NCBI GenBank assembly: GCA_951406725.2 | Contig: OX597814.1 | Location: 190,774,001-190,838,000, forward strand | Reading direction: 5' to 3' | Source of the DNA: Octopus vulgaris | Lineage: Eukaryota | Length of the DNA stretch: 64,000 bases | In this document: positions 1 to 64,000 of the stretch, one piece after another | Numbering within the stretch: position 1 is the stretch's first letter | Layout: each line of letters opens with the position of its first letter | Position numbers and translations under genes: made by a program | Notes under the pieces: model-generated | The model's database searches: none | The model's input: only the letters and a program-made list of their open reading frames with translations | What the model was told of the DNA's origin: nothing

Positions 1-497
1 TTGCCTTTCATCCTATCAAGGTTGATAAATTAAGTACCAGTTACACACTAGGCCAATGCATTCGATTTAATCCCTTTATTTGGCCTCGTTTGTCCCCTCT
101 ATGTTAAGCCCCTTGTGGGCAATAAAGAAATAAGAATTTCTTACTAGCTTTGGCTAAAGAATCACTCGTTCCAAGTGAGATAAAATGTCTACATTTGAAG
201 AATTTTATCTATGTTAGATATTTCCAAAGCAATAAATATTTAACTAAGAACTAGCAAAAATTTGTTTCGGCTACATTTCTTTAGTAATGACAGGCTTAAA
301 AAAACATGCTTTGACATGCTTCACCTTTGCCAATGTTTTATAATCATGTTTATTAACCAGTCTGCTCTAACTACTGTAAAACATAACGAAGGAAAATTAG
401 ATATTTGATACTTTAATGACTTGAAACTGACGCAAGGGGTCATAGACATTATCACCTCATAGCAGTAAAAAGGAGGGAAAACTTTTCATGTTTGCAG

Positions 498-616
498 GTT
501 TAACTCTCACAAATGAAGCAACACAAAACTTACAAGGAAAAAAAAATGTACCAAAATACATAGATTCAAAAGCGAGGGATAAAATCTGGGTACCAACTAT
601 TGTAGCAAGATTGTAA
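498..616 (+). CDS. Candidate stop-containing exon of an unidentified upstream gene (xLTLTNEATQNLQGKKNVPKYIDSKARDKIWVPTIVARL*)
   Basis: Acceptor ttttcatgtttgcag ends at 497; only one frame is open, to TAA 614-616; donor G|GTAAGT at 621/622. No homology recognised. Confidence 0.3.
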
Positions 617-732
617 AAATGGTAAGTATTCTATGTCCTTGAGAAATTTGCTCCACAGTCAGATGGTTTGGGATTCAGTCTCATGGTATCTTGCATGGTA
701 TGTTGAGCAAATATCTTCTACTATTGCCTTGG

Positions 733-1539
733 AAAAACCCAGCATCTACATACTCCCTCCACAACACTAATCTCAAAAAGTCTTCTTGTGAACGTGACCT
801 GGACATTATTGTCGACAGCAATTTGCGTTGGACAAAACACATTGCTAAAATTGCCAAGAAGGCTGAGGGCGTCTTGGTATTACTTACCAAGTCCTTTGTG
901 AGCCGCTCTCCGGCTATCTATCTGAGGCTTTATATAGCTATGGTGTGGCCTCACCTGAAATTTGCATCACCGGTCTGGAACCCCTATCTTGCCCAGGATT
1001 TTAATCTTCTGGAAACCGTTCAGTAACGTGCAACCAAGAGAATACCCTCCATCAGGCATTTGCCATATTCTGAACGCCTTACTTCCCTGGGCATGGATAC
1101 ATTGAAACTCCGACGTCTGGCAGCTGATTTGGTAGACACCCATAAAATTATTAACCATCTTACTAACAACAACTCTGAGCACCTTTTCAAACTCCACCTG
1201 TCTAACACCCGTGGACATGTTTACAAAGTCAGAAAACAGCACAGCTCCCATGACTTTCAGAAACATTTTTTTCACGCTAAGAGTTGCTGAAGCATGGAAC
1301 AAACTGCTGGCATCAGTTGTTAGTTGTCGGAGCACTGCATCCTTCAAACTTCCATGCTTCCTGAGATTCGCCAACACTACACCTGATTTCCTCCCCTCCA
1401 TACACACGTAAGCATTTTATCTGACTCATACACTGTTCACTTCCCAGACATTTGTACATTACTGCATATGCTTTATACGCACTTTTGACAAGTTGTGGTG
1501 CACCTGAGCACTGCATACAATAACTTCATTATTATTATT
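733..1539 (+). mobile_element. CR1-clade LINE 3' fragment (ORF2 C-terminus and 3' UTR), inactivated
   Basis: Translates to ERDLDIIVDSNLRW...PHLKFASPVWNPY...LETVQ*RATKRIP...YSERL...TLKLRRLAADL...TRGHVYK...FFTLRVAEAWNKL, typical of the post-RT region of CR1 ORF2. Internal stop and frameshift; (ATT)n tail. Confidence 0.9.
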
Positions 1540-2040
1540 AAAGTGGATTCAGTAGAGAGAAACTGAAAGCAAGCCAGTGTGTTCACACACATGCACACAT
1601 ACATGAATAACTCTTTCTCTCTTGCTTTATCTCTCATTCTGCTCCTTTCTTTTCCTATTGGAGTAACCAAGTATCACCTCATCTATCTCTATCTTTCTAT
1701 TATGTTTTAACCTCTCATCTGGCACAAAGTCACCTCCTTCAGTTCAGTACCACTTTCTCTCCCAGCTGAGAGCTCTTTGTCTTATAAGTTACTTGCCAAC
1801 CCCACTGGTGCTGGTGCCACATAGAATGCACCCACTACACTCCCAAAAGTGGTTGGCATTAGGAAGGACATCCAGCCATACAAATCATGTCAAAGGAGTC
1901 AATAGAGCCTAGTGCAGCTCTCTAGCTAGCCAGCTCCTGTCAAACCATCCAACCCATGCCAGTATGAAAGATGGACATTAAATGATGATGATGATATATA
2001 TAATAGTATGATATATTTCACTATGCCTAAGCAAAATAAT

Positions 2041-2054
2041 TATATGTGTGTGTG

Positions 2055-2101
<47 letters not shown>

Positions 2102-2243
2102 GTATGTATATATATGTATGTGTATGTATGTATGTATATATATATATATATATTGTGTGTGTATATATATATGTGTGTGTGTGTATATATATATATGTAT
2201 ATATATATGTGTGTGTGTGTGTGTGCGTGTATATATATATATA
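2041..2243. repeat. Compound (TA)n/(TG)n microsatellite
   Basis: Seen directly; source of the YI/CV-rich spurious ORFs. Confidence 0.95.
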
Positions 2244-2357
2244 AATAAATTCAGGGTGAATACTTGGTAAGTATAAGCACCGGTATATGCCTGCTAGTAG
2301 CAGAGGTGAGAGGGTATATGTATCAAATGAAATAAAAAACAGAACACAAAGGATGTC

Positions 2358-2449
2358 GCAGTACATGCGTTTCGAACTTTATAAAACAACTTATTCTTAC
2401 ATCAATGTATAATCGACATAACAGATAGTTTAAAGCCCTCTTCAGCCGC
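2358..2449 (-). ncRNA. Type I hammerhead motif, inverted copy
   Basis: Minus strand reads gcgg-CTGAAGA-gggcttta...taaagttc-GAAA-cgcatg-TA-ctgc. Confidence 0.65.
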
Positions 2450-2703
2450 ATGCAATTGCTACACCAAAGACTTGTATCACATTATGAAAAGTCCGAAAAA
2501 GAACATTTGGTATTATTTATAATGGTAGGTATATTGAGTTTCACTGCGAAAGTATGTTTGTAAATCTTCATAATCAAATAGGTGTACAGCGTATTATTGG
2601 ACTTCGAAAATCCGTCCATATTGTATCATCAGTCAAATAATACCAAATGTTCTTTTTCGGACTTTTCATAATGTGATGTAATTCTTTGGTATAGCAATTG
2701 CAT

Positions 2704-2793
2704 GCGGCTGAAGAGGGCTTTAAACCATCTGTTATGTCGATTATATATTGATGTAAGAATAAATTGTTTTATAAAGCTCGAAACGTGTACCGC
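2704..2793 (+). ncRNA. Type I hammerhead ribozyme motif (minimal helix III)
   Basis: gcgg-CTGAAGA-gggcttta...taaagctc-GAAA-cgtg-TA-ccgc: 4-bp stem I, 8-bp stem II, intact core, GUA cleavage triplet. Confidence 0.75.
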
Positions 2794-2827
2794 GACATCC
2801 TTTGTGTTCTGTTTTTTATTTCATTTG

Positions 2828-2872
<45 letters not shown>

Positions 2873-2947
2873 ATATATACACACATATATACATACACAT
2901 GTATATATGTGTGTGTGTGTGTGTGTATGTATATATATATATATATA

Positions 2948-3167
2948 TACAAGGAGGTACTGAAAAATTCCTGGCTTTAAGGGTACTGCAAAAGGCCTGT
3001 TTGGAGGCACAAACTTCCAAGTTCTCTTTAAAGGCTTAGAAAAACTGGAGGACCACTGCAATAAGTGTGTGAATCTGAGAGGAGAATATGTTGAATAAAA
3101 TCATAATTAACTGATCATTTTGTATTTTCTTTTACCCAAAGCCAGGAACTTTTCACCCCCACTCGTA
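2948..3167 (+). mobile_element. Internally deleted mariner element (MITE)
   Basis: Imperfect TIRs tacaaggaggtactgaaaaattcctggcttt / aaagccaggaacttttcacccccactcgta at TA sites; interior encodes EKLEDHCNKCVNLRGEYVE*, like a mariner transposase C-terminus. Confidence 0.75.
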
Positions 3168-3176
3168 TATGTGTAT

Positions 3177-3252
<76 letters not shown>

Positions 3253-3373
3253 ACCCCACTAGAATGGGAGAAGGCGCTAATGATCTAAGGGATATGATAT
3301 ATATATAAAAAATGTAATATATAAATAAATATCTGTAAATATAAACCATCCAATCTTCTGAGTACCTCATATC

Positions 3374-3420
<47 letters not shown>

Positions 3421-3714
3421 GAGTGTGTAGATAAACGAAAGAAGATCACTTGACACATTTATTGGGAGTTACATGTATGGATCAAAACAGTAACGCTAAT
3501 CTTTGGTCATTAGAGTTCTGAATATGCGCTTGTGTGTGTGTGTGTATGTGTGTAAAGCAAAAGTAATTCTAGTTCTCAGCAAGCTGAAGGCAATGAGATG
3601 TAATGTCGCTGTTCATCAAAAGTGTCTTTATAGACTCCATTAGTTTCTTTTGGCTACTAAGATTTCCTTCAGCCACATATCACCTCCATTGGAAGATAAT
3701 GGTTAAGCACTCCT

Positions 3715-3783
<69 letters not shown>

Positions 3784-5114
3784 CTGTGAGCTGGTAGCTT
3801 GGGTGGTGAGTTGGCAGTTAGGGTGGCAAGCTGGCAGCCTTGTTAGCACCCCGGGTGAAATGCTTACTGGCATTTCGTCTGCCATTATGTTCTAAGGTTG
3901 ACTTTGAATTTCATCTTTTCAAGGTCGATTAAATAAGTACCAGTTATGCACTGGGGTCGATGTAATAAGCTTAATCCCTTAATCTGTCCTTGTTTGTCCC
4001 CTTGTGAGCAATCTGGCAGAAACAGCGCGCCGGGCGAAATGCATAGCCGTATTTCTTCTGTTGTTACGTTCCGAGTTCAAATTCCGCCGAGGTTGACTTT
4101 GCCTTTCATCCTTTTGGGGTCGATAAATTAAGTACCAGTTACGCACTGGGGTCGATGTAATCGACTTAATCCCTTTGTCTGTCCTTGTTTGTCCCTTCTG
4201 TATTTAGCACCTTGTGGGTAGTAAAGAAATATATATATATACAACCTCTAGTTGTTAAAACAAGTATCATAATAATGAGCTCATTCTGTACAGTGGTCGG
4301 GTGCACTACAACTCAGAAAGTAGCAATAAGTCAAGTAAAGAAACACAGCAATAACAGCCAAAAGTACAAGAACAGTACACAGGATAAAAGACAAACAGAA
4401 CAGGAAAGTGAACAGCAAAATAATATCATCTTCATGCAGTATTTTAAATCTGAGTTTTGTCCTCATTGACAGGATTGGCTGGATCTGTGTCAATGCCGTA
4501 GCAACCAAGGTAGACAAGTGCAGCCCACCCCAATTTTTCAGCTGGCTAGTGCCCATTCTCCTTTGCTATCATGAGGTTTTTTGTGGGGAGCTGGATTTTC
4601 TACGGGGAGCATGCCCTTGCTTACCCCCAACCTCAGTTTCTAGACAGGAGTGGCCCCCAAGACCAAGGCTTCTACCACAATTTTTAAGAAATGTGGTGGA
4701 GAACTAGCTCAGGAAGGCAGGGATGCTACTCCCTGAGACCCCTTTTGAACCCCCTCCCCATAACACTCAAATTAAGTAAATCATTATGAACGTAAACCTA
4801 GCTGAACAAATAACCATTACTAAGTCTTGAAGTTCAATACTAATGTTTCTTTTTCACTTTTTTCTTATGATATAATAATAATTGTAATTAAAAACTGTAA
4901 ATAATAAACTTCTCCCCTCCAAAAAGAAAAACAAATAAAAAAGAAAGAGATCTCCATTACCTCTGGCATAAGAGTTAGTGCTTAGATTAAAACTGTTGAA
5001 TTAAGAGTCTTTATATGGTTGATTCCCAGGAACTTTTAAAAGTTTTATGGAATTTATTGGCATTTATTGGCATGTACTTGTTTCAAATTCATACAACAAG
5101 AGTGCAATTTTTAG

Positions 5115-5152
<38 letters not shown>

Positions 5153-6128
5153 ATGTGTGTGTGTATGTGTGTTGCTTATGCGCATGTGTACCATGTGTAT
5201 AATTAAAATACTGGAGATCTTGGAACATGATCCATAGTTGTCGTTGTATGAAATAAGCTTCTGATATTGGAGAGACACAGAAGTCCCTGAAATGCTAGAA
5301 GAACATAAGATACTAAGTACCCCACAAAAACGAATTCCAGTAGTAGCTTTGGAAAATATGAACTGAAGGCAAGGATTATGGCAGCATTCACCAACAATAG
5401 AAAATGTGAAACAGAAAAATATATAAAGGGGAACAACTTTGATGGACTTTGTGTCTATTTTAATAACATATTCTTTGTTTTTTGTATAAATATATTTAAT
5501 TACCGTATTTGATAGCACTTGAGATGCACTTTTCAACAAGGATATGTCTTGAAACACTGGGTCTATACTACATTTTTTAATGCAATAAAAACTTTTTTTC
5601 TTGAATATGTGCTGCTAAAATTGAGATTTGAGTAATATTCCAGGGCAACTTTTCTTACCATAAAAATACGGTAATATAAATAACAAATGCCATTAAAAAT
5701 ATAATTTTAAAAACACGTTTATTTGAATGACATTTTTTTCTGCATACATTATTTCAAATAACCCCGAAATAAAAGAAGGGTGAGTCTTACGTTTTAAACT
5801 TTCTTGTTATTGCTGTAGTAGTCACAGTGTGTGCAACTAAATTAACAGGGTTTTTCTCGCGTAAGAAATAAAATGAGCAGAAAAAAATCTGTAATTGTTA
5901 ATGTGCTTTAAGAGTTGTTTCCCTTGAACAAGTCATTCAAGCAATAGATACTGCAAAATGAAACATAAGAAAGACTAGAGTGGCAAAAATGTTAAAGCGT
6001 AAAAAAATCTTTGTCCGTAATATTTTGTTTAAGCCTCTCTGTGTTCTGAGTTATGCATGAATTTTTAACCCTAGCCTGAAGATTATATTTTCTAAGAAAG
6101 AATTGAGATTGTAATAATACATACATAT

Positions 6129-6495
6129 GCAGGAGTGGCTGTGTGGTAAGTAGCTTGCTTCCCAACCACTGCGTGGCAGTTTGGGCATGTGTCTTCTACT
6201 ATAGCCACGGGCCGACCAAAGCCTTGTCAGTGGATTTGGTAGATGGAAACTGAAAGAAGCCCGTCGTATATATATATATGTGTGTGTGTGTTTGTGTGTC
6301 TGTATTTGTCCCCCCGACATCGCTTGACAACCGATGCTGGTGTGTTTACGTCCCTGTAACTTAACGGTTCGGCAAAAGAGAGCGATAGAATAAGTACTAG
6401 GCTTACAAAGAAAAAGTCCTGGGGTCGATTTGCTCGACTAAAGGCGGTGCTCCAGCATGGCCGCAGTCAAATGACTGAAACAAGTAAAAGAGAGA
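6129..6495 (+). mobile_element. tRNA-headed SINE family A
   Basis: Head gcaggagtggctgtgtggtaag (A-box-like; B box deleted in this copy), internal microsatellite, tail aaatgactgaaacaagtaaaagag. Other copies near 8064, 9619, 22019, 24880(-), 27535(-), 46654, 47582(-), 51698(-), 60149, 62666(-). Confidence 0.85.
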
Positions 6496-6797
6496 ATACA
6501 TACACACACATACATACACACACGTACATACATACATACATACATACACACATACATACATATGTATCCTAGGTATACAACTATATTCATAAGAATGCAT
6601 ACATAAAATAAGACATACAAATCTGCACATATACATACATACAAAAGTACCCTGTTGATGTCGAAATTCCAATGAAGGAGCCTTGGATCTAGCTTAGAAA
6701 CTGGCTCTTTCTCTGGTGGTAAGAAATCTTGCAATTAAACTGAACAATGACTACATACATACATACATACATAAAGTGTAGGTGGAATACAAGTGGG

Positions 6798-7203
6798 TAT
6801 ATATTATTTATAAAAAAGAAGCTTGAAAACATCACTATATAAGATAAATTTTAATTTTCTGTGAGATTTTACACTTTTTGGTTCTTCTTGAAAAAACGAA
6901 CCTTATCAAAAATATATATTTTTAAAAGTTAAGTCTAATAAAAAAGTTCATAATTGTTTCTCACTAGTCTCAACAGAATCCCCATGGTAGTGTTTTGTGT
7001 GTGGGAACATAATGGCTGTCTTGTGTGTTGACTAGAATCGTTGGCTATGAACTTTTTTATTACACTTAACTTTGAAAAATATATATTTTTGATAAGGTTC
7101 GTTTTTGCAAGAAGAACCGAAACATGTAAAATCTCTGAGAAAATTAGAATTTATCTTATATAGTGCCGTTTTCAAACTTCTGTTTTTTTATAAATAATAT
7201 ATA
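6798..7203. repeat. Foldback element with ~155-bp inverted arms and a hammerhead variant
   Basis: tatattatttataaaaaagaag...aaaagttcata is mirrored by tatgaactttt...ttttataaataatata. Confidence 0.85.
7085..7132 (+). ncRNA. Minimal hammerhead motif, U3-A8 core variant
   Basis: attt-TTGATAA-ggttc...gaacc-GAAA-catg-TA-aaat; helix III region ACATGT is self-complementary. Confidence 0.6.
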
Positions 7204-8063
7204 TATATATACACACACATATATACATACGTAAATACATACATATGGTTGTTAAATAATGATTGTGTGTGTGTGTGTGTGTGTGCATGTGTATTACCAT
7301 CATCATCATCATCATTATTTAATTTAATGCCCTTACTCCATGTAGGTTGGACAGTTCAACAGGGGCTGGTGAGCCAGGCTCCAGTGTCTGCTTTGGCATA
7401 GCTTTTATGGACGGATTCCCTTTCTAATGCCAACCATTTTACAAATTGCACTTTTTACATGGCACCTATACTAGAAAGGACACCAAGTAACTTGCACCAA
7501 AAGAACCCTCAAATGAAGAGGTGGCTTTGTGTCAAATGAGGAGAGGCTAAGATAGGATTTTTTAACAGGAAAATTTCCAAGCAAAGCAATACACAATACC
7601 TCCATTATTTTGAAATCTAATACATCTATTATAAAACGTTCTTGTTCTTTATTCTTATAACCAATATAAGTGTACGTCTATAAAGTAATGCTTATTATTA
7701 TTGTTTAATTTCTAAGTATTCTTTATACAGTTAAAAAAACTCTTAACCATTATGTCATAATGTTTCACTTTCTGACAGTTTAAAATGTAGTTGTTTCAAG
7801 TTATCAAAGATGTAAATGTAATCCCAAATACAAACATGTTATTTTAGTTTAATGCTGCTTCAGTTGCATAAACAAGGTTTTGCTCAGCCTGGCAGCTATT
7901 CGCAAAATTAGTGGAAGTGTTTATCAACTGTTTCCTGTATTTTGCCTGGTCTGTATCATACATATATCACTTTCATGTCATGCGATCTGTCCTAATTATC
8001 AACCATTTGGTTTGCAGCAATATTGTGCCATATCATCAATTTAATTGAATATTCTATGACCTA

Positions 8064-8240
8064 GGTGCAGTAGTGGCTGTGAGGTAAGTAGCTTGCTTAC
8101 CAACCATATGGTTCTGGGTTCAGTCCCACTGCGTGGCACCATGGGCAAGTGTCTTCTACAATAGTCCCAGGCCGACCAAAGCCTTGTGAGTGGATTTGGT
8201 AGACAAAAACTGAAAGAAGCCTGTCGTATATATGTATGTG

Positions 8241-8291
<51 letters not shown>

Positions 8292-8499
8292 ATGTTTGTG
8301 TGTCTGTGTTTGTACCCCCAACATCGCTTGACAACAGATGGTGGTGTGTTTACATCCCTGTAACTTAGTGGTTTGGCAAAAGATACTGATAGAATAAGTA
8401 CTAGGCTTCCAATGAATAAGTCCTGGAGTTGATTTGCTCGACTAAAGGTGGTGCTCCAGAACAGCCACAGTCAAATGACTGGAACAAGTAAAGAGAGAG
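8064..8499 (+). mobile_element. SINE family A, full length
   Basis: A box tggctgtgagg, B box ggttcagtccc, CORE-like tgggcaagtgtctt, family tail. Confidence 0.85.
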
Positions 8500-8674
8500 T
8501 ATTCCCAAGCTTTTCTCAGTTTTAAGTTGAAAGCCCACCAAGAACAATTGCAGAGGTTGAGAGAATCACTGGATGACACAAATCCTCACTTCTCACCAAA
8601 AGTAGACCAGTGTGCATTCTATCATAGCAGAATTACCATCAAGTTTTCTGTTGCTGAAATTTAGTCGGGAATGA

Positions 8675-9440
8675 TAAAAATAATGAAATTATTGTGTGTA
8701 GTGCTCAGGCGCACTACAACTCATCAAAAGTGCATGTACAGTACATAGAATTATGTACAGAAGTCAGGAAAGTGAACAGTGTATGAGTCAACTCATCAAA
8801 AGTGCATGTACAGTACATAGAATTATGTACAGAAGTCAGGAAAGTGAACAGTGTATGAGTCATGATATACATGTATAGAGTCGGGGTTATCAGGTATAGT
8901 GTTGGTGAATTTCAGGAAGCATGAAGGTTTTAAAGAATGCAATGTCTCGGCAGCTAATAACTTATTTCTTTATTGCCCACAAACAAGGACAGACAAAGGG
9001 ATTAAGTCGATTACATTGACCCCAGCGTGCAACTGGTACTTAATTTATCGACCCTGAAAGGATGAAAGGTAAAGTCGACCTCAGCGGAATTTGAACTCAG
9101 AACGTAACAGCAGACAAAATACCAATAAGCATTTCGCCCGGCGTGCTAACATTTCTGCCAGCATTCCATGCTCCAGCAACTCTGAGTATGAAAAAAAAAT
9201 GTTTCCGAAAGTCATGGGAGCTGACCTGTTTTCTGATTTTGTAGGCATGCCCATGTGTGTTAGACACATGAAGCTCAAAAATGTGCTCAAGGTGATTGTT
9301 GGTGCGATGGTTAATGATTTTATGGGTGTTTACTAAGTCAGTTGCCAAACGTCAGAGCTTCAATGTGTCTATACCCAGCGAAGCAAGGCATTCAGAGTAT
9401 GGTAGATGCCTGATGGAAGGTATTTGCTTGGTTGCACATC
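8675..9440 (-). mobile_element. CR1 LINE 3' fragment interrupted by a family B SINE (~8962-9161)
   Basis: Minus strand encodes DLVNTHKIINH...SNTHGHAYKIRKQ...FRKHFF; contains a 72-bp tandem duplication at 8717-8860. Confidence 0.85.
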
Positions 9441-10407
9441 AGGACTTCTTGCATAATGATGAACCAACCTTTTTTGGCTTCTTGGTCCTTACCAATCATT
9501 TTTTATGACTATTGTTTACACTAAAGCTCAATTCTAATCTCTTGTGTCACAACCAGTATTCATTAGAAATTTATATAAACATGTTCAATAAATCTTAGAA
9601 TAAAAAAAATACTCTTATAGGTGCAGAAGTGGCTGTGTGGTAAGAAGCTTGCTTCCCAAACCACATGGTTCTGGGTTCAGTCCCACTGCATGGCATCTTG
9701 AGCAAGTGTCTTCTCTGTAGCCTTGGGCCAACAAAAGCCTTGTGAGTGGATTTGGTAGACAGAAACAGAAAGAAGCCCATCATATACATACATACATACA
9801 TATATATATATATATCTTCTTTTTCTTCTTCTTCCCTACCAAGAATTCACAATGACCTCAAATCCACAAGAGTAAACAAGAGAGACAGAAACAGGCAGAA
9901 ACAAAGAAAATTCCACTTGTATTTGAACACTATGCAAATATTCTTTTAAAAAACTTTTCTTTTAATTTTTCCAAAATTTAATTTTCAATACTTACAGTTG
10001 AAAATGTCTCAATGACTGAAACCGGTAATGAAATGTTTTTTACAAAATTATTTTAGCATTTTCTACCTTGACTTTTTTCCCATATGTGTGTGTATGTGTG
10101 TGTGTGTATTTGTGTGTCTGTGTTTGTCACCCCACCATCACTTGACAACCGATGTTGGTGTGTTTACATATATGATGTATAAAAACATGTAGCATACTAA
10201 TAAATATCTGTAAATATAAAACCATCCAGATTTCTGAGTACCTCATTTCTTCTAATATATAATACCTGTACGTCATCTCCAAACTTTCTAATATATATAT
10301 ATATATGAATTTAAAATAATAAGGGTGAAAAATTGAATATTAATTTGATTAAACCAGTGGTCTAGCATATTAAAATCTGAAGATACAGAAAAATTATATT
10401 ACATACA

Positions 10408-10601
10408 TATAAGAGGGATGACCACTACGTGGACAGACATATGCTAGAAGTAGATGTGGTATGGTCTTACCACTAAGAAAGGAATGTTCTCAAGAAAATT
10501 TTAACGTTTGCTGAAATTTTCTTGAGAACATTCCTTTCTTAGTGGCAAGACCATAGCAGATCTACTTCTAGCATATGGATGTCCACGTAGTGGTCATCCT
10601 T

Positions 10602-10607
<6 letters not shown>
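10408..10607. repeat. Near-perfect ~200-bp hairpin next to (TA)n
   Basis: ataagagggatgaccactacgtggaca... mirrors ...tgtccacgtagtggtcatccttcttat with a short loop. Confidence 0.9.
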
Positions 10608-10645
<38 letters not shown>

Positions 10646-10728
10646 GGTCCCGGGTTGATTCGGGGTTAACCACAGTAAGTAAGGTACTCAATACATAGCA
10701 GAGTAAAATTAATTTATTATATAGAAGG

Positions 10729-10779
10729 AGCTTCTACAGGACTAGTACTGTTTCATTCAAGAGAAATCTTCAGGAAGCT
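10729..10779 (-). ncRNA. Type I hammerhead motif, left arm
   Basis: Reverse complement of 13720-13770. Confidence 0.65.
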
Positions 10780-11117
10780 ATTTAACAAGAATTGTATTAG
10801 CATTTATACATTTAGGCAGGTTTAAAGGAGTGGTGGTGGGGGACTTTTTGGGGGTAGGCATAGCGCAAAATATCATACTCGGGGGAGTGGTCAAGGAGTC
10901 AGTGGTAAGTTAGATGAAAGAATAGATAAATAAAATAGATAAATAAAAAAATAAAAAAATAAAAAATAAAAAAAAAAAATAAAAAAAATAAAAAAAATAA
11001 AAAATATAAAAAAATATAAAAAAATATATATATAAAATATATATATATAAAAAAAAATATAAAAATATATATATAAAAAGGGGGGATAGAGTTATAGGTA
11101 AATAAGGAGATTCTCAC

Positions 11118-11177
11118 TTATACCTATACACACATGTATACGTATCTACACACACATACATACATACACATATATAT

Positions 11178-11234
<57 letters not shown>

Positions 11235-11691
11235 CCTACACATACACACATACATACATACAAATATACATATACATATATATATATATATATACAATCC
11301 AATACAGGCCCATTCCCTAATTTTAATTTTATTATCTTCATTTATTACTTTTGTTATCTTTGATCGCTAGGGCTAAGAATCCTGGCAATGGCTGCCTGTC
11401 CATTTGTCTGTCTACTAGAAGGCAAGTACTCATTCCCGCACGCACACTCATTAGCACGTACATTCACCCATTCGTACACTCATACACATACACGTACGCA
11501 CGCGTTATATTCATACATACAAACATCTACATACGTTCACGTATATACACATACGTACTCGTACCTACAGATTCGTGTCTACACTTTAGGAGGCTAGTCT
11601 ATACATATACACCAATAAATATACATATATATATATATACCCGCATATACATACACACACACACATATATACTCCTACATACAGATACATA

Positions 11692-11743
<52 letters not shown>

Positions 11744-11925
11744 CATACACATACACACATACATATACACACACATACATACACATATATATATACATAC
11801 ACAAACATATATACACACATATATATATACATACACACATACACACATACATACGTATACATACATACATACATCCATACATCCATACTTACATGCATTT
11901 ATACGCATACACACACCCATCTATA

Positions 11926-11959
<34 letters not shown>

Positions 11960-12239
11960 CACTCACACATACATATACAAATCTACGCACACACATACAT
12001 ACATACACGTATACGCATACACGCACATACACATATACATGCGTACCCATACACGTGCACACACGCACGCGCATCCATATATATACACACACACACATAT
12101 ATATACACGTGTGCAAACATACATACATACTCATACGCGCACACATACTTACAAATACATATATGCACCCACTTACACACATATATATACATACACATAT
12201 ACATGCATACATACATATATGCATACATACACACACGCA

Positions 12240-12291
<52 letters not shown>

Positions 12292-13341
12292 TATATACAT
12301 ATATAGACATATATACACATACATACACATACACATACATACACACATATACACATATATATATATATATACACATATACACATACATATATACACATAT
12401 ACATACATATACATACACACACACATACATATATACATATACACTGATACACATACCCATACATACACATGCATATACATATATCACTACATACTCACAT
12501 ATATAAACATACTAGCAGTATCGCCCGGCGTTGCTCAGGTTTGTAAGGGAAATAACTATAAAGCATTTTTAGAGAGTTATAGCCAAAAAATAGCAAAAAA
12601 ATGGAAAAAAAATGATGGTAAATTTTTTTGAGAGTTAAAGGTAGAGTTGCGTCCCCTAGACGGTCTGTGGTTTGGGTTTCTAATTCTCGACCCCATGTCG
12701 AATTTATCGATTTTTTTCAGAACTGGGGGAACTTTTCAAAATTTTCTCTGCGTTAGTTTTGAATTATGACATTGGGCTATGTGTGTGTCAAGTTTCATCA
12801 GAATCGGTTGAAAGCCGTGGTCAGAGTGAGGGTACGAGAAAACAGACACACAGAAACACGCACAGACAAACTGCCGTTTATATAGAGAGAGATATACATA
12901 TACACACATACATATATACATGTACATACACATACGTATGCATATATACATATATATATATACATATATATACACACATATATATATATATACATATATA
13001 CACACACACACACACATACATGTACACATATACATGTATACATACACAAAAATGATACACATATATACACATACACACACACAGACAGATGCATATACAT
13101 ACATATATATATATAAACTACATATCTATATAAATACATACATAATACACATATACACACACATATATATACATTCATGCATATACGTATACAAGTATAC
13201 ATACACATACATACACACACACGCGCACACATACATATACACACACACATATACAAATACATACATACACACATACACACACACACATATATACATATAT
13301 ATATATACATACATGTACACATATACATATGTATATATATA
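11118..13341. repeat. Very long degenerate (TA/CA/TACA)n microsatellite tract
   Basis: Seen directly; source of the spurious 426-aa HTYI-rich ORF. Confidence 0.95.
12512..12892 (-). mobile_element. Non-autonomous Helitron
   Basis: Minus strand starts TCTCTCTCTATATAAACGGCAG and ends cctgagcaacgccgggcgatactgCTAG; inserted between A and T with no TSD. Confidence 0.85.
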
Positions 13342-13719
13342 TCAACAAGGGAGGGTAAAGTTAATTAGTTATTAATCAATTTCATCAAGTGTTCAGTATG
13401 TAAAGGGACCATTATTATTTTGAGTAAACAATGTTAGAGGAAAAAAATTCTCTAAGTAGTGGAAGAGGCTAAAAAACTTTATTGGCTGCTATTTTTTTTT
13501 TTTATTTTTTTATTTTTTTATTTTATTTTTTTATTTTTTATTTTTTTATTTTTTTATTTATCTATTTTATTTATCTATTCTTTCATCTAACTTACCACTG
13601 ACTCCTTGACCACTCCCCCGAGTATGATATTTTGCGCTATGCCTACCCCCAAAAGTCCCCCACCACCACTCCTTTAAACCTGCCTAAATGTATAAATGCT
13701 AATACAATTCTTGTTAAAT

Positions 13720-13770
13720 AGCTTCCTGAAGATTTCTCTTGAATGAAACAGTACTAGTCCTGTAGAAGCT
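13720..13770 (+). ncRNA. Type I hammerhead ribozyme motif, right arm
   Basis: agcttc-CTGAAGA-t-ttc-tctt-gaa-t-GAAA-cag-tactagtc-ctg-TA-gaagct: 6-bp stem I, complete stem III, GUA triplet (cut after 13764); stem II closed by a U-U mismatch. Confidence 0.65.
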
Positions 13771-13781
13771 CCTTCTATATA

Positions 13782-13824
<43 letters not shown>

Positions 13825-13849
13825 GGACCCCAGGTTGGGAACCACTGAT

Positions 13850-13907
<58 letters not shown>

Positions 13908-13990
13908 CCGGTTCGAAGATGTATGTATGTATGTATGTGGACGTGTACGAACATGTGACACTAACGAGTTAAAACAGTACAAGTTAACTA

Positions 13991-14074
13991 TTTCGCGTTA
14001 ACACCGCATTTCGGCAAACTCTTGTTGCTAGGACAACTAAAGAATCTCAGCCAATGAAATCATTTGTTTTTGAA
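13991..14074 (+). promoter_or_regulatory. Putative CEP95 promoter: E2F-like TTTCGCG (13991), RFX X-box GTTGCTAGGACAAC (14024-14037), CCAAT (14051), CHR TTTGAA (14069)
   Basis: Four motifs within 85 bp of unique, CpG-containing sequence, just upstream of a consensus splice donor. Confidence 0.6.
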
Positions 14075-14089
14075 TCGACCACTATTTTA

Positions 14090-14166
14090 AACTAAACGTA
14101 ATATTATGAATCTTTGCTGACGATTAATTTTTTAAAAACTTTACTTAATTTCAGTTAATTACAACG
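14090..14166 (+). other. CEP95: Probable non-coding exon 1 of CEP95 (start approximate)
   Basis: Donor ACG|GTAAGT at 14166/14167; the ATG exon has an acceptor (tttcag at 21630) and so needs an upstream exon. Confidence 0.55.
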
Positions 14167-14880
14167 GTAAGTAGATTTAATTTGATAGTTAAGTGAACCT
14201 TCGGTAACTTGACCCGTTCTTTGTATATTATATACTCTGAAGAATTGTCTATACTTCAGTGTTATATATTCTGCAAGAAATTTTAGCTTGTGTGGGCATG
14301 TCTACCAATTCTCTATACCCATTTGTTGGGTTGTTTTCTTACCCCAGCTCTGACCTGACAAGGTAGGCATATGTTTAAAAGCATTCCAGCCATGACCAGA
14401 ACGTCTCTGGAGCATTAAATATTCCGTTATCCAATGTGTGCTTTCGTTTATAAGACAGTGTTGTATGGTTTGTATAAAATTTGGCTACCGTTTCTAATCT
14501 GCTGACGACCACCCGGAGACTACCTCGCTGCCTTGAGAAATGTATTCGTCTGTGACACCTTTTATCCAAACATAACATGACTACAATTTATTAGTTGTTA
14601 CTGTATGTTTGTAATGATATAGTCTGGCTGGAGAGACTCTACTCATTGCGTTTGCAACCCCTCCTTGACAATTAAAACCACTGCCCTTAATGTTATATTT
14701 TCTTAAAGTACATGTCATCTTTCGTTACGAAAGACGGCTAAAATACAAGTTGACGACTTAAAAAAAAACATGGACAGTGAAGAAATTTCAAAGGCAAAGC
14801 TGATGTTATTGAAAGTGGGAAGATTTGAAATAGTATTTAACGCAATGCCGAGGAGGGTAGGCAAGATAGGTACTACTTAA

Positions 14881-15514
14881 GAAGAGTGGTCCCGGTGCGT
14901 GCACTCGCGCTAGCTAGTCGATCCATACTTTGTTTTTGTGTTGTATTTTGTTTAAAAAAATTATTTACTTTGTTTTAAAAAAGTTACTTACTTTGTGTAA
15001 AAAAAAATTGGTAAAATTACAGATTAACACCCGCACGATTTTCCCTAAGAAAAAAAAAAACTCGGATTTTTTGCGTGGAATCAAGTACCCTGACCTCCTA
15101 ATATGCTGGAAATCCCATATTTCGGTTCGGAATTGGTCGGGAGCCCCCCCCCCCCCCGGAATTTTCACACAAAAAAGAACTCTGATTTTTTGCGTGGAAT
15201 CAAGTACTGTGACCTCGTAATATGCTGTAAATCCCATATTTGGGTTCGGAAGGGTGGGGGGGCAGCCCCCTCCCCCACCCTTCCGAACCGAAATATGGGA
15301 TTTACAGCATATTACGAGGTCACAGTACTTGATTCCACGCAAAAAATCAGAGTTCTTTTTTTTTAGTGAAAATCGTGCGGGTGTTAATCTGTAATTTTAC
15401 CAAAAAAGGTATTTATTTTGTGTTTTATTTACTTTGCTAGGTAGTCGTTGTAGGAGTGACTACTCACGACTAGCTAGCGCGAGTACGTGAGTGTGCGCAC
15501 CGGGACCACTCTTC
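14881..15514. mobile_element. Foldback MITE with TTAA flanks (Kolobok-like)
   Basis: TTAA|GAAGAGTGGTCCCGGTGCG...CGCACCGGGACCACTCTTC|TTAA; nested palindrome centred near 15265. Confidence 0.75.
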
Positions 15515-16050
15515 TTAACTAATACCAGCAGGATATAGGTGACAGAATAGAGGAAGAAGAGTAAGTTAGGCCTGATTAGCGGTCGCCCTAGACCAGCCAT
15601 CTCTGATGAGCAGTGGTCTCTGTGGTGGCCGAGAAAGAAGACAACACATCTGTGGGCCAGAGAATTCGATTGTTTTGGTCAGCTATTTCATACCATTCAG
15701 TAGGGTGGCTGTTCGTATGGTTAACAGCTGCACCGCCCCAGATGTGGGACCAGTATTTCATTCTAGATTTTATTTCAGCTTTGCAGAAAGTTATCAGCTG
15801 TTAGCCGAAATATTTTCTGGTCCTGACGGGGAAAAGCAGTCTTTGTGATAGTTTTATGTTGAAGATGTGATTCCGAAGCCTTCTGTTTGCAGCGACTTAG
15901 AAAGTTTTAGTATTGTAACAACTAGTGGTGAGTAGTATACGAGAATGTTTCCTTGATATGTGTGCTGTTGAAGAAACATGATAAGCTTGACCCATTGAAG
16001 AATGTTTCCAGGGTCTCTGAGCATGGAAGCAATGCAGATATGACGTGAGG

Positions 16051-16683
16051 GGATCTTTTCCTTTTGAACGGCAGACAATTTCTAGTTAACTAAACACTTT
16101 TAAACTTCGTATACTGGTAGAATGTGTCAAAATAAAACATTTTTTTCTCTTGGCTTTCTTGAGAAAATTGTAATTTGTTTGTTTAACGTAGTTTAATTTT
16201 TCGAATTCTAACCAATCCTATGCTCTCTTTTGAGCTAAAATCATTTGCTGCGTCTAAAACTGAGACAACATCCTGTAACTAACCCTAAACCTCCCCCTAA
16301 CCCTAACCCTAAATTTATTTTTTTAATTGTTAAATTAATTTAATTGTTACGCGTGTAAAAAAAAACTAACGCAATGGAAAATAATTTAAACAATTAACAA
16401 ACAAAAAAAAATTAGGGTTAGCAGGAGGTTTAGGGTTAGTTACAGGATGTTATCTCAGTTTTAGACACAGCAAATGATTTTAGTTAAATGGAGGTAATCG
16501 ATTGGTTAAAATTGCCGAAATGCTCAGATTTTCAGACGAAATATCTTACAAACTATAGAATTTTCTCGATAAAACCAACAGAAAATGATGTTTTATAAAC
16601 ACATTCTACCAGTATACGAAGTTTAAAAGTGTTTAGTTACCTAGAAATTATGTTACAAACTGCCGTTCAAAAGGAAAAGATCC
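16051..16683. mobile_element. Foldback DNA transposon (Merlin- or MULE-like) with telomere-like core, copy 1
   Basis: TIR GGATCTTTTCCTTTTGAACGGCAG; exact 9-bp TSD GACGTGAGG (16042-16050, 16684-16692); CCCTAA and TTAGGG units inside. Confidence 0.85.
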
Positions 16684-17284
16684 GACGTGAGGTGCCTTGG
16701 TTCATGGCGAATTAAGTGTGTGTGTTGAAAGAGAGTCGTGAAAGGTCTTATTTGCATAGGATGTTGATAGTTTTCCACAGCCTCTTGTAATTTAAATGTT
16801 AATATATTTTCCGGCCAAAATGTACATTTCCACCTCAAGTTACAAAGTTCCAAAGAAGACCTCTAAGTGCTTGTCTAATATGCCAGAAAAGGCAACTAAC
16901 CCCTGCAAGAATACATGTAAAATGGTGCCACTAATGCTGCCGTTACGTTCTCAGTTCAAATTCCACCGAGGTCAACTTTGCCTTTCATCCTTTTGGGGTC
17001 GATTAAATAAGTACCAGTTACGCACTGAGGTCGATGTAATCGATTTAATCCCTTTGTTCGTCCTTGTTTGTCCCCTCTGTGTGTAGCCCCTTGTGGGCAA
17101 TAAAGAAATAAATATATCATTATTGTTTAACGTCTGTCTTCTGGCATAGGCTGGATGGTTTGACATGATCCAACGAACTAAAGAACTGCTTTAAGGTCCA
17201 ATGTCTGTTTTGGCATGTTTTCTATTGCTAGTGGCCAGGTATATACTGTTGTATATATCCTCAGGTTAACCAATGCTTTGTGAA

Positions 17285-17501
17285 GGCGGTGAGCTGGCAG
17301 AAACGTTAGCACGCCGGGCGAAATGCTTAGCAGTATTTCCTCTGCCGCTACATTCTGAGTTCAAATTCCACCGAGGTTGACTTTGCCTTTCATCCTTTCG
17401 GGGTCGATTAAATAAGTACCAGTTACTCACTGGGGTCGATATAATCGACTTAATCCGTTGGTCCTGTCTGTGTTTAGCCCCTTGTGGGTAGTAAAGAAAT
17501 A
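17285..17501 (+). mobile_element. tRNA-headed SINE family B with 35-bp target-site duplication
   Basis: Head ggcggtgagctggcagaaacgttagc, B box gagttcaaattcc, central gcctttcatcctttcggggtcga, tail gtaaagaaata; TSD 17250-17284 / 17502-17536. More than 12 copies in the window. Confidence 0.85.
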
Positions 17502-17576
17502 TGTATATATCCTCAGGTTAACCAATGCTTTGTGAAAGTGATAGGTGGAAACTATATAGAAGCTTATCTCTCTCTA

Positions 17577-18065
17577 TCTCTTATTATAAAAGGCAGATTT
17601 TATCTGCCTCCCTTTGGGAGTTATACAAATCTACAATATAGGATTTCTTCAATTACAATTTACCTGGCATTTTTGAGAGTACAATGCATCGCGTCATGCC
17701 AGGTCCAGTTTTTAAAATTTAAACTCCAATTAAGCAAACTTTACAGAAAACTCACATTCTGGTGTGTGTGTCAAATGCTTTTCTTAGTCTGGTTTACACC
17801 ACACGCAAACGCACACACACAGTGGGCAACGAATAAAATGAAAGTAAATAGCGACAGTGATTTGAGGAAGACTAAAGTGAAAGTATTCTGTCTATGACGC
17901 TGATAGATATATGAGTAAAATGTATGGGAAGCTAAGAGCTAAGAGTGAGTGAAAATGTTCTTGGAAGAGAGTAATTAGTAATAAAGTAAACATACACTCA
18001 TACATACATACATACATACATACATACATACATACATACATACATACATACATACATACATACAT

Positions 18066-18105
<40 letters not shown>

Positions 18106-19412
18106 ACACACACACATACATACACACACACATACATACACACATACATACATATACATACATACATACATATACATACATACATACACACACACACACA
18201 GTATTGAAGCTTGAGAACAATCAGATACATTTGCAACACATCTGTTGAAAATATTATTGTTCACACACATACATATATACATACAGACAGACAGACAGAT
18301 AGACACACACACACACGCACACACACACACACACACACATGATCCAGCATGGCCACAACCTCAAGGCTGAAACATATAAAAGAATAACAGAATATAAATG
18401 TGTGCAAAGTACAAGAAATATTAATGCAGTATATGGGGATTGGACAATAAGCATAAGGCAGTGTCAATGGTGGTTCCAGAAATTCCGAGCCATAAACTAC
18501 AGCCTAGAAGACGAGCCTCATCCTGAAAGATCTGTAGAACTCGACAAGGACATCCTGAAAACCCTGGTGGAACAAAATCTCATCGTAACTGTTGAGGAAC
18601 TAGCAGAGAAGCTTGGATTTGGTCATTCAACCATTCATTGAGACCTGTGTGCTATCGGAAAAGTCAGCAAATTGGGTCAATGGGTTCCTCACGAACTTTC
18701 CGAGTCTAATTGCATGCAGAGAGTGAATGTATGCTTTTCTTTGCTGTCATATCTCACCACTACTGCGCTATGTATATCTATATATATAAAACTGTAGTTG
18801 TGTGAGTGTCTGTCCCCTTCGATTTAGATTCCTAACTACTCCCACATTTTGCGGTACAGTTTAACCAAATTCGGGTAGCTTATAGTCGTGATTCATATCG
18901 AGCCCGTCTGAATATTAGCGCGCGTCTACGATGAGTCTACGATTTTAAAAATAATTTAACATCATTTTTTATTCCATTTTAATGCATAATTTTTCGTGTG
19001 TCGATGGCGGCGGAGTTGGCGTCCACGCTCACACCTGCACCTGTGGGGAAGGGAGTGTAAGGAAATCAACGTCGTAATGCGTTGTCAAGGAGACCAGTGT
19101 TCTTTTAGAACAACGACTTCATGGCTTGAAGACACCAAAACAGAAATGGCTAAGAAAGCGTCTACATGAGTCTACGATTTAAAAAAAAATTTACCATCGT
19201 TTTTTTCCATTTTAATGCATTTTTTCGCTATTATATAAGGGAAGTAACTCTCTAAAAATGTCTACGATGAGTCAACGATTTTTAAAAAAATTTACCATCA
19301 TATTTTTTCCATTTTTAATGCATTTTTTGCTATTTTTTTGCTATAACTCTCTAAAAATGCTTATATAGTTATTTCCCTTACAAACCCGAGCAACGCCGGG
19401 CGATACTGCTAG
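17577..19412 (+). mobile_element. Composite non-autonomous Helitron, copy 1
   Basis: A|TCTCTTATTATAAAAGGCAG ... hairpin cccgagcaacgccggg, CTAG|T; second Helitron 5' end TCTATATATATAAAACTG at 18777. Confidence 0.85.
18405..18750 (+). pseudogene. Mariner transposase N-terminal fragment inside the Helitron
   Basis: STRNINAVYGD...QWWFQKFR...SLEDEPHPERS...TVEELAEKLGFGHSTIH*DLCAIGKVSKLGQWVPHEL: two HTH regions and the WVPHEL linker; in-frame stop. Confidence 0.9.
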
Positions 19413-19740
19413 TATATATATAAATGGCAAAATGTCTGCATGCATGTCCTTTATACAAATCCACAATTTTTCAGTTAGAGGGCTCACACTTTCTATGGTC
19501 ATTCAAAACCGTCCAAGGGTGGTGTGCACATCTTTACATTTCCCCAGTCACCCCATAGAGCCATTAAAAAATCAATAGAAGTGACTTTTTTGTGAATTTT
19601 CTATCCAAAACCCAATCAAAATGCCCGGAACTTGATACGCCAATAGCTGTATGTGATTGGTCGGAGATTTGGACTGTACTTGCGTATGTGTGCACGCACG
19701 CAGCTGTATATGCGTGCAACGCCAGGTCATAGTGCTAGTC

Positions 19741-19771
<31 letters not shown>

Positions 19772-20715
19772 GGTGTATTTCCGTCTTCCCACTTGCATCT
19801 TGACATTATTTAAGCATTTACCATAAAACAATGTAACCATTTAGATAGTGATGTCATTGTTTATGCCTACCATAAAAATACGTGTAGCTGGTAATTTGCT
19901 TGCTCATCATGTAAAAGACTAGGGAAATAGGTACTTTATTTGGAAATATAGTGAATTAGTCACTACTTCTATGATCGATCCAGTGTAGCTCAAGTTACTT
20001 TGTAGCTTGTTGCTATAACACAATGGAGTGTCCACAGTCTGGTTGAAGTGAAGACGTCGGTGGTGGTAGCTTGTTGATAACTCTGTGCGTTCGTTCAATA
20101 GTAATTGGTCTACAGAGACAGACGGACGGAACTCAACTTGTTTATTCACAAGTTTTATTCACAGCAGTGGGTTATGTGCTATGTAAATGTCTTGTATAAG
20201 ATTTCTGTAAAGAAGTAAGTTGTGTTTTCTAGAGATGTCTATAGTGTGATAGCAGTGAATGAATGCATGAAGACATTGGATGTACTTTGTGTATACAGAA
20301 AGCGACTTGATAGAAATGTTTCTAGAAAACATGAGAGATAACGGCATCAAGTTTGGTCAATACTGCTGGCACACATGGATGAAGAATTGTTCTTGTGTGA
20401 GAGATGCCGGTGCAAACGTGAACCATACTACAAGCCGGAAGCCCTTAGAGAAATGAAGTGGAGGAACTCAATTAAACCTGGCCACAGCCACATTTATATA
20501 ACTGACAAACGGACGTAGTAGAGGAAGCCTGTTTATTCAGCCAATCACTGACCAAATAGAGCTATAAACATACTGTGTCATTTGAGATTAAAAATGTATG
20601 TGTTAAACTAATGCTAGTATAGACATGCTACAGAAACAAAGATTAGTAATAAGAAGGTGCATCTGGCTATAGAAGAATGCCTCAATAAATTTTTGTCCAT
20701 CCAATGCCAGAATGG

Positions 20716-21117
20716 CAGACACCCATAAAATTATTAACCATCCTACAAACAATAACTTTTTCAAACTCCATCTGTCTAACACCCGTTGACATGTTTACAA
20801 AGTCAGAAAACAACACAGCTCCCATGACTTTCGGAAGCATTTTTTCACGCTAAGAGTTGCTGAAGCATGGAACAAACTGCCGGCATCAATTGTTAGTTGT
20901 CGGAGCACTGCATCCTTCAAAACTTCCATGCTTCCTGAGATTTGCCAACTCTACACCTGATTTTCTCCCCTCCATACACACGTAAGCATGTATCTGACTC
21001 ATACACTGTTCGCTTTCCAGACATTTGTACATTACTGCATATGCTTTATACACACTTTTGACAAGTTGTGGGGCACCTGAGCACTGCATACAGTGATTTC
21101 ATTATTATTATTATTAT
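20716..21117 (+). mobile_element. CR1 LINE 3' fragment
   Basis: Closely matches ~1135-1539; (ATT)n tail. Confidence 0.85.
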
Positions 21118-21644
21118 GGAAAAAAAGAATTTTAAAATTATTACATTCATATATGTTTACTTGAGTAGAGCTAACCAGTGCTACTCAAGTACAGCTAAGG
21201 AGTGGAAGTGGGACTTATCAGCTAGATCAGTGAGTGATAGAAAAGTAAAAGTTATAGCCAGGTTTCAACTCAGGATTATGCAGTCAGTGTTATATTCATC
21301 ATCATCATTTAATGTCCATTTTTCCATCCTTGCATGGGTCAGAGAGAATTTTTCCATGCTTGCATGGGTCAGAGAGAATTAGTCGAGCTAGATTTTCTAC
21401 AGCCTGATACCCTTCCTGCCACCAACCCCCGCCTGTTTCCGAGCAAGGGGATATTGCCAAAGCCAGACATGACTTTTACTGGACACAAACATCATAACTT
21501 GTATAACTATGATACTAATTTACTACCATCACATGATGCCAAAACAAAGATACATATAAACACACACACACATATACGATGGCTCCTGTCTATCATATCC
21601 ACTCACAGTTATTTCCTTTTGATATTTCAGATTTTACAGAAATA

Positions 21645-21672
21645 ATGTCGAGCCAAGCCATTACTGACAAAG
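21645..21672 (+). CDS. CEP95: CEP95 coding exon 1 (MSSQAITDK-G)
   Basis: Acceptor tttcag at 21630, ATG 21645, donor AAG|GTATGT phase 1, in frame with the next exon. Confidence 0.75.
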
Positions 21673-23230
21673 GTATGTTCTGAGTTCAAATTCCGCCAAG
21701 GTCCACTTTGCCTTTCATCCTTTCAGGGTCGATTAAATAAGTACCAGTTACGCACTGGGATCGATATAATCGACTTAATCCGTTTGTCTGTCCTTGTTTG
21801 TCCCCTCTATGTTTAGCCCCTTGTGGGTAGTAAAGAAATAGGTAATAACATTATTTAGTATTGATATTCTGTATTTTGAAATATTCACTGCCCTCTACTA
21901 ACATTAAATTTATAAGGGAACTTCTCATCTTTTTATATGTTCCTAGGACTACATTATCTTAAGTGTCCTTCCCATTTTATGACTGCAGGAGTGTCATTTG
22001 AATAAAACTTGTTTGCATAGGTGCAAGTGTGGCTGTGTGGTAAGTAGCTTGCTTACCAACCACATGGTTCCAGGTTCAGTCCCACTGCGTGACACCTTGG
22101 GCAAATGTCTTCTACTATGGCCTTGGGCCGACCAAAGCCTTGTGAGTGAATTTGGTAGACGGAAACTGAAAGAAGCCCGTCGTATATATGTATATGTATG
22201 TATATATGTGTGTGTGTGTGTGTTTGTCTCCCTAACATCGCTTGACAACCGATGCTGGTGTGTTTACATCCCCGTAACTTAGCGGTTCGGCAAAAGAGAC
22301 CGATAGAATAAGTACTAGGCTTACAAAGAATAAGTCATGTGGTCGATTTACTCGACTAAAGGCGGTGCTCCAGCATGGCCACAGTTAAATGACTGAAACA
22401 AGTAAAGAGTATATCTTGTATACTGAGTGATCACATAATCTTTTTTGTTGTTTTGTTTTTTTATATTGATTCTTTAGGTCCCTTTTATAACTTCATCATC
22501 ATCATTTCTGTTGTTTAACATCCAATTTTCCATGTCTGTATAGGTCAGACAGAATTTATTGGGGTATATTTTATATGGCTAGATGCCCTTCCTGTCGCTA
22601 ACCCTCACCTGTATCTAAGTAATATTTCCACATGGCGAGACATATTTCTAGTGATCTGCTTTTCTTGAGGAGACTTATTGAGTTAAATACGTCAACACCA
22701 ACATCAAAATAAAAATCAAATGAAAATTGTAGTTAAGGTACCAGTGCTGGTGACACGTAAAAAGCACCGTCCGAACATGGAAGATGCCAGCGCCGCCTGA
22801 CTGGCATCCGTGTCGGTGACATGTAAAAGCACCAACCAATCGTGGCCGTTTGCCAGCCTCCTCTGGCCCCTGTGCTGGTGGCACGTAAAAAGCACCCTCT
22901 ACACTCAAGGAGTGGTTGGCGTTAGGAAGGACATCCAGCTGTAGAAGCACTGCCAGATCAGATTGGAGCCTGGTGCGGCCTCCCGGCTTCCCAGACCCCG
23001 GTCGAACCGTCCAATCCATGCTAGCATGGAAAACGGACGTTAAACCATGATGATGATGATTGGAAACATGATAATAATGGTCATTTACAATTATTGTGCA
23101 ATAACAAGACAGGGAGACACATACAGAGGGGAGAGAAAATTATGTGGTGTACATGATAATTTCTTGGAGACATTAATGTTACAAGGAAGTGGATATGACT
23201 GGGAATCAAAACGATGTGATAAGATTTGGG

Positions 23231-23988
23231 GGATCTTTTCCTTTTGAATGGCAATTTTCAACAAAATTTCTAGTTAACTAAACACTTTTAAATTTTGTAT
23301 ACTGGTAGAATGTGTCAAAATAAAACATTTTTTTCTCTTGGCTTTCTTGAGAAAATTGTAATTTGTAAGTTTAACGTAGTTTAATTTTTCGAATTTTAAC
23401 CAATCAATCGCCTCTAATTGAGCTAAAATCATTTGCTGCATCTAAAACTGAGACAACATCCTGTCGCTGTTATGTTTACGTACGGAATGTTTACATACGG
23501 AAAGTGTGTGTATAAAATTATAGAATTATTTTGTTTGTTAATTGTTTAAATTATTTTCCATTGCTTTCATTTTAGCCTTTTGTTTTGTTTTTTTATCTTA
23601 AGCAATGGAAAATAGTTTAAACAATACACATGTATCTCAAAACAAAAACAAAACGAATAATTTTAGACACACGCGTAACAATTAAATTAATTTAACAATT
23701 AAGAAAAAAAAACCGAAAGGCTAAAATTTAGGGTTAGGGTTAGAGTTAGTGTGACAGGATGTTGTCTCAGTTTTAGACGCAGCAAATGATTTTAGCTCAA
23801 TTAGAGGCGATTGATTGGTTAAAATTCGAAAAATTAAACTACGTTAAACTTACAAATTACAATTTTCTCAAGAAAGCCAAGAGAAAAAAAATGTTTTATT
23901 TTGACACATTCTACCAGTATACGAAGTTTAAAAGTGTTTAGTTAACTAGAAATTGTGTTGAAAACTGCCGTTCAAAAGGAAAAGATCC
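23231..23988. mobile_element. Foldback DNA transposon with telomere-like core, copy 2
   Basis: Same TIRs as 16051; flanks gatttggg / gatttggt; tttagggttagggttagagttag at ~23727-23750. Confidence 0.85.
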
Positions 23989-25926
23989 GATTTGGTTTGT
24001 AGGAAATTTGTCTATCAAATGTTATGGCAAATAGAGAGGTGGACTGTTGTTCTTTAGCCCCCCCCCACACACACACACACTAGCTGTGTGTAGAGAACCC
24101 CTTGGTCAAAGGTGTTCCAGTAATGACCAAGTGTTTTATTTCTATTTTTCAGGCATGACTTATCTAAGATTGAATTATCCAATATGTCCTTTTGTTGTTT
24201 TTAGTACAGTAGGCTGTGATTTGAAGATTTGGTTGCTTTTTCAAGCAGTCTGGGTGGCAACCATGTCGAAAATCTGTCATTTGATTATAAAGTAGCTTTT
24301 TGTTTCCTCTGTGTGTTTTTATTTTTTTATTTTCTTGTTTATCGTTTTGTTGTTATGCTTTGAAATACTTCAAAGTACTTCATGTTTACACAAACCTTTT
24401 GTTGTGATCATTCAAGTGATTTTCAATGTCTACTTGAATGTATATCAAAAAAAATAAATAAATATAATAGTTCAGATTAGAGAAACCGCATGCTTGAACT
24501 TGTGGAGGACAAGTGGAGCATTTAATAATCTTTGAACTTTTATATGTGTCTGATAAAACTTATCTGTGTCCCCTAAGTAAGGAAATGTTTAACCCTTTTT
24601 GTTACCATATTTCTGTTGAAAATCACTCAACATGCAGTTTTGATGAAAGGTTTTTAATTTGGATAACTTTAAAATGGGAAGTTTGTATTATAGAACTATG
24701 GGCAGCCCTAAGCAGGTTGATATCTCAAAGGTTAAACAATTACTATCCTTTTAAAGGTTGCTCCACTTATGGGACACCACATCTATGGAACAGTGTAAAA
24801 ATTAGTGAAATGATCCTGTTATATATATGATATGATATCTAGGATCATTTATTAATCATTTTATATCTCTCCCCTCCAGACTCTCTTACTCTTTTACTTG
24901 TTTCAGTCTTTTGACTGTGGCCATGCTGGAGCACCGCCTTTAGTCGAGCAAATTGACCCCCAGGACTTATTCTTTGTAACCCTAGTACTTATTCTATCGG
25001 TCTCTTTTGCCGAACTGCTAAGTTACAGGGATGTAAACACACCAGCATCGGTTGTCAAGCGATGTTGGGGAGACAGACACACAAACACATACACACACAC
25101 ATATATATATATACGACGGGCTTTCAGTTTCCGTCTACCAAATCCACTCACAAGGCTTTGGTCAGCCCGGGGCTATAGTAGAAGACACCTGCCCAAGGTG
25201 CCACGCAGTGGGACTGAACCCGGAACCATGTGGTTGGTAAGCAAGCTACTTACCACACAGCCACTCCTGTCATATTTTAAAATGTGCCAGTTATTTTATT
25301 CCATATAACCATAAACAGACTGAAAAATAACAAACGAATTACAAAATTATAAAATTTCACTTGTCTACTGCAATTGAATATTGTGATTATGGTGTGGCCT
25401 TGAAATACACCGTAATGTATTTATGCATACTCGCTGATCAAGGAGAAAGGGCAGTGCCCATGATTTTTACAGGGCCTCTGCTACTAGTTGGGAAATGGAA
25501 CAAGGGGCCAGAGACTTGATCTAAATGTTTGCAACAGAAAAGATTCTGCTAAAGTACTCAAGACCTAGGTTGGGTCTTGTGTACTTTATTCATATATTTC
25601 CATTCTTCACATGATTTTTATACCTGAATGCTCTTCTTAACTTAACTCGCCTTATATATATATAAAAATATATATATAAATTTTTATAATTATGAGTATA
25701 ATTATAATTAGGGTTCAGCAAAAAATTTGCTTCACCACATGCCGAAATTTAGAAATAGCAGTTAAAACTAGCTATTTCTCTACCATAAGAAAATCTCCTT
25801 TACCGATAATGGTTCATTTAACATACCAAACTACTTAGTAAAATTATCAATTATTAATTAATTAATTAATTTTACCCTTTATTATTTTATATATATATAT
25901 ATGTATGTATTCTTCTCATCAATAAG

Positions 25927-26055
25927 GACTGGTTTCGTTAACGAACAAATTGTTGCAACATCTACATGTCTATCAAGAAGTGAAATGTGTACCAGATATC
26001 ACAGCTGAAATATTTGTAATTATCTTTGAAGGCCTCTATGGTGAGAATCTCCCAG
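25927..26055 (+). CDS. CEP95: CEP95 coding exon 2 (GLVSLTNKLLQHLHVYQEVKCVPDITAEIFVIIFEGLYGENLP)
   Basis: AG/GT bounded, phase 1-1; resembles the CEP95 N-terminus as recalled (WVTIANNLL...ANVFIALYQSILGEKVP). Confidence 0.85.
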
Positions 26056-27750
26056 GTAAATTTTCAAAAATTTCTTTAATATACACACTTGTAGATTAAA
26101 ATACTGTATGTATTACATTATAATGTATATTATTTCTTTACTACCCACAAGGGGCTAAACACAGAGGGGACAAACAAGGACTGACAAACGGATTAAGTCG
26201 ATTACATCGACCCCAGTGCGTAACTGGTACTTAATTTATCGACTCCAAAAGGATGAAAGGCAAAGTCGACCTCGGCAGAATTTGAACTCGGAAAGTAACG
26301 ACAGATGAAATACGGCTACGCATTTCGCCCGGCGTGCTAACGTTTCTGCCAGCTCACCACCTTGTATAATGTATGTACAAACATAGAGCAGTACTAGCTG
26401 TAATATGTTGTCTCAGACAAACTTCTCAAAGAGACTTTTGTGTTGAAAACACAGTTTTTCTCAGAGTGCTAGTGGACATGGTGTTTCAGTTTTATTTAGT
26501 CCCCTCAGTGACAAATACCCTCCCTGAGTGTTTTGTGTTAAGCCAAAAATAGTTATTCTGATATAATAATCAGTTAAAAAAAGAACGATTACTGATTTGC
26601 GCAAAAGCTAACAAAGCTAGAATTCATTTAATATACTCTCTTGAAACAGCCTTATATTGAAATATTGTGTGTAGAGCATAATGTGTACACAACATGAACT
26701 GGCTTTAGCTCTAATATTTTGTCTGAAAGAAACTTTTCAAGGAGACTTGTGTGTTAAGAACACAGAACTTTGCTCAGAATATCAGTGGATTACCAGACAT
26801 GGTATTTCAACTTGATTTGGTGACAAATATCCTGGTTGTTCTGTGCTAAGTTGAAAATGCTTGTTCCACCGTGGTGGTGGTGCTGCTGCTGCTGCTGCTC
26901 CAGCAACAACAACAATAATGAAATTATTGTATATAGTGCTGAGGTGCACCACAACTTGTCAAAAGTGTGTATAAAGCATATGCAGTAATCAATAATATCA
27001 ATAATCATTGGAACACATGGTTATGTAAGTAAATCTCTGAATAACAATCTGGAAAAGTTGCTTAGATTTTTCCATGGGTGATGTTAAAAATAAGTATTGA
27101 TTTTAGAAATGATTTCAATAAGGTTTGATAGATTGGCAGGATTGATAAAGTGTTGGACAAAAATCCAAGTCCTTGCTGTATTTTTGCTATGATCCTTAAT
27201 ATTCTGAGTTCAAATTACACTAAGGTTGTCTTTATTCTTATTAGAAATCATTCTCTTCAAGCAAAAAGTATGTCAGTCATGGCCTGTGGATCTGGTTTAA
27301 TCCATCTTTTGTGAACAGATATAGCCAGAGCGAGAAAGGTCAGCTCTAGTTGAACAGATCTGTCACTGAAAGTGTTTGAAACATGACAATCCTGGTTTTT
27401 TGGGAGTGCATTATTCAAAGGTTCCTTCCTTTTTTTGAAGACAGAGAAGACCAAACTCACATTCACATGATCTGTTGGGCATAGTGAACCTGAAAGATTA
27501 TTTTAGAGTGGTAGGAGTTCCACTTCCTTAATATTCTCTCTTTACTCTTTTACTTGCTCCAGACATTTGACTGGGGCCATGCTGGAGCACTGCCTTTAGT
27601 CAAGCTAATCGACCCCAGGACTTATTCTTTGTAAACCTAGTACTTATTCTATTGGTCTCTTTTGTCGAACCACTAAGTTACAGGGACATTAACACACCAG
27701 CATTAGTTGTCAAGTGATGTTGGGGAGGGGGAGACAAACACACACACGCA

Positions 27751-28214
27751 TCTCTTATTATAAAAGGCAGATTTTATCTGCCTCCCTTTGGGAGTTATAC
27801 AAATCTACAATATAGGATTTCTTCAATTACAATTTACCTGGCATTTTTAAGAGTACAATGCATCGTGTCATGCCAGGTCCAGTTTTTAAAATTTAAACTC
27901 CAATTAAGCAAAATTTACAGAAAACTCACATTCTGGTGTGTGTGTCAAATGCTTTTCTTAGTCTGGTTTACACCACACGCAAACGCACACACACAGTGGG
28001 CAACGAATAAAATGAAAGTAAAAAGCGGACAGAGTGATTTGAGGAAGACTAAAGTGAAAGTATTCTGTCTATGACGATGATAGATACATGAGTAAAATGT
28101 ATGGGAAGCTAAGAGCTAAGAGTGAGTGAAAATGTTCTTGGAAGAGAGTAATTAGTAATAAAGTAAACATACACTCATACATACATACATACATACATAC
28201 ATACATACATACAT

Positions 28215-28251
<37 letters not shown>

Positions 28252-29518
28252 TACATACACACACACATACATACATACATATACATACATACATACACAC
28301 ACACACATACACACACACACAGTATTGAAGCTTGAGAACAATCAGATACATTTGCAACACATCTGTTGAAAATATTATTGTTCACACACATACATATACA
28401 TATATACATACAGACAGACAGACAGATAGACACACACACACACATGATCCAGCATGGCCACAACCTCAAGGCTGAAACATATAAAAGAATAACAGAATAT
28501 AAATGTGTGCAAAGTACAAGAAATATTAATGCAGTATATGGGGATTGGACAATAAGCGTAAGGCAGTGTCAATGGTGGTTCCAGAAATCCCGAGCCATAA
28601 ACTACAGCCTAGAAGACGAGCCTCATCCTGAAAGATCTGTAGAACTCGACAAGGACATCCTGAAAACCCTGGTGGAACAAAATCTCATCGTAACTGTTGA
28701 GGAACTAGCAGAGAAGCTTGGATTTGGTCATTCAACCATTCATTGACACCTGTGTGCTATCGGAAAAGTCAGCAAATTGGGTCAATGGGTTCCTCACGAA
28801 CTTTCCGAGTCTAATTGCATGCAGAGAGTGAATGTATGCTTTTCTTTGCTGTCATATCTCACCACTACTGCACTATGTATATCTATATATATAAAACTGT
28901 AGTTGTGTGAGTGTCTGTCCCCTTCGATTTAGATTCCTAACTACTCCCACATTTTGCGGTACAGTTTAACCAAATTCGGGTAGCTTATAGTCGTGATTCA
29001 TATCGAGCCCGTCTGAATATTAGCGCGCGTCTACGATGAGTCTCCGATTTAAAAAATAATTTAACATCATTTTTTATTCCATTTTAATGCATAATTTTTC
29101 GTGTGTCGATGGCGGCGGAGTTGGCGTCCACGCTCACATCTGCACCTGTGGGGAAGGGAGTGTAAGGAAATCAACGTCGTAATGCATTGTCAAGGAGACC
29201 AGTGTTCTTTTAGAACAACGACTTCATGGCTTCAAGACACCAAAACAGAAATGGCTAAGAAAGCGTCTACATGAGTCTACGATTTAAAAAAAAATTTACC
29301 ATCGTTTTTTTTCCATTTTAATGCATTTTTTCGCTATTATATAAGGGAAGTAACTCTCTAAAAATGTCTACGATGAGTCAACGATTTTAAAAAAATTTAC
29401 CATCATATTTTTTCCATTTTTAATGCATTTTTTGCTATTTTTTGGCTATAACTCTCTAAAAATGCTTATATAGTTATTTCCCTTACAAACCCGAGCAACG
29501 CCGGGCGATACTGGCTAG
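27751..29518 (+). mobile_element. Composite non-autonomous Helitron, copy 2, inside a family A SINE
   Basis: Near-identical to 17577-19412 with the same termini, A|TC...CTAG|T, but unrelated flanks; mariner fragment at ~28512-28855. Confidence 0.85.
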
Positions 29519-30045
29519 TATATATATATACATATATACGACAGGCTTCTTTCAGTTTCCATCTACCAAATCCACTCACAAGGCTTTGGTTGGCCTGAGG
29601 CTATAGTAGAAGACACTTGCCCAAGGTGCCGTGCAGTGGGACTGAACCCGGAACCATGTGGTTGGTAAGCAAGCTACTTACCACACAGCCACTCCTGCAC
29701 CTGTGGATCAGAGATAGCATATCTATCCTTTACAGGATACTGTATTTTTTTCAGATTACAAACATTCCCAGATGATTTGGTACCTCTTCTAGACAAATAA
29801 ATGACCAAAAGTAATATAGAGTAAAGTTCACAGCACAAAAGTTCTACAAATACCTGCAGAGGGCTTGAAATCACAGCCTAAGAATCAGTAGTCCTCTACC
29901 TTATTCACTCAGCTATCTCTCCTCAATGTTGTTTAGAGGGAGCAAAGATTTTTGAGGATGGTAAAATGTTCGTACTGATAAATATGGTAAATAAAGCTTT
30001 GATTTATCAAAGTGAACCTTTATTATTATTTTTTTCTTTTTCCAG

Positions 30046-30279
30046 AACTCCATAGTAGACCTGTAACAAAAGAGGACAATATCCATAATTGCCAAGTTGT
30101 AATCGATGCTTTAGCAACCAAAGTTCTGAATACTTCCCTTTCTCACATCACTGGTGAAAGCATTGTCAATGGAAACAGAACGGCAATTAACAACTTGCTT
30201 GAGATATTCACCGATTTGTTTGAGTTTCTTACTGAGAAGATAGAAGCTGTGGAAGATGTGGTTGATGATGGCCTAGAAG
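30046..30279 (+). CDS. CEP95: CEP95 coding exon 3 (ELHSRPVTKEDNIHNCQVVIDALATKVLNTSLSHITGESIVNGNRTAINNLLEIFTDLFEFLTEKIE...)
   Basis: Strong acceptor; hallmark SLSHITGE.IV.G....I.NLLEIF of the conserved CEP95 N-terminal domain; phase 1-1. Confidence 0.95.
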
Positions 30280-32568
30280 GTAGTTATTACTTCTGAAAAT
30301 TTTTATCTGTTTTTTTTTTTATATTCATCATCATCATCATTATCGTTTAATGTCCACTTTCCATGCTTGCATGAGTTGGACGATTTTCACCGAGGGCTGG
30401 TGAACCAGATGGCTGCACCGGGATCCAATCTTGATCTGGCAGAGTTTCTACAGGTGGATGCCCTTCCTAATGCCAACCACTCCGAGAGTGTAGTGGGTGC
30501 TTTTTACGTGCCACTGGCACAGGGGCCAGTCAGGTGGTACTAGCAACGACCTCGCTCGAATCTTTTTACACATGCCACCGGCACAGGTGCCAGTAAGGCA
30601 ACGCTGGTAAAGATCACGCTCGAATGGTGCCTTTTACATGCCACCGACACGGAAGTCAGTTAGCCGCTCTGGCAATCGAATATTCTAATACTTTATTAGA
30701 ATATTGGCGGTGACAGATGATACCTCTCACTTGCAGTGACTTTGTAATAATCTTTGGGGGAAAAAAAAGGAATTTTTTTTTTTCTACCATGTGTCTAGAC
30801 CTGGAGAAGAATTAACAGGTGTTCTCATTAGGAAATTGGGATCTTTGAGATTTTCCCATGGATATAAGGCTAGGTACAGTAGTTCCAGTTGGAAATTGAA
30901 ACTGGATTACGGACTCAGTCCGTTGTGAATTTGTCACCCATAGGAAATGAAGCAGACCTGCAAACTTCAGTTCACAATGTTAACTGCTTCAGTTAAAACC
31001 TTCACTCACCTCAGTTATAACCTTCACTCCAATACTTTGCTAATAAAAGTTGATTAGATCAAAAGCTCTCTTTGTTAGAGTTCTAGATATAGTCAATTCA
31101 ATTGACTGGAATATATTATATGTCATCATCATCTCTTTAATGTCCAGTTTTCCATGCTCACATGGATTGGGCAGAATGTGGTGAGGTTTATTCAGCAATG
31201 GCACTTGTGCCAGTGGAACATGAACAAAACATTCAGGCGAGGTCATTGCCAGTGCCGCTGGACTGACACCTGTGCAGGTGGCACGTAAAAAACACCATTT
31301 CGAGCATGGCCGTTACCAGTACCGCTAGACTAGCCCTCGTGCAGGTGGCTTGTAAAAACACCCACTACACTCTCGGAGTGGTTGGCATTAGGAAGGGCAT
31401 CCAGCTGTAGAAACTCTGCCAGATCAACAGTGGAGCCTGGTGCAGCCATCTGGTTCACCAGTCCTCAGTCAAATCATCCAACCCATGCTAGCATGGAAAG
31501 CAGATGTTAAATGATGATGATGATATTTATCTCCATTCAGCTCTTATCATTCATCATCATCAGTTTAACTTCTACTTTTCCATGCTTGCATGGGTTGAAT
31601 ACAATTTGTTGAGGCTGATTTTCTATGGCTGGATGTCCTTCCAGTTGCCAACAGTCATCTGTTTTCAGGCAAAGTAAAAATTTCTCCATGGTCAGCTATG
31701 TTTTCAAGAAAGATTGGAAATGAAGGACCCTGCTTGCATGATGATAATATTTGTATAAAGCAATTATGTGAAGTCAAGTCAAGGAGACAGTAACACACAC
31801 ACAATATCTGTCTGTTGATCGGTCCATCCAACTATCCATACATCCATCCACTGGGCTTCTTTCGGTTTCCATCTACCAAATCCACTCACAAGGCTTTGGT
31901 TGACCTGGAGTTATGGCCCAAGGTGCCATGCAATGGGACTTAACCCAAAGCCATGTTGGTAGGAAGCAAATATCATACCTGCACCATTTTAATATTTCTG
32001 TGCCGGTGGCATGTAAAAAGCACCCACTACACTCACGGAGTGGTTGGCGTTAGGAAGGGCATCCAGCTGTAGAAAACACTGACAGATCAGACTGGAGCCT
32101 AGTGCAGCCTTCTGGCTTACCAGACCCCGGTCGAACCATCCAACCCATGCTAGCACGGAAAACAGATGTTAAACGATGATGATGATACTTAATTTATCGA
32201 CCCCAAAAGGAAATGTTTCTGTTATTGTCATCATCACCAATGTTCTTTAGAAAATATCAATCTTGAACAAGGTCAAATGAAGGACTGCAAGATGTTATGG
32301 GTTAAAGCAGCAGATCTCAAATTTGCAGCTACAAGCTTGACGAGAAAACAAAATAGTGTGCATCAATATAATTCTTCTCTCTTGGCCATAATATTGTACA
32401 AGTTTCAAAAGTTTTTAAGTACAATATAATTTAATTTTATTAAATAAGGCAATTTGCCTTATTTTCAATCTTCACTGAACTCTGAGGGATTCCTCTTCTC
32501 TTCATGAGAAACATGGATTAAAGGGTCTTGACTAAAGTCTTCAACACTTGTGATTATTATATTTACAG

Positions 32569-32641
32569 ATTTCATTCGGGATAAGGCATTTTTGGAAGAT
32601 TGGATTCACCAAAAACACATAGAAGATAATAAAGAGAAGCT
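32569..32641 (+). CDS. CEP95: CEP95 coding exon 4 (DFIRDKAFLEDWIHQKHIEDNKEKL)
   Basis: tttacag / gtgagt, phase 1-2, open frame. Confidence 0.75.
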
Positions 32642-34302
32642 GTGAGTACCTTCATAAATTATTTCTCTTTATCGTAATGTGGAAGTGAATTCTAATGGTA
32701 AGCTGAGTCACCAATTCTGGTTCAGTGTCAAATTGGAACCACTTTTAATAATAATGAGGTGTATAATAATAATAATAATAAGCTTACTGTATGCAGTGCT
32801 CAGATGTCCTCATTGGAAAAGGGTTAGAAGAGAGGTTGTGTCCTTGAGCAGGACACTTTATTTCACGTTGCTCCAGTCCACTCAGCTGGCAAAAATGAGT
32901 TGTACCTGTATTTCAAAGGGCCGACCTTGTCACACTCTGTGTCACGCTGAATCTCCCTGAGAACTATGTTAGGGGTACACGTGTCTGTGGATTGCTCAGT
33001 CACTTGGATGTTAATTTCACGAGCAAGCTGTTCCATTGATCGTATCAGCTGGGACCCTCGTCGTCGTAACCGACGGAGTGCTCCGAAAAGGAGAGAGGAC
33101 AGAAAGTAGCAATAAGTCGAGTAAAGAAAGACAGCAATGGTAGCCAAAAGTGTATGCATAGTACATAGAATAATACACAAAAGACAGAATAGTGAACAGA
33201 AAAAGAGCCATGGAAAGGAAAGTGTACATAGGAAGCATGGAATTTTCGATGTCCTAGCAGCTAAAAATTAATGCAGGTAGTTTATTTCATGTGTCAACTA
33301 TTCTGAGCATGGGAAAATGTTTCTTAAATGTGTGTACAGCTACTCTGAAGATTAGAGAATTAAGTGCTGGAGTACCATATTGTTGATTAGTACCTCAGTG
33401 CTTGTGTATCACACTTGTTTGGCATTTTAGTTTGGTGTATGACACAGTTGGTACTTCTGTGCTGAAATGCCACACTTTTAGTCGGTACCTCAGTGCTTGA
33501 GTACCACACTGTCAGTTAGTACCTCATTGCTGGAAAACAACATGACTAGCTAGAAGATAATTATTCCCTGCCTGGTGAAAATGCCTGAACAGAGGCACCA
33601 CCTCCTATAAACAGAACAAGATTGCAAGGACACAAAGTAAGCATAAACTACACAAGTCCAGCTCCAACTCTTTGCCTCCAGTCCCAACAGACCCTCATTG
33701 CCTGACCTGTGGCAGAGCCTTCTGAGCATGCATTGGATTGATTGGCCACAGCCAGAAACACTGTGCCCCATCTTCTCCTATATGATGTCCTTGGTCATTG
33801 TCAACAATGACAGATGAACTAATAATAATGATAATAATATTGGTTTCAAATTTTGCCACAAGGGCAGCAGTTTGTGGGGAGGAGATGAGTCGATTACATT
33901 GACCCCAGTGGTACTTATTTTATCGACCCCGAAAGGATGAAAGTTGAAGTCAACCTTAGTGGAACTTGAACTCACAATGAAGTGACAGGTAAAATACTGT
34001 TAAGCCTCTCATCTAGCATACTAACGATTCTGCCAGCCTGCCACCTTTAATAATAATAATAATAATAATAATCATCCTCATCATCATCATGATCGTTAAC
34101 GTCTGCTTTCCATGCTAGCATGGGTTGGATGATTTGACTGAGGACTGGCGAACTTGACCCTTGTTTTTCCCAAGATTCTAATGTAATGCAAATTTTACAA
34201 TCTGTTGTATTCTAGTATTTAAAGAATAAAATACATGTTGTTGGTTACCTGAAATTGTTTATATTACTATTATACTGAGAACTTTATTATTGTCTTATCT
34301 AG

Positions 34303-34400
34303 TTCTTCTCCAGGAGCAACATCTGGCTGTACTCGCTTTGCTTGGCAGGACAGCACCACAGTAGCAGAAAAGGAAGATGATCGGAAGATATTTGAGCCAG
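34303..34400 (+). CDS. CEP95: CEP95 coding exon 5 (SSPGATSGCTRFAWQDSTTVAEKEDDRKIFEP)
   Basis: tatctag / gtttgc, phase 2-1, open and compatible with both neighbours. Confidence 0.7.
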
Positions 34401-37070
34401 GTTTGCTAATTTTAATATCTCGTTATTATTCTGGATGACGGAATTGGTAGAACATTGGACAAAATACTTTGTAGTGTAAGGTAGTATATGTTCTAAGTCA
34501 CAATCCGGCTTTGCTCTTCAACCTTCAGAGGATGATGAAATATTTAAGCATTGGGGTCAATACAATATATACAATCCATGGAAAACAGAGTTTAGACAAT
34601 GAATATATATACACATATTCAAGCAGGGTTGTTACCAGTGCCACCGGACTGGCTACCATGGAGGTAGCACGTAAAAACACATTTTGAGCATGGTCATTGC
34701 CAGAAGCACCTGACTGGCCCTCATGCTGGTGGCACATAAAAAGCACCCATTTCTTTATTACCCACAAGGGGCTAAACATAGAAGGGACAAACAAGAACAG
34801 ACATAGGTATTAAGTCGATTACATCGACCCCAGTGCGTAACTGGTACTTAATTTATCGACCCCGAAAGGATGAAAGGTAAAGTCGACCTCGGCGGAATTT
34901 GAACTCACAACGTAACGGCAGACGAAATACCGCTAAGCATTTCGCTCGACGTGCTAACGTTTCTGCCAGCTCGCCGCCTTATAAAAAGCACATAAAAAGC
35001 ACCCACTACACTCTCAGAGTGGTTGGCGTTAGGAAGGGCATCCAGCTGTAGAAACTTTGCAAGATCAGATTGAGCCTGGTGCAGCCTCTGGCTCACCAGT
35101 CCTCAGTCAAGCCATCCAACCCAGCATGGAAAGCGGATGTAAAACGATGATGATGATGGTATACACATATATGAGGGTGGTTCAGAAAGTAATGCAATTT
35201 TAATTTGCATGACTTTTCCTTCACCCTCACATATATGAGGGTCTGTCAGTCCGGGTTTTGTCTCCGTTAACAGGGTCGTTGGATCTACTTCAGTGCCATA
35301 GCAACCACCTTCACACCATCTCACCAGCTTTCCCGGTTTTGGGCACCCTCCTTTTTCAAACTACCTTGAAATAAACTACCTTGTATGAATTTGCAATACA
35401 CACACACACACCTCTGAATGTGGTACCATAACAAGGTACTACATCATCAGTCCAGTCACTAAAACCAGTAAAAGAAGGAAAGAGTATTCACACGACCACA
35501 AATTTTTGTGGTTGGGTTTGACATAATTTGATTAAACACAGTACTTGAGTAGTGCTTATTTTCTCAGTCACCAGATGAAAGTTAAAGTCAGTTTCACAGG
35601 GATTTGAACTCTAAGCAAAAATTGGCATAAATAAATAAATAAATACAACAAAGCATTCAGTTCTCTAATTAACTATTTCTACCATTTCATTGTCTTCCTT
35701 ATTGACATAAATTACTCTCGTCATTAACCTCATTTAACGTCTGTTTTCCATGCTGGCATGGTTTGGTCAGTTTGAGAGAATCCAGCAAACCACAGGACCG
35801 CATTGAGCTCCATTGACATGGTTTCTTCTGCTGGATACCCCTCCTAACACCAAAGATGTCCTCCCTAATGCCAATGCTCATATTAATGACAAGCAAAATG
35901 CCCCCCGTTCAGTGGATATTTAAACCAAGTTTTCTCAAAACAACTTGTCCAACCGTCCCATAGGCCTCCCCTTTGAGAAACACTGATTTAACCTAAATTT
36001 GAGACACCAACAAAAGATGTAATTGACTTAATCCCTTTGTCTGTCCTTGTTTGTCCTCTCTATGTTTAGCCCCTTGTGGGCAATAAAGAAATATAAAAGT
36101 TGTTAAGATCTGATGCGAATGAGATTTGGTTGTTATTTCTAGCAGGTAGAGAGACCATGTAGAATCATATATTGAAATAGTGGCTTGTATATGTGTATGC
36201 ATGCACGTGAGTATGTATTTACATCGTGTGTGTGTGGCATGCATGCGTGTGAAAGTTGTAGCAACATTTAGTTGTTGTCCAATGACAATAATACTTATGT
36301 CTCAACAAACTGGGGGGAACCTATACAACGTTCAACTTGCTAGAAATAGCAGCCAAATCTTGCTCAAATTATCTTGCTGTCCTAAAGGAAAAAAGGAAGT
36401 AGGATGATCATTGTTAGAATGTTGTTGGTCATAAGTCTATTCACTTGGTGTAGACTTGGGTTAAACAACATCAGCAACAAATGGTGTCTCTTAAACTTCT
36501 TCAATCACTGAACTATCTTATTTATTTCATATATCTTCCCTTACTACTACCCACTCCTTTGAGGGTATAAAGTGATGGTGGGGATTGTAAGGTACACCTA
36601 ACAGGTAATAAATATATGTGTATGTAAGTTTGTATGTCTGTACTTATGTATACTCATACTCACACATATACAATATATGCTATCTATAACTAGTCTTAAT
36701 TATCCTATTGCATACCCTGACTACCTCAGTCATTTGTCTATTCATTTCTCAGTTAACAGTATGCCTACCCTACCTGTACCATCATTTTTACTTACCCAGA
36801 AGAATTTATATTGCTTTGAGGAGTTTAGCTGAGGATCCTTTCCATCTTATCTTCTGCACACAGCACACATCTATTCATCTCTGCTACAACATCTCCACAA
36901 TTACACCAGACCTCCATTAATTGGTGCAACCCTTAAATTTTGTAACTATTTGGAAGAAGGAAGGGATTTTCTGTGATAAATCTGTTCATTGTCCCTGTAT
37001 CTGTACCGTACAGAAGATGTCTTGTATTATTCTTTCATTCATTCAGTGTTTTTCTTTTACTTTCATAAAG

Positions 37071-37382
37071 ATATACTCAATCGTACGATGACACTTGGAT
37101 CATACCATGTCCCAGATGTTACTGAGCCAGTTCCATCGATACCAGCTCAAACTCCAGACATTCTTGATCAACCTACATATCCACCAAAGAAAGTTAAAAA
37201 AAGTGTTAAAATTCAAAGTAAAGAGAAACAAGATTTTGTGCCTTTATTTTTACCAACATCTAAGCCTCCAGAATATATCACCAAAGTTCATTCCTCTTGC
37301 CAAACCATACCATTTTATGATGAACCATTGAAAGATAGGAATTATCAGGAAGATAATGGTCCTCGGAAGATTATTGGTTCAG
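37071..37382 (+). CDS. CEP95: CEP95 coding exon 6 (DILNRTMTLGSYHVPD...GPRKIIGS)
   Basis: 312-nt open frame in unique sequence, aag / gtaaaa, phase 1-1. Confidence 0.8.
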
Positions 37383-39731
37383 GTAAAATTCTTTGAAATG
37401 TTATCAACAAGTTTATAATAGTGATTAAATTGGTTACTAGGACTCGAAATATTATTAATTATTGGCTCCTGTGCTGGTGGCACATAAAGAGCATCATTTG
37501 AGCTTGGTCGATGCCAGTGCCTCCTGATTGGCCCCTGTGCCGGTAGCATGTAAAAAGCATCCACTACACTCTCGGAGTGGTTGGCATTAGGAAGGGCATC
37601 CAGCTGTAGAAACCTCACCATATCAGATTGGAGCCTAGTGCAGCCTCCTGGCTTGCCAGTCCTCAGTCAAACCGTCCAACCCATGCCAGCATAGAAAGCG
37701 GACGTTAAACGATGATGATGTGTGTCTCGGCATGATTGTAAGGTCATTACTGCAATACCCAGTGATATATTGTAGCCTTGAGCAAGACTCTTTATTTCAC
37801 ATTGCATTCGACTGGCAAAAATGAGTTGAACCTATAATTCAAAGGGCCACTCTTGTCACATTCTGTATCACTCTGAATCTCCCTGAGAACTACATTAAAG
37901 GGTACACATGTCTGTGGAGTACTCAGCCACTTGCAGGTTAATTTCACGAGTAGGCTGTTCCATTGATCAGATCAACTGAAACAGTTGTCATATACACACA
38001 TATATATATAGAGTGACTGACAGACTGTATTTCAAAGGGCCAACCTTGTCATGCTGAATCTCCTTGAGAACTACATTAAAGGGCACACATGTCTGTGGAG
38101 TACTCAGCCACTTGTAGGTTAATTTCAGGCTGTTCTGTTGATTGGATCAACTGGAATATTCATTGTCATAGCTGACAGAGTACTAGTTATTGTTGTTGTT
38201 GTTGTGAAGGGGCATGGCTTAGTGGTTAGAGCATTTGACTCATGATTGTGAGGTCACGAGTTCAATTCCCAGCAGCACATTGTGACCTTGAGCAAGACAC
38301 TTTATCTCCTGTTTCTCCAATGAGTATTTCCTTATGTCTTCACATTTTCAGTGTGTGTGTGCAAAAAGCCATGTCAGTGTTTATGTCTTTTGTAAAGAGA
38401 ATGACCCACTGTTCAGTCGTTTCATCATATGTGAAGTCTTATTTCTTTATTACCCACAAGAGGCTAAACATCTATATACACACACACACACACCAAGCTA
38501 TTTTTGTTATCGCAACATAGCACAGTTGTGGTATAGCATACTTCAACCAATCAGAGCTGGGCACATATTAATATCAGAAGCAGTTATCTGCCCCATAGGT
38601 AAGCTCACGTTTTTTTAATAATCAGCAGAAGAATACAAGACAAACCACATTTTCCAAAGATGGGATCTGCCTTTTGTCTTTCTCCCCAACTTACCACTGC
38701 AAACTTCTGAATCATATTCAGCTCTCAATGCTGACTACATCATGGATATCCTATTTCGTTTTTGTCAACTTCACCTTGCGAGCACCTTTTCAGTTAGTCT
38801 CTATCAACACAATGCTACCTATATCATGAATGGTTTATTTCCGTCTAAGCTAGCTTTTAATGATTTCCACTTAAATCATTTGTTCAATCAGAAGTTTTAT
38901 TGCTTTTCTCTGACTCCTACACATATGCCTTTAGGTATTAAGAGCACCATCCGAGCATGATTGTTGCCAGAGCGGCTATCTGGCCTCCGTGCCGGTGACA
39001 CCATTCGAGCGTGATCGTTACCAGCATCGCCTTACTGGCACCTGTGCCGGTGACATGTATAAAAGATTCGAGCGAGGTCGTTGCCAGTACCGCCTGACTG
39101 GCACGTAAAAGCACCCACTACACTCTCGGAGTGGTTGGCATTAGGAAGGGCATTCAGCTGTAGAAACTCTGCCAGATCAAGATTGAAGCCTGGTGCAGCC
39201 ATCTGGTTCGCCAGCCCTCAGTCATTCGTCCAACCCATGCTAGCGTGGAAAGCGAATGTTAAACGGTGATGATGATGTTTTGTTCAAAAACTTCCTTTGA
39301 TATTCATTTACACATGCTTCTCAAAAGCACATTTAATGGAATTTTCCATTAACACTTTCATACATTAAATCAGAGGCCCACAGACAAGCTGTTTTCAAGG
39401 CCCTGCTTATCTATCGCATTCTGGATCCTCTGCCTCAGTGAAGTTCATTACGGCTAGATTCTTCTAGCCAACTCGAGGCATTGCATCATTGACTAGCCTC
39501 GATCTTGCTTCTATTTCCCAAGGTTGATGGTGCATACACACATTCATGCTCCCTTCGGCACCTTCAGCACACCAGATGCACATTCCGTCACATTCACATT
39601 GATCTTGTGGGACCCTGGCCTGTCAGTCAAGGATACGCTTACATTTCACATTGGTGACTTTTATGTTGCTTACATTCTACACTGGCTTCCATACTAAGCT
39701 AATGACTTACTACTGTGTATTACTTTTTCAG

Positions 39732-39768
39732 ACACAAAACCATCTTTATTTCCAACAAATATTAGAAG
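39732..39768 (+). CDS. CEP95: CEP95 coding exon 7, 37 nt (DTKPSLFPTNIRR)
   Basis: tttttcag / gttagt, phase 1-2; needed to join exons 6 and 8 in frame. Confidence 0.7.
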
Positions 39769-40242
39769 GTTAGTATTGTATTTTTCACAATCTTCTCATT
39801 TTATTTACAAAATGTTTCATAATGCAGCTATGTAAAGTGTCCTAATTCTGCTCCAATGCAGGGTAGTTGGGATAGACCAAGGAGGATTTGGAATAAAGTC
39901 GTTGGATGAAACCAGAGAACCATGAGTTTATCAGATAAAATGATATAGGTTGAACCCTTCTTTGGCATTCAGATTACTGTCTCAAATGCAATGCCTATTT
40001 ATTCACATTGTTTGAAAGAATCTTGTATTATCTCATAGCTTTGAGATTTCAGTGATGTGATTATGTATTTTTAGAACGTAGTAGGGTGAGAGCCCAAATC
40101 TAGCCAGTTTGGACATAAAACAGGTAAAATATTTTGACCTGATATGGCTGGTTTACCACTGTGCCAAAAGAGACATAGAAATACCAAGATGATAATGTTG
40201 AAGTAAGTGTCGATATTGTTTAAATGGTATTTTTCCAAATTC

Positions 40243-40476
40243 TAAGGCAGTGAGCTGGCAGAATCGTTAGCACTCCGGGTGAAATGCTGAGCGGTATTTC
40301 GTCTGCCATTATGTTCTGAGTTCAAATTCCGCCGAGGTCAACTTTGCCTTTCATCCTTTCGGGGTCGATTAAATAAGTACCAGTTACGCACTGGGGTCGA
40401 TGTAATCGACTTAATCCGTGTGTCTGTCCTTGTTTGTTCCCTCTATGTTTAGCCCCTTGTGGGTAGTAAAGAAATA
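40243..40476 (+). mobile_element. SINE family B, full length, 17-bp TSD
   Basis: TSD ggtatttttccaaattc at 40226-40242 and 40477-40493. Confidence 0.9.
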
Positions 40477-40657
40477 GGTATTTTTCCAAATTCCTTATAA
40501 AATCTGAAAATTAGTCAAGATTCTCAGATAGATTTTTTTTTCTGTTTTCTTTTTTGTTCTTTAAAACGTTTTTGTTAATTGCCTGGTTTATTTACTTGTT
40601 TTCAGTCAGTCATTTTCAGCAGACATTAACCCTGATTTGATGCTTATGTTCTTGTAG

Positions 40658-40750
40658 AAATTCTGACTCATCAACTCAAACGGAGAAAGCCTTCTATCCT
40701 GAATCGAATGATATCTTAGAGCAATACAGACCTGGACGCAGTACAAATCA
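40658..40750 (+). CDS. CEP95: CEP95 coding exon 8 (NSDSSTQTEKAFYPESNDILEQYRPGRSTNQ)
   Basis: ttgtag / gtaagt, phase 2-2. Confidence 0.75.
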
Positions 40751-40806
40751 GTAAGTGAATAAAATTTTACAGAAAGTATAGAGTATTAGTAAAATAATGT
40801 TATCAT

Positions 40807-41160
40807 CTGTTGTGTCTGGGGAGAGTCATTTTCTTTTTGTGCCTTATTATGTAACACACTCACTGGTAAAATTTCCACTTTTTTCTTATTTTTATTTTCC
40901 TAAAATTTTTGTTGCGTCTTGCAACCTTTTCAATAGTTTTGAGTCAAAATTTTTGTTGTGTCTTGCAACCTTTTCAATAGTTTTGAGTCAAAATTTTCGT
41001 TGCGTCTTGCAACCTTTTCAGTAGTCTTGACTATTGAAAAGGTTGCAACACGCAACGAAAATTTTAGGACAATAAAAATAAGAAAAAAGTGGAAATTTTA
41101 CTGGTGAGTGTGTTACATAATAAGGTGCAAAAAGAAAATGACTCTCCCCAGACATAACAG
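40807..41160. repeat. Foldback element with a triplicated ~42-bp hammerhead-like unit
   Basis: ctgttgtgtctggggagagtc... mirrors ...gactctccccagacataacag; unit aaaattttcgttgcgtcttgcaaccttttcaatag occurs three times in the left arm. Confidence 0.85.
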
Positions 41161-41261
41161 AATATGCTTCAATACACGAACTCATATAAAGAATCTTGCA
41201 AACCAAATCCAAAAACGAAATGTTATCATCATCATCATCATTTAACACTTGTTTTCCAAAT

Positions 41262-41640
41262 CCCGTGATGTCACCTTCACTTCTGACGACACCAAAGCCC
41301 ATGATTGTCACTGGAAATCTCATCTGCATGACTCTAGACATGTCATTAGATGAGACAGGGAACCATCTGTTGTTCTGGGAGTTGATCTGGTCTTGACAGA
41401 AATTCTTCTCGTTGGAGAAGAACCACAGCATGTGTAGTTCCAGTGGGTGTTTCAACTTATTTGATCAGCTTCTTGGTGTGTTTAAGTCACATATCCTGCA
41501 TTGCCTTGGACAGAAACTTTCCATACTCATCTTGTATGCAAAGTAGGAAATATCCTTCTGTGCCACCAGCCTGATGAGCTTTCCATCCACACCTTTGCAT
41601 TGAATTGCTGGGATCATTGTTGATGATCTGGATTTCAGCG
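41262..41640 (-). pseudogene. Tc1/mariner (maT/DD37D-like) transposase remnant
   Basis: WFFSNEKNFCQDQINSQNNRW...MRFPVTIMGFGVVRSEGD resembles the first catalytic-D region (FSDEK); frameshifted upstream. Confidence 0.75.
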
Positions 41641-41839
41641 ACGAATTCCAACATTCTGATGGTATCAGATCGACAGGGGCTTCAAAATTTTCCATTGTCA
41701 ATTATTCTGCAAAAAAATAAAACACAAGTGGTTATTAAAAAGAAAAAGACCAACAAGAAAAGTAAATAGAATATGCATAAAGTTAGCAGTTGATAATTGC
41801 AAACAAATACTGACCACACCCTATGTGTGTGTGTATATA

Positions 41840-42095
41840 TCTATTATATAAAATCTGTTCTGTCTGTCTGTGTGTGTGTCTTCTAGGATCTCGGGCATCC
41901 TCCATCCAGTTGTGCTCAAATTTGATATGTAGATACCAACGGTATCAGGGCGAGTATAAGTCTTGAAAAAATTACAAAAATCGATTCCAGGTGATAATGT
42001 GATCGATAAAGCCGTAGGAACATGCATTTGTAAAATTGTTTTTCTTGGAATAGAAAAAAGTCTATCTTTATTTCTTCTTTTGCTGGTGTCTTAAA
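41840..42095 (+). mobile_element. Helitron-like 5' fragment
   Basis: A|TCTATTATATAAAATCTGTTCTGTCTGTCTGTGTG start, like the other Helitron 5' ends here; no 3' CTAG terminus found. Confidence 0.5.
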
Positions 42096-42144
42096 TTTAG
42101 GTTAAATCAGTGTTTCTCAAAGGGGAGGCCTATGGGATGGTCTA

Positions 42145-42205
<61 letters not shown>

Positions 42206-42300
42206 TATACACACATATATATATATGAGAGTATTGTATACATATATATGAGAATATTATAGTTCGCTTTAAGCATTGTGTATTGTTTGTAAACAATAAT

Positions 42301-42611
42301 AATAAATAGTAATAATGTGTTTTGAATGACACAACAGTGCACTATAATAACAACAATGGACTATAATAACTGGTGTCATTTAATCATTTATAGTCTGATA
42401 TAATATTTCGAAATATAAAAATTCTTTCTTCAGATATCCCTAGGGATTGATTGGGAAAATCAGTTGTAGCAGTGACTTGATCAATTCCTAGGGATATCTG
42501 ATGAAAGAATTTTTATATTCCGAAATATTATATCAGACTATGGATGATTAAATTACATCAGTTATCATAGTGCACTGTTGTGCCATTCTAAACACTTTAT
42601 TACTGTTTATT
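42301..42611. repeat. Foldback element with hammerhead-core motifs in both arms
   Basis: Mirrored arms; gatat-CTGATGA...GAAA-tatt-atatc at 42493-42534 and an inverted CTGAAGA copy at ~42397-42439. Confidence 0.8.
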
Positions 42612-43530
42612 TTACATTTATATAATTTTGACAAAACAAGTACAGCTCAATGCTAAATATTTTGGTATTTGGATACGTCTGGATCATGATTTCTAGTTCT
42701 GGCAAAAAGCCTCAACCTTCATCAGTAAGTTTTACCCACTGAGAAAACTGAAAAATTTTTTCCAGTTGGTAAAAGGAATTCCAACCACATTTCATGGTTT
42801 GCTACCCCAACAGCTCTTATAGGATTCAGTGGGTAAAGACATCATCAGGAGGAACTACGTCCAGTTTCAGCCACTACTCCTCTACCATTTTCAACATGCT
42901 GCCCCCCGCCTTTCTGAGGTGACATCAGCTCTGGTGTTGAGTGCATTTTTTTCTTTCTCCCTTTTTTCTTTTGTTCTTTGGTTTCTTCAATGCTGTGTCA
43001 ATGAATGTCAGCAGGCAAAATACCATCCTGCTAAATTTCCCTTTAAATACTCACTGGTAGGCTCCAGCAGCCAGCACCAGCTAACTGTCATGTGACACTG
43101 TCTTAGTTTCAACTGACCAATGGAGGGGAAGGGCACATAGTTTTGACCTATGCCCTCCCTAAACCTGCCTTTCAACAGTGTTGTGTTAGTTTCATTTCCA
43201 GCAGCCAGAGCCGACCAGCTGTTTGCTAGTACAAGCCTTTGAACCAGGAGCAGGGCATGCTATGAAATAAGATTGCTATCTTGGCATATCTGTCAATAAT
43301 GGTTTATTGATGTAGAAGGTAGCAAATATTTCTCTTATCAAAGTATGATAAGCTGGGCTCCCTTGACAACAATGTAACCTTCATTTGCCTATGTTATCTT
43401 TGGCCTGATGAGTAACTAGCAGAATACTCCTCATTGAGTAATTACTGCTTACGTGGCTCTGCTAGCTAGGAAACATATGTAAGCTGGATTTTACCTACTC
43501 CATCCACTAAATTTGGATATATATATATAT

Positions 43531-44356
43531 CATCATCATCATCATCATCATTTAGCGTCCGTTTTCCATGCTAGCATGGGTTGGACGGTTCTGCTGGGGT
43601 CTGTGAAGCCAGAAGGCTTCATCAGGCCCAGTCAAATCTGGCAGTGTTTCTACGGCTGGATGCCCTTCCTAACGCCAACCACTCCGTGAGTGTAGTGGGT
43701 GCTTTTTACGTGCCACCCGCACTGGTGCCAGACAGAGCTGGCAAACGGCCACGAACGGATGGTGCTTTTTATGTGCCACCGGCACGAGGGCCAGGCGAGG
43801 CTGGCAACGGACACGAAACGGGGCGGTGCTGGCAACGGTCGCGAAACGGAAAGTTCTCTTACATGCCACCGGCACTGGTAACACATCTGCAATTTCCATT
43901 GATCGATTTCCATTGATCGATTTCGATTCTGATCCTCACTTGCCTCAATGGGTCTTCACAAGCAGAGTTTCGACATGCCACCGGCACTGGTAGCACATCC
44001 GCAATTTCCATTGATCGATTTCGATTCTGATCCTCACTTGCCTCAACACGTCTTCACAAGTAGAGTTTTGTGTCCCAAGAAGGGAAGGTATGCATACGTA
44101 GGCTGGCTCCATCCCATGTAGAAGGCCACGGGTTGTGGACTCACTTGTCCTGCCGGGTCTTCTCGCGCACAGCACACTTCCAGAGGTCTCGGTCTCTAGT
44201 CATTTCCTCAGTGAGACCTAAAGTTCGAAGGTCGTGCTTCACCACCTCGTCCCAGGTTTTCCTGGGTCTGCCTCTTCCACAGGTTCCCTCAACCGCTAGG
44301 GCGTGGCACTTTTTCACACAACTATCTTCATCCATTCTCGCCACATGACCATACCA

Positions 44357-44362
<6 letters not shown>
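43531..44362 (-). mobile_element. RTE-clade LINE 3' end (ORF C-terminus, long 3' UTR, (GAT)n tail)
   Basis: RWYGHVARMD...VEGTCGRGRPRKTWDEVV...DRDLWK is the typical RTE C-terminus; its UTR is the repeat also at ~1780, 22660, 30325, 31190, 32000, 34620, 37463, 38940, 48330, 48905, 49715, 52413, 54789, 57245, 59382. Confidence 0.9.
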
Positions 44363-44396
<34 letters not shown>

Positions 44397-44580
44397 CACT
44401 CTGCTGGGTGGTTGGTGTTAGGAAAAGCATCCAGTCATAAAAACTGTGCCAAAACAGACACAGAAGTCAGGTGCATGTTCCTGTCAAATTGTCCAGCCCA
44501 TGCCAGCATGGAAAGCGGACATTAAAAAAATGATGATGAACATATATGTATATATATATATATAGACACTCACACATATA

Positions 44581-44805
44581 CAGGGTTGGCCAAAAGTCAC
44601 CTGACAATAAATCAAAGCCATTTAATTCCAAACTTTATTTATGTTTAACAACTGAATGGATTTAATAAAAGCAATTGAATATGAAACATCATGAAAATTG
44701 TTCAAACTGAAGTCCTTCTTGAGCAACACATTTTTCCATTCGAGTCAATACAGAAAGCATTTATGGAATTTTGATTTACACTCAGGTGACTTTCGGCCAT
44801 CCTTG
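44581..44805. mobile_element. Tc1-like MITE
   Basis: TA|CAGGGTTGGCCAAAAGTCACCTGA ... TCAGGTGACTTTCGGCCATCCTTG|TA; partial copy at ~54407. Confidence 0.8.
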
Positions 44806-45536
44806 TATACACATACATATATGTATGTATCCTTTTATTCTTTTACTTGTTTCAGTCATTAGACTGTGGCCATGTTTAGGCACCACTTTGAAGAATTTTA
44901 GTTGAACGTGTCTTCTAATATAGCCTCAAGCCAATCAAAGCTTTGAATGGATTTGGCAGATGTAAACTAAAAGAAGCTTGTTATGTGAGTGTGTGTGTGT
45001 GCGCGTGTTTGTCCCCCACCACTGCTTGTTGGTTTGTTTATGTCCCCGTAACTTAGCAGTTTGGCAAGAGACTGACAGAATAAGCAACAAGCTTAAAGAA
45101 AATAAGAACTAGCGTTGTTCCATCATCATCATCATTTAATGTCCGCTTTCCATGCTGGCATGGGTTGGACTGTTTGACTGGGGACTGGTGAGCCAGATGG
45201 CTGCACCAGGTGATGATGATGATGATGGAACAACCCTAGTTCTTATTTTCTTTAAGCTTGTTATTTATTCTGTCAGTCTCTTGCCAAACTGCTAAGTTAC
45301 GGGGGACATAAACACACCAAGGAGCAGTGGTGGGGGACAAACACATACACACACACACACTCGCATAACAAGCTTCTTTTAGTTTCCATCTACCAAATCC
45401 ATTCAAAGCCTTGGTTGGCTTGAGGCTATATTAGAAGACACTTGCTCAAGGTGCCATGCAGTGGGTTTGAACGCAGAACCATGTGGTTGGGAAGCAAACT
45501 TCATACCACACAGCTGTGCCTCTCTATGTGTCTATG

Positions 45537-45664
45537 TACGAGGGATGTATGAAAAGTCTTGAGCCTCAAAAACACAAAACATGGTACAAAACTTCTGATG
45601 AAGGTTCAAGATTTCAAGACTCAGAGGCCTTCAAGGCTCAGAACTTTTCATACACCCCCTCATA
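45537..45664. mobile_element. Short mariner-type MITE
   Basis: tacgagggatgtatgaaaagt ... acttttcatacaccccctcata inverted ends. Confidence 0.65.
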
Positions 45665-45726
45665 TAAAAAATAAACTGAAGTTCTGTCTGCATTTGCATC
45701 ATGTTATGTCTTTGCTTATTCTCTAG

Positions 45727-45904
45727 ACTATTGGATATGATTGAGTCAGCATTAAAACAACTGCAAATTGAAAGTCAACCAACATGCTACGACAAGATTC
45801 CTCAGAAACAAGTACACTTTGAAGACGTATACAAACCTAAGGAGAAATGTTTCCATCAGAACCCTATTGTCTCTCGTGATTGGAAGAAAAATAAACAATT
45901 ACAA
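45727..45904 (+). CDS. CEP95: CEP95 coding exon 9 (QLLDMIESALKQLQ...DWKKNKQLQ)
   Basis: ctctag / gtaagg, phase 2-0; LLDMIESAL recalls the CEP95 LDWMLKSAL segment. Confidence 0.8.
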
Positions 45905-45936
45905 GTAAGGAACCTTCTTTTTTTTATGCTGTTAGA

Positions 45937-46437
45937 AGAGAATACCCTCCATCAGGCATTTGCCATATTCTGAACGCATTACTTTCCTGGGCATGGATAC
46001 ATTGAAACTCCGACGTCAGCAGCTGACTTGGCAGACACCATAAAATTATTAACCATCTTACTAACAATAACCCTGAGCACCTTTTCAAACTCCATCTATC
46101 TAACACCTGTGGACATGTTTACAAAGTCAGAAAAACAGCACAGCTCCCATGACTTTTGGAAACATTTTTTCACGCTAAGAGTTGCTGAAGTATGGAACAA
46201 ACTGCCGGCATCAGTTGTTAATTGTCGGAGCACTGCATCCTTCAAAACTTCCATGCTTCCTGAGATTCGCCAACACTACACCTGATTTTCTCCCCTCCAT
46301 ACACACGCAAGCATGTATCTGGCTCATACAATTTTCACTTCCCAGACATTTGTACATTACTGCATATACTTTATATGCACTTTTGACAAGTTGTGGTGCA
46401 CCTGAGTACTGTATACAATAATTTCATTATTATTATT
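45937..46437 (+). mobile_element. CR1 LINE 3' fragment
   Basis: Matches ~1037-1539; HFFTLRVAEVWNKLP; (ATT)n tail. Confidence 0.85.
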
Positions 46438-47423
46438 AAAAATCCTCATTGCTTGTCATTTATTACTTAGCAAACTGAAGTATTTTTTTTATATTAACCC
46501 TTTAGTATTCAAACCAGCCATATCCAGCCCAAATATTCTACCTGTTTTATGTCCAAACCATCCAGATCTGGCTTCTCACACCTACCCTACAATGTCATTT
46601 GAAAAATAAACAATCAAATCAAATCAAAGTTTTGAATCTCTAAGAAAATGCATTAGGAGTGGCTGTGTGGTAAGTAGCTTGCTTACGAACCACATGGTTT
46701 CGGGTTCAGTCCCACTGCGTGGAATCTTGGGCAAGTGTCTTCTACTATATATTTCTTTACTACCCACAAGGGGCTAAACACAGAGGAGACAAACAAAGAC
46801 AGACAAACGGATTAAGTTGATTACATCAACCCCAGTGCGTAACTGGTACTTAATTTATCGACCTCGGAAGGATGAAAGGCAAAGTCGACCTCGGCGGAAT
46901 TTGAACTCGGAATGTAACGGCAGACGAAATAACACTAAGCATTTCGCCCGGTGTGCTAACGTTTCTGCTAGCTCGCCGCCTTATATTATAGCCTCGGGCC
47001 AACCAAAGCCTTGTGAGTGAATTTGGTAGATGGAAACTGAAAGAAGCCTGTCATATATATGTGTATATATGTATGTGTGTGTCTGTGTTTGTCCCCCCAA
47101 CATCGCTTGACAACCGATGCTGGTGTGTTTACGTCCCCGCAACTTAACGGTTCAGCAAAAGAGACCGATAGAATAAGTACTAGGCTTACAAAGAATAAGT
47201 CCTGGGGTCGATTTGCTCGACTAAAGGCAGTGCTCCAGCATGGCCACAGTCAAATGACTGAAACAAGTAAAGGAGAGAGTAAAGAGTATACCAAGATGGA
47301 CTGCATGTCAATCAAACAACTTTATATCACTGTTACTTTTGTTGCTGCGTTTGTTTTATGTTTTCGTTGTTGTTGTTGCTGTTGTTTTCATTTTTAATTT
47401 ATTCTTACATCCACCATTTCCAG

Positions 47424-47516
47424 TTTCTGAAAAAGAACTACTCGGAAGACCTTGCCCAGTTTTCAGAAGATGTTAAGTTAACCCTGAAAAGTGAAAAAAC
47501 TGCTGCTAACATGAAA
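47424..47516 (+). CDS. CEP95: CEP95 coding exon 10 (FLKKNYSEDLAQFSEDVKLTLKSEKTAANMK)
   Basis: tttccag / gtaagt, phase 0-0. Confidence 0.8.
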
Positions 47517-47783
47517 GTAAGTAGTTTTGTATTGTTACATCTGTTTCATCATGAATGAATTGTATTTGTGTTCCTTGACATACTCTTTTACTTGTTTCAG
47601 TCATTTGACTGCGGCCATGTTGGAGCACTGCCTTTAGTCGAGCAAATCGACCCCAGGACTTATTCTTTGGAAGCCTAGTACTTATTCTATTGCTCTCTTT
47701 TGCCAAACCACTAAGTTACAGGGACGTAAACATACCACCATCTGTTGTCAAGCAATGTTGGAGGGACAAACACAGATACACAA

Positions 47784-47816
<33 letters not shown>

Positions 47817-48219
47817 CAACGGGCTTCTTTCAGTTTCCGTCTACCAAATCCACTCGCAAGGCTTTGGTCGGCCCGAGGCTATAGTAGAAGACACTTGTCC
47901 AAGGTGCTATGCAGTGGGAATGAACCCAGAACCATATGGTTGGTAAGCAAGCTACTTACCATACAGCCACTCCTGCATAGTTGTACTTACTTGTATTTGC
48001 AACAGCATTCATCTGGTTGGGTGAGTGGGGGTTGAGCCAGCTCTGATTAACGAGTTCACCACATCCCTCATAAATGCTGACCACATTCTGTTTAACCTTT
48101 GACATATCAACATTAACCTGTCTTAGTTTCTGTTCAATATTGTTTCAGTATTAATATTTCTGTATCAAACCTTTTATTCAGAACATTTCCACATAAATGT
48201 TTATTTCTTCTATTTTTAG

Positions 48220-48280
48220 GAATATCGGAATCCTTCTAGAACCTCAGTAAAGCATCAAAGACCTTTGATGAGACGTTCAG
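48220..48280 (+). CDS. CEP95: CEP95 coding exon 11 (EYRNPSRTSVKHQRPLMRRS)
   Basis: tttttag / gtaaaa, phase 0-1. Confidence 0.75.
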
Positions 48281-50996
48281 GTAAAACCCTATCATGTGGC
48301 TTTGTTTTTATAGTTGGTTTGCAGGATTTATCATCATCATCATTGTTTAACGTCCGTTTTCCATGCTAGCATGAGTTGGATTGTTCGACCGGGGTCTGGG
48401 AAGCCAGGAGGCTGCACTAGGCTCCAGTCTGATCTGGCAGTGTTTCTACAGCTGGATGCCCTTCTTAATGCCAACCACTCCATGAGTGTAGTGGGTGTGT
48501 TTTACATGCCACCAGCACAGAGGCCAGAGGAGGCTGGCAACGGCCACGATCGGTTGGTGCTTTTTACATACCACCGGCACGGACGCCAGTCAAGGTGGCG
48601 CTGGCATCAGCCACGTTTGGATGGTGCTTTTTATGTGCCACCTGCATGGGTATCACGACTACAATTTCTGTGAATTCATGTAGGATCAAATTTTGTTGTC
48701 TTGGAAGAGTAGAAAGAAGGCAAGTCACTAAGTCACTGAAAAGATTGCAAACAGCAATAAAAGAACTTTGACTAACAAACAAGCAATCGATTGTTTAGCC
48801 AGCGTATTAAACAAACAATTGCTTAGTTAGTTGGTTAGATATTTAATCAAATGACTGATAATTAAGAAGTGGAATTGAACCTGTACGTGTGTTATTATTA
48901 TTGAGAAAACCCAGCAAGTCAAGTGAGACCATAACCTCATGGCTTATGCCAGGAGTGTAGCCAGTCCACTTACGCGTACCTTTCCTTCATTGGACACTAA
49001 ACTCTGCTTGCAAAGACATGTTGAGGCAAGTGAAATTGAAATTGAAATCAAATTCGACGACTGACATCCGTGCCAGTGGAGCACTAAGAGCACCATCCAA
49101 GCATGATCGTTGCCAGAGCAGCTAACTGGCTTCCATGCTGGAGGCACGTAAAAAGCACCATTCAAGCGTGATCGTTATCCACGTCACCTTACTGGCACTT
49201 GTGCTGGTGGCACATGAAAAAAAATTTGAGCGAGGTCGTTGCCAGTGCTGCTGGACTGGCTCCTGTGCAGATGGCACGTAAAAAACACTATTTGAGTGTG
49301 GCCATTGCCAGTTCCACCTGACTGGCCCTCATGCCGGTGACACGTAAAAGCACCCACTACTCTCTTGGAGTAGTTGGCTTTACGAAGGGCATCCTGCTGT
49401 AGAAACTCTGCCAGATCAGATTGAAGCCTGGTGCAGCCATCTGGTTCACCAGTCCTCAATCAAATCGTCCAACCCATGCTAGCATGGAAAGCAGACGTTA
49501 AACGACGATGATGATGATGTTGACAAACTGGCAGAATCAATACCATGCTGGACAAAATGCTTCACAGCATTTTGACTGTCTTTACATTTAGAGTTCAAAT
49601 TCCACCATGCTCAACTTTACCTTTCATCCTATAATGCTGCTACACCAGTCATTAAGGTATGACCCCTTTCCTGGACAACCCGATTAACTATACTGGTGAT
49701 TTAACCATTTCCTACATCATCATCATCATCATCATCGTTTAACGTCCGTTCTCCATGCTAGCATGGGTTGAATGGTTCGACCGGGGATCTGGGAAGCCAG
49801 AAGGCTGCACCAGGCGCCAGTCTGATCTGGCAGTGTTTCTACAGCTGGATGCCCTTCCTAATGCCAACCACACCATGAGTGTAGTGGGTGCTCTTTATGT
49901 GCCACCTGCACAGGTGCCAGGGGAGGCTGGCAATGGCCACGATCGGATTGGTGCATTTTACATGCCACCAGCACGGAAGCCAGTCAAGGCGGCGCTGGCA
50001 TCGGCCACGATTCAGATGGTGCTTTTTACGTGCCACTGGCACTATCTGATATTTGAAGCATCTTGGCAGAAATTCCTAATGGACCTGGGGCTTTCCCTGT
50101 CCTCACATACTTTTGATTGCTTGATCTTTCCTACTGCTGTTAACTAGGATAGCTAATCCCTCTTATTTCTTTACTACCCACAAGGGGTTAAACACAGAGG
50201 GGACAAAAACAAGGACAGACAAAGGTATCAAGTCGATTACATCGACCCCAGTGCGTAACTGGTACTTAATTTATCGACCCCGAAAGGATGAAAGGCAAAG
50301 TCAACCTTGGCGGAATTTGAACTCAGAATGTAACGGCAGACGAAATACCTATTTCTTTACTACCTATAAGGGGCTAAACACAGAGAGGACAAACGGATTA
50401 AGTCAATTATATCGACCTCAGTGCGTAACTGGTACTTAATTTATCGACCCCGAAAGGATGACAGGCAAAGTCGACCTCGGTGGAATTTGAACTCAGAACA
50501 TAACAGCAGACGAAATACCACTAAGCATTTTGCCCGGCGTGCTAACATTTCTGCCAGCTCACCTTAGGATAGCTAATCGCTCTGTTGGGTCCACATTAAG
50601 AAGGCTCTTTCTCCTATGTATTTTTCACTTTTAATAGCTTTTCATAGTAGGATTTCCATGCCTCTTTCTTTTCAGAATCATTAAGTACAAGCATATTGTC
50701 ATCTCTTTCCCTCTTTTATACATGTGTGTGTGCACAGTACCTTGGGCAAATGTCTACTATAGCCTTGGCCAGCCAGACAAACATGTTCAATTTCAGACAT
50801 TTGGATGCTGTTCTTTAATGCAGTAAAGTGTTCCCTCGATGATCTGTTATGGTTAACAATCCATTTGCACTTAGAAAATCCAGTGCAGAGATTTCAAAAA
50901 CCATGATGCTGAAATGATAAAACCTCATTGTCATAATTTCTCACATATAAATAAATTAATAAATAAATTAATAAATAAATACTATATATATATAAA

Positions 50997-51037
<41 letters not shown>

Positions 51038-51379
51038 CACACACACACTTCTATAAATATATTTATTTTGAAATGTAAACATGCTAACAAAACAAAAGAA
51101 GGCTTGGCCACTTATTTCTCTCTATGCCAGATACATGGCTGTAATCAGTCTCTCTCTCTCTCTCTCTCTCTGTCCTCCCTCAAGAGCAGAAGGAGGGAGT
51201 GACATAAATCTACTGTGATGTGTAACTTGTCTTGCTTTCTAATCAACCTCATCTGGATCAGGCTCTTGGACAGATCTCTAAACCAATATTTTTGTAATAT
51301 GGTTTTTCACTATAAATAAACATCTTTTCGATTTTTTTTTTCTTTCACTTTTTTTTCAACTTTCTTTTGTTTTGTTTAG

Positions 51380-51436
51380 TCCCTTCCCATCAATGCCATA
51401 AGAGGAAACCAGTCGCCAGCACTTCACGAAAGACAG
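51380..51436 (+). CDS. CEP95: CEP95 coding exon 12 (VPSHQCHKRKPVASTSRKT)
   Basis: Long pyrimidine tract, tttag / gtttgt, phase 1-1 (skippable in frame). Confidence 0.7.
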
Positions 51437-51912
51437 GTTTGTTGTTATAATTTTATTGTCTCACTCATTGACTGGTTACTTGTTATTGTTGAGCCTAGTC
51501 TCTCTGATGACAGAGAGATGCTATGAGATTGTAAAGGGGTCCCAGTAAATTGATATCATCGCTGTTCTCATGCTTGCGTGGGTCGGACCAGTCAGAATTT
51601 GAGGTAGACTTTCTACAGCCAGATTCCCTTCCTGTTGCCAATCCTCACTTGTTTCCAAGCAAATTAATATTTCCCCATGGCCAGATGTGTTTTACATACT
51701 CTTTTACTCTTTTACTTGTTTCAGTCATGTGACTGTGGCCATGCTGGAGTACCGCCTTTAGTCGAGCAAATCGTCCCCAGGACTTATTCTTTGTAAGCCT
51801 AGTACTTATTCTATCGGTCTCTTTTGCCGAACTGCTAAGTTACAGGGACATAAACACACCAACGTCAGTTGTCAAGCGATAGTGGAGGACAAACACAGAC
51901 ACACAAACATAT

Positions 51913-51949
<37 letters not shown>

Positions 51950-52944
51950 CGATGGGTTTCTTTCAGTTTCCATCGACCAAATCCACTCACAAGGCTTTGG
52001 TCGGCCCAAGGCTATAGTAGAAGACACATGCCCAAGGTGCCACACGGTGGGACTGAACCCGGAACCATGTGGTTGGTAAGCAAGCTACTTACCACACAGC
52101 CACTCCTGTGTCTATGAAAATTTGAAATGAACAGTATCGCTTGTATGACAATGTCACTCACTTTATATGATATCAAGAAAAGACAACCTCCACACAAACA
52201 CACACACACACACACACACGATGGGCTTCCACACAGTTTCCACCTACTAAATTCACTCACGAGATATTGGTTGGCCGGGGTTATAGTAAACATTTGCCCA
52301 AGGTACTGTGCAGTGGAACTGAAGCTGAAGCCACATGGTTGGCAACTGTGTTTCTTAACCACACAGCCATTTTTAATAAAATTTGCTTGGAGGTTTTATG
52401 CTGTATATGTATATCATCATCATCATCGTTTAATGTCCGTTTTCCATGCTAGCATGGATTGGATGGTTCAACCGAGGTCTAGGAAGACAGGAGGCTGCAC
52501 CAGGCTCCAGTCTGATCTGGCAGAGTTTCTACTGCTGGATGCCCTTCCTAATGCCAACCGCTCTGTGAGTGTAGTGGGTGCTTTTTATGTGCCACTGGCA
52601 CAGGGGCCAGAGGTGGCTGGCAACGACCATGATCGGTTGGTGCTTTTTACGTACCACCAGCACGGATGCCTGTCAAGGTGGCACTGGCATCGGCCACGTT
52701 CGGATGGTACTTTTTTTCTTGCCACCAGTACGGGTATCACAACTACAATTTCCATTTGATTTTGATGATGTACTTGACACAATAGGTCTCCTCAAGCACA
52801 GTAGGTCGTCCTACGATCCAAGGTAAGTATAACAGGCCATCCTGCGAGCCATGAGCTCACTTCATTTGTTGTATATATACATATATATATATATATCATC
52901 ATCATCATTGTTTAACATCTGTTAAATGCTACTGCTGATGATGA

Positions 52945-52980
<36 letters not shown>

Positions 52981-53359
52981 GAGCTGAACCCATGAAAAAT
53001 TCACGGAAAATATAAAAAGATGTAAGCATCTGTAAATTGTGTGCTGGTGCTATGAGAAATGTTCCTATATTGTGACAGTTAAAGGCAGTGAGCTGGCAGA
53101 ATCGTTAGCACCATTGTTGGGCTGCAATCCAATGACTTGAACTTAGACTTAGGCCTGCCATACACTCTGAGACTCAGCAAGCAGGAACTGGTTTCTATGG
53201 CAAATAACCTTTCTTCCTGAATAGGACACTGCACTGTCATAGCATTGACTTCTCTGCTATACTGGAACCCTTTTTTGTTGAGGAAGATTTTCTGACTGGA
53301 TGCCCTTCCTGTCACCAACTCTCTCCCATTTCCAAGCAAGCTAATATTTTCCCATAGCT

Positions 53360-53689
53360 TTTAAAAAAGACTCCGCCGGTTACGACGACGAGGGTCCCAG
53401 CTGATACGATCAACGGAACAGCTTGCTCGTGAAATTAACGTGCAAATGGCTGAGCATTCCACAGACACGTGTACCCTTAACGTAGTTCTCGGGGATAATC
53501 AGCGTGACACAGAGAGTGACAAGGCTGACCCTTTGAAATACAAGTACAACTCATTTTTGCCAGCTGAGTGGACTGGAGCAACGTGAAATAAAGTGTCTTG
53601 CTCAAGGACACAATGCGTCGCCGGGAATCGAACTCACAACCTTACGATCATGAGCCGAATGCCCTAACCACTAAGCCACGCGCCCTCAC
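53360..53689 (-). mobile_element. Young tRNA-headed CORE-like SINE (family D), 12-bp TSD
   Basis: Minus-strand head gggcgcgtggcttagtggttaggg...gagttcgattccc then gtccttgagcaagacac; TSD tttcccatagct at 53348-53359 and 53690-53701. Older copies at ~32835, 37775, 38205. Confidence 0.9.
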
Positions 53690-54176
53690 TTTCCCATAGC
53701 TAGACTTTTGTGAATAGCCTTGCTTTGTTGTTGTTGTTGTCATCGTCATTGCTGTTGTTGTTGCTGTTGCTATTGTTGCTGATGTTGTTGTTGTTGATGA
53801 TGATGATTTACAACCATTACATGATGTCTAAAACAAGGATACACACACATACTCTTTCTCTCTCTCACTTTCACTCCCCTCCCTCTCTGTCACTCTCTCT
53901 CTCTCTCTTTCTCTCTCACTCTTTCTATCTCTCTGTCACTCTTTCTCTCTCTTTCTTTCTCTCTCTCTCATACACACAGACACACATACATACATGATGG
54001 GCTTCTTTCAGTTTCCACTCACAAGGCTTTAACCAGCCTGGAGCTACAATAAAAGACACTGCTTCAAGGTACCAGGCAGTGGCACCAAACTCAAAGTCCA
54101 TATGGTTGGGAAGCAAGCATCTTAATCACTCAGTCACACCTGTGCCTACATCTTGGATTATTTCTTTACATTTCAG

Positions 54177-54343
54177 AAATTAGTGGAGAAGATCTGCTTC
54201 CCACATTGCTTGATGACCTCCCACTTCTGCATCTGTCTACAGAGACATGGCACGAACTCTGGCGAAAAAACATTGTTCAGTTGGAACATCTGACTAAGTC
54301 TTACTATGAGAAACATCGCAAAAGAGACAGTACAAGACAGCAG
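54177..54343 (+). CDS. CEP95: CEP95 coding exon 13 (EISGEDLLPTLLDDLPLLHLSTETWHELWRKNIVQLEHL...RQQ)
   Basis: tttcag / gtatgt, phase 1-0; resembles CEP95 LLPLMLEQFPFLYVS...MWKQQIAQVEQL as recalled. Confidence 0.92.
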
Positions 54344-55431
54344 GTATGTATTCCAAATATCAGAGAAATGGAGTGCTATCATATTATATACACACATATA
54401 TATATACAGTGTTGGCCAAAAGTCACCTGACAGTAAATCAAAACCACTAACTGATGCAGTTTCTCTTCAGCCAGATTCTCTTTCCGTTATGAACCCTTAT
54501 CTATTTCCAAGCAAAAGTAATATTTCCCTGTTGTCAGACGTATTTTCACAGAATATTGAGAATGAATGACATTCATCTTTAAAACTATCATGCAATTTCA
54601 AGACAAGGAGACACAAATACATGCATACAAACACATACATATGCGCATGTGACTGGCTTCTTTCAGTTTCTGCCTACCAAATCCACTCTTAGCACTTTGG
54701 TTGGCCCAGGCCTATAATAGTACCACACAGTGTGGCTGAACCTGAAATCATGTGGTTGACAAGTAAACATAACCATGCCGTCACCTAACATCATCATCAT
54801 CATCATCGTTTAATGTCCACTTTCCATGCTAGCATGGGTTGGACAAATGACTGAGGGCTGGCAAACCAGATGGCTGTACCAGGCTCCAATCTGATCTGGC
54901 AGAGTTTCTACAGCTGGATGCCCTTCCTAACGCCAACCACTCCGAGAGTGTAGTGGGTGCTTTTACGTGCCACCAGCACGGGGTCAGTCAGGCGGCACTG
55001 GCAACGACCTCGCTCGAATCTTTTACACATGCCACCGGCGTGGGTGCCAGTAAGGCGATGCTGGTAACGATCATGCTCGAATGGAGTTTTTTACGTGCCA
55101 CCAGCACGGAGGCCAGATAGCCACTCTGGCAACAATCACGCTCAGATGGTGCTCTTAATACCCTACTAGCATGAGGCTCAAGTGGAACGCTGGTAACGAT
55201 CATGCTCAAATGATGCCTTTTAAGTGCCACTGGCACGGAGACCAGTTAGCTGCTCTGCAAACGATCACACTCGTATGGTGCTCTTTGCACCCTGCTAGCA
55301 CAGACGCCAGTCACGAACTTGATTTTGATTACACAAACATATAAAGATTAATAATAGTTTTAATGTTCCAGATGTGCAGATTAATTCTCATGTTTGATTA
55401 TTTCATTCCTGTTTTTTTTTTTGTCTTTCAG

Positions 55432-55506
55432 GTTAAAGAAGCTGAAAAACGACGAGAAATTCTTCATGATATTATGAAGAAAGAGCTTTCTCATATGCAA
55501 AGATTG
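55432..55506 (+). CDS. CEP95: CEP95 coding exon 14 (VKEAEKRREILHDIMKKELSHMQRL)
   Basis: tttcag / gtaaga, phase 0-0; resembles IEEALRRHDLL...KKEYEHNKRL. Confidence 0.92.
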
Positions 55507-57006
55507 GTAAGAGGACTCACTGCTACTGCTCCAATAGTCCAGTTTGGTATCTTTTGTTATGTGAATGTTTCATACCACCTTCAGAAGTCCTCCTCATCAT
55601 CATTATCATCATCATTATAACTAAAGCAATGGAGGGCATAATCTGTGCATTATAGCAGTCCTTCCTACAAATTTATAGCCTTCAGTCAATGTTAGAAGTG
55701 GATTAAGTTGATTATATCTACCCCAGTGTGTAACTGGTACTTATTTAATCGACCTCGAAAGGATGAAAGACAAAATTTGAACTTAGAATGTAAAGCAAGA
55801 AGAAATGCTACTAAATATTTAGTCCAGGGTGGTAACAATTCTAAGTCAATACCACCGAACCCCAGCACTTGTCATCATCTTCAACATCCAGTGTTTTAAA
55901 TCCAGGTTTTATCCCCGTTAACGGGAGTGCCAGATCTACTTCAAAAGTAAAAGTACATGTAAAAGTACCCACTACACTCTTGGAGTAGTTGGCGTTAGGA
56001 AGGGCATCCAGCTGTAGAAACTCTGCCAGATCAGATTGGAGCCTTGTGCAGCCATCTGGTTCGCCAGACCTCAGTCAAATCGTCCAACCCATACTATCAT
56101 GGAAAGCGGATGTTAAATGATGATGAAGGTGGCAAGCTGGCAGAATCGTTGGCATGCTGGATGAAATGCTTAGTGGTATTTCACCCATCGCTATGTTCTG
56201 AGTTCAAATTCCGCCAAGGTCGACTTTGCCTTTCATCTTTTCGGGGTCGATAAATTAAGTACCTGTGAAAACACCGGGGTTGATATAGTCAACTCATCCT
56301 CACCTCCCCATAAATTTGAGGCCTTGTGCCCCAAGTAGAAAGGATTATTTAAAGGTAGTGAGCTGGCAGAACCATGCTTAGCTGCATTTCCTCCAGTTTT
56401 TTATGTTCTAAGTTCAAATTCTGCCTTGGTTGACATTACCTTTTATTTTTCCGGGATCGATCAAATAAGTACTTGTTGAGCCCTGGGGTTCATCTAATTG
56501 ACTAATCCCCTCCTGGTAAATTTCAGGCTTTGTGCCTGGAGTAGAAAAGATTTATTATTATTCTTTTTTTATCTCAGGTTTTGTTGGAACTCCTTGGAGT
56601 CTTGCAGTGGGCTTGCTGCCTGCAGCCTACAGTACCATGCTATCTGTTCTTTTCAGCTGTTTTATACTTTCCTGATTATTCTGGCCATGCCAAGGAGGCA
56701 TATCCTTCATAACAGCCCTACTGGGCACTCTATTCTGATTTCCTTTAAATTCCTCTTGATGCCTTCTGATACTGTCCCCAAGGACCCAACAATCCATAGC
56801 CAGACTATTTCATACTTAAGAGGATTGTATATATCTATTTTTTTGCCATCCTTCTTAACTATTCATGGGTCAAAGGGGCATGCAACTTCACTTATATAGC
56901 ACACGTGGTTCACCTTGTCCAACACTACTTTGTCTGACTTGTTATGCTTTAACACCTGATCTGTTTGAAATTGTTGTTGTTGATGTTGTTGTTGTTATTA
57001 TTACAG

Positions 57007-57159
57007 AAAGAAATTAAAGAAAGCAAGAAACGGCGCATCGAAGTAAGAAATCGGTTGCATGAAAAACGGATCATATCAGCAAAGGCTCGGAGGTACTATG
57101 ATGATTTTTCAGTAAGAATGCGTTCTCGAATGATGAACCGGAAGACCAAAGAAGAATTG
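57007..57159 (+). CDS. CEP95: CEP95 coding exon 15 (KEIKESKK...AKARRYYDDFSVRMRSRMMNRKTKEEL)
   Basis: ttacag / gtgagt, phase 0-0; resembles RARKYYDDYRV...MMRMRTREE. Confidence 0.95.
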
Positions 57160-58249
57160 GTGAGTCTATCAGAATGTAGTTTATATTGTTTTTGAAGCAT
57201 TTTTTTTGTCAATTGAAATGACTAGTGACTGAGACTTTTGGAAATACGCTGTGCTTGAGAGGACCCGGCAAGCCAAATGAGCCCATAACCTCGAGGTCTA
57301 TGCCAGGGGCGTAACCAGCCCACTTATGCGTTCCTTTTCATTCTTTGGACACTAAACTCTGCTTGCGAAGACTTGTTGAGGCAAGTGAAATCAAAATCAA
57401 ATTCGATGACTGGCATCCGTGCTAGCAGGGTACAAAGAGCACCATATGAGTGTGATCGTTGACAGAGTGGCTAACCGGCTTCCGTGCCAGTGGCACATAA
57501 AAGGCACCATTTGAATGTGATCATTACCAGCGTCGCCTTACTGGCACTTGTGCCTGTGCTAGTAGGGTGCTAAGAGCACCATCTGAGCCTGATCGTTGCC
57601 AGAGTGGCTAACTGGCTTCCGTGCCGGTGGCATGTAAAAGGCACCATTCAAGCATGATCGTTACCAGCGTCGCCTTAATGGCACCTGTGCTGGTGGCATA
57701 TGTAAAAGGATTCGAGCGAGGTCGTTGCCAGTACTGCCTGACTGGCCCCTGTGGCATGTAAAAAACACCCACTACACTCTCGGAGTGGTTGGTGTTAGGA
57801 AGGGCATCCAGCTGTAGAAACTCTGCCAGATCAAGATTGGAGCCTGGTGCAGCCATCTGGTTTGCCAGCCCTCAATCAAATCCTCAAACCCATGCTAGCA
57901 TGGAAAGCGGACATTAAATGATGATGATGAGGAGGAGGAGGAGGAATTAAGTTTAAACTGGGCTTGATTTCTTCAATTACTAGTACTTCTAAAAGAGACA
58001 AACAATTTTGTCAAGAGTAGGAAACAAGTCAGATCAGATCGGATCATCTGGGGATGCTAGCTGTGATGGGTCAACAGCCTGTCTTTGGGTGGATTATTTC
58101 TTTTCTACTCCATGTGGTGCCATAAAACTGGATCTTCACACCAACCTTTAAAAGGGTTTTATGTTTGAGGTGATGTTCTTTCCCAGACTTTCTTGGAAAA
58201 GTTAACAGTGCTATCTTAGTCATTAAGTAATGCTTGTAATTAATTAAGT

Positions 58250-58630
58250 CGCCACTATCATTAGTACACTACCACCACGATCATTACACCTCTAATACCA
58301 TCGACTACCCTCCACATTCTCTACCATCACCACTCCACCACCACCATCGTCACTGCTACTACTACTACTACTATCATCACTCTACCATTAGCATTGCCTT
58401 TTCTGTTAAACAATGATGATGATGATGACTACCTCCATCTCTTCTATCACCATCACCATTACTACCATCACAACCAGTCCTGCAACCATTACCTTCATTC
58501 ACCAATGCCAAATCAATACCACAACCATCACTGCCACTATCATCACCATTATCACTACCACTTCCACCACTGCCACCACCACCACCACCATTGTTGACAC
58601 ATTTTCACTAGCATCTCCACCTCCACCACT
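58250..58630. repeat. Degenerate (CAC/CAT/TAC)n trinucleotide tract
   Basis: Seen directly; gives His/Thr-rich spurious ORFs. Confidence 0.9.
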
Positions 58631-58717
58631 ATCGAGTTCCTTTCATTTGTCGATAAGTAAAGCAAAATAAAACCCTCGTTCTTTTCTATGTTGCTTCCTC
58701 TCTTCTCAATGTTGCAG

Positions 58718-58851
58718 CTTTTCAAGAACATGTTCAAAGACTCTCTGCAAATGCAGAAAGCGCGAGTGCTGGAACTGCAGAAATATGTCGGTGAATTGAG
58801 GAAACAGAAAACTGAAGCATTGCAGAACGATATAAAATCTATGGAGAACTA
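58718..58851 (+). CDS. CEP95: CEP95 coding exon 16 (LFKNMFKDSLQMQKARVLELQKYVGELRKQKTEALQNDIKSMENY)
   Basis: gttgcag acceptor; ends at the U12 donor ATATCCTTT, phase 2; resembles IFKKLF...QKQRLRDLRNY...SMENY. Confidence 0.92.
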
Positions 58852-59688
58852 ATATCCTTTGAGCAGTTCACATTTCATTGTATTACAATAATTCTTGCTC
58901 TTTTTTTTTTTTTAGTTTTTGTGTTCTTTTTAAATGTTATTGTTGCTTTTTATTATTTGTGTGTGCAGAAGCCATGCCCAAAACAGACAGCAGAGCTTGG
59001 TGTAGTTTCTTTACTTGTCTGTTCTTATCAAACCATCCAACCCATACCAGCAGGGAAAAATGGACATTCAGTGGTGATGATGCTGATGATGATGTTGTGC
59101 TTTTATCTTTTAATCAGTTGTTAGACGGTGGCCATGCTGGAGCACCACCTTGAAGAATTTTAGTCAAACGAATCGACCCCCCCGGTACTGATATGTGTTT
59201 TTTTTTTTTAAAGTTTGGTGCTTAATCTATTGGTTTCTTTTGCCAAACTGCTAAGTTACAGGTACATTAAACACACCAACTCTGGATGTCAAGTAGTTGT
59301 AGGGGACAAATACAGACACAAAGACACACATACATACAAGCTGGAAGAACACTGTTGTATATATATATATGTATATATATATCATCATCATCATCATCGT
59401 TTAGCGTCCGTTTTCCATGCTAGCCTGGGTTGGACGGGTCAACTGGGGTCTGTGAAGCTGGAAGGCTTCGTCAGGCCCAGTCAGATCTGGCAGTGTTTCT
59501 ACGGCTGGATGCCCTTCCTAACGCCAAAGATGCCCTTCCTAATGCCATATGTATATATATATATATATATATATATCATCTTGGGCCACCAACCAAAGCT
59601 TTGTGAGTGGATTTAGTAGATGGAAGCTGAAAGAACTCTGTTGCGTGTGTGTCCAACCCATGTTAGCATGGAAAGCAGACATTAAATG

Positions 59689-59735
<47 letters not shown>

Positions 59736-60738
59736 TCTTCATCATCGTTTAACATCCGCTTTCCATGCTGGCATGTGTTGGACAATTTGACTGAGGTCTG
59801 GCGAACCAGGCTTCAATCTTGATCTGGCAGAGTTTCTACAGCTGGATGCCCTTTTGATGATGATGATGATATATATATAAATTATACAATTTTATGTAGA
59901 GATTGTTAACTTTTACAATACTCAGACTTAAAGTGCTCTAATTGAGCTAATTTCCAATTTATGATTTCAATGGAGGCAATACTAGCAGAAAACTAGAGGA
60001 ACATGACCGATTATCCAATAGAATATTCAATATATATATGTGCACTTTCATTGGACATTAATAAACCAATATAAAGTTCCAGATAATAAAGCACCAAAAC
60101 ACACAAGTATATGAACATATAAATATTTAATATTTAAAAATACGCAAATAGGCGCAGGAGTGGCTGTGTGGTAAGTAGCTTGTCTGCCAACCACATGGTT
60201 CCGGGTTCAGTCCCACTGCGTGGCACCTTGGGCAAGTGTCTTCTACTATAGCCTTGGGCCGACCTAAGCCTTGTGAGTGGATTTGGTAGACGGAAACTGA
60301 AAAAGCCCGTCGTATATATATGTATGCGTTTGTGTGTCTGTATTTGTCCCCTAGCATTGCTTGACAACCGATGCTGGTGTGTTTATGTTTCCGTTACTTA
60401 GCGGTTCGGCAAAAAGAGACCGATAGAATAAGTACTGGGCTTACAAAAGAATAAGTCCCGGGGTCGAGTTGCTCGACTAAAGGCGGTGCTCCAGCATGGC
60501 CGCAGTCAAATGACTGAAACAAGTAAAAGAGTAAATATTTTTAAATGGTTTTTTTAAAAATTACGTTGGCATTATAAATATATAAATACATAAATAGATA
60601 TACAAATAATTTCAAAATCAAAACTTCAAAGGCTGCACATGAAAACAAAATCAGTTCAGCTGAGAGAAAGCTATTGAAGTCAAAATGAATTAAGCTTTTG
60701 TTAATGAATTAAATGTTAGTTTTCTTAACCAATGTCAC
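58852..60738 (+). other. CEP95: U12-type (minor spliceosome) AT-AC intron
   Basis: 5' splice site ATATCCTTT; branch site TTTCTTAAC 60721-60729; 3' CAC; splicing restores SMENYYCDQF. Confidence 0.93.
60149..60533 (+). mobile_element. SINE family A, full length, inside the U12 intron
   Basis: Intact A and B boxes and tail. Confidence 0.9.
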
Positions 60739-60823
60739 CTACTGTGACCAGTTTGGGATGCTTGCAGAAGCAATGAAAAAACAATTAGCAGAGAAGCAAA
60801 TGATGCACAATGAACATATTAAG
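60739..60823 (+). CDS. CEP95: CEP95 coding exon 17 (YYCDQFGMLAEAMKKQLAEKQMMHNEHIK); gene continues past the window
   Basis: Follows the AC acceptor; donor AAG|GTGAGT; resembles YYKDQFSLLAEAI. No stop-containing exon found downstream. Confidence 0.92.
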
Positions 60824-61292
60824 GTGAGTCTTTTATCTTTATTGATTGTGTTGGCTAAGGTAGATTAACAGAAGTAGATTTTAACAAATAACCTGTGGGC
60901 TGTGGCATTATTGTGTGGTACATGGCTTGTAGCATGGTTATATGGCAGAAACATTAGCACGCCGGGCGAAATGCGTAACCGTATCTCGTCTGCCGTTACG
61001 TTCTGAGTTCAAATTCTGCCGAGGTAGACTTTGCCTTTCATCCTTTCGGGGTCGTTAAATAAAGTACCACTTTCGCACTGGGGTCGATGTAATCGACTTA
61101 ATCACTTTGTCTGTCCTTGTTTGTCCCCTCTATGCTTAGCCTCTTGTGGGCAGTAAAGAAATACATATGGTTTGTAGGTGGTAGTTGCAAAAATGAGTTG
61201 TACCTGTATATCAAAGAGTCAGCCTTGTCACACTCTGTGTCATATTGAATCTCCCTGAGAACTACATTAAGGATACACATGTCTGTAAGCGA

Positions 61293-62220
61293 GAACAAAC
61301 AAGGACAGACAAACAGATTAAGTCGATTACATTGACCCCAGTGCGTAACTGGTACTTAATTTATCGACCCCGAAAGGATGAAAGGCAAAGCCGACCTCAG
61401 CAGAATTTGAACTCAGAACGTAATGGCAGACGAAATACCTATTTCTTTACTACCCACAAGGAGCTAAACAGAGAGAGGACAAACAAGGACAGACAAACGG
61501 ATTAAGTCGATTATATCAACCCCAGTGCGTAACTGGTACTTAATTTATCGACTCCGAAAATATGAAAGGCAAAGTCGACCGTGGCAGAATTTGAACTCAG
61601 AACGTAATGGCAGATGAAATACCTATTTCTTTACTACCCACAAGGAGCTAAACACAGAGAGGACAAACAAGGACAGACAAATGGATTAAGTCGATTACAT
61701 TGACCCCAGTGCGTAACTGGTACTTAATTTATCGACCCCGAAAGGATGAAAGGCAAAGTCTACCTCAGCAGAATTTGAACTCAGAACGTAATGGCAGACG
61801 AAATACCTATTTCTTTACTACCCACAAGGAGCTAAACAGAGAGAGGACAAACAAGGACAGACAAACGGATTAAGTCGATTATATCAACCCCAGTGCGTAA
61901 CTGGTACTTAATTTATCGACTCCGAAAATATGAAAGGCAAAGTCGACCGTGGCAGAATTTGAACTCAGAACGTAATGGCAGATGAAATACCTATTTCTTT
62001 ACTACCCACAAGGAGCTAAACACAGAGAGGACAAACAAGGACAGACAAACAATTTAAGTCGATTATATCGACCCCAGTGCGTAACTGATACTTAATTTAT
62101 CGACCCGAAAGGATGAAAGGCAAAGTCTACCTCGGCGGAATTTGAACTCCGAACATAACGACAGACGAAATACGGCTACACATTTCGCCCAGCGTGCTAA
62201 TGTTTCTGCCAGCTTGCCGT
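61293..62220 (-). repeat. Five-unit head-to-tail array of SINE family B (184-bp period)
   Basis: Unit boundaries atttctttactaccc at 61441, 61625, 61809, 61993; only the right-most unit has the head. Confidence 0.92.
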
Positions 62221-62910
62221 CTCATACCTTGGTGGTTTTATCATGAGTGAGGGCCCCAATAGATTAAAAGCACCTTAATTGAAAACAGACTTGTAAGGGT
62301 CAATGACAGGGAAGGCACTTGACTGTAGAACACTTCCTCAATATGTCTCATCCAACCCACACCAGCATTAGAAAAAGTGACCCTGAATGATGACTAATAT
62401 ATTTGTCTAATCTTGTTGTCTGTAGGATGACTTCCATCCTTTCTTTTCAAGTAGCTACACATTACATGAAAGGCAGATAGACTAATTTGTGTACTTGATC
62501 CACTTTACTGTAATATATAAGCCTATGTTTTTTATCAACATTGTTTGTGAGTCCTGATAATGTACAAGATGAGGAGAACAGGATGATGTTGTGGGAGCCA
62601 TTACTGATTGGAAAACCACTAGTGGTTCTCAACTGAGGGCCCGTATGACCCTTTGTTGTGGTCCGTACTCTCTTTACTCTTTTACTTGTCTCAGTCATTT
62701 GACTGTGGCCAAGCTGGAGCACCGCCTTTAGTCGTGCAAAACGACCCCAGGACTTATTCTTTGTAAGCCTAGTACTTATTCTATTGGTCTCTCTTGCTGA
62801 AGTGCTAAGTTGCGGGGACGTAAACACACCAGCATTGGTTGTCAAATGATGTTGGAGGGACAATCACAGACACACAAATATATATACACACATACATATA
62901 TATATGTGTA

Positions 62911-62956
<46 letters not shown>

Positions 62957-63499
62957 GAAATGAGGTAATCAGAAGATCGGATGGTTCATGTTTATAGATA
63001 TTTATTTATATATTACATTTTTTACATATATATATCATATCATTCAGATCATATCATTCAGATTATTAGCGCTTTCTCCCATTCCAGTGGGGTTTTCAAA
63101 TCAAATTAATTCCTTTGTGGGGAATTTGATCATTTTATAGAGTTTCGTAGTAGTGAGGAGGAACAAGACAGTATAAGAGGGTGAGGTGGATGAGGAGGAA
63201 GTGAGAGAGAGAACATGTGTGTATGTATGTGTGTGTGTGTGTGTGTGTGTGTGCGTTTGTATCTGAGGCTAAAGAGAAAAAGGGGAACGGAGAGGGAAGA
63301 AGAAGAATATATACATATATATATACATGACAGACTTCTTTCAGTTTCCGTCTACCAAATCCACTCATAAGGCTTTGGTCGGCCCGAGGCTATAGTAGAA
63401 GACACTTGCCCAAGGTGCCACGCAGTGGTACTGAACCCGGAACCATGTGATTCATAAGCAAGCTACTTACCACACAGCCACTCCTACGCCTGTGTTAAA

Positions 63500-63695
63500 T
63501 TTAATACTTATTTATTTACATTGTTTTGAATTAATCATGCATTATTATCTCATAGCTTTGAGATTTTTATGATGTGATTGTTTATTTTTAGAGTGACATT
63601 TTAGGGTAGGTGTGAAAGGTGGATCTGGTCAGTTTGAACATAACATGGATAAAATATCTGGGTTAGATATGGCCAATTTAAATGCTAAGGGGTGA
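63500..63695. mobile_element. Repeat family also at ~39950-40160 and ~46495-46650; possible piggyBac-like MITE
   Basis: Shared tctcatagctttgagattt...gatatggc sequence; the 46495 copy starts TTAACCCTTT. Confidence 0.5.
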
Positions 63696-64000
63696 AACAA
63701 CAACAATTTTTTAGTTGGTAGATTGGCGGTGTCATTAGAGCAGTGTGTGGTATTTGTTTTGAATTTCTGAAGTCTAAGTTCAAATCCTACCATGGACAAC
63801 TTTCATCTGTTTGGAATCGATAAAAATGTACCAATCCAGGGCAATGGATTGATGGAACTGTAAGGATGTTGGGCTGGATTCCTCGTGGCATTTGTTTCAG
63901 TCCTTTGTGCTCCTGAATTCAAATCCTACCAACACCAGCTTTCAAGGACAATAAAATAACATTCCTGTCTCACTCAGTCATTTCCTTGTTCAATGGGGCT

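Follow-up and report, generated by a model that had tools for sequence, protein, structure and literature searches.

The five foldback and three solo repeats found in the window, that is, in the whole analysed stretch of 64,000 nucleotides of the Octopus vulgaris contig OX597814.1, are very probably 5'-truncated 3' ends of Penelope-like elements (PLEs) of several families, each with a hammerhead motif, and the foldbacks are likely to be products of single insertions. The first-pass annotation had described five foldbacks with outward-facing motifs in both arms and three solo motifs, and all of them are present by self-BLAST and a motif scan. The inverted repeats seen by self-BLAST are 2315-2836 (85%), 6798-7203 (80%), 10712-11016/13490-13787 (97%), 40806-41161 (81%) and 42301-42611 (76%), and the solo core motifs are located at 9998 (plus strand), 42725 (minus strand) and 43405 (plus strand). 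The elements are indeed mutually unrelated, as the eight arms produce no pairwise BLAST matches at E≤0.05. The features, with families denoted E1–E5 (foldbacks) and F6–F8 (solo copies), are as follows.

2248-2830: E1 foldback, arms ~2321-2830, one-sided tail ~2248-2320, (TA)n on the flanks
2358-2450, minus strand: E1 left hammerhead motif, C3-G8, long helix II, strict match
2703-2793, plus strand: E1 right hammerhead motif, strict match
6774-7203: E2 foldback, tail ~6774-6797, assigned to the 3' end of a Neptune-type PLE
6866-6913, minus strand: E2 left hammerhead motif, broken, GAAA lost
7085-7132, plus strand: E2 right hammerhead motif, U3-A8, palindromic helix III, strict match
9885-10082, plus strand: F6 solo copy, assigned to the 3' end of a Neptune-type PLE, motif 9995-10030, U3-A8
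10645-13787: E3 foldback, tail ~10645-10711, assigned to the 3' end of a young Hydra-type PLE
10729-10779, minus strand: E3 left hammerhead motif, 4-bp helix III, U10.1-U11.1 mismatch, relaxed match
13720-13770, plus strand: E3 right hammerhead motif, same sequence as the left one
40796-41230: E4 foldback, tail ~41162-41220, 12-nt target-site duplication 40796-40807 / 41219-41230
40900-40936, minus strand: E4 left minimal hammerhead motif, broken, GAAA lost
41031-41067, plus strand: E4 right minimal hammerhead motif, U3-A8, extra base after position 9, G10.1-C11.1
42250-42611: E5 foldback, tail ~42250-42300, 3' end of a PLE with reverse transcriptase (RT) and GIY-YIG
42397-42438, minus strand: E5 left minimal hammerhead motif, relaxed match
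42493-42534, plus strand: E5 right minimal hammerhead motif
42612-42750, minus strand: F7 solo copy, fragment of a ~485-bp non-coding tandem unit, motif 42677-42730
43350-43520, plus strand: F8 solo copy, assigned to the 3' end of a Hydra-like PLE, motif 43402-43484

The arms of the E3 foldback are unequal, the left one being long, with a microsatellite-rich 3' UTR, and the right one short. This family is young: the top 40 matches are 99–100% identical. Every one of the eight repeats is a member of a high-copy family; the candidate counts at first look were 1537 for E1 and 4200 for E4.

Five of the eight families (E2, E3, E5, F6, F8) continue upstream, on the same strand, into PLE coding sequence. 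The Penelope origin expected from the window sequence is found for these five. By motifs and similarity, without a tree, E2 and F6 are assigned to the Neptune type, E3 and F8 to the Hydra type, and E5 to neither. For E2, F6 and E5, RT followed by GIY-YIG is seen upstream on the same strand, while the endonuclease end linked to E3 and F8 was identified from its motifs and its resemblance to a different fragment of the genome, not through Pfam. The E2 arm lies downstream of GIY-YIG, on the same strand, in 20 of the 30 GIY-YIG loci. Full-length copies with direct pseudo-LTRs (pLTRs) were obtained for the E2 type only (loci L289 and L291); the motif is present in both pLTRs, at ~2280 and ~7066 in L289, where they flank a 781-aa frame, and an E2-like tail leads into the first ATG. 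L289 represents a younger subfamily, ~70% identical to the E2 copy of the window. L136 and L148 encode E2-linked proteins with the Neptune marks (the CX2-5CxxC linker before GIY-YIG, and CCHH), and the F6-linked ORF ends are 51–57% identical to these proteins. In two of 20 loci, L167 and L171, the F6 repeat is preceded on the same strand by an ORF end, at a distance of 0.72–0.74 kb; this link is weaker, because the loci are few and nested insertions, as in L126 and L281, can mimic links.

The 3' UTR of E3, 3.3 kb long and microsatellite-rich, joins a Hydra-type ORF end in three of seven long copies (L123, L124, L125), and a fourth long copy reaches the same UTR–ORF junction. The E3-linked frame (L123, +3936-4610) features the CxCX5C linker, no CCHH, and CxxC and CxH around the conserved E and N. 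An 899-aa Neptune frame in L126, considered as a part of E3, lies in a nested insertion from a different family, the copies of which are spaced 4271 bp apart. For E5, a continuous alignment of 1226 bp between L245 and L251 spans both the ORF end and the motif, and the link is seen in eight of 20 loci picked for long upstream sequence. A sample of 20 loci picked in the same way yields four links for F8 (L262, L269, L271, L278), with endonuclease remnants 0.8–0.9 kb upstream on the same strand; the remnants are broken, and the Hydra marks are only partly visible.

For the three unlinked families, E1, E4 and F7, an origin from PLE 3' ends is likely. No ORF was found in at least 1.7 kb of microsatellite-rich sequence examined upstream of E1 or in at least 0.5 kb upstream of E4, nor was any met in the upstream walks for F7; the walks for all three ended at microsatellites or truncations. 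The Neptune ORF neighbouring E1 in L281, which comes with a hammerhead-like motif of its own, was rejected as a partner, as were ORF fragments near L221, L406, L432 and L435, met in the walks for these families in the wrong place or orientation. Two long E1 copies end at a similar point, and a repeat of the tail at the same locus was absent from all 57 E1 loci. F7 is different: its tandem periods are 486, 485 and 464 in L393, L400 and L399, the longest stop-free frame of the unit is 46–51 aa, and same-strand pairs occur in five of 39 loci; the dimers seen are partial. Judging by these periods and frames, F7 looks like a short non-coding tandem unit resembling a non-LTR retrozyme, and E1 (2321) and E4 (40807) are possible non-coding families.

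The strict type I descriptor has three matches in the window against a mean of 0.13 (maximum 1) in 30 local dinucleotide shuffles, and the relaxed one has 11 against a mean of 2.0 (maximum 5), so the motif frequency exceeds that in shuffled sequence with both. Seven of the 11 relaxed matches are sites named in the first-pass annotation and four are other sites. The strict descriptor is passed by just three of the 13 named motifs, because most window copies bear a lesion: the left arms at 6798 and 40807 have lost GAAA, and each of the three solo copies has a mispaired helix I. The family majority sequences are intact, with helix I restored for each of these solos. All eight majorities form a type I hammerhead core with paired helices I–III; the position 3-8 pair covaries, being C3-G8 in five and U3-A8 in three, and helix III is palindromic in seven, reaching 8 nt in E1. 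Hence the type I architecture, the U3-A8 variant and the palindromic helix III, proposed from single copies, are borne out. The pair 10.1-11.1 is mismatched in the majorities of E3, F7 and F8, and helix I is just 3 bp long in those of E4, F6 and F8. At helix I positions 1–3 all 24 family-majority pairs are Watson–Crick, with 3–4 pair types per position, and among 40,320 permutations the true matching alone attains 24/24. Within families the core decays about like the flank (95.4 and 96.4% identity, respectively, for E2, 97.1 and 97.8% for F6, 96.7 and 95.8% for E4; the E3 and F8 flanks in this comparison extend beyond the element end), hence selection is visible between families only. Judged by their sequence, the motifs are predicted to cut RNA. 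The cofold energy of the dimer is lower than that of two monomers for six motifs of six; calculated without a shuffled control, this carries no weight.

In a random 800 kb of the genome, 19 strict motifs are found, compared to ~2.4 in shuffles (range 1–6); extrapolation from this sample suggests about 30,000–95,000 strict motifs genome-wide. The association with (TA)n noticed in the window holds, with differences between families. With the background at 0.07–0.11, it is strong for E1 (9 of 11 arms), E2 (33/37), E3 (26/26) and F6 (19/22), weaker for E5 (12/31), F7 (8/21) and F8 (6/21), and absent for E4 (4/32).

The distance between the cores of a foldback differs within families, being 165–1315 for E2, 584–5645 for E3 and 65–607 for E5, and the motifs of a pair point outward in 48 loci and inward in one. 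Among 20 E4 copies selected by the 3' end and tail, 11 are foldbacks, each with a different junction. The tail is absent from the second arm in ten of these 11, and it is one-sided in three of three E1 pairs and seven of eight E2 pairs; tails occur also in E3, E5 and F6. Their length is ~25–75 nt, compared to 30–40 bp in print. Direct repeats of 9–14 nt flank seven of the 11 E4 foldbacks (two of these being microsatellite), as opposed to six of 110 mismatched pairs. The foldbacks look like one-off insertion products. The E3 arm is covered in four sequencing contig sets, where the ends and the strand are not readable, so this observation has no weight.

We infer two-strand priming, with catalysis and dimer use in the parent RNA. 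The PLE protein would nick AT-rich DNA on both strands, ~9–14 nt apart, and reverse transcription would be primed at each nick from two closely spaced internal starts immediately 3' of the hammerhead, with the intervening stretch forming the one-sided tail. Both cDNAs would stop early and then join, producing two head-to-head copies with the motifs outward. The hammerhead would likely be selected only in the parent RNA, which would cut as a dimer via the palindromic helix III; in the foldback transcript, the antisense arm is predicted to silence it, 6–7 of the seven core bases being paired with the far arm in the predicted folds of four elements of four. Snap-back of a single cDNA on itself would give a similar footprint.

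Publications on other animals already describe hammerhead pairs on opposite strands, the U3-A8 variant and inverted PLE insertions with a tail. The available text of Cervera and De la Pena 2014 (PMC4209133) describes minimal hammerheads in PLE pseudo-LTRs, which fall into many families within one genome and are mostly solitary, and dual min-HHRs ~100–700 bp apart on opposite strands in Schistosoma; it makes no mention of cephalopods. Our motifs share this pattern, and also type I, the short palindromic helix III, the extra base after position 9, G10.1-C11.1 and U3-A8. However, helix II in several of our families contains inserts of 50–65 nt, and the estimated number of motifs is tens of thousands as compared to 2,000–9,000. 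Craig et al. 2021 (PMC8557442), in the part available, report inverted truncated PLE copies with a one-sided tail and (TA)n bias, characterise the Hydra clade by the CxCX5C linker without CCHH, ascribe canonical hammerheads to PLEs with a C-terminal endonuclease, and list the formation of inverted copies as unresolved. The inverted 5'-truncated copy, the one-sided tail, the (TA)n bias, the Hydra linker and the presence of hammerheads in PLEs with a C-terminal endonuclease are shared here, whereas both copies are usually too short to keep an ORF, the tails reach ~75 nt, and the Hydra family E3 is very young, with its 3.3-kb microsatellite-rich UTR. For Poseidon PAc from Anolis, the available part of PMC11167929 shows that both strands of an AT-rich target are cleaved and extended, and that the tail is the stretch between two RT starts downstream of the hammerhead, leading into the coding region; the PAc hammerhead depended on protein, and insertion in vitro did not require it. 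The tail anatomy and the AT-rich target are similar to ours, but that text models no inverted pairs. As far as the available text of PMC7229834 and bioRxiv 10.64898/2026.07.22.740005 goes, F7 is like non-LTR retrozymes in that its tandem unit is short, AT-rich and non-coding and carries a single type I hammerhead, although it is ~485 bp long, compared to 150–450 bp, and was seen only as partial dimers; the seven other families, unlike retrozymes, are not tandem units.

Chance matches within AT-rich repeats might account for the few strict matches among the named motifs, for the loose U3-A8 core in three families and for the absence of hammerheads from the 150 listed Rfam matches (out of 201 at E≤10), but not for the excess over shuffles in both the window and random DNA, nor for the mending of helix I by family majorities, and the placement of the motifs relative to the ORF and the tail is that of known PLE hammerheads; this explanation is hardly credible. 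MITEs are short, non-coding elements with inverted ends and high copy number. The foldbacks share all these features, they are common (more than half of the E4 sample) and MITE-sized, and hence one could take the foldback for the replicating unit, either a palindromic MITE-like DNA transposon or an RNA element needing a ribozyme for each strand. However, uniform length, symmetric terminal repeats and a fixed target duplication are not seen: the ends are asymmetric, the target duplications vary from 9 to 14 nt, there is no fixed junction, the arms are continuous with retroelement ORFs, and the predicted fold buries the core in a hairpin. Since the size and the junction vary copy by copy, the foldbacks are not replicating MITE-like units, and this possibility, largely refuted, is very improbable.

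Several families may instead be non-autonomous retrozyme-like mini-PLEs, having their own RNA and using PLE enzymes in trans, which we consider possible and rather unlikely. The tandem unit of F7 without a long frame, its same-strand pairs, the ORF-free sequence upstream of E1 and E4 in the copies examined, and the similar end point of two long E1 copies are in line with this. On the other hand, E3 seemed alike until its long UTR led to an ORF, five of the eight families are joined to coding PLEs, and E1 lacks the same-locus tail repeat. Thus the initial idea of many separate non-coding ribozyme elements proves mostly wrong: the majority of families are PLE-linked, the foldbacks are variable, and F7 alone is shown to be non-coding. 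Truncation of PLE 3' ends upon insertion remains the preferred reading; only tentatively would we propose that, besides truncated coding PLEs, the genome hosts non-autonomous mini-elements (F7, perhaps E1 and E4) riding PLE enzymes and inserting as inverted pairs in up to half of the cases.

In the literature searched there is no report of hammerheads in octopus PLE ends, although Lunse et al. 2016 may cover octopus. The words "hammerhead" and "ribozyme" do not occur in the main text of the octopus repeat annotation (PMC13282606), whose repeat library may name the families, and 235 hammerhead_1 matches are given in the giant squid paper. The gain is modest: a genome of cephalopod type in which the number of PLE hammerhead motifs is estimated at tens of thousands, spread over many families and no fewer than two PLE clades, one of the families being the very young E3 of the Hydra type. 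It also carries a caution, as short palindromic repeats here are retroelement ends and not DNA transposons. The diverse natural motifs could show which minimal hammerheads cut, and single-event foldbacks with readable target duplications could be used to test how PLEs form inverted copies. If the mini-element reading is true, the tens of thousands of junctions, one-sided tails and duplicated target sites would document in vivo, on a genome scale, how a dimeric PLE protein primes on both strands, and hence the unexplained step that makes inverted PLEs.

The hammerhead feature of these repeats is real. The five inverted repeats reported in the first-pass annotation were all recovered at their positions by self-BLAST of the window, and BLAST at E≤0.05 detected no similarity among the eight arms, as had been claimed for arms of different elements. 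The elements, with first-look candidates in the genome (assembly G000, 2.8 Gb in 227 contigs, the window being on C1), are as follows.

Foldbacks and solo motifs, window coordinates, with first-look genome candidates (not copy numbers)
2321, foldback E1, 1537
6798, foldback E2, 1277
10712–13787, foldback E3, 937
40807, foldback E4, 4200
42301, foldback E5, 1545
9995, solo motif F6, 2514
42679, solo motif F7, 60
43402, solo motif F8, 1149

The strict type I descriptor yields three matches in the window, compared with a mean of 0.13 and a maximum of one in 30 local dinucleotide shuffles, and the relaxed descriptor yields 11, compared with a mean of 2.0 and a maximum of five, so the motifs exceed the shuffled control proposed for them. 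Seven of the 11 relaxed matches are sites listed initially. One match absent from that list, at 63099 (−), has a U3-A8 core and a palindromic helix III; no homologue of it was found in the random genome sample. The Rfam search gave no hammerhead among the matches listed (best 150 of 201). The majority of the motif copies in the window are damaged, and hence homologues were gathered for each family.

The majority sequences from alignments of 11–38 arms per family are type I hammerheads in all eight cases. The core pair is C3-G8 in five families and U3-A8, the variant noted initially, in three; helix III, described as usually palindromic, is a perfect palindrome in seven of the eight majorities, the exception being E3 with a 4-bp stem. 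All 24 of the helix I pairs at positions 1–3 are Watson–Crick, each position showing three or four types of pair; when the 3' strands are permuted among families (40,320 arrangements), only the true pairing reaches this value. This agrees with the expected covariation, but since the helices were set by hand from majority lines and the sites had been chosen partly by their stems, the permutation is not a blind test. Less circular evidence is provided by the solos, as helix I is broken in the window copy of all three and intact in each family majority. The 10.1-11.1 positions are mismatched in the majorities of E3, F7 and F8, and helix I has only three pairs in those of E4, F6 and F8.

Eighty random 10-kb stretches (800 kb) contain 19 strict motifs spread over 15 stretches, compared with 1–6 (mean 2.4) in eight shuffles and one in the reversed sequence. 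Scaled to 2.8 Gb, this gives about 58,000 motifs, roughly 30,000–95,000 by Poisson error and wider with clustering. Most come from families outside the eight. The window families account for 10 arms in eight stretches, with two foldbacks; hence the window is unusually rich in them, and solos are commoner than foldbacks. Additional families were seen at L295, L302, L309, L324, L335, L337, L346, L355 and L368, one being present in four stretches and several having 50–70-nt helix II inserts and a palindromic helix III.

The predicted proximity of longer copies to Penelope-like (PLE) reading frames was observed for five families. Searching the genome for GIY-YIG returned 148 matches, and in 20 of 30 loci examined an E2-type arm (69–91% identity) lies 0.3–1.1 kb downstream on the same strand. 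In the full-length locus L289, a 781-aa RT and GIY-YIG frame is flanked by two direct repeats, each with the E2-type motif, the 5' repeat passing via tail-like sequence into an ATG; the E2-linked proteins have the Neptune-type CX2-5CxxC linker. An additional frame of 359–479 aa lies upstream of the RT frame in L289:2406–6087 and L291:768–4468, overlapping it in L291. F6 is found 0.72–0.74 kb behind the ends of Neptune-like ORFs in two of 20 loci. E5 runs on into RT and GIY-YIG remnants in eight of 20 loci, chosen for long upstream sequence, and two ORF-linked loci align continuously over 1226 bp. F8 has Hydra-like endonuclease remnants 0.8–0.9 kb upstream in four of 20 loci. No ORF link was found for E1 in at least 1.7 kb of UTR-like upstream sequence, or for E4 in at least 0.5 kb. 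One E4 solo (L317, about 3980–4310, −) directly follows a short frame, death-domain-like by eye, which may be chance adjacency.

In three of seven long E3 copies, a 3.3-kb microsatellite-rich UTR is joined to an ORF end with CxCX5C, CxxC and CxH and without CCHH, that is, the Hydra signature; a fourth extends to the same junction. This Hydra-type family (window 10645–13787; L123–L125) is very young, its best 40 matches being 99–100% identical; its 3' UTR is largely microsatellite, and some copies form foldbacks of 6–7 kb. An abundant repeat (14 matches in the random 800 kb), possibly Helitron-like, is inserted into the UTR at 12560–12830. A Neptune ORF within L126 was initially assigned to E3 and then withdrawn as a nested element. 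It represents a young family (L126:4552–6860, −, and G000:C1:27841554–27850416; 1175 first-look candidates, the best 40 at 99–100%), whose copies 4271 bp apart suggest head-to-tail tandems; one is nested inside an E3 foldback.

In samples whose queries favoured foldbacks, the core-to-core distance varies inside every family, and the paired motifs point outward in 48 loci, with a single inward-facing exception. For E4, the query comprised the 3' end with its tail and took no account of the 5' side; of its best 20 matches, 11 proved to be foldbacks. Every junction among these is different, and the second arm lacks the tail in 10. Direct repeats of 9–14 nt flank seven of the 11 (two microsatellite), compared with six of 110 mismatched flank pairs; in the window, a 12-nt duplication encloses the entire E4 foldback including the tail. 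The tail is one-sided in three of three E1 pairs and seven of eight E2 pairs. Given the variable junctions, one-sided tails and flanking duplications, each foldback is probably a single insertion, formed afresh every time. At the centre of the window E4 (40902–41030), the hammerhead-core region is repeated in tandem with a 44-bp unit (2.9 copies), and further E4 copies have core fragments repeated or re-inverted at the junction.

One possible source of such an insertion is a single cDNA snapping back on itself. As inverted truncated PLE copies with one-sided tails have been described (PMC8557442), and purified PLE protein cleaves and extends both strands, two start sites delimiting the tail (PMC11167929), we infer that two-strand priming followed by early termination would produce the foldbacks. 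E4 shows no adjacency to TA microsatellites, which had been claimed for most elements; E1, E2, E3 and F6 show it strongly, and E5, F7 and F8 less so.

A sixth foldback (10300–10621) has a one-sided extension and TA flanks and is possibly another PLE end; no hammerhead was found in its arms or in two longer copies viewed. Three inverted-repeat elements, at 15008–15403, 16051–16683 and 23231–23988, have no hammerheads paired across their arms, the latter two sharing termini and presumably forming an ordinary terminal-inverted-repeat family. The foldbacks at 44908–45441, 52872–52971 and 59650–59784 derive from ends of abundant SINE/LINE-like repeats and lack hammerheads.

The elements had been proposed to be non-coding. 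This applies to F7, whereas E2, E3, E5, F6 and F8 are linked to PLE ORFs. The F7 end leads straight into its own start with a period of 464–486 bp, and the longest frame is at most 51 codons; hence F7 is a short non-coding tandem unit. In this it resembles non-LTR retrozymes, which are argued to be PLE-derived (PMC7229834; bioRxiv 10.64898/2026.07.22.740005). PMC4209133 describes many families of minimal hammerheads per genome, U3-A8, palindromic helix III, an extra base after position 9, and opposite-strand pairs 100–700 bp apart; the octopus families share U3-A8, palindromic helix III and opposite-strand pairs. We found no literature report of these motifs in octopus; a 2026 repeat annotation names active Penelope-like families, its main text not mentioning ribozymes (PMC13282606).

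Every foldback strand carries one sense motif and its own antisense copy, and in predicted folds of four short foldbacks, all four had 6–7 of the seven core bases paired with the far arm; therefore the foldback transcript should not be an active ribozyme. Minimal PLE hammerheads are reported to cut weakly, as dimers (PMC4209133), and that of Anolis to require protein and to be dispensable for insertion in vitro (PMC11167929). Core and flank decay at similar rates within a family, as expected for dead copies. Conservation of the motif is visible between families, pointing to selection on it in the parent RNA.

Follow-up and report, generated by a model that had tools for sequence, protein, structure and literature searches.

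Inverted truncated copies with long-loop hammerhead motifs in Octopus vulgaris, a probable scar of a Penelope-like retroelement insertion

The metazoan Penelope-like elements (PLEs) carry minimal type I hammerhead ribozymes (min-HHRs). In the available text of Cervera and de la Pena 2014 (PMC4209133) these are described with a helix II of 7-8 bp, a helix I of 4-5 bp and a palindromic helix III. They cut weakly and cleave as dimers, and pairs of minimal hammerheads on opposite strands, separated by 100-700 bp, were considered probable truncated PLEs. The published min-HHR descriptor allows 3-10 nt for loop 2 and a minimal GAAANNUH segment, with a base after A9 that is usual but optional (PMC4209133). 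According to the accessible part of Craig et al. 2021 (PMC8557442), PLE insertions display an adjacent inverted truncated copy, a one-sided tail of 30-40 bp and (TA)n targets. The same source lists Hydra-1_Obim, a Hydra-clade element of Octopus bimaculoides with a hammerhead, and Penelope-13_HM, which has hammerheads on both strands; several of its Hydra-clade motifs also do without the unpaired base after A9.

The purified PAc protein (Poseidon, Anolis) nicks and extends both strands at AT-rich DNA (Frangieh et al. 2024, PMC11167929). In the same account, two reverse transcription start sites delimit the PAc tail, and the hammerhead cuts only with the element protein and is dispensable for insertion in vitro. 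Retrozymes are direct tandem repeats with one hammerhead per unit (PMC7229834; bioRxiv 10.64898/2026.07.22.740005); those of animals carry type I hammerheads and have been proposed to be derivatives of PLE ends (bioRxiv 10.64898/2026.07.22.740005, in the part available). The arrangement reported here is already known, from opposite-strand pairs attributed to truncated PLEs in 2014 (PMC4209133) and an octopus hammerhead element in 2021 (PMC8557442), both in their accessible portions. The unusual feature is the long structured helix II alone.

Within the window, by which we mean the whole 64,000-nucleotide stretch of Octopus vulgaris DNA analysed, the locus is made up of the following features.

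2043-2242, no strand: left (TA)n/(TG)n microsatellite, a likely target (from the sequence)
2243-2320, minus: one-sided 3' tail of about 78 nt, in the long copy only, its outer end blurring into (TA)n (from loose ends of X5 contigs)
2321-2518, minus: left arm, the stretch of the long copy matching the right arm in inverse orientation (arm comparison)
2358-2449, minus: type I hammerhead of the long copy (C3 at 2445, A17 at 2362)
2519-2636, minus: apparent spacer, a 5' extension of the minus copy that joins the plus copy at 2635/2636 (X11 record 9)
2635-2830, plus: right arm, a short 5'-truncated copy that runs directly into (TA)n (arm comparison; ten X4 contigs pass into (TA)n behind 2830)
2704-2793, plus: type I hammerhead of the short copy (core 2708-2714 and 2780-2783; pattern search and folding)
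2831-2950, no strand: right (TA)n/(TG)n microsatellite, a likely target (from the sequence)

The insertion is a long minus-strand copy (2243-2636) placed head to head with a short plus-strand copy (2635-2830), the tails pointing outward. The first-pass annotation had drawn the foldback between 2358 and 2793; its inverted arms are real, but it is larger, with arms at 2321-2518 and 2635-2830 and an insertion reaching to about 2243. Over 196/198 nt the arms differ by 9 substitutions and a single 2-nt gap, and their hammerhead cores are 263 bp apart. The element matches nothing in the window except its own opposite arm, and no ORF was evident in 322 nt of the long copy. No direct repeat was found at the locus, where a target-site duplication would be hidden because microsatellites flank both sides.

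The apparent spacer reads as element sequence. X11 record 9 runs from 2636 to 2503 on the minus strand and continues into the arm, with 659 letters preceding the match, and loose ends behind 2636 were observed in five X1 contigs. Behind 2830, the consensus of six X5 contigs (median 68 nt) agreed with minus-strand 2320-2291 at 24 of 30 letters when compared by eye. Since these six contigs carry tail-like letters and the ten X4 contigs enter (TA)n directly, we regard 2243-2320 as an optional tail. Two hairpins form when this tail is folded; the ACC loop of one is reminiscent of the AC-rich stem loop at which PAc reverse transcription begins. GTAAGT is present both here and in the tail of a second foldback (10642-10711), on the strand opposite the hammerhead. 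Splicing from the tail GTAAGT to the AG at 2693-2694, which would free the hammerhead, was rejected: no loose end falls at 2695 among those listed, and G2694 varies in the family.

In the plus copy, stem I is formed by 2704-2707 and 2790-2793 and reaches 5 bp when the flanking U-G is included. The core consists of CUGAAGA (2708-2714) and GAAA (2780-2783), with U16.1 at 2788 and A17 at 2789. Helix II pairs 2715-2722 with 2772-2779 over 8 bp, beginning with G10.1-C11.1, and closes a loop II of 49 nt (2723-2771) that contains an inner 10-bp hairpin. The base between A9 and 10.1 is absent, G2715 pairing directly with C2779. Both copies contain C3 U4 G5 A6 N7 G8 A9, G12 A13 A14, A15.1-U16.1 and H17, both have GUA as the cut triplet, and in both the core is flanked by a 5-bp helix I (the open end) and an 8-bp helix II, which was present in all predicted folds of the motif. 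The canonical-core hammerhead with a long loop II that had been claimed for 2358-2793 is therefore present at those positions on both strands, and the predicted position of the cut, after A2789, agrees with standard hammerhead numbering. The cut site lies 41 nt from the end of the short copy and, in the long copy, 119 nt from the end of the tail.

The minus-strand motif had been described as a mirror of the plus-strand one, with stem-keeping G-U substitutions. Both G-U pairs are there, one in stem I and one in stem II, and derive from C-to-T changes (plus equivalents 2777 and 2791), but the mirror is inexact: the helix III segment is ACGUGU on plus and ACGCAUGU on minus, 2 nt having been lost from the plus copy. 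Reading the wobbles as a sign of selection did not hold up. They make up only two of the nine arm differences and, because they are plain C-to-T changes, one of them at a CpG, amid scattered arm differences, they provide no evidence that this locus is under selection. We also dropped a type III interpretation of the minus copy: no helix I forms in it, and the pairing in question is a competing helix.

As in the min-HHRs of PMC4209133, the motif is of type I with a helix II of 8 bp, a helix I of 4-5 bp, G10.1-C11.1 and a short palindromic helix III, and the spacing of the opposite-strand pair falls within 100-700 bp. Unlike the motifs described in the available text of that paper, it has a loop II of 49 nt with an inner hairpin, as opposed to 3-10 nt, no extra base after A9, and a helix III region of 6-8 nt in place of the minimal 4. 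Because the loop is 49 nt and the segment 2-4 nt longer, we file the motif as a long-loop relative and not as a strict min-HHR.

Searched with a strict descriptor, the window gave 2 sites, whereas all 200 dinucleotide shuffles gave none; the descriptors had been written after the motif was seen, and the two arms count as one event, not two. With a looser descriptor 5 sites were found, compared with a shuffle mean of 0.075 and a maximum of 1; a further descriptor with local shuffles gave 3 sites against a mean of 0.07 over 100 shuffles. Rfam returned zero matches at gathering score over the whole window, and on 2240-2840 none of its hammerhead families matched even at E values up to 10. Five sub-threshold Rfam matches, bicoid_3 first among them, were attributed to the long hairpin. 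The fold energy of the whole motif was no better than that of shuffles (z -0.3 to -1.6). Approximately 1 in 10 shuffles (222 and 193 of 2,000) equalled the hairpin inside loop II, and for this reason we treat that hairpin as suggestive only. Pattern scans gave 0 loci in viral contigs and 0 in prokaryote genomes. The same kind of scan yielded 38 loci in metagenome contigs, with 0 BLAST matches to the element and a helix II of at most 7 bp, which were set aside as chance or unrelated.

Contigs of four public sequencing runs were compared with 2490-2832; the stretch is contained in 20 runs, and the four used come from four studies and three organisms. The stretch behaved as a many-copy repeat, with 982, 1033, 289 and 66 contigs in the four runs, all of these data, including X11 (perhaps an RNA run), being contigs that cannot show RNA ends and whose depth is no copy number. 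Summed depth in X1 was approximately 20-fold higher over the hammerhead (up to 293,000) than over the 5'-most part (12,000-14,000), a gradient that we take only as fitting 5' truncation because depth is no copy number. The 2635/2636 junction of this locus was bridged by 0 of the 32 pieces listed (of 2,387). Three other head-to-head joints were seen, 2624>2725, 2633>2730 and 2636>2788, all in contigs of depth 20-295, and no joint running backward was listed among the contig joints. The start of the short copy thus varies by foldback (2635, 2725, 2730 and 2788). In the three other joints the end of the longer copy falls at 2624, 2633 and about 2643, near the 2636 found here, and matching stops at 2620 in three listed contigs from three runs. 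On these small numbers, a preferred 5' boundary at 2620-2643 is possible.

Variation among the copies was compatible with the folded motif. All nine variants at 10% or more of depth within 2703-2794 retain or add pairs or fall in loops, and the core is untouched; the crude chance of such structure-compatible variation is 0.007, or 0.017 when the two variants used to set the register are left out. G2716A accounts for 74-97% of depth in the four runs and turns a helix II G-U into A-U. Both arms at this locus carry G at 2716, as would be expected if both come from one template or subfamily. In common family forms helix III is a perfect palindrome (ACAUAUGU), and loose ends behind 2784 occur in 10 X1 and 4 X5 contigs. 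U at 11.1 is also common in the family, with 38% of X1 depth and loose ends in 27, 69, 14 and 2 contigs. It weakens the conserved G10.1-C11.1 pair and counts against a fully canonical family.

Helix III limits what the motif could do on its own. In the monomer it comprises 1 bp (plus) or 2 bp (minus), and the active fold was predicted to hold a share of 1e-5 (plus) or 2e-3 (minus) of the ensemble in a model that leaves aside tertiary contacts and Mg2+. In a dimer, 6 of 6 (plus) and 6 of 8 (minus) helix III positions are pairable, with duplexes of -3.1 and -5.8 kcal/mol. Given the 1-2 bp of helix III, and the dimers or protein on which such motifs reportedly depend, a monomer transcript would likely fail to cleave even without the antisense arm. 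When the 2243-2836 transcript of either strand was folded, the ten core bases were unpaired with a probability of at most 0.003; the duplex with the antisense amounted to -134 or -146 kcal/mol, compared with -19.5 or -17 for the motif's own fold, and the antisense arm would be transcribed first in both directions. The proposal that the foldback blocks cleavage is hence physically sound in so far as the core is predicted to be buried. We saw no sign of a control device, however, and known insertion geometry explains the arrangement; the modelled burial is likely a by-product of that geometry and not a switch.

We read the locus as the decaying scar of one PLE insertion, with a probability of roughly 85%. 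As in endonuclease-bearing PLEs (Hydra, Neptune and Poseidon), 5' truncation is variable and an inverted truncated copy sits directly at the 5' end, here and at the three other joints; the tail is at one end only, the hammerhead lies near the 3' end, as in the 3' pseudo-LTR of PLEs, and insertion is into (TA)n, as for Hydra and Neptune. The assignment to PLEs, which is likely, is made from 3'-end fragments, and the defining single ORF with PLE-type RT and GIY-YIG endonuclease would lie outside the sequence seen. When 100 of the window's 155 complex stop-free frames of at least 70 aa were scanned against Pfam, no RT or GIY-YIG domain was detected. A (TA)n target together with a hammerhead close to the 3' end makes a Hydra- or Neptune-type clade likely for the parent.

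The resemblance to the Hydra-clade PLEs of PMC8557442, as given in its accessible part, extends to the (TA)n target, a hammerhead situated some 100-170 nt before the 3' end (119 nt from cut site to tail end here), a near-palindromic helix III of 3-4 bp, and an inverted 5'-truncated copy that results in hammerheads on both strands. Against the 49 nt of loop II here, loop 2 measures 3-10 nt in those elements and reaches at most 35 nt across the entire table (PLE-X1_sMoe). By eye, the element sequence differs from Hydra-1_Obim and from the 3' end of Naiad_Obim. Three short element motifs had no match in Naiad_Ovul or Naiad_Obim in the supplement of PMC8557442, a format in which line breaks could hide one. 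Against the PLE assignment count the tail, which is longer than published (about 78 nt versus 30-40 bp in the available text of PMC8557442), the loop II outside the descriptor, the lack of an extra base after A9 and the common U at 11.1.

An insertion of this kind could be produced as follows. On the model of published work, the element endonuclease would nick both strands of an AT-rich target, and the RT would prime on each strand, using one of two RNA start sites each, to give one copy with and one without the tail. Both reverse-transcribed copies would stop early and then join head to head, the joining being our own addition to the scheme in the accessible part of PMC11167929. PAc belongs to another clade and host, and its likeness to this locus is one of mechanism, not of sequence comparison (PMC11167929, in the part available). 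Hammerheads in the tandem RNA of the parent element would cleave by way of the palindromic helix III, either as dimers or assisted by protein. Read-through RNA of this locus would contain one sense hammerhead and its antisense, forming a long hairpin predicted to be unable to cut.

It is unlikely that the locus is instead a non-autonomous foldback, derived from a PLE end, that is mobile as a unit, either as MITE-like DNA or as RNA from one or the other strand, copied in trans, its antisense arm silencing the ribozyme. Long inverted arms in (TA)n and the predicted burial of the core would suit such a unit, and the three other joints lie in contigs whose depth could mean that some foldbacks spread as units, with the longer copy ending close to 2636 each time (2624-2643). 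Contig depth is no copy number, however. The short copy starts differently each time, this junction occurs in none of the 32 pieces listed, the spacer continues into further sequence, the tail is one-sided, and the arms differ at 9 sites and a gap. Where a MITE or foldback DNA transposon would be expected to show fixed terminal inverted repeats and a fixed inner sequence common to all copies, the junctions vary, the ends are unequal and the inner part is element body, among the 32 of 2,387 pieces listed. We regard as distinctly unlikely a broader version in which helix II has grown into a structured domain of 65 nt, selected in the source elements as a protein docking site, and the head-to-head products are mobile, antisense-gated hairpins copied from either strand. 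If this were true, it would define a large uncounted class that escapes both Rfam and the descriptor.

A fragment of a non-LTR retrozyme or of a SINE-like non-autonomous family, with a type I hammerhead, no coding body and insertion as an inverted pair, is highly unlikely. The 322 nt of long copy without an evident ORF would agree with it, as would the type I hammerheads of animal retrozymes and their proposed origin from PLE ends (bioRxiv 10.64898/2026.07.22.740005, in the part available). Like the non-LTR retrozymes in the accessible text of de la Pena and Cervera 2020 (PMC7229834), the element is a non-coding animal repeat with a type I hammerhead. Unlike them, it is an inverted truncated pair, whereas theirs are direct tandem arrays that give rise to circular RNAs; there is no direct repeat at the locus, and no backward joint was listed.

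That the host has adopted the foldback to regulate a neighbouring gene such as CEP95, as a hairpin or a ribozyme switch, is barely credible. An exon at 30.0 kb identified this gene (98% to Octopus sinensis, 92% to O. bimaculoides), a match that would place the window in an Octopus close to O. sinensis, and 16 segments matched to the O. sinensis protein place its exons on the plus strand from 25,926 to 60,823. The first nine residues of CEP95 and those after 670 were not located within the window, the former a point in favour of such a role. Against it, the first located exon lies 23 kb downstream of the foldback. The two arms, moreover, have drifted by scattered changes, including the 2-nt loss in plus-copy helix III, and the layout recurs in three unrelated repeats of the window. 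Closer to the element, the two frames of 5174-5482 had no homologue that would indicate a host gene beside it. Finally, the odds of a chance hammerhead-core match inside an inverted repeat are negligible, the missing Rfam match and unremarkable fold energy notwithstanding, given 0 in 200 shuffles, structure-compatible family variation and the same motif class in three other foldbacks.

The gain is modest: a many-copy octopus family with a hammerhead that has a structured loop II of 49 nt. We found no published account of this octopus family in the literature; Repbase and Dfam may contain it. Because Rfam and the published descriptor miss a motif with a 49-nt loop, PLE hammerhead counts may be low. 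Should the long arm be a protein-binding or chaperone site, it would bear on what PLE hammerheads do.

Three further hammerhead foldbacks in the window, unrelated to that at 2243-2830, have the same tail-out layout.

6770-7203 (arms 6798-7203), plus: foldback from a different family; core UUGAUAA (U3-A8 variant) at 7089, helix III ACAUGU
10642-13787 (pair 10712-13787): inverted pair whose arms carry identical hammerheads (C3 at 10773 on minus and 13726 on plus)
42301-42611: small foldback whose minimal hammerheads are separated by 65 bp, with helix III AUAU, C3 at 42433 on minus and about 42499 on plus

The U3-A8 variant at 7089 is one described in the available text of PMC4209133. In its foldback (6798-7203) the GAAA of the left copy is broken, and approximately 28 extra letters are present on the left side only. 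The 10712-13787 pair is extended by about 70 nt on its left side only, and its arms are separated by 2.5 kb, most of it microsatellite. Its hammerheads have a full 4-bp helix III, like Hydra-clade motifs, and are the window's best candidate for monomer cleavage. Tail homology between the different foldbacks was weak, the score being reached by 66, 10 and 20 of 500 shuffles.

Elsewhere in the window, a foldback in (TA)n at 10308-10621 has a left-only extension and no hammerhead under the descriptors used; possibly it is a PLE end that is truncated further or has no ribozyme. Mariner (Mos1-type HTH_48) transposase fragments lie at 18303-18638 and 28336-28743. The descriptors detected no hammerhead in five other foldbacks or inverted pairs, at 15008-15403, 16051-16683, 23231-23988, 40806-41161 and 44908-45441, of which those at 16051-16683 and 23231-23988 have identical ends.

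Follow-up and report, generated by a model that had tools for sequence, protein, structure and literature searches.

In minor splicing, U11 pairs with the donor and U12 with the branch site. Introns of this class are found with GT-AG or with AT-AC ends, and the occurrence of both end types at one position was termed subtype switching by Burge et al., as cited in PMC2831892, where STX6 in fish is a described case. The passages of PMC3291851 and PMC2831892 that deal with switching state its usual direction as AT-AC to GT-AG. According to the same passages, no switch was seen in insects (PMC3291851), and both subtypes occur in 36 of the nearly 1000 clusters of U12DB (PMC2831892). The AT-AG form is described in the relevant part of PMC1557818 as tolerated in mammals and is proposed there as an intermediate. 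AT-AC ends are shared by the U2-type introns of sodium-channel genes, which have G at +5 (PMC2831892, in its section on these introns). Molluscs are described as rich in minor introns in parts of PMC10639083 and PMC11347168. The closest individual introns are those of human SLC9A7 and LSG1 (score 100 in PMC10810330 Data S1), in which the donor string from -3 to +9 is identical to that of the octopus intron reported here.

Here, we describe an AT-AC intron in the CEP95 gene of Octopus vulgaris, found in a window of 64,000 nucleotides (the whole stretch of DNA that was analysed). Taken as a whole, the account that we consider likely is that of a minor intron, spliced at 58851/60739, which is likely to be removed by the minor spliceosome and whose two ends are likely to have switched, on the cephalopod branch, from the GT-AG of an ancient minor intron. 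The features of the gene and of the intron are as follows.

21645-60823, plus strand: CEP95-like gene, coding exons 1-17, placed by tblastn of P0004/P0005; the last exon lies outside the window.
58718-58851, plus strand: exon 16, 134 nt; the last codon letters are GAG AAC TA, where TA is the start of a Tyr codon.
58852-60738, plus strand: U12-type AT-AC intron in phase 2, 1887 nt long; it is intron 16 of the octopus CEP95 gene.
58852-58860, plus strand: U12 5' splice site ATATCCTTT, with C at +5.
59410-60549, no strand: high-copy interspersed repeats and (TA)n runs, making up much of the intron; depth 10^4 to 10^5 from unrelated contigs.
60721-60729, plus strand: U12 branch site TTTCTTAAC, 9 nt ahead of the last intron base, 60738.
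60736-60738, plus strand: CAC 3' splice site (AC terminus).
60739-60823, plus strand: exon 17, 85 nt, with an ordinary GTGAGT donor after it.

The donor ATATCCTTT fits the RTATCCTT form of the U12-type 5' splice site, and the branch site TTTCTTAAC differs by one mismatch from the CCTTRAC type and stands 9 nt from the end of the intron; a CCTTRAC-type site with at most one mismatch, 9-12 nt from the end, occurs in none of the 15 GT-AG introns of the same gene. An initial annotation of this DNA had placed the TA-donor boundary at 58851/58852 and had ended the branch site 9 nt before the intron end, and both placements are exact; its CAC acceptor and spliced peptide were likewise reproduced, as the frame joined across 58851/60739 translates to SMENYYCDQF. 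Its claim that there is no pyrimidine tract is true of the 9 nt that separate the branch site from the acceptor, but the crude pyrimidine share from -20 to -3 is 0.67, which is not separable from the 0.61-0.94 of the 15 GT-AG introns of the gene. As strings in the window, the motifs occur at chance level: RTATCCTTT has 2 matches against 1.57 expected, and TTCCTTAAC with one mismatch has 13 against 19.4. The octopus motifs are nevertheless genuine, because they are placed exactly where protein homology breaks and resumes and because contigs join there. A second perfect U12-like donor string, GTATCCTTT at 44827-44835, lies inside intron 8 among repeats and off the exon ends, and was rejected as a splice site. 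The U2-type AT-AC class, defined by G at +5 and a lack of U12 signals, does not describe the intron, which shares the AT-AC ends of the sodium-channel introns but combines C at +5 with a U12 branch site.

The junction was compared with assembled contigs from four public runs of four studies, for which the RNA status is guessed (X1, X5 and X10) or unstated (X18). In record 17 of X18, positions 58717-58851 correspond to 1960-2094 and positions 60739-60823 to 2095-2179, a direct join; record 24 of X5 joins the same segments directly at 216-350 and 351-435. X10, which is not listed across the junction, is compatible with a restart at 60739 by bin arithmetic (51 leftover letters and the bin depths), and the X1 contig stops at 58851, has six letters left over and fails to span the junction. 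Three of the four runs, from three studies, thus support 58851/60739, two exactly and one by arithmetic. A processed copy would show the same splice. RefSeq protein XP_029642868.1 of O. sinensis includes the joined junction peptide and agrees with the contigs, and the junction proposed initially, from 58851 to 60739, is thereby confirmed.

Signals, contig junction, RefSeq peptide and gene structure agree on the U12-type AT-AC intron in CEP95 that had been annotated, and we hold it almost certain that the intron at 58852-60738 is real and U12-type. Judged from its sequence, it is likely removed by the minor spliceosome: from what is known of splicing, U11 would sit on the donor and U12 on the branch site, and the AC lying 9 nt beyond would be picked by its distance. 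The intron resembles human U12 AT-AC introns in having its branch site near the AC end and TA before the donor, in being the lone minor intron among GT-AG introns and in not being phase 0. It differs from those of SLC9A7 and LSG1 in that CEP95 is off the human list and that its orthologous intron is of the GT type in each of the 12 non-cephalopod loci.

We assign the host gene, by sequence, to the CEP95 (CCDC45) family, its centrosomal name being taken from database labels only. PF19016 (N-terminal DUF5745) is found in P0003 at residues 51-109 (E 2.8e-24), and the exons concerned map to the window. Exon 16 has a 100% match in XP_029642868.1 of O. sinensis ('centrosomal protein of 95 kDa-like'), and the C-terminal region aligns gap-free across the junction with the CEP95 of bird, crocodile, coelacanth and monkey. 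In the part of the gene within the window, 16 introns were resolved, 15 of them GT-AG and one, intron 16, AT-AC; the last 61 protein residues have no match in the window. Wherever the proteins of O. sinensis and O. vulgaris differ, the window follows that of O. vulgaris. Several further observations concern the gene and its surroundings. Intron 11 appears to have two donors (48281-48296), RefSeq isoform X1 being five residues longer than X2 and the O. vulgaris model. The first exon lies at 24382-24414 in the O. vulgaris model and at 21645-21672 in the RefSeq models. A 184-bp unit is repeated in tandem at 61291-62173, in the intron after exon 17 (4.8 copies, 91% matches), and a low-complexity TA/CA stretch at 11327-13372 holds open frames of up to 434 codons without coding character. 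The 90% cluster of the cephalopod-like CEP95 P0009 includes seven proteins of 40-51 residues, one labelled bacterial, which is probably a clustering artefact.

Orthologous introns were sought in metagenomes by a scan for the exon end plus donor, allowing A or G at +1, which by design detects only loci that keep a U12 donor. It gave 86 loci, of which a profile built from 92 CEP95 C-termini kept 12; the other 74 had no profile match. All 12 carry the U12-type GT donor GTATCCTT at the same base as in octopus, none has an AT donor, and the upstream exon is 134 nt in each, as in octopus. Two loci end before the acceptor. In the ten that reach it, the intron (176-1701 nt) always ends in AG, the downstream exon runs 85 nt to a GT donor, and a CCTTRAC-like site stands 9-12 nt before the AG with at most two mismatches (at most one in 8/10). 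The branch site of locus L034 (4330-4368) is the weakest of the GT-AG set, with two mismatches and a pyrimidine share of 0.44, and may be decaying. Four loci are coral-like (91-94% to Montipora/Pocillopora) and two bivalve-like (81-86% to Mya); in the tree, two fall beside the annelid Ridgeia and the remaining four beside the nemertean Lineus, with clade supports of 92 and 90 and deeper nodes at 33-72. The 12 loci amount to four lineages only, L048 and L065 being 99% alike and the corals 93-96%. Seven proteins that read through the exon end into L-Y-P have a U12-like donor in which A and G at +1 are indistinguishable, and they were not counted. In two genomic gene calls, P0194 and P0202, the exon extends without a break between the upstream acceptor and the downstream donor, free of an intron at both the octopus and the vertebrate positions, which points to deletion of the intron in one bivalve-like lineage (tree support 59).

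Corals are the outgroup to bilaterians, and an intron at the same base in both therefore predates the cnidarian-bilaterian split. With the same codon position and phase, GT-type ends in 12 loci and AT-AC ends in octopus, the position shows the two end types of a U12 subtype switch. A GT-AG ancestor needs one switch and an AT-AC ancestor 3 to 4, so that parsimony favours the backward direction, GT-AG to AT-AC, in contrast to the AT-AC to GT-AG switching described in the corresponding passages of PMC2831892. From these sequence comparisons, we judge it reasonably likely that the octopus AT-AC intron is derived, through such a switch on the cephalopod branch. The direction rests on one AT-AC lineage and four GT-AG lineages joined by weak deep nodes, and octopus is the only cephalopod whose DNA was compared. 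The steps would have been G to A at +1 and G to C at -1, on parsimony probably by way of an AT-AG intermediate.

The alternative is that AT-AC is ancestral and was retained in octopus, while corals, bivalves and other spiralians switched to GT-AG independently. It has on its side the direction given in the passages of PMC3291851 and PMC2831892, under which repeated forward switches are possible, as well as the mixed-subtype clusters that U12DB contains according to the latter. Nevertheless, it requires 3 to 4 independent double changes where the derived origin needs one; an AT donor is absent from all 12 orthologous loci, including the bivalve-like ones within Mollusca; and the lack of a switch across insects, as given in PMC3291851, suggests that switches are rare either way. 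We regard AT-AC ancestry as unlikely and retain the derived origin of the octopus ends.

Whether vertebrate CEP95 has this intron had been left open in the initial annotation, which called for a comparison of orthologues; on the vertebrate side, CEP95/CCDC45 is missing from the human minor-intron table (PMC10810330 Data S1, 755 introns), in which six other CEP rows are present. Neither name occurs in the PMC11347168 supplement, in which control genes were recovered and the responsive-intron tables are subsets. The supplements of PMC6865273, PMC11039992 and PMC7367187, searched without a working positive control, gave no CEP95. Vertebrate proteins direct attention to a second point within exon 17.

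60749-60752, plus strand: Gln codon, then Phe, 13 nt into exon 17; the vertebrate intron point as deduced from proteins, intron-free in octopus.

Among 104 proteins matching the junction motif, P0146 (Entelurus) and P0090, which groups with bird at support 100, diverge into unrelated sequence, Val first, directly after the Gln four codons downstream, and the fish-like P0069 leaves out, in frame, the stretch between the upstream boundary and the post-Gln point. P0088 also has Val after Gln, yet its alignment continues, and it was not counted as read-through. Going by the three protein models, a phase-0 GT intron would lie 13 nt downstream of the octopus site in vertebrates. It is quite probable, from these sequences, that bony vertebrates lost the minor intron and now have, 13 nt downstream of its site, an ordinary GT intron; loss with a nearby gain appears more probable than sliding, given that the 13 bases code for conserved residues. 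A single history for all of these fates, in which a single minor intron that predates the cnidarian-bilaterian split retained its GT-AG ends in corals, bivalves and other spiralians, became AT-AC in cephalopods, was deleted in a bivalve-like lineage and was replaced in bony vertebrates, is one towards which we lean slightly.

The initial annotation had also stressed that retention of the intron creates an immediate stop.

58850-58852, plus strand: TAA, read only on intron retention; the unspliced AAC TAA occupies 58847-58852.

The unspliced reading at 58847-58852 is as had been described, but we find no support for treating the stop as a special feature: the split Tyr codon suffices to produce it, 4/12 orthologous loci lack it, and a second in-frame stop stands 13 codons further on. 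A phase-2 intron in a Tyr codon leaves TA plus the first intron base, and hence a stop with either A (TAA) or G (TAG). Eight of the 12 orthologous loci accordingly read TAG at the junction, and the four coral-like ones have Phe and no junction stop, their first stops on retention coming after 4, 5, 19 and 29 codons; Tyr and Phe alternate at the split-codon residue among orthologous proteins. In the human table, which gives no phase, TA precedes ATATCC in 13 of the 755 donors and TG in 15, out of 200 with ATATCC overall (PMC10810330 Data S1). We conclude that the junction stop is very probably a by-product of the way in which the intron cuts through a conserved Tyr codon. It would make no difference to retained transcripts, which would be destroyed in any event, as a premature stop precedes later junctions either way. 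None of the contigs of the four runs lies in unique intron bins, extends past 58851 or starts at 60720; since rare forms are lost from contigs and the repeat at 58889-58928 was passed over, this is no measure of retention.

A selected role for the stop, in which regulated retention would yield a stable CEP95 lacking the last 90 residues or a signal for fast decay, seems highly unlikely to us. Its presence in octopus and in eight of the 12 orthologous loci would suit such a role, as would the retention of U12 introns at about twice the rate of neighbouring introns in human cells reported in the relevant part of PMC4066798. The stop is, however, automatic for any intron that cuts a Tyr codon after TA, it is lacking in the four Phe loci, Tyr and Phe alternate at the residue, and octopus would terminate 13 codons later in any case; the same part of PMC4066798 describes unspliced U12-intron transcripts in human cells as targets of the nuclear exosome. 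The by-product reading of the stop is thus the one that we keep.

It had further been expected that gene finders built on GT-AG rules would miss the intron and might truncate the gene here. One O. vulgaris model bears on this.

58791-60719, plus strand: GT-AG intron of the O. vulgaris model CAI9716529.1 (P0005); the splice reproduces P0005 and is likely a prediction error.

The expectation is borne out in part: CAI9716529.1 mis-splices with GT-AG, exchanging 21 conserved residues for 7, and the O. bimaculoides model departs from the gene one exon before the junction. None of the octopus models seen stops at the TAA, however, and the O. sinensis RefSeq model is correct. P0092 (UPI0001925055) and four short gene calls terminate right before the split codon; the end of P0092, which the tree does not place with molluscs, corals or vertebrates, is what the junction stop would give. 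The least probable reading of all, that GT 58791/AG 60719 is a genuine major-spliceosome alternative beside the AT-AC splice, is in frame and reproduces P0005, and twintrons around U12 introns are known from prospero and URP (PMC2831892, in its section on them), but the splice deletes 21 residues alignable across orthologues, the contigs covering exon 16 continue through 58791-58851 and restart at 60739 rather than 60720, and CAI9716529.1 also departs from RefSeq in its first and last exons.

The exon boundary itself is already known, being annotated in O. sinensis RefSeq, where XP_029642868.1 and XP_036363722.1 represent the same gene with the same junction peptide in records silent on intron class. 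A literature search, with most subscription papers outside its reach, did not link CEP95 or CCDC45 to a U12 or minor intron, and the intron may already be contained in the MIDB, IAOD or intronIC data sets. Searches on octopus and AT-AC gave general papers only, and 'GT-AG to AT-AC' in connection with minor introns was met only as a ratio. What is new is the U12-type GT donor at the same base in 12/12 orthologous loci.

One further minor intron matters little, since there are hundreds per animal genome and the junction was already in the RefSeq of a sister species; as a class member the octopus intron is ordinary, its stop is uninformative, and the interest lies in its history. The finding corrects one O. 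vulgaris gene model, CAI9716529.1, and it indicates that ancient minor introns lost by vertebrates escape lists of minor-intron genes that are centred on human. If the direction is true, the locus would be a clean case of GT-AG to AT-AC, against the usually assumed one-way path from AT-AC through GT-AG to U2. AT-AC introns would then still be being created and not merely eroded, which invites a genome-wide test in cephalopods.
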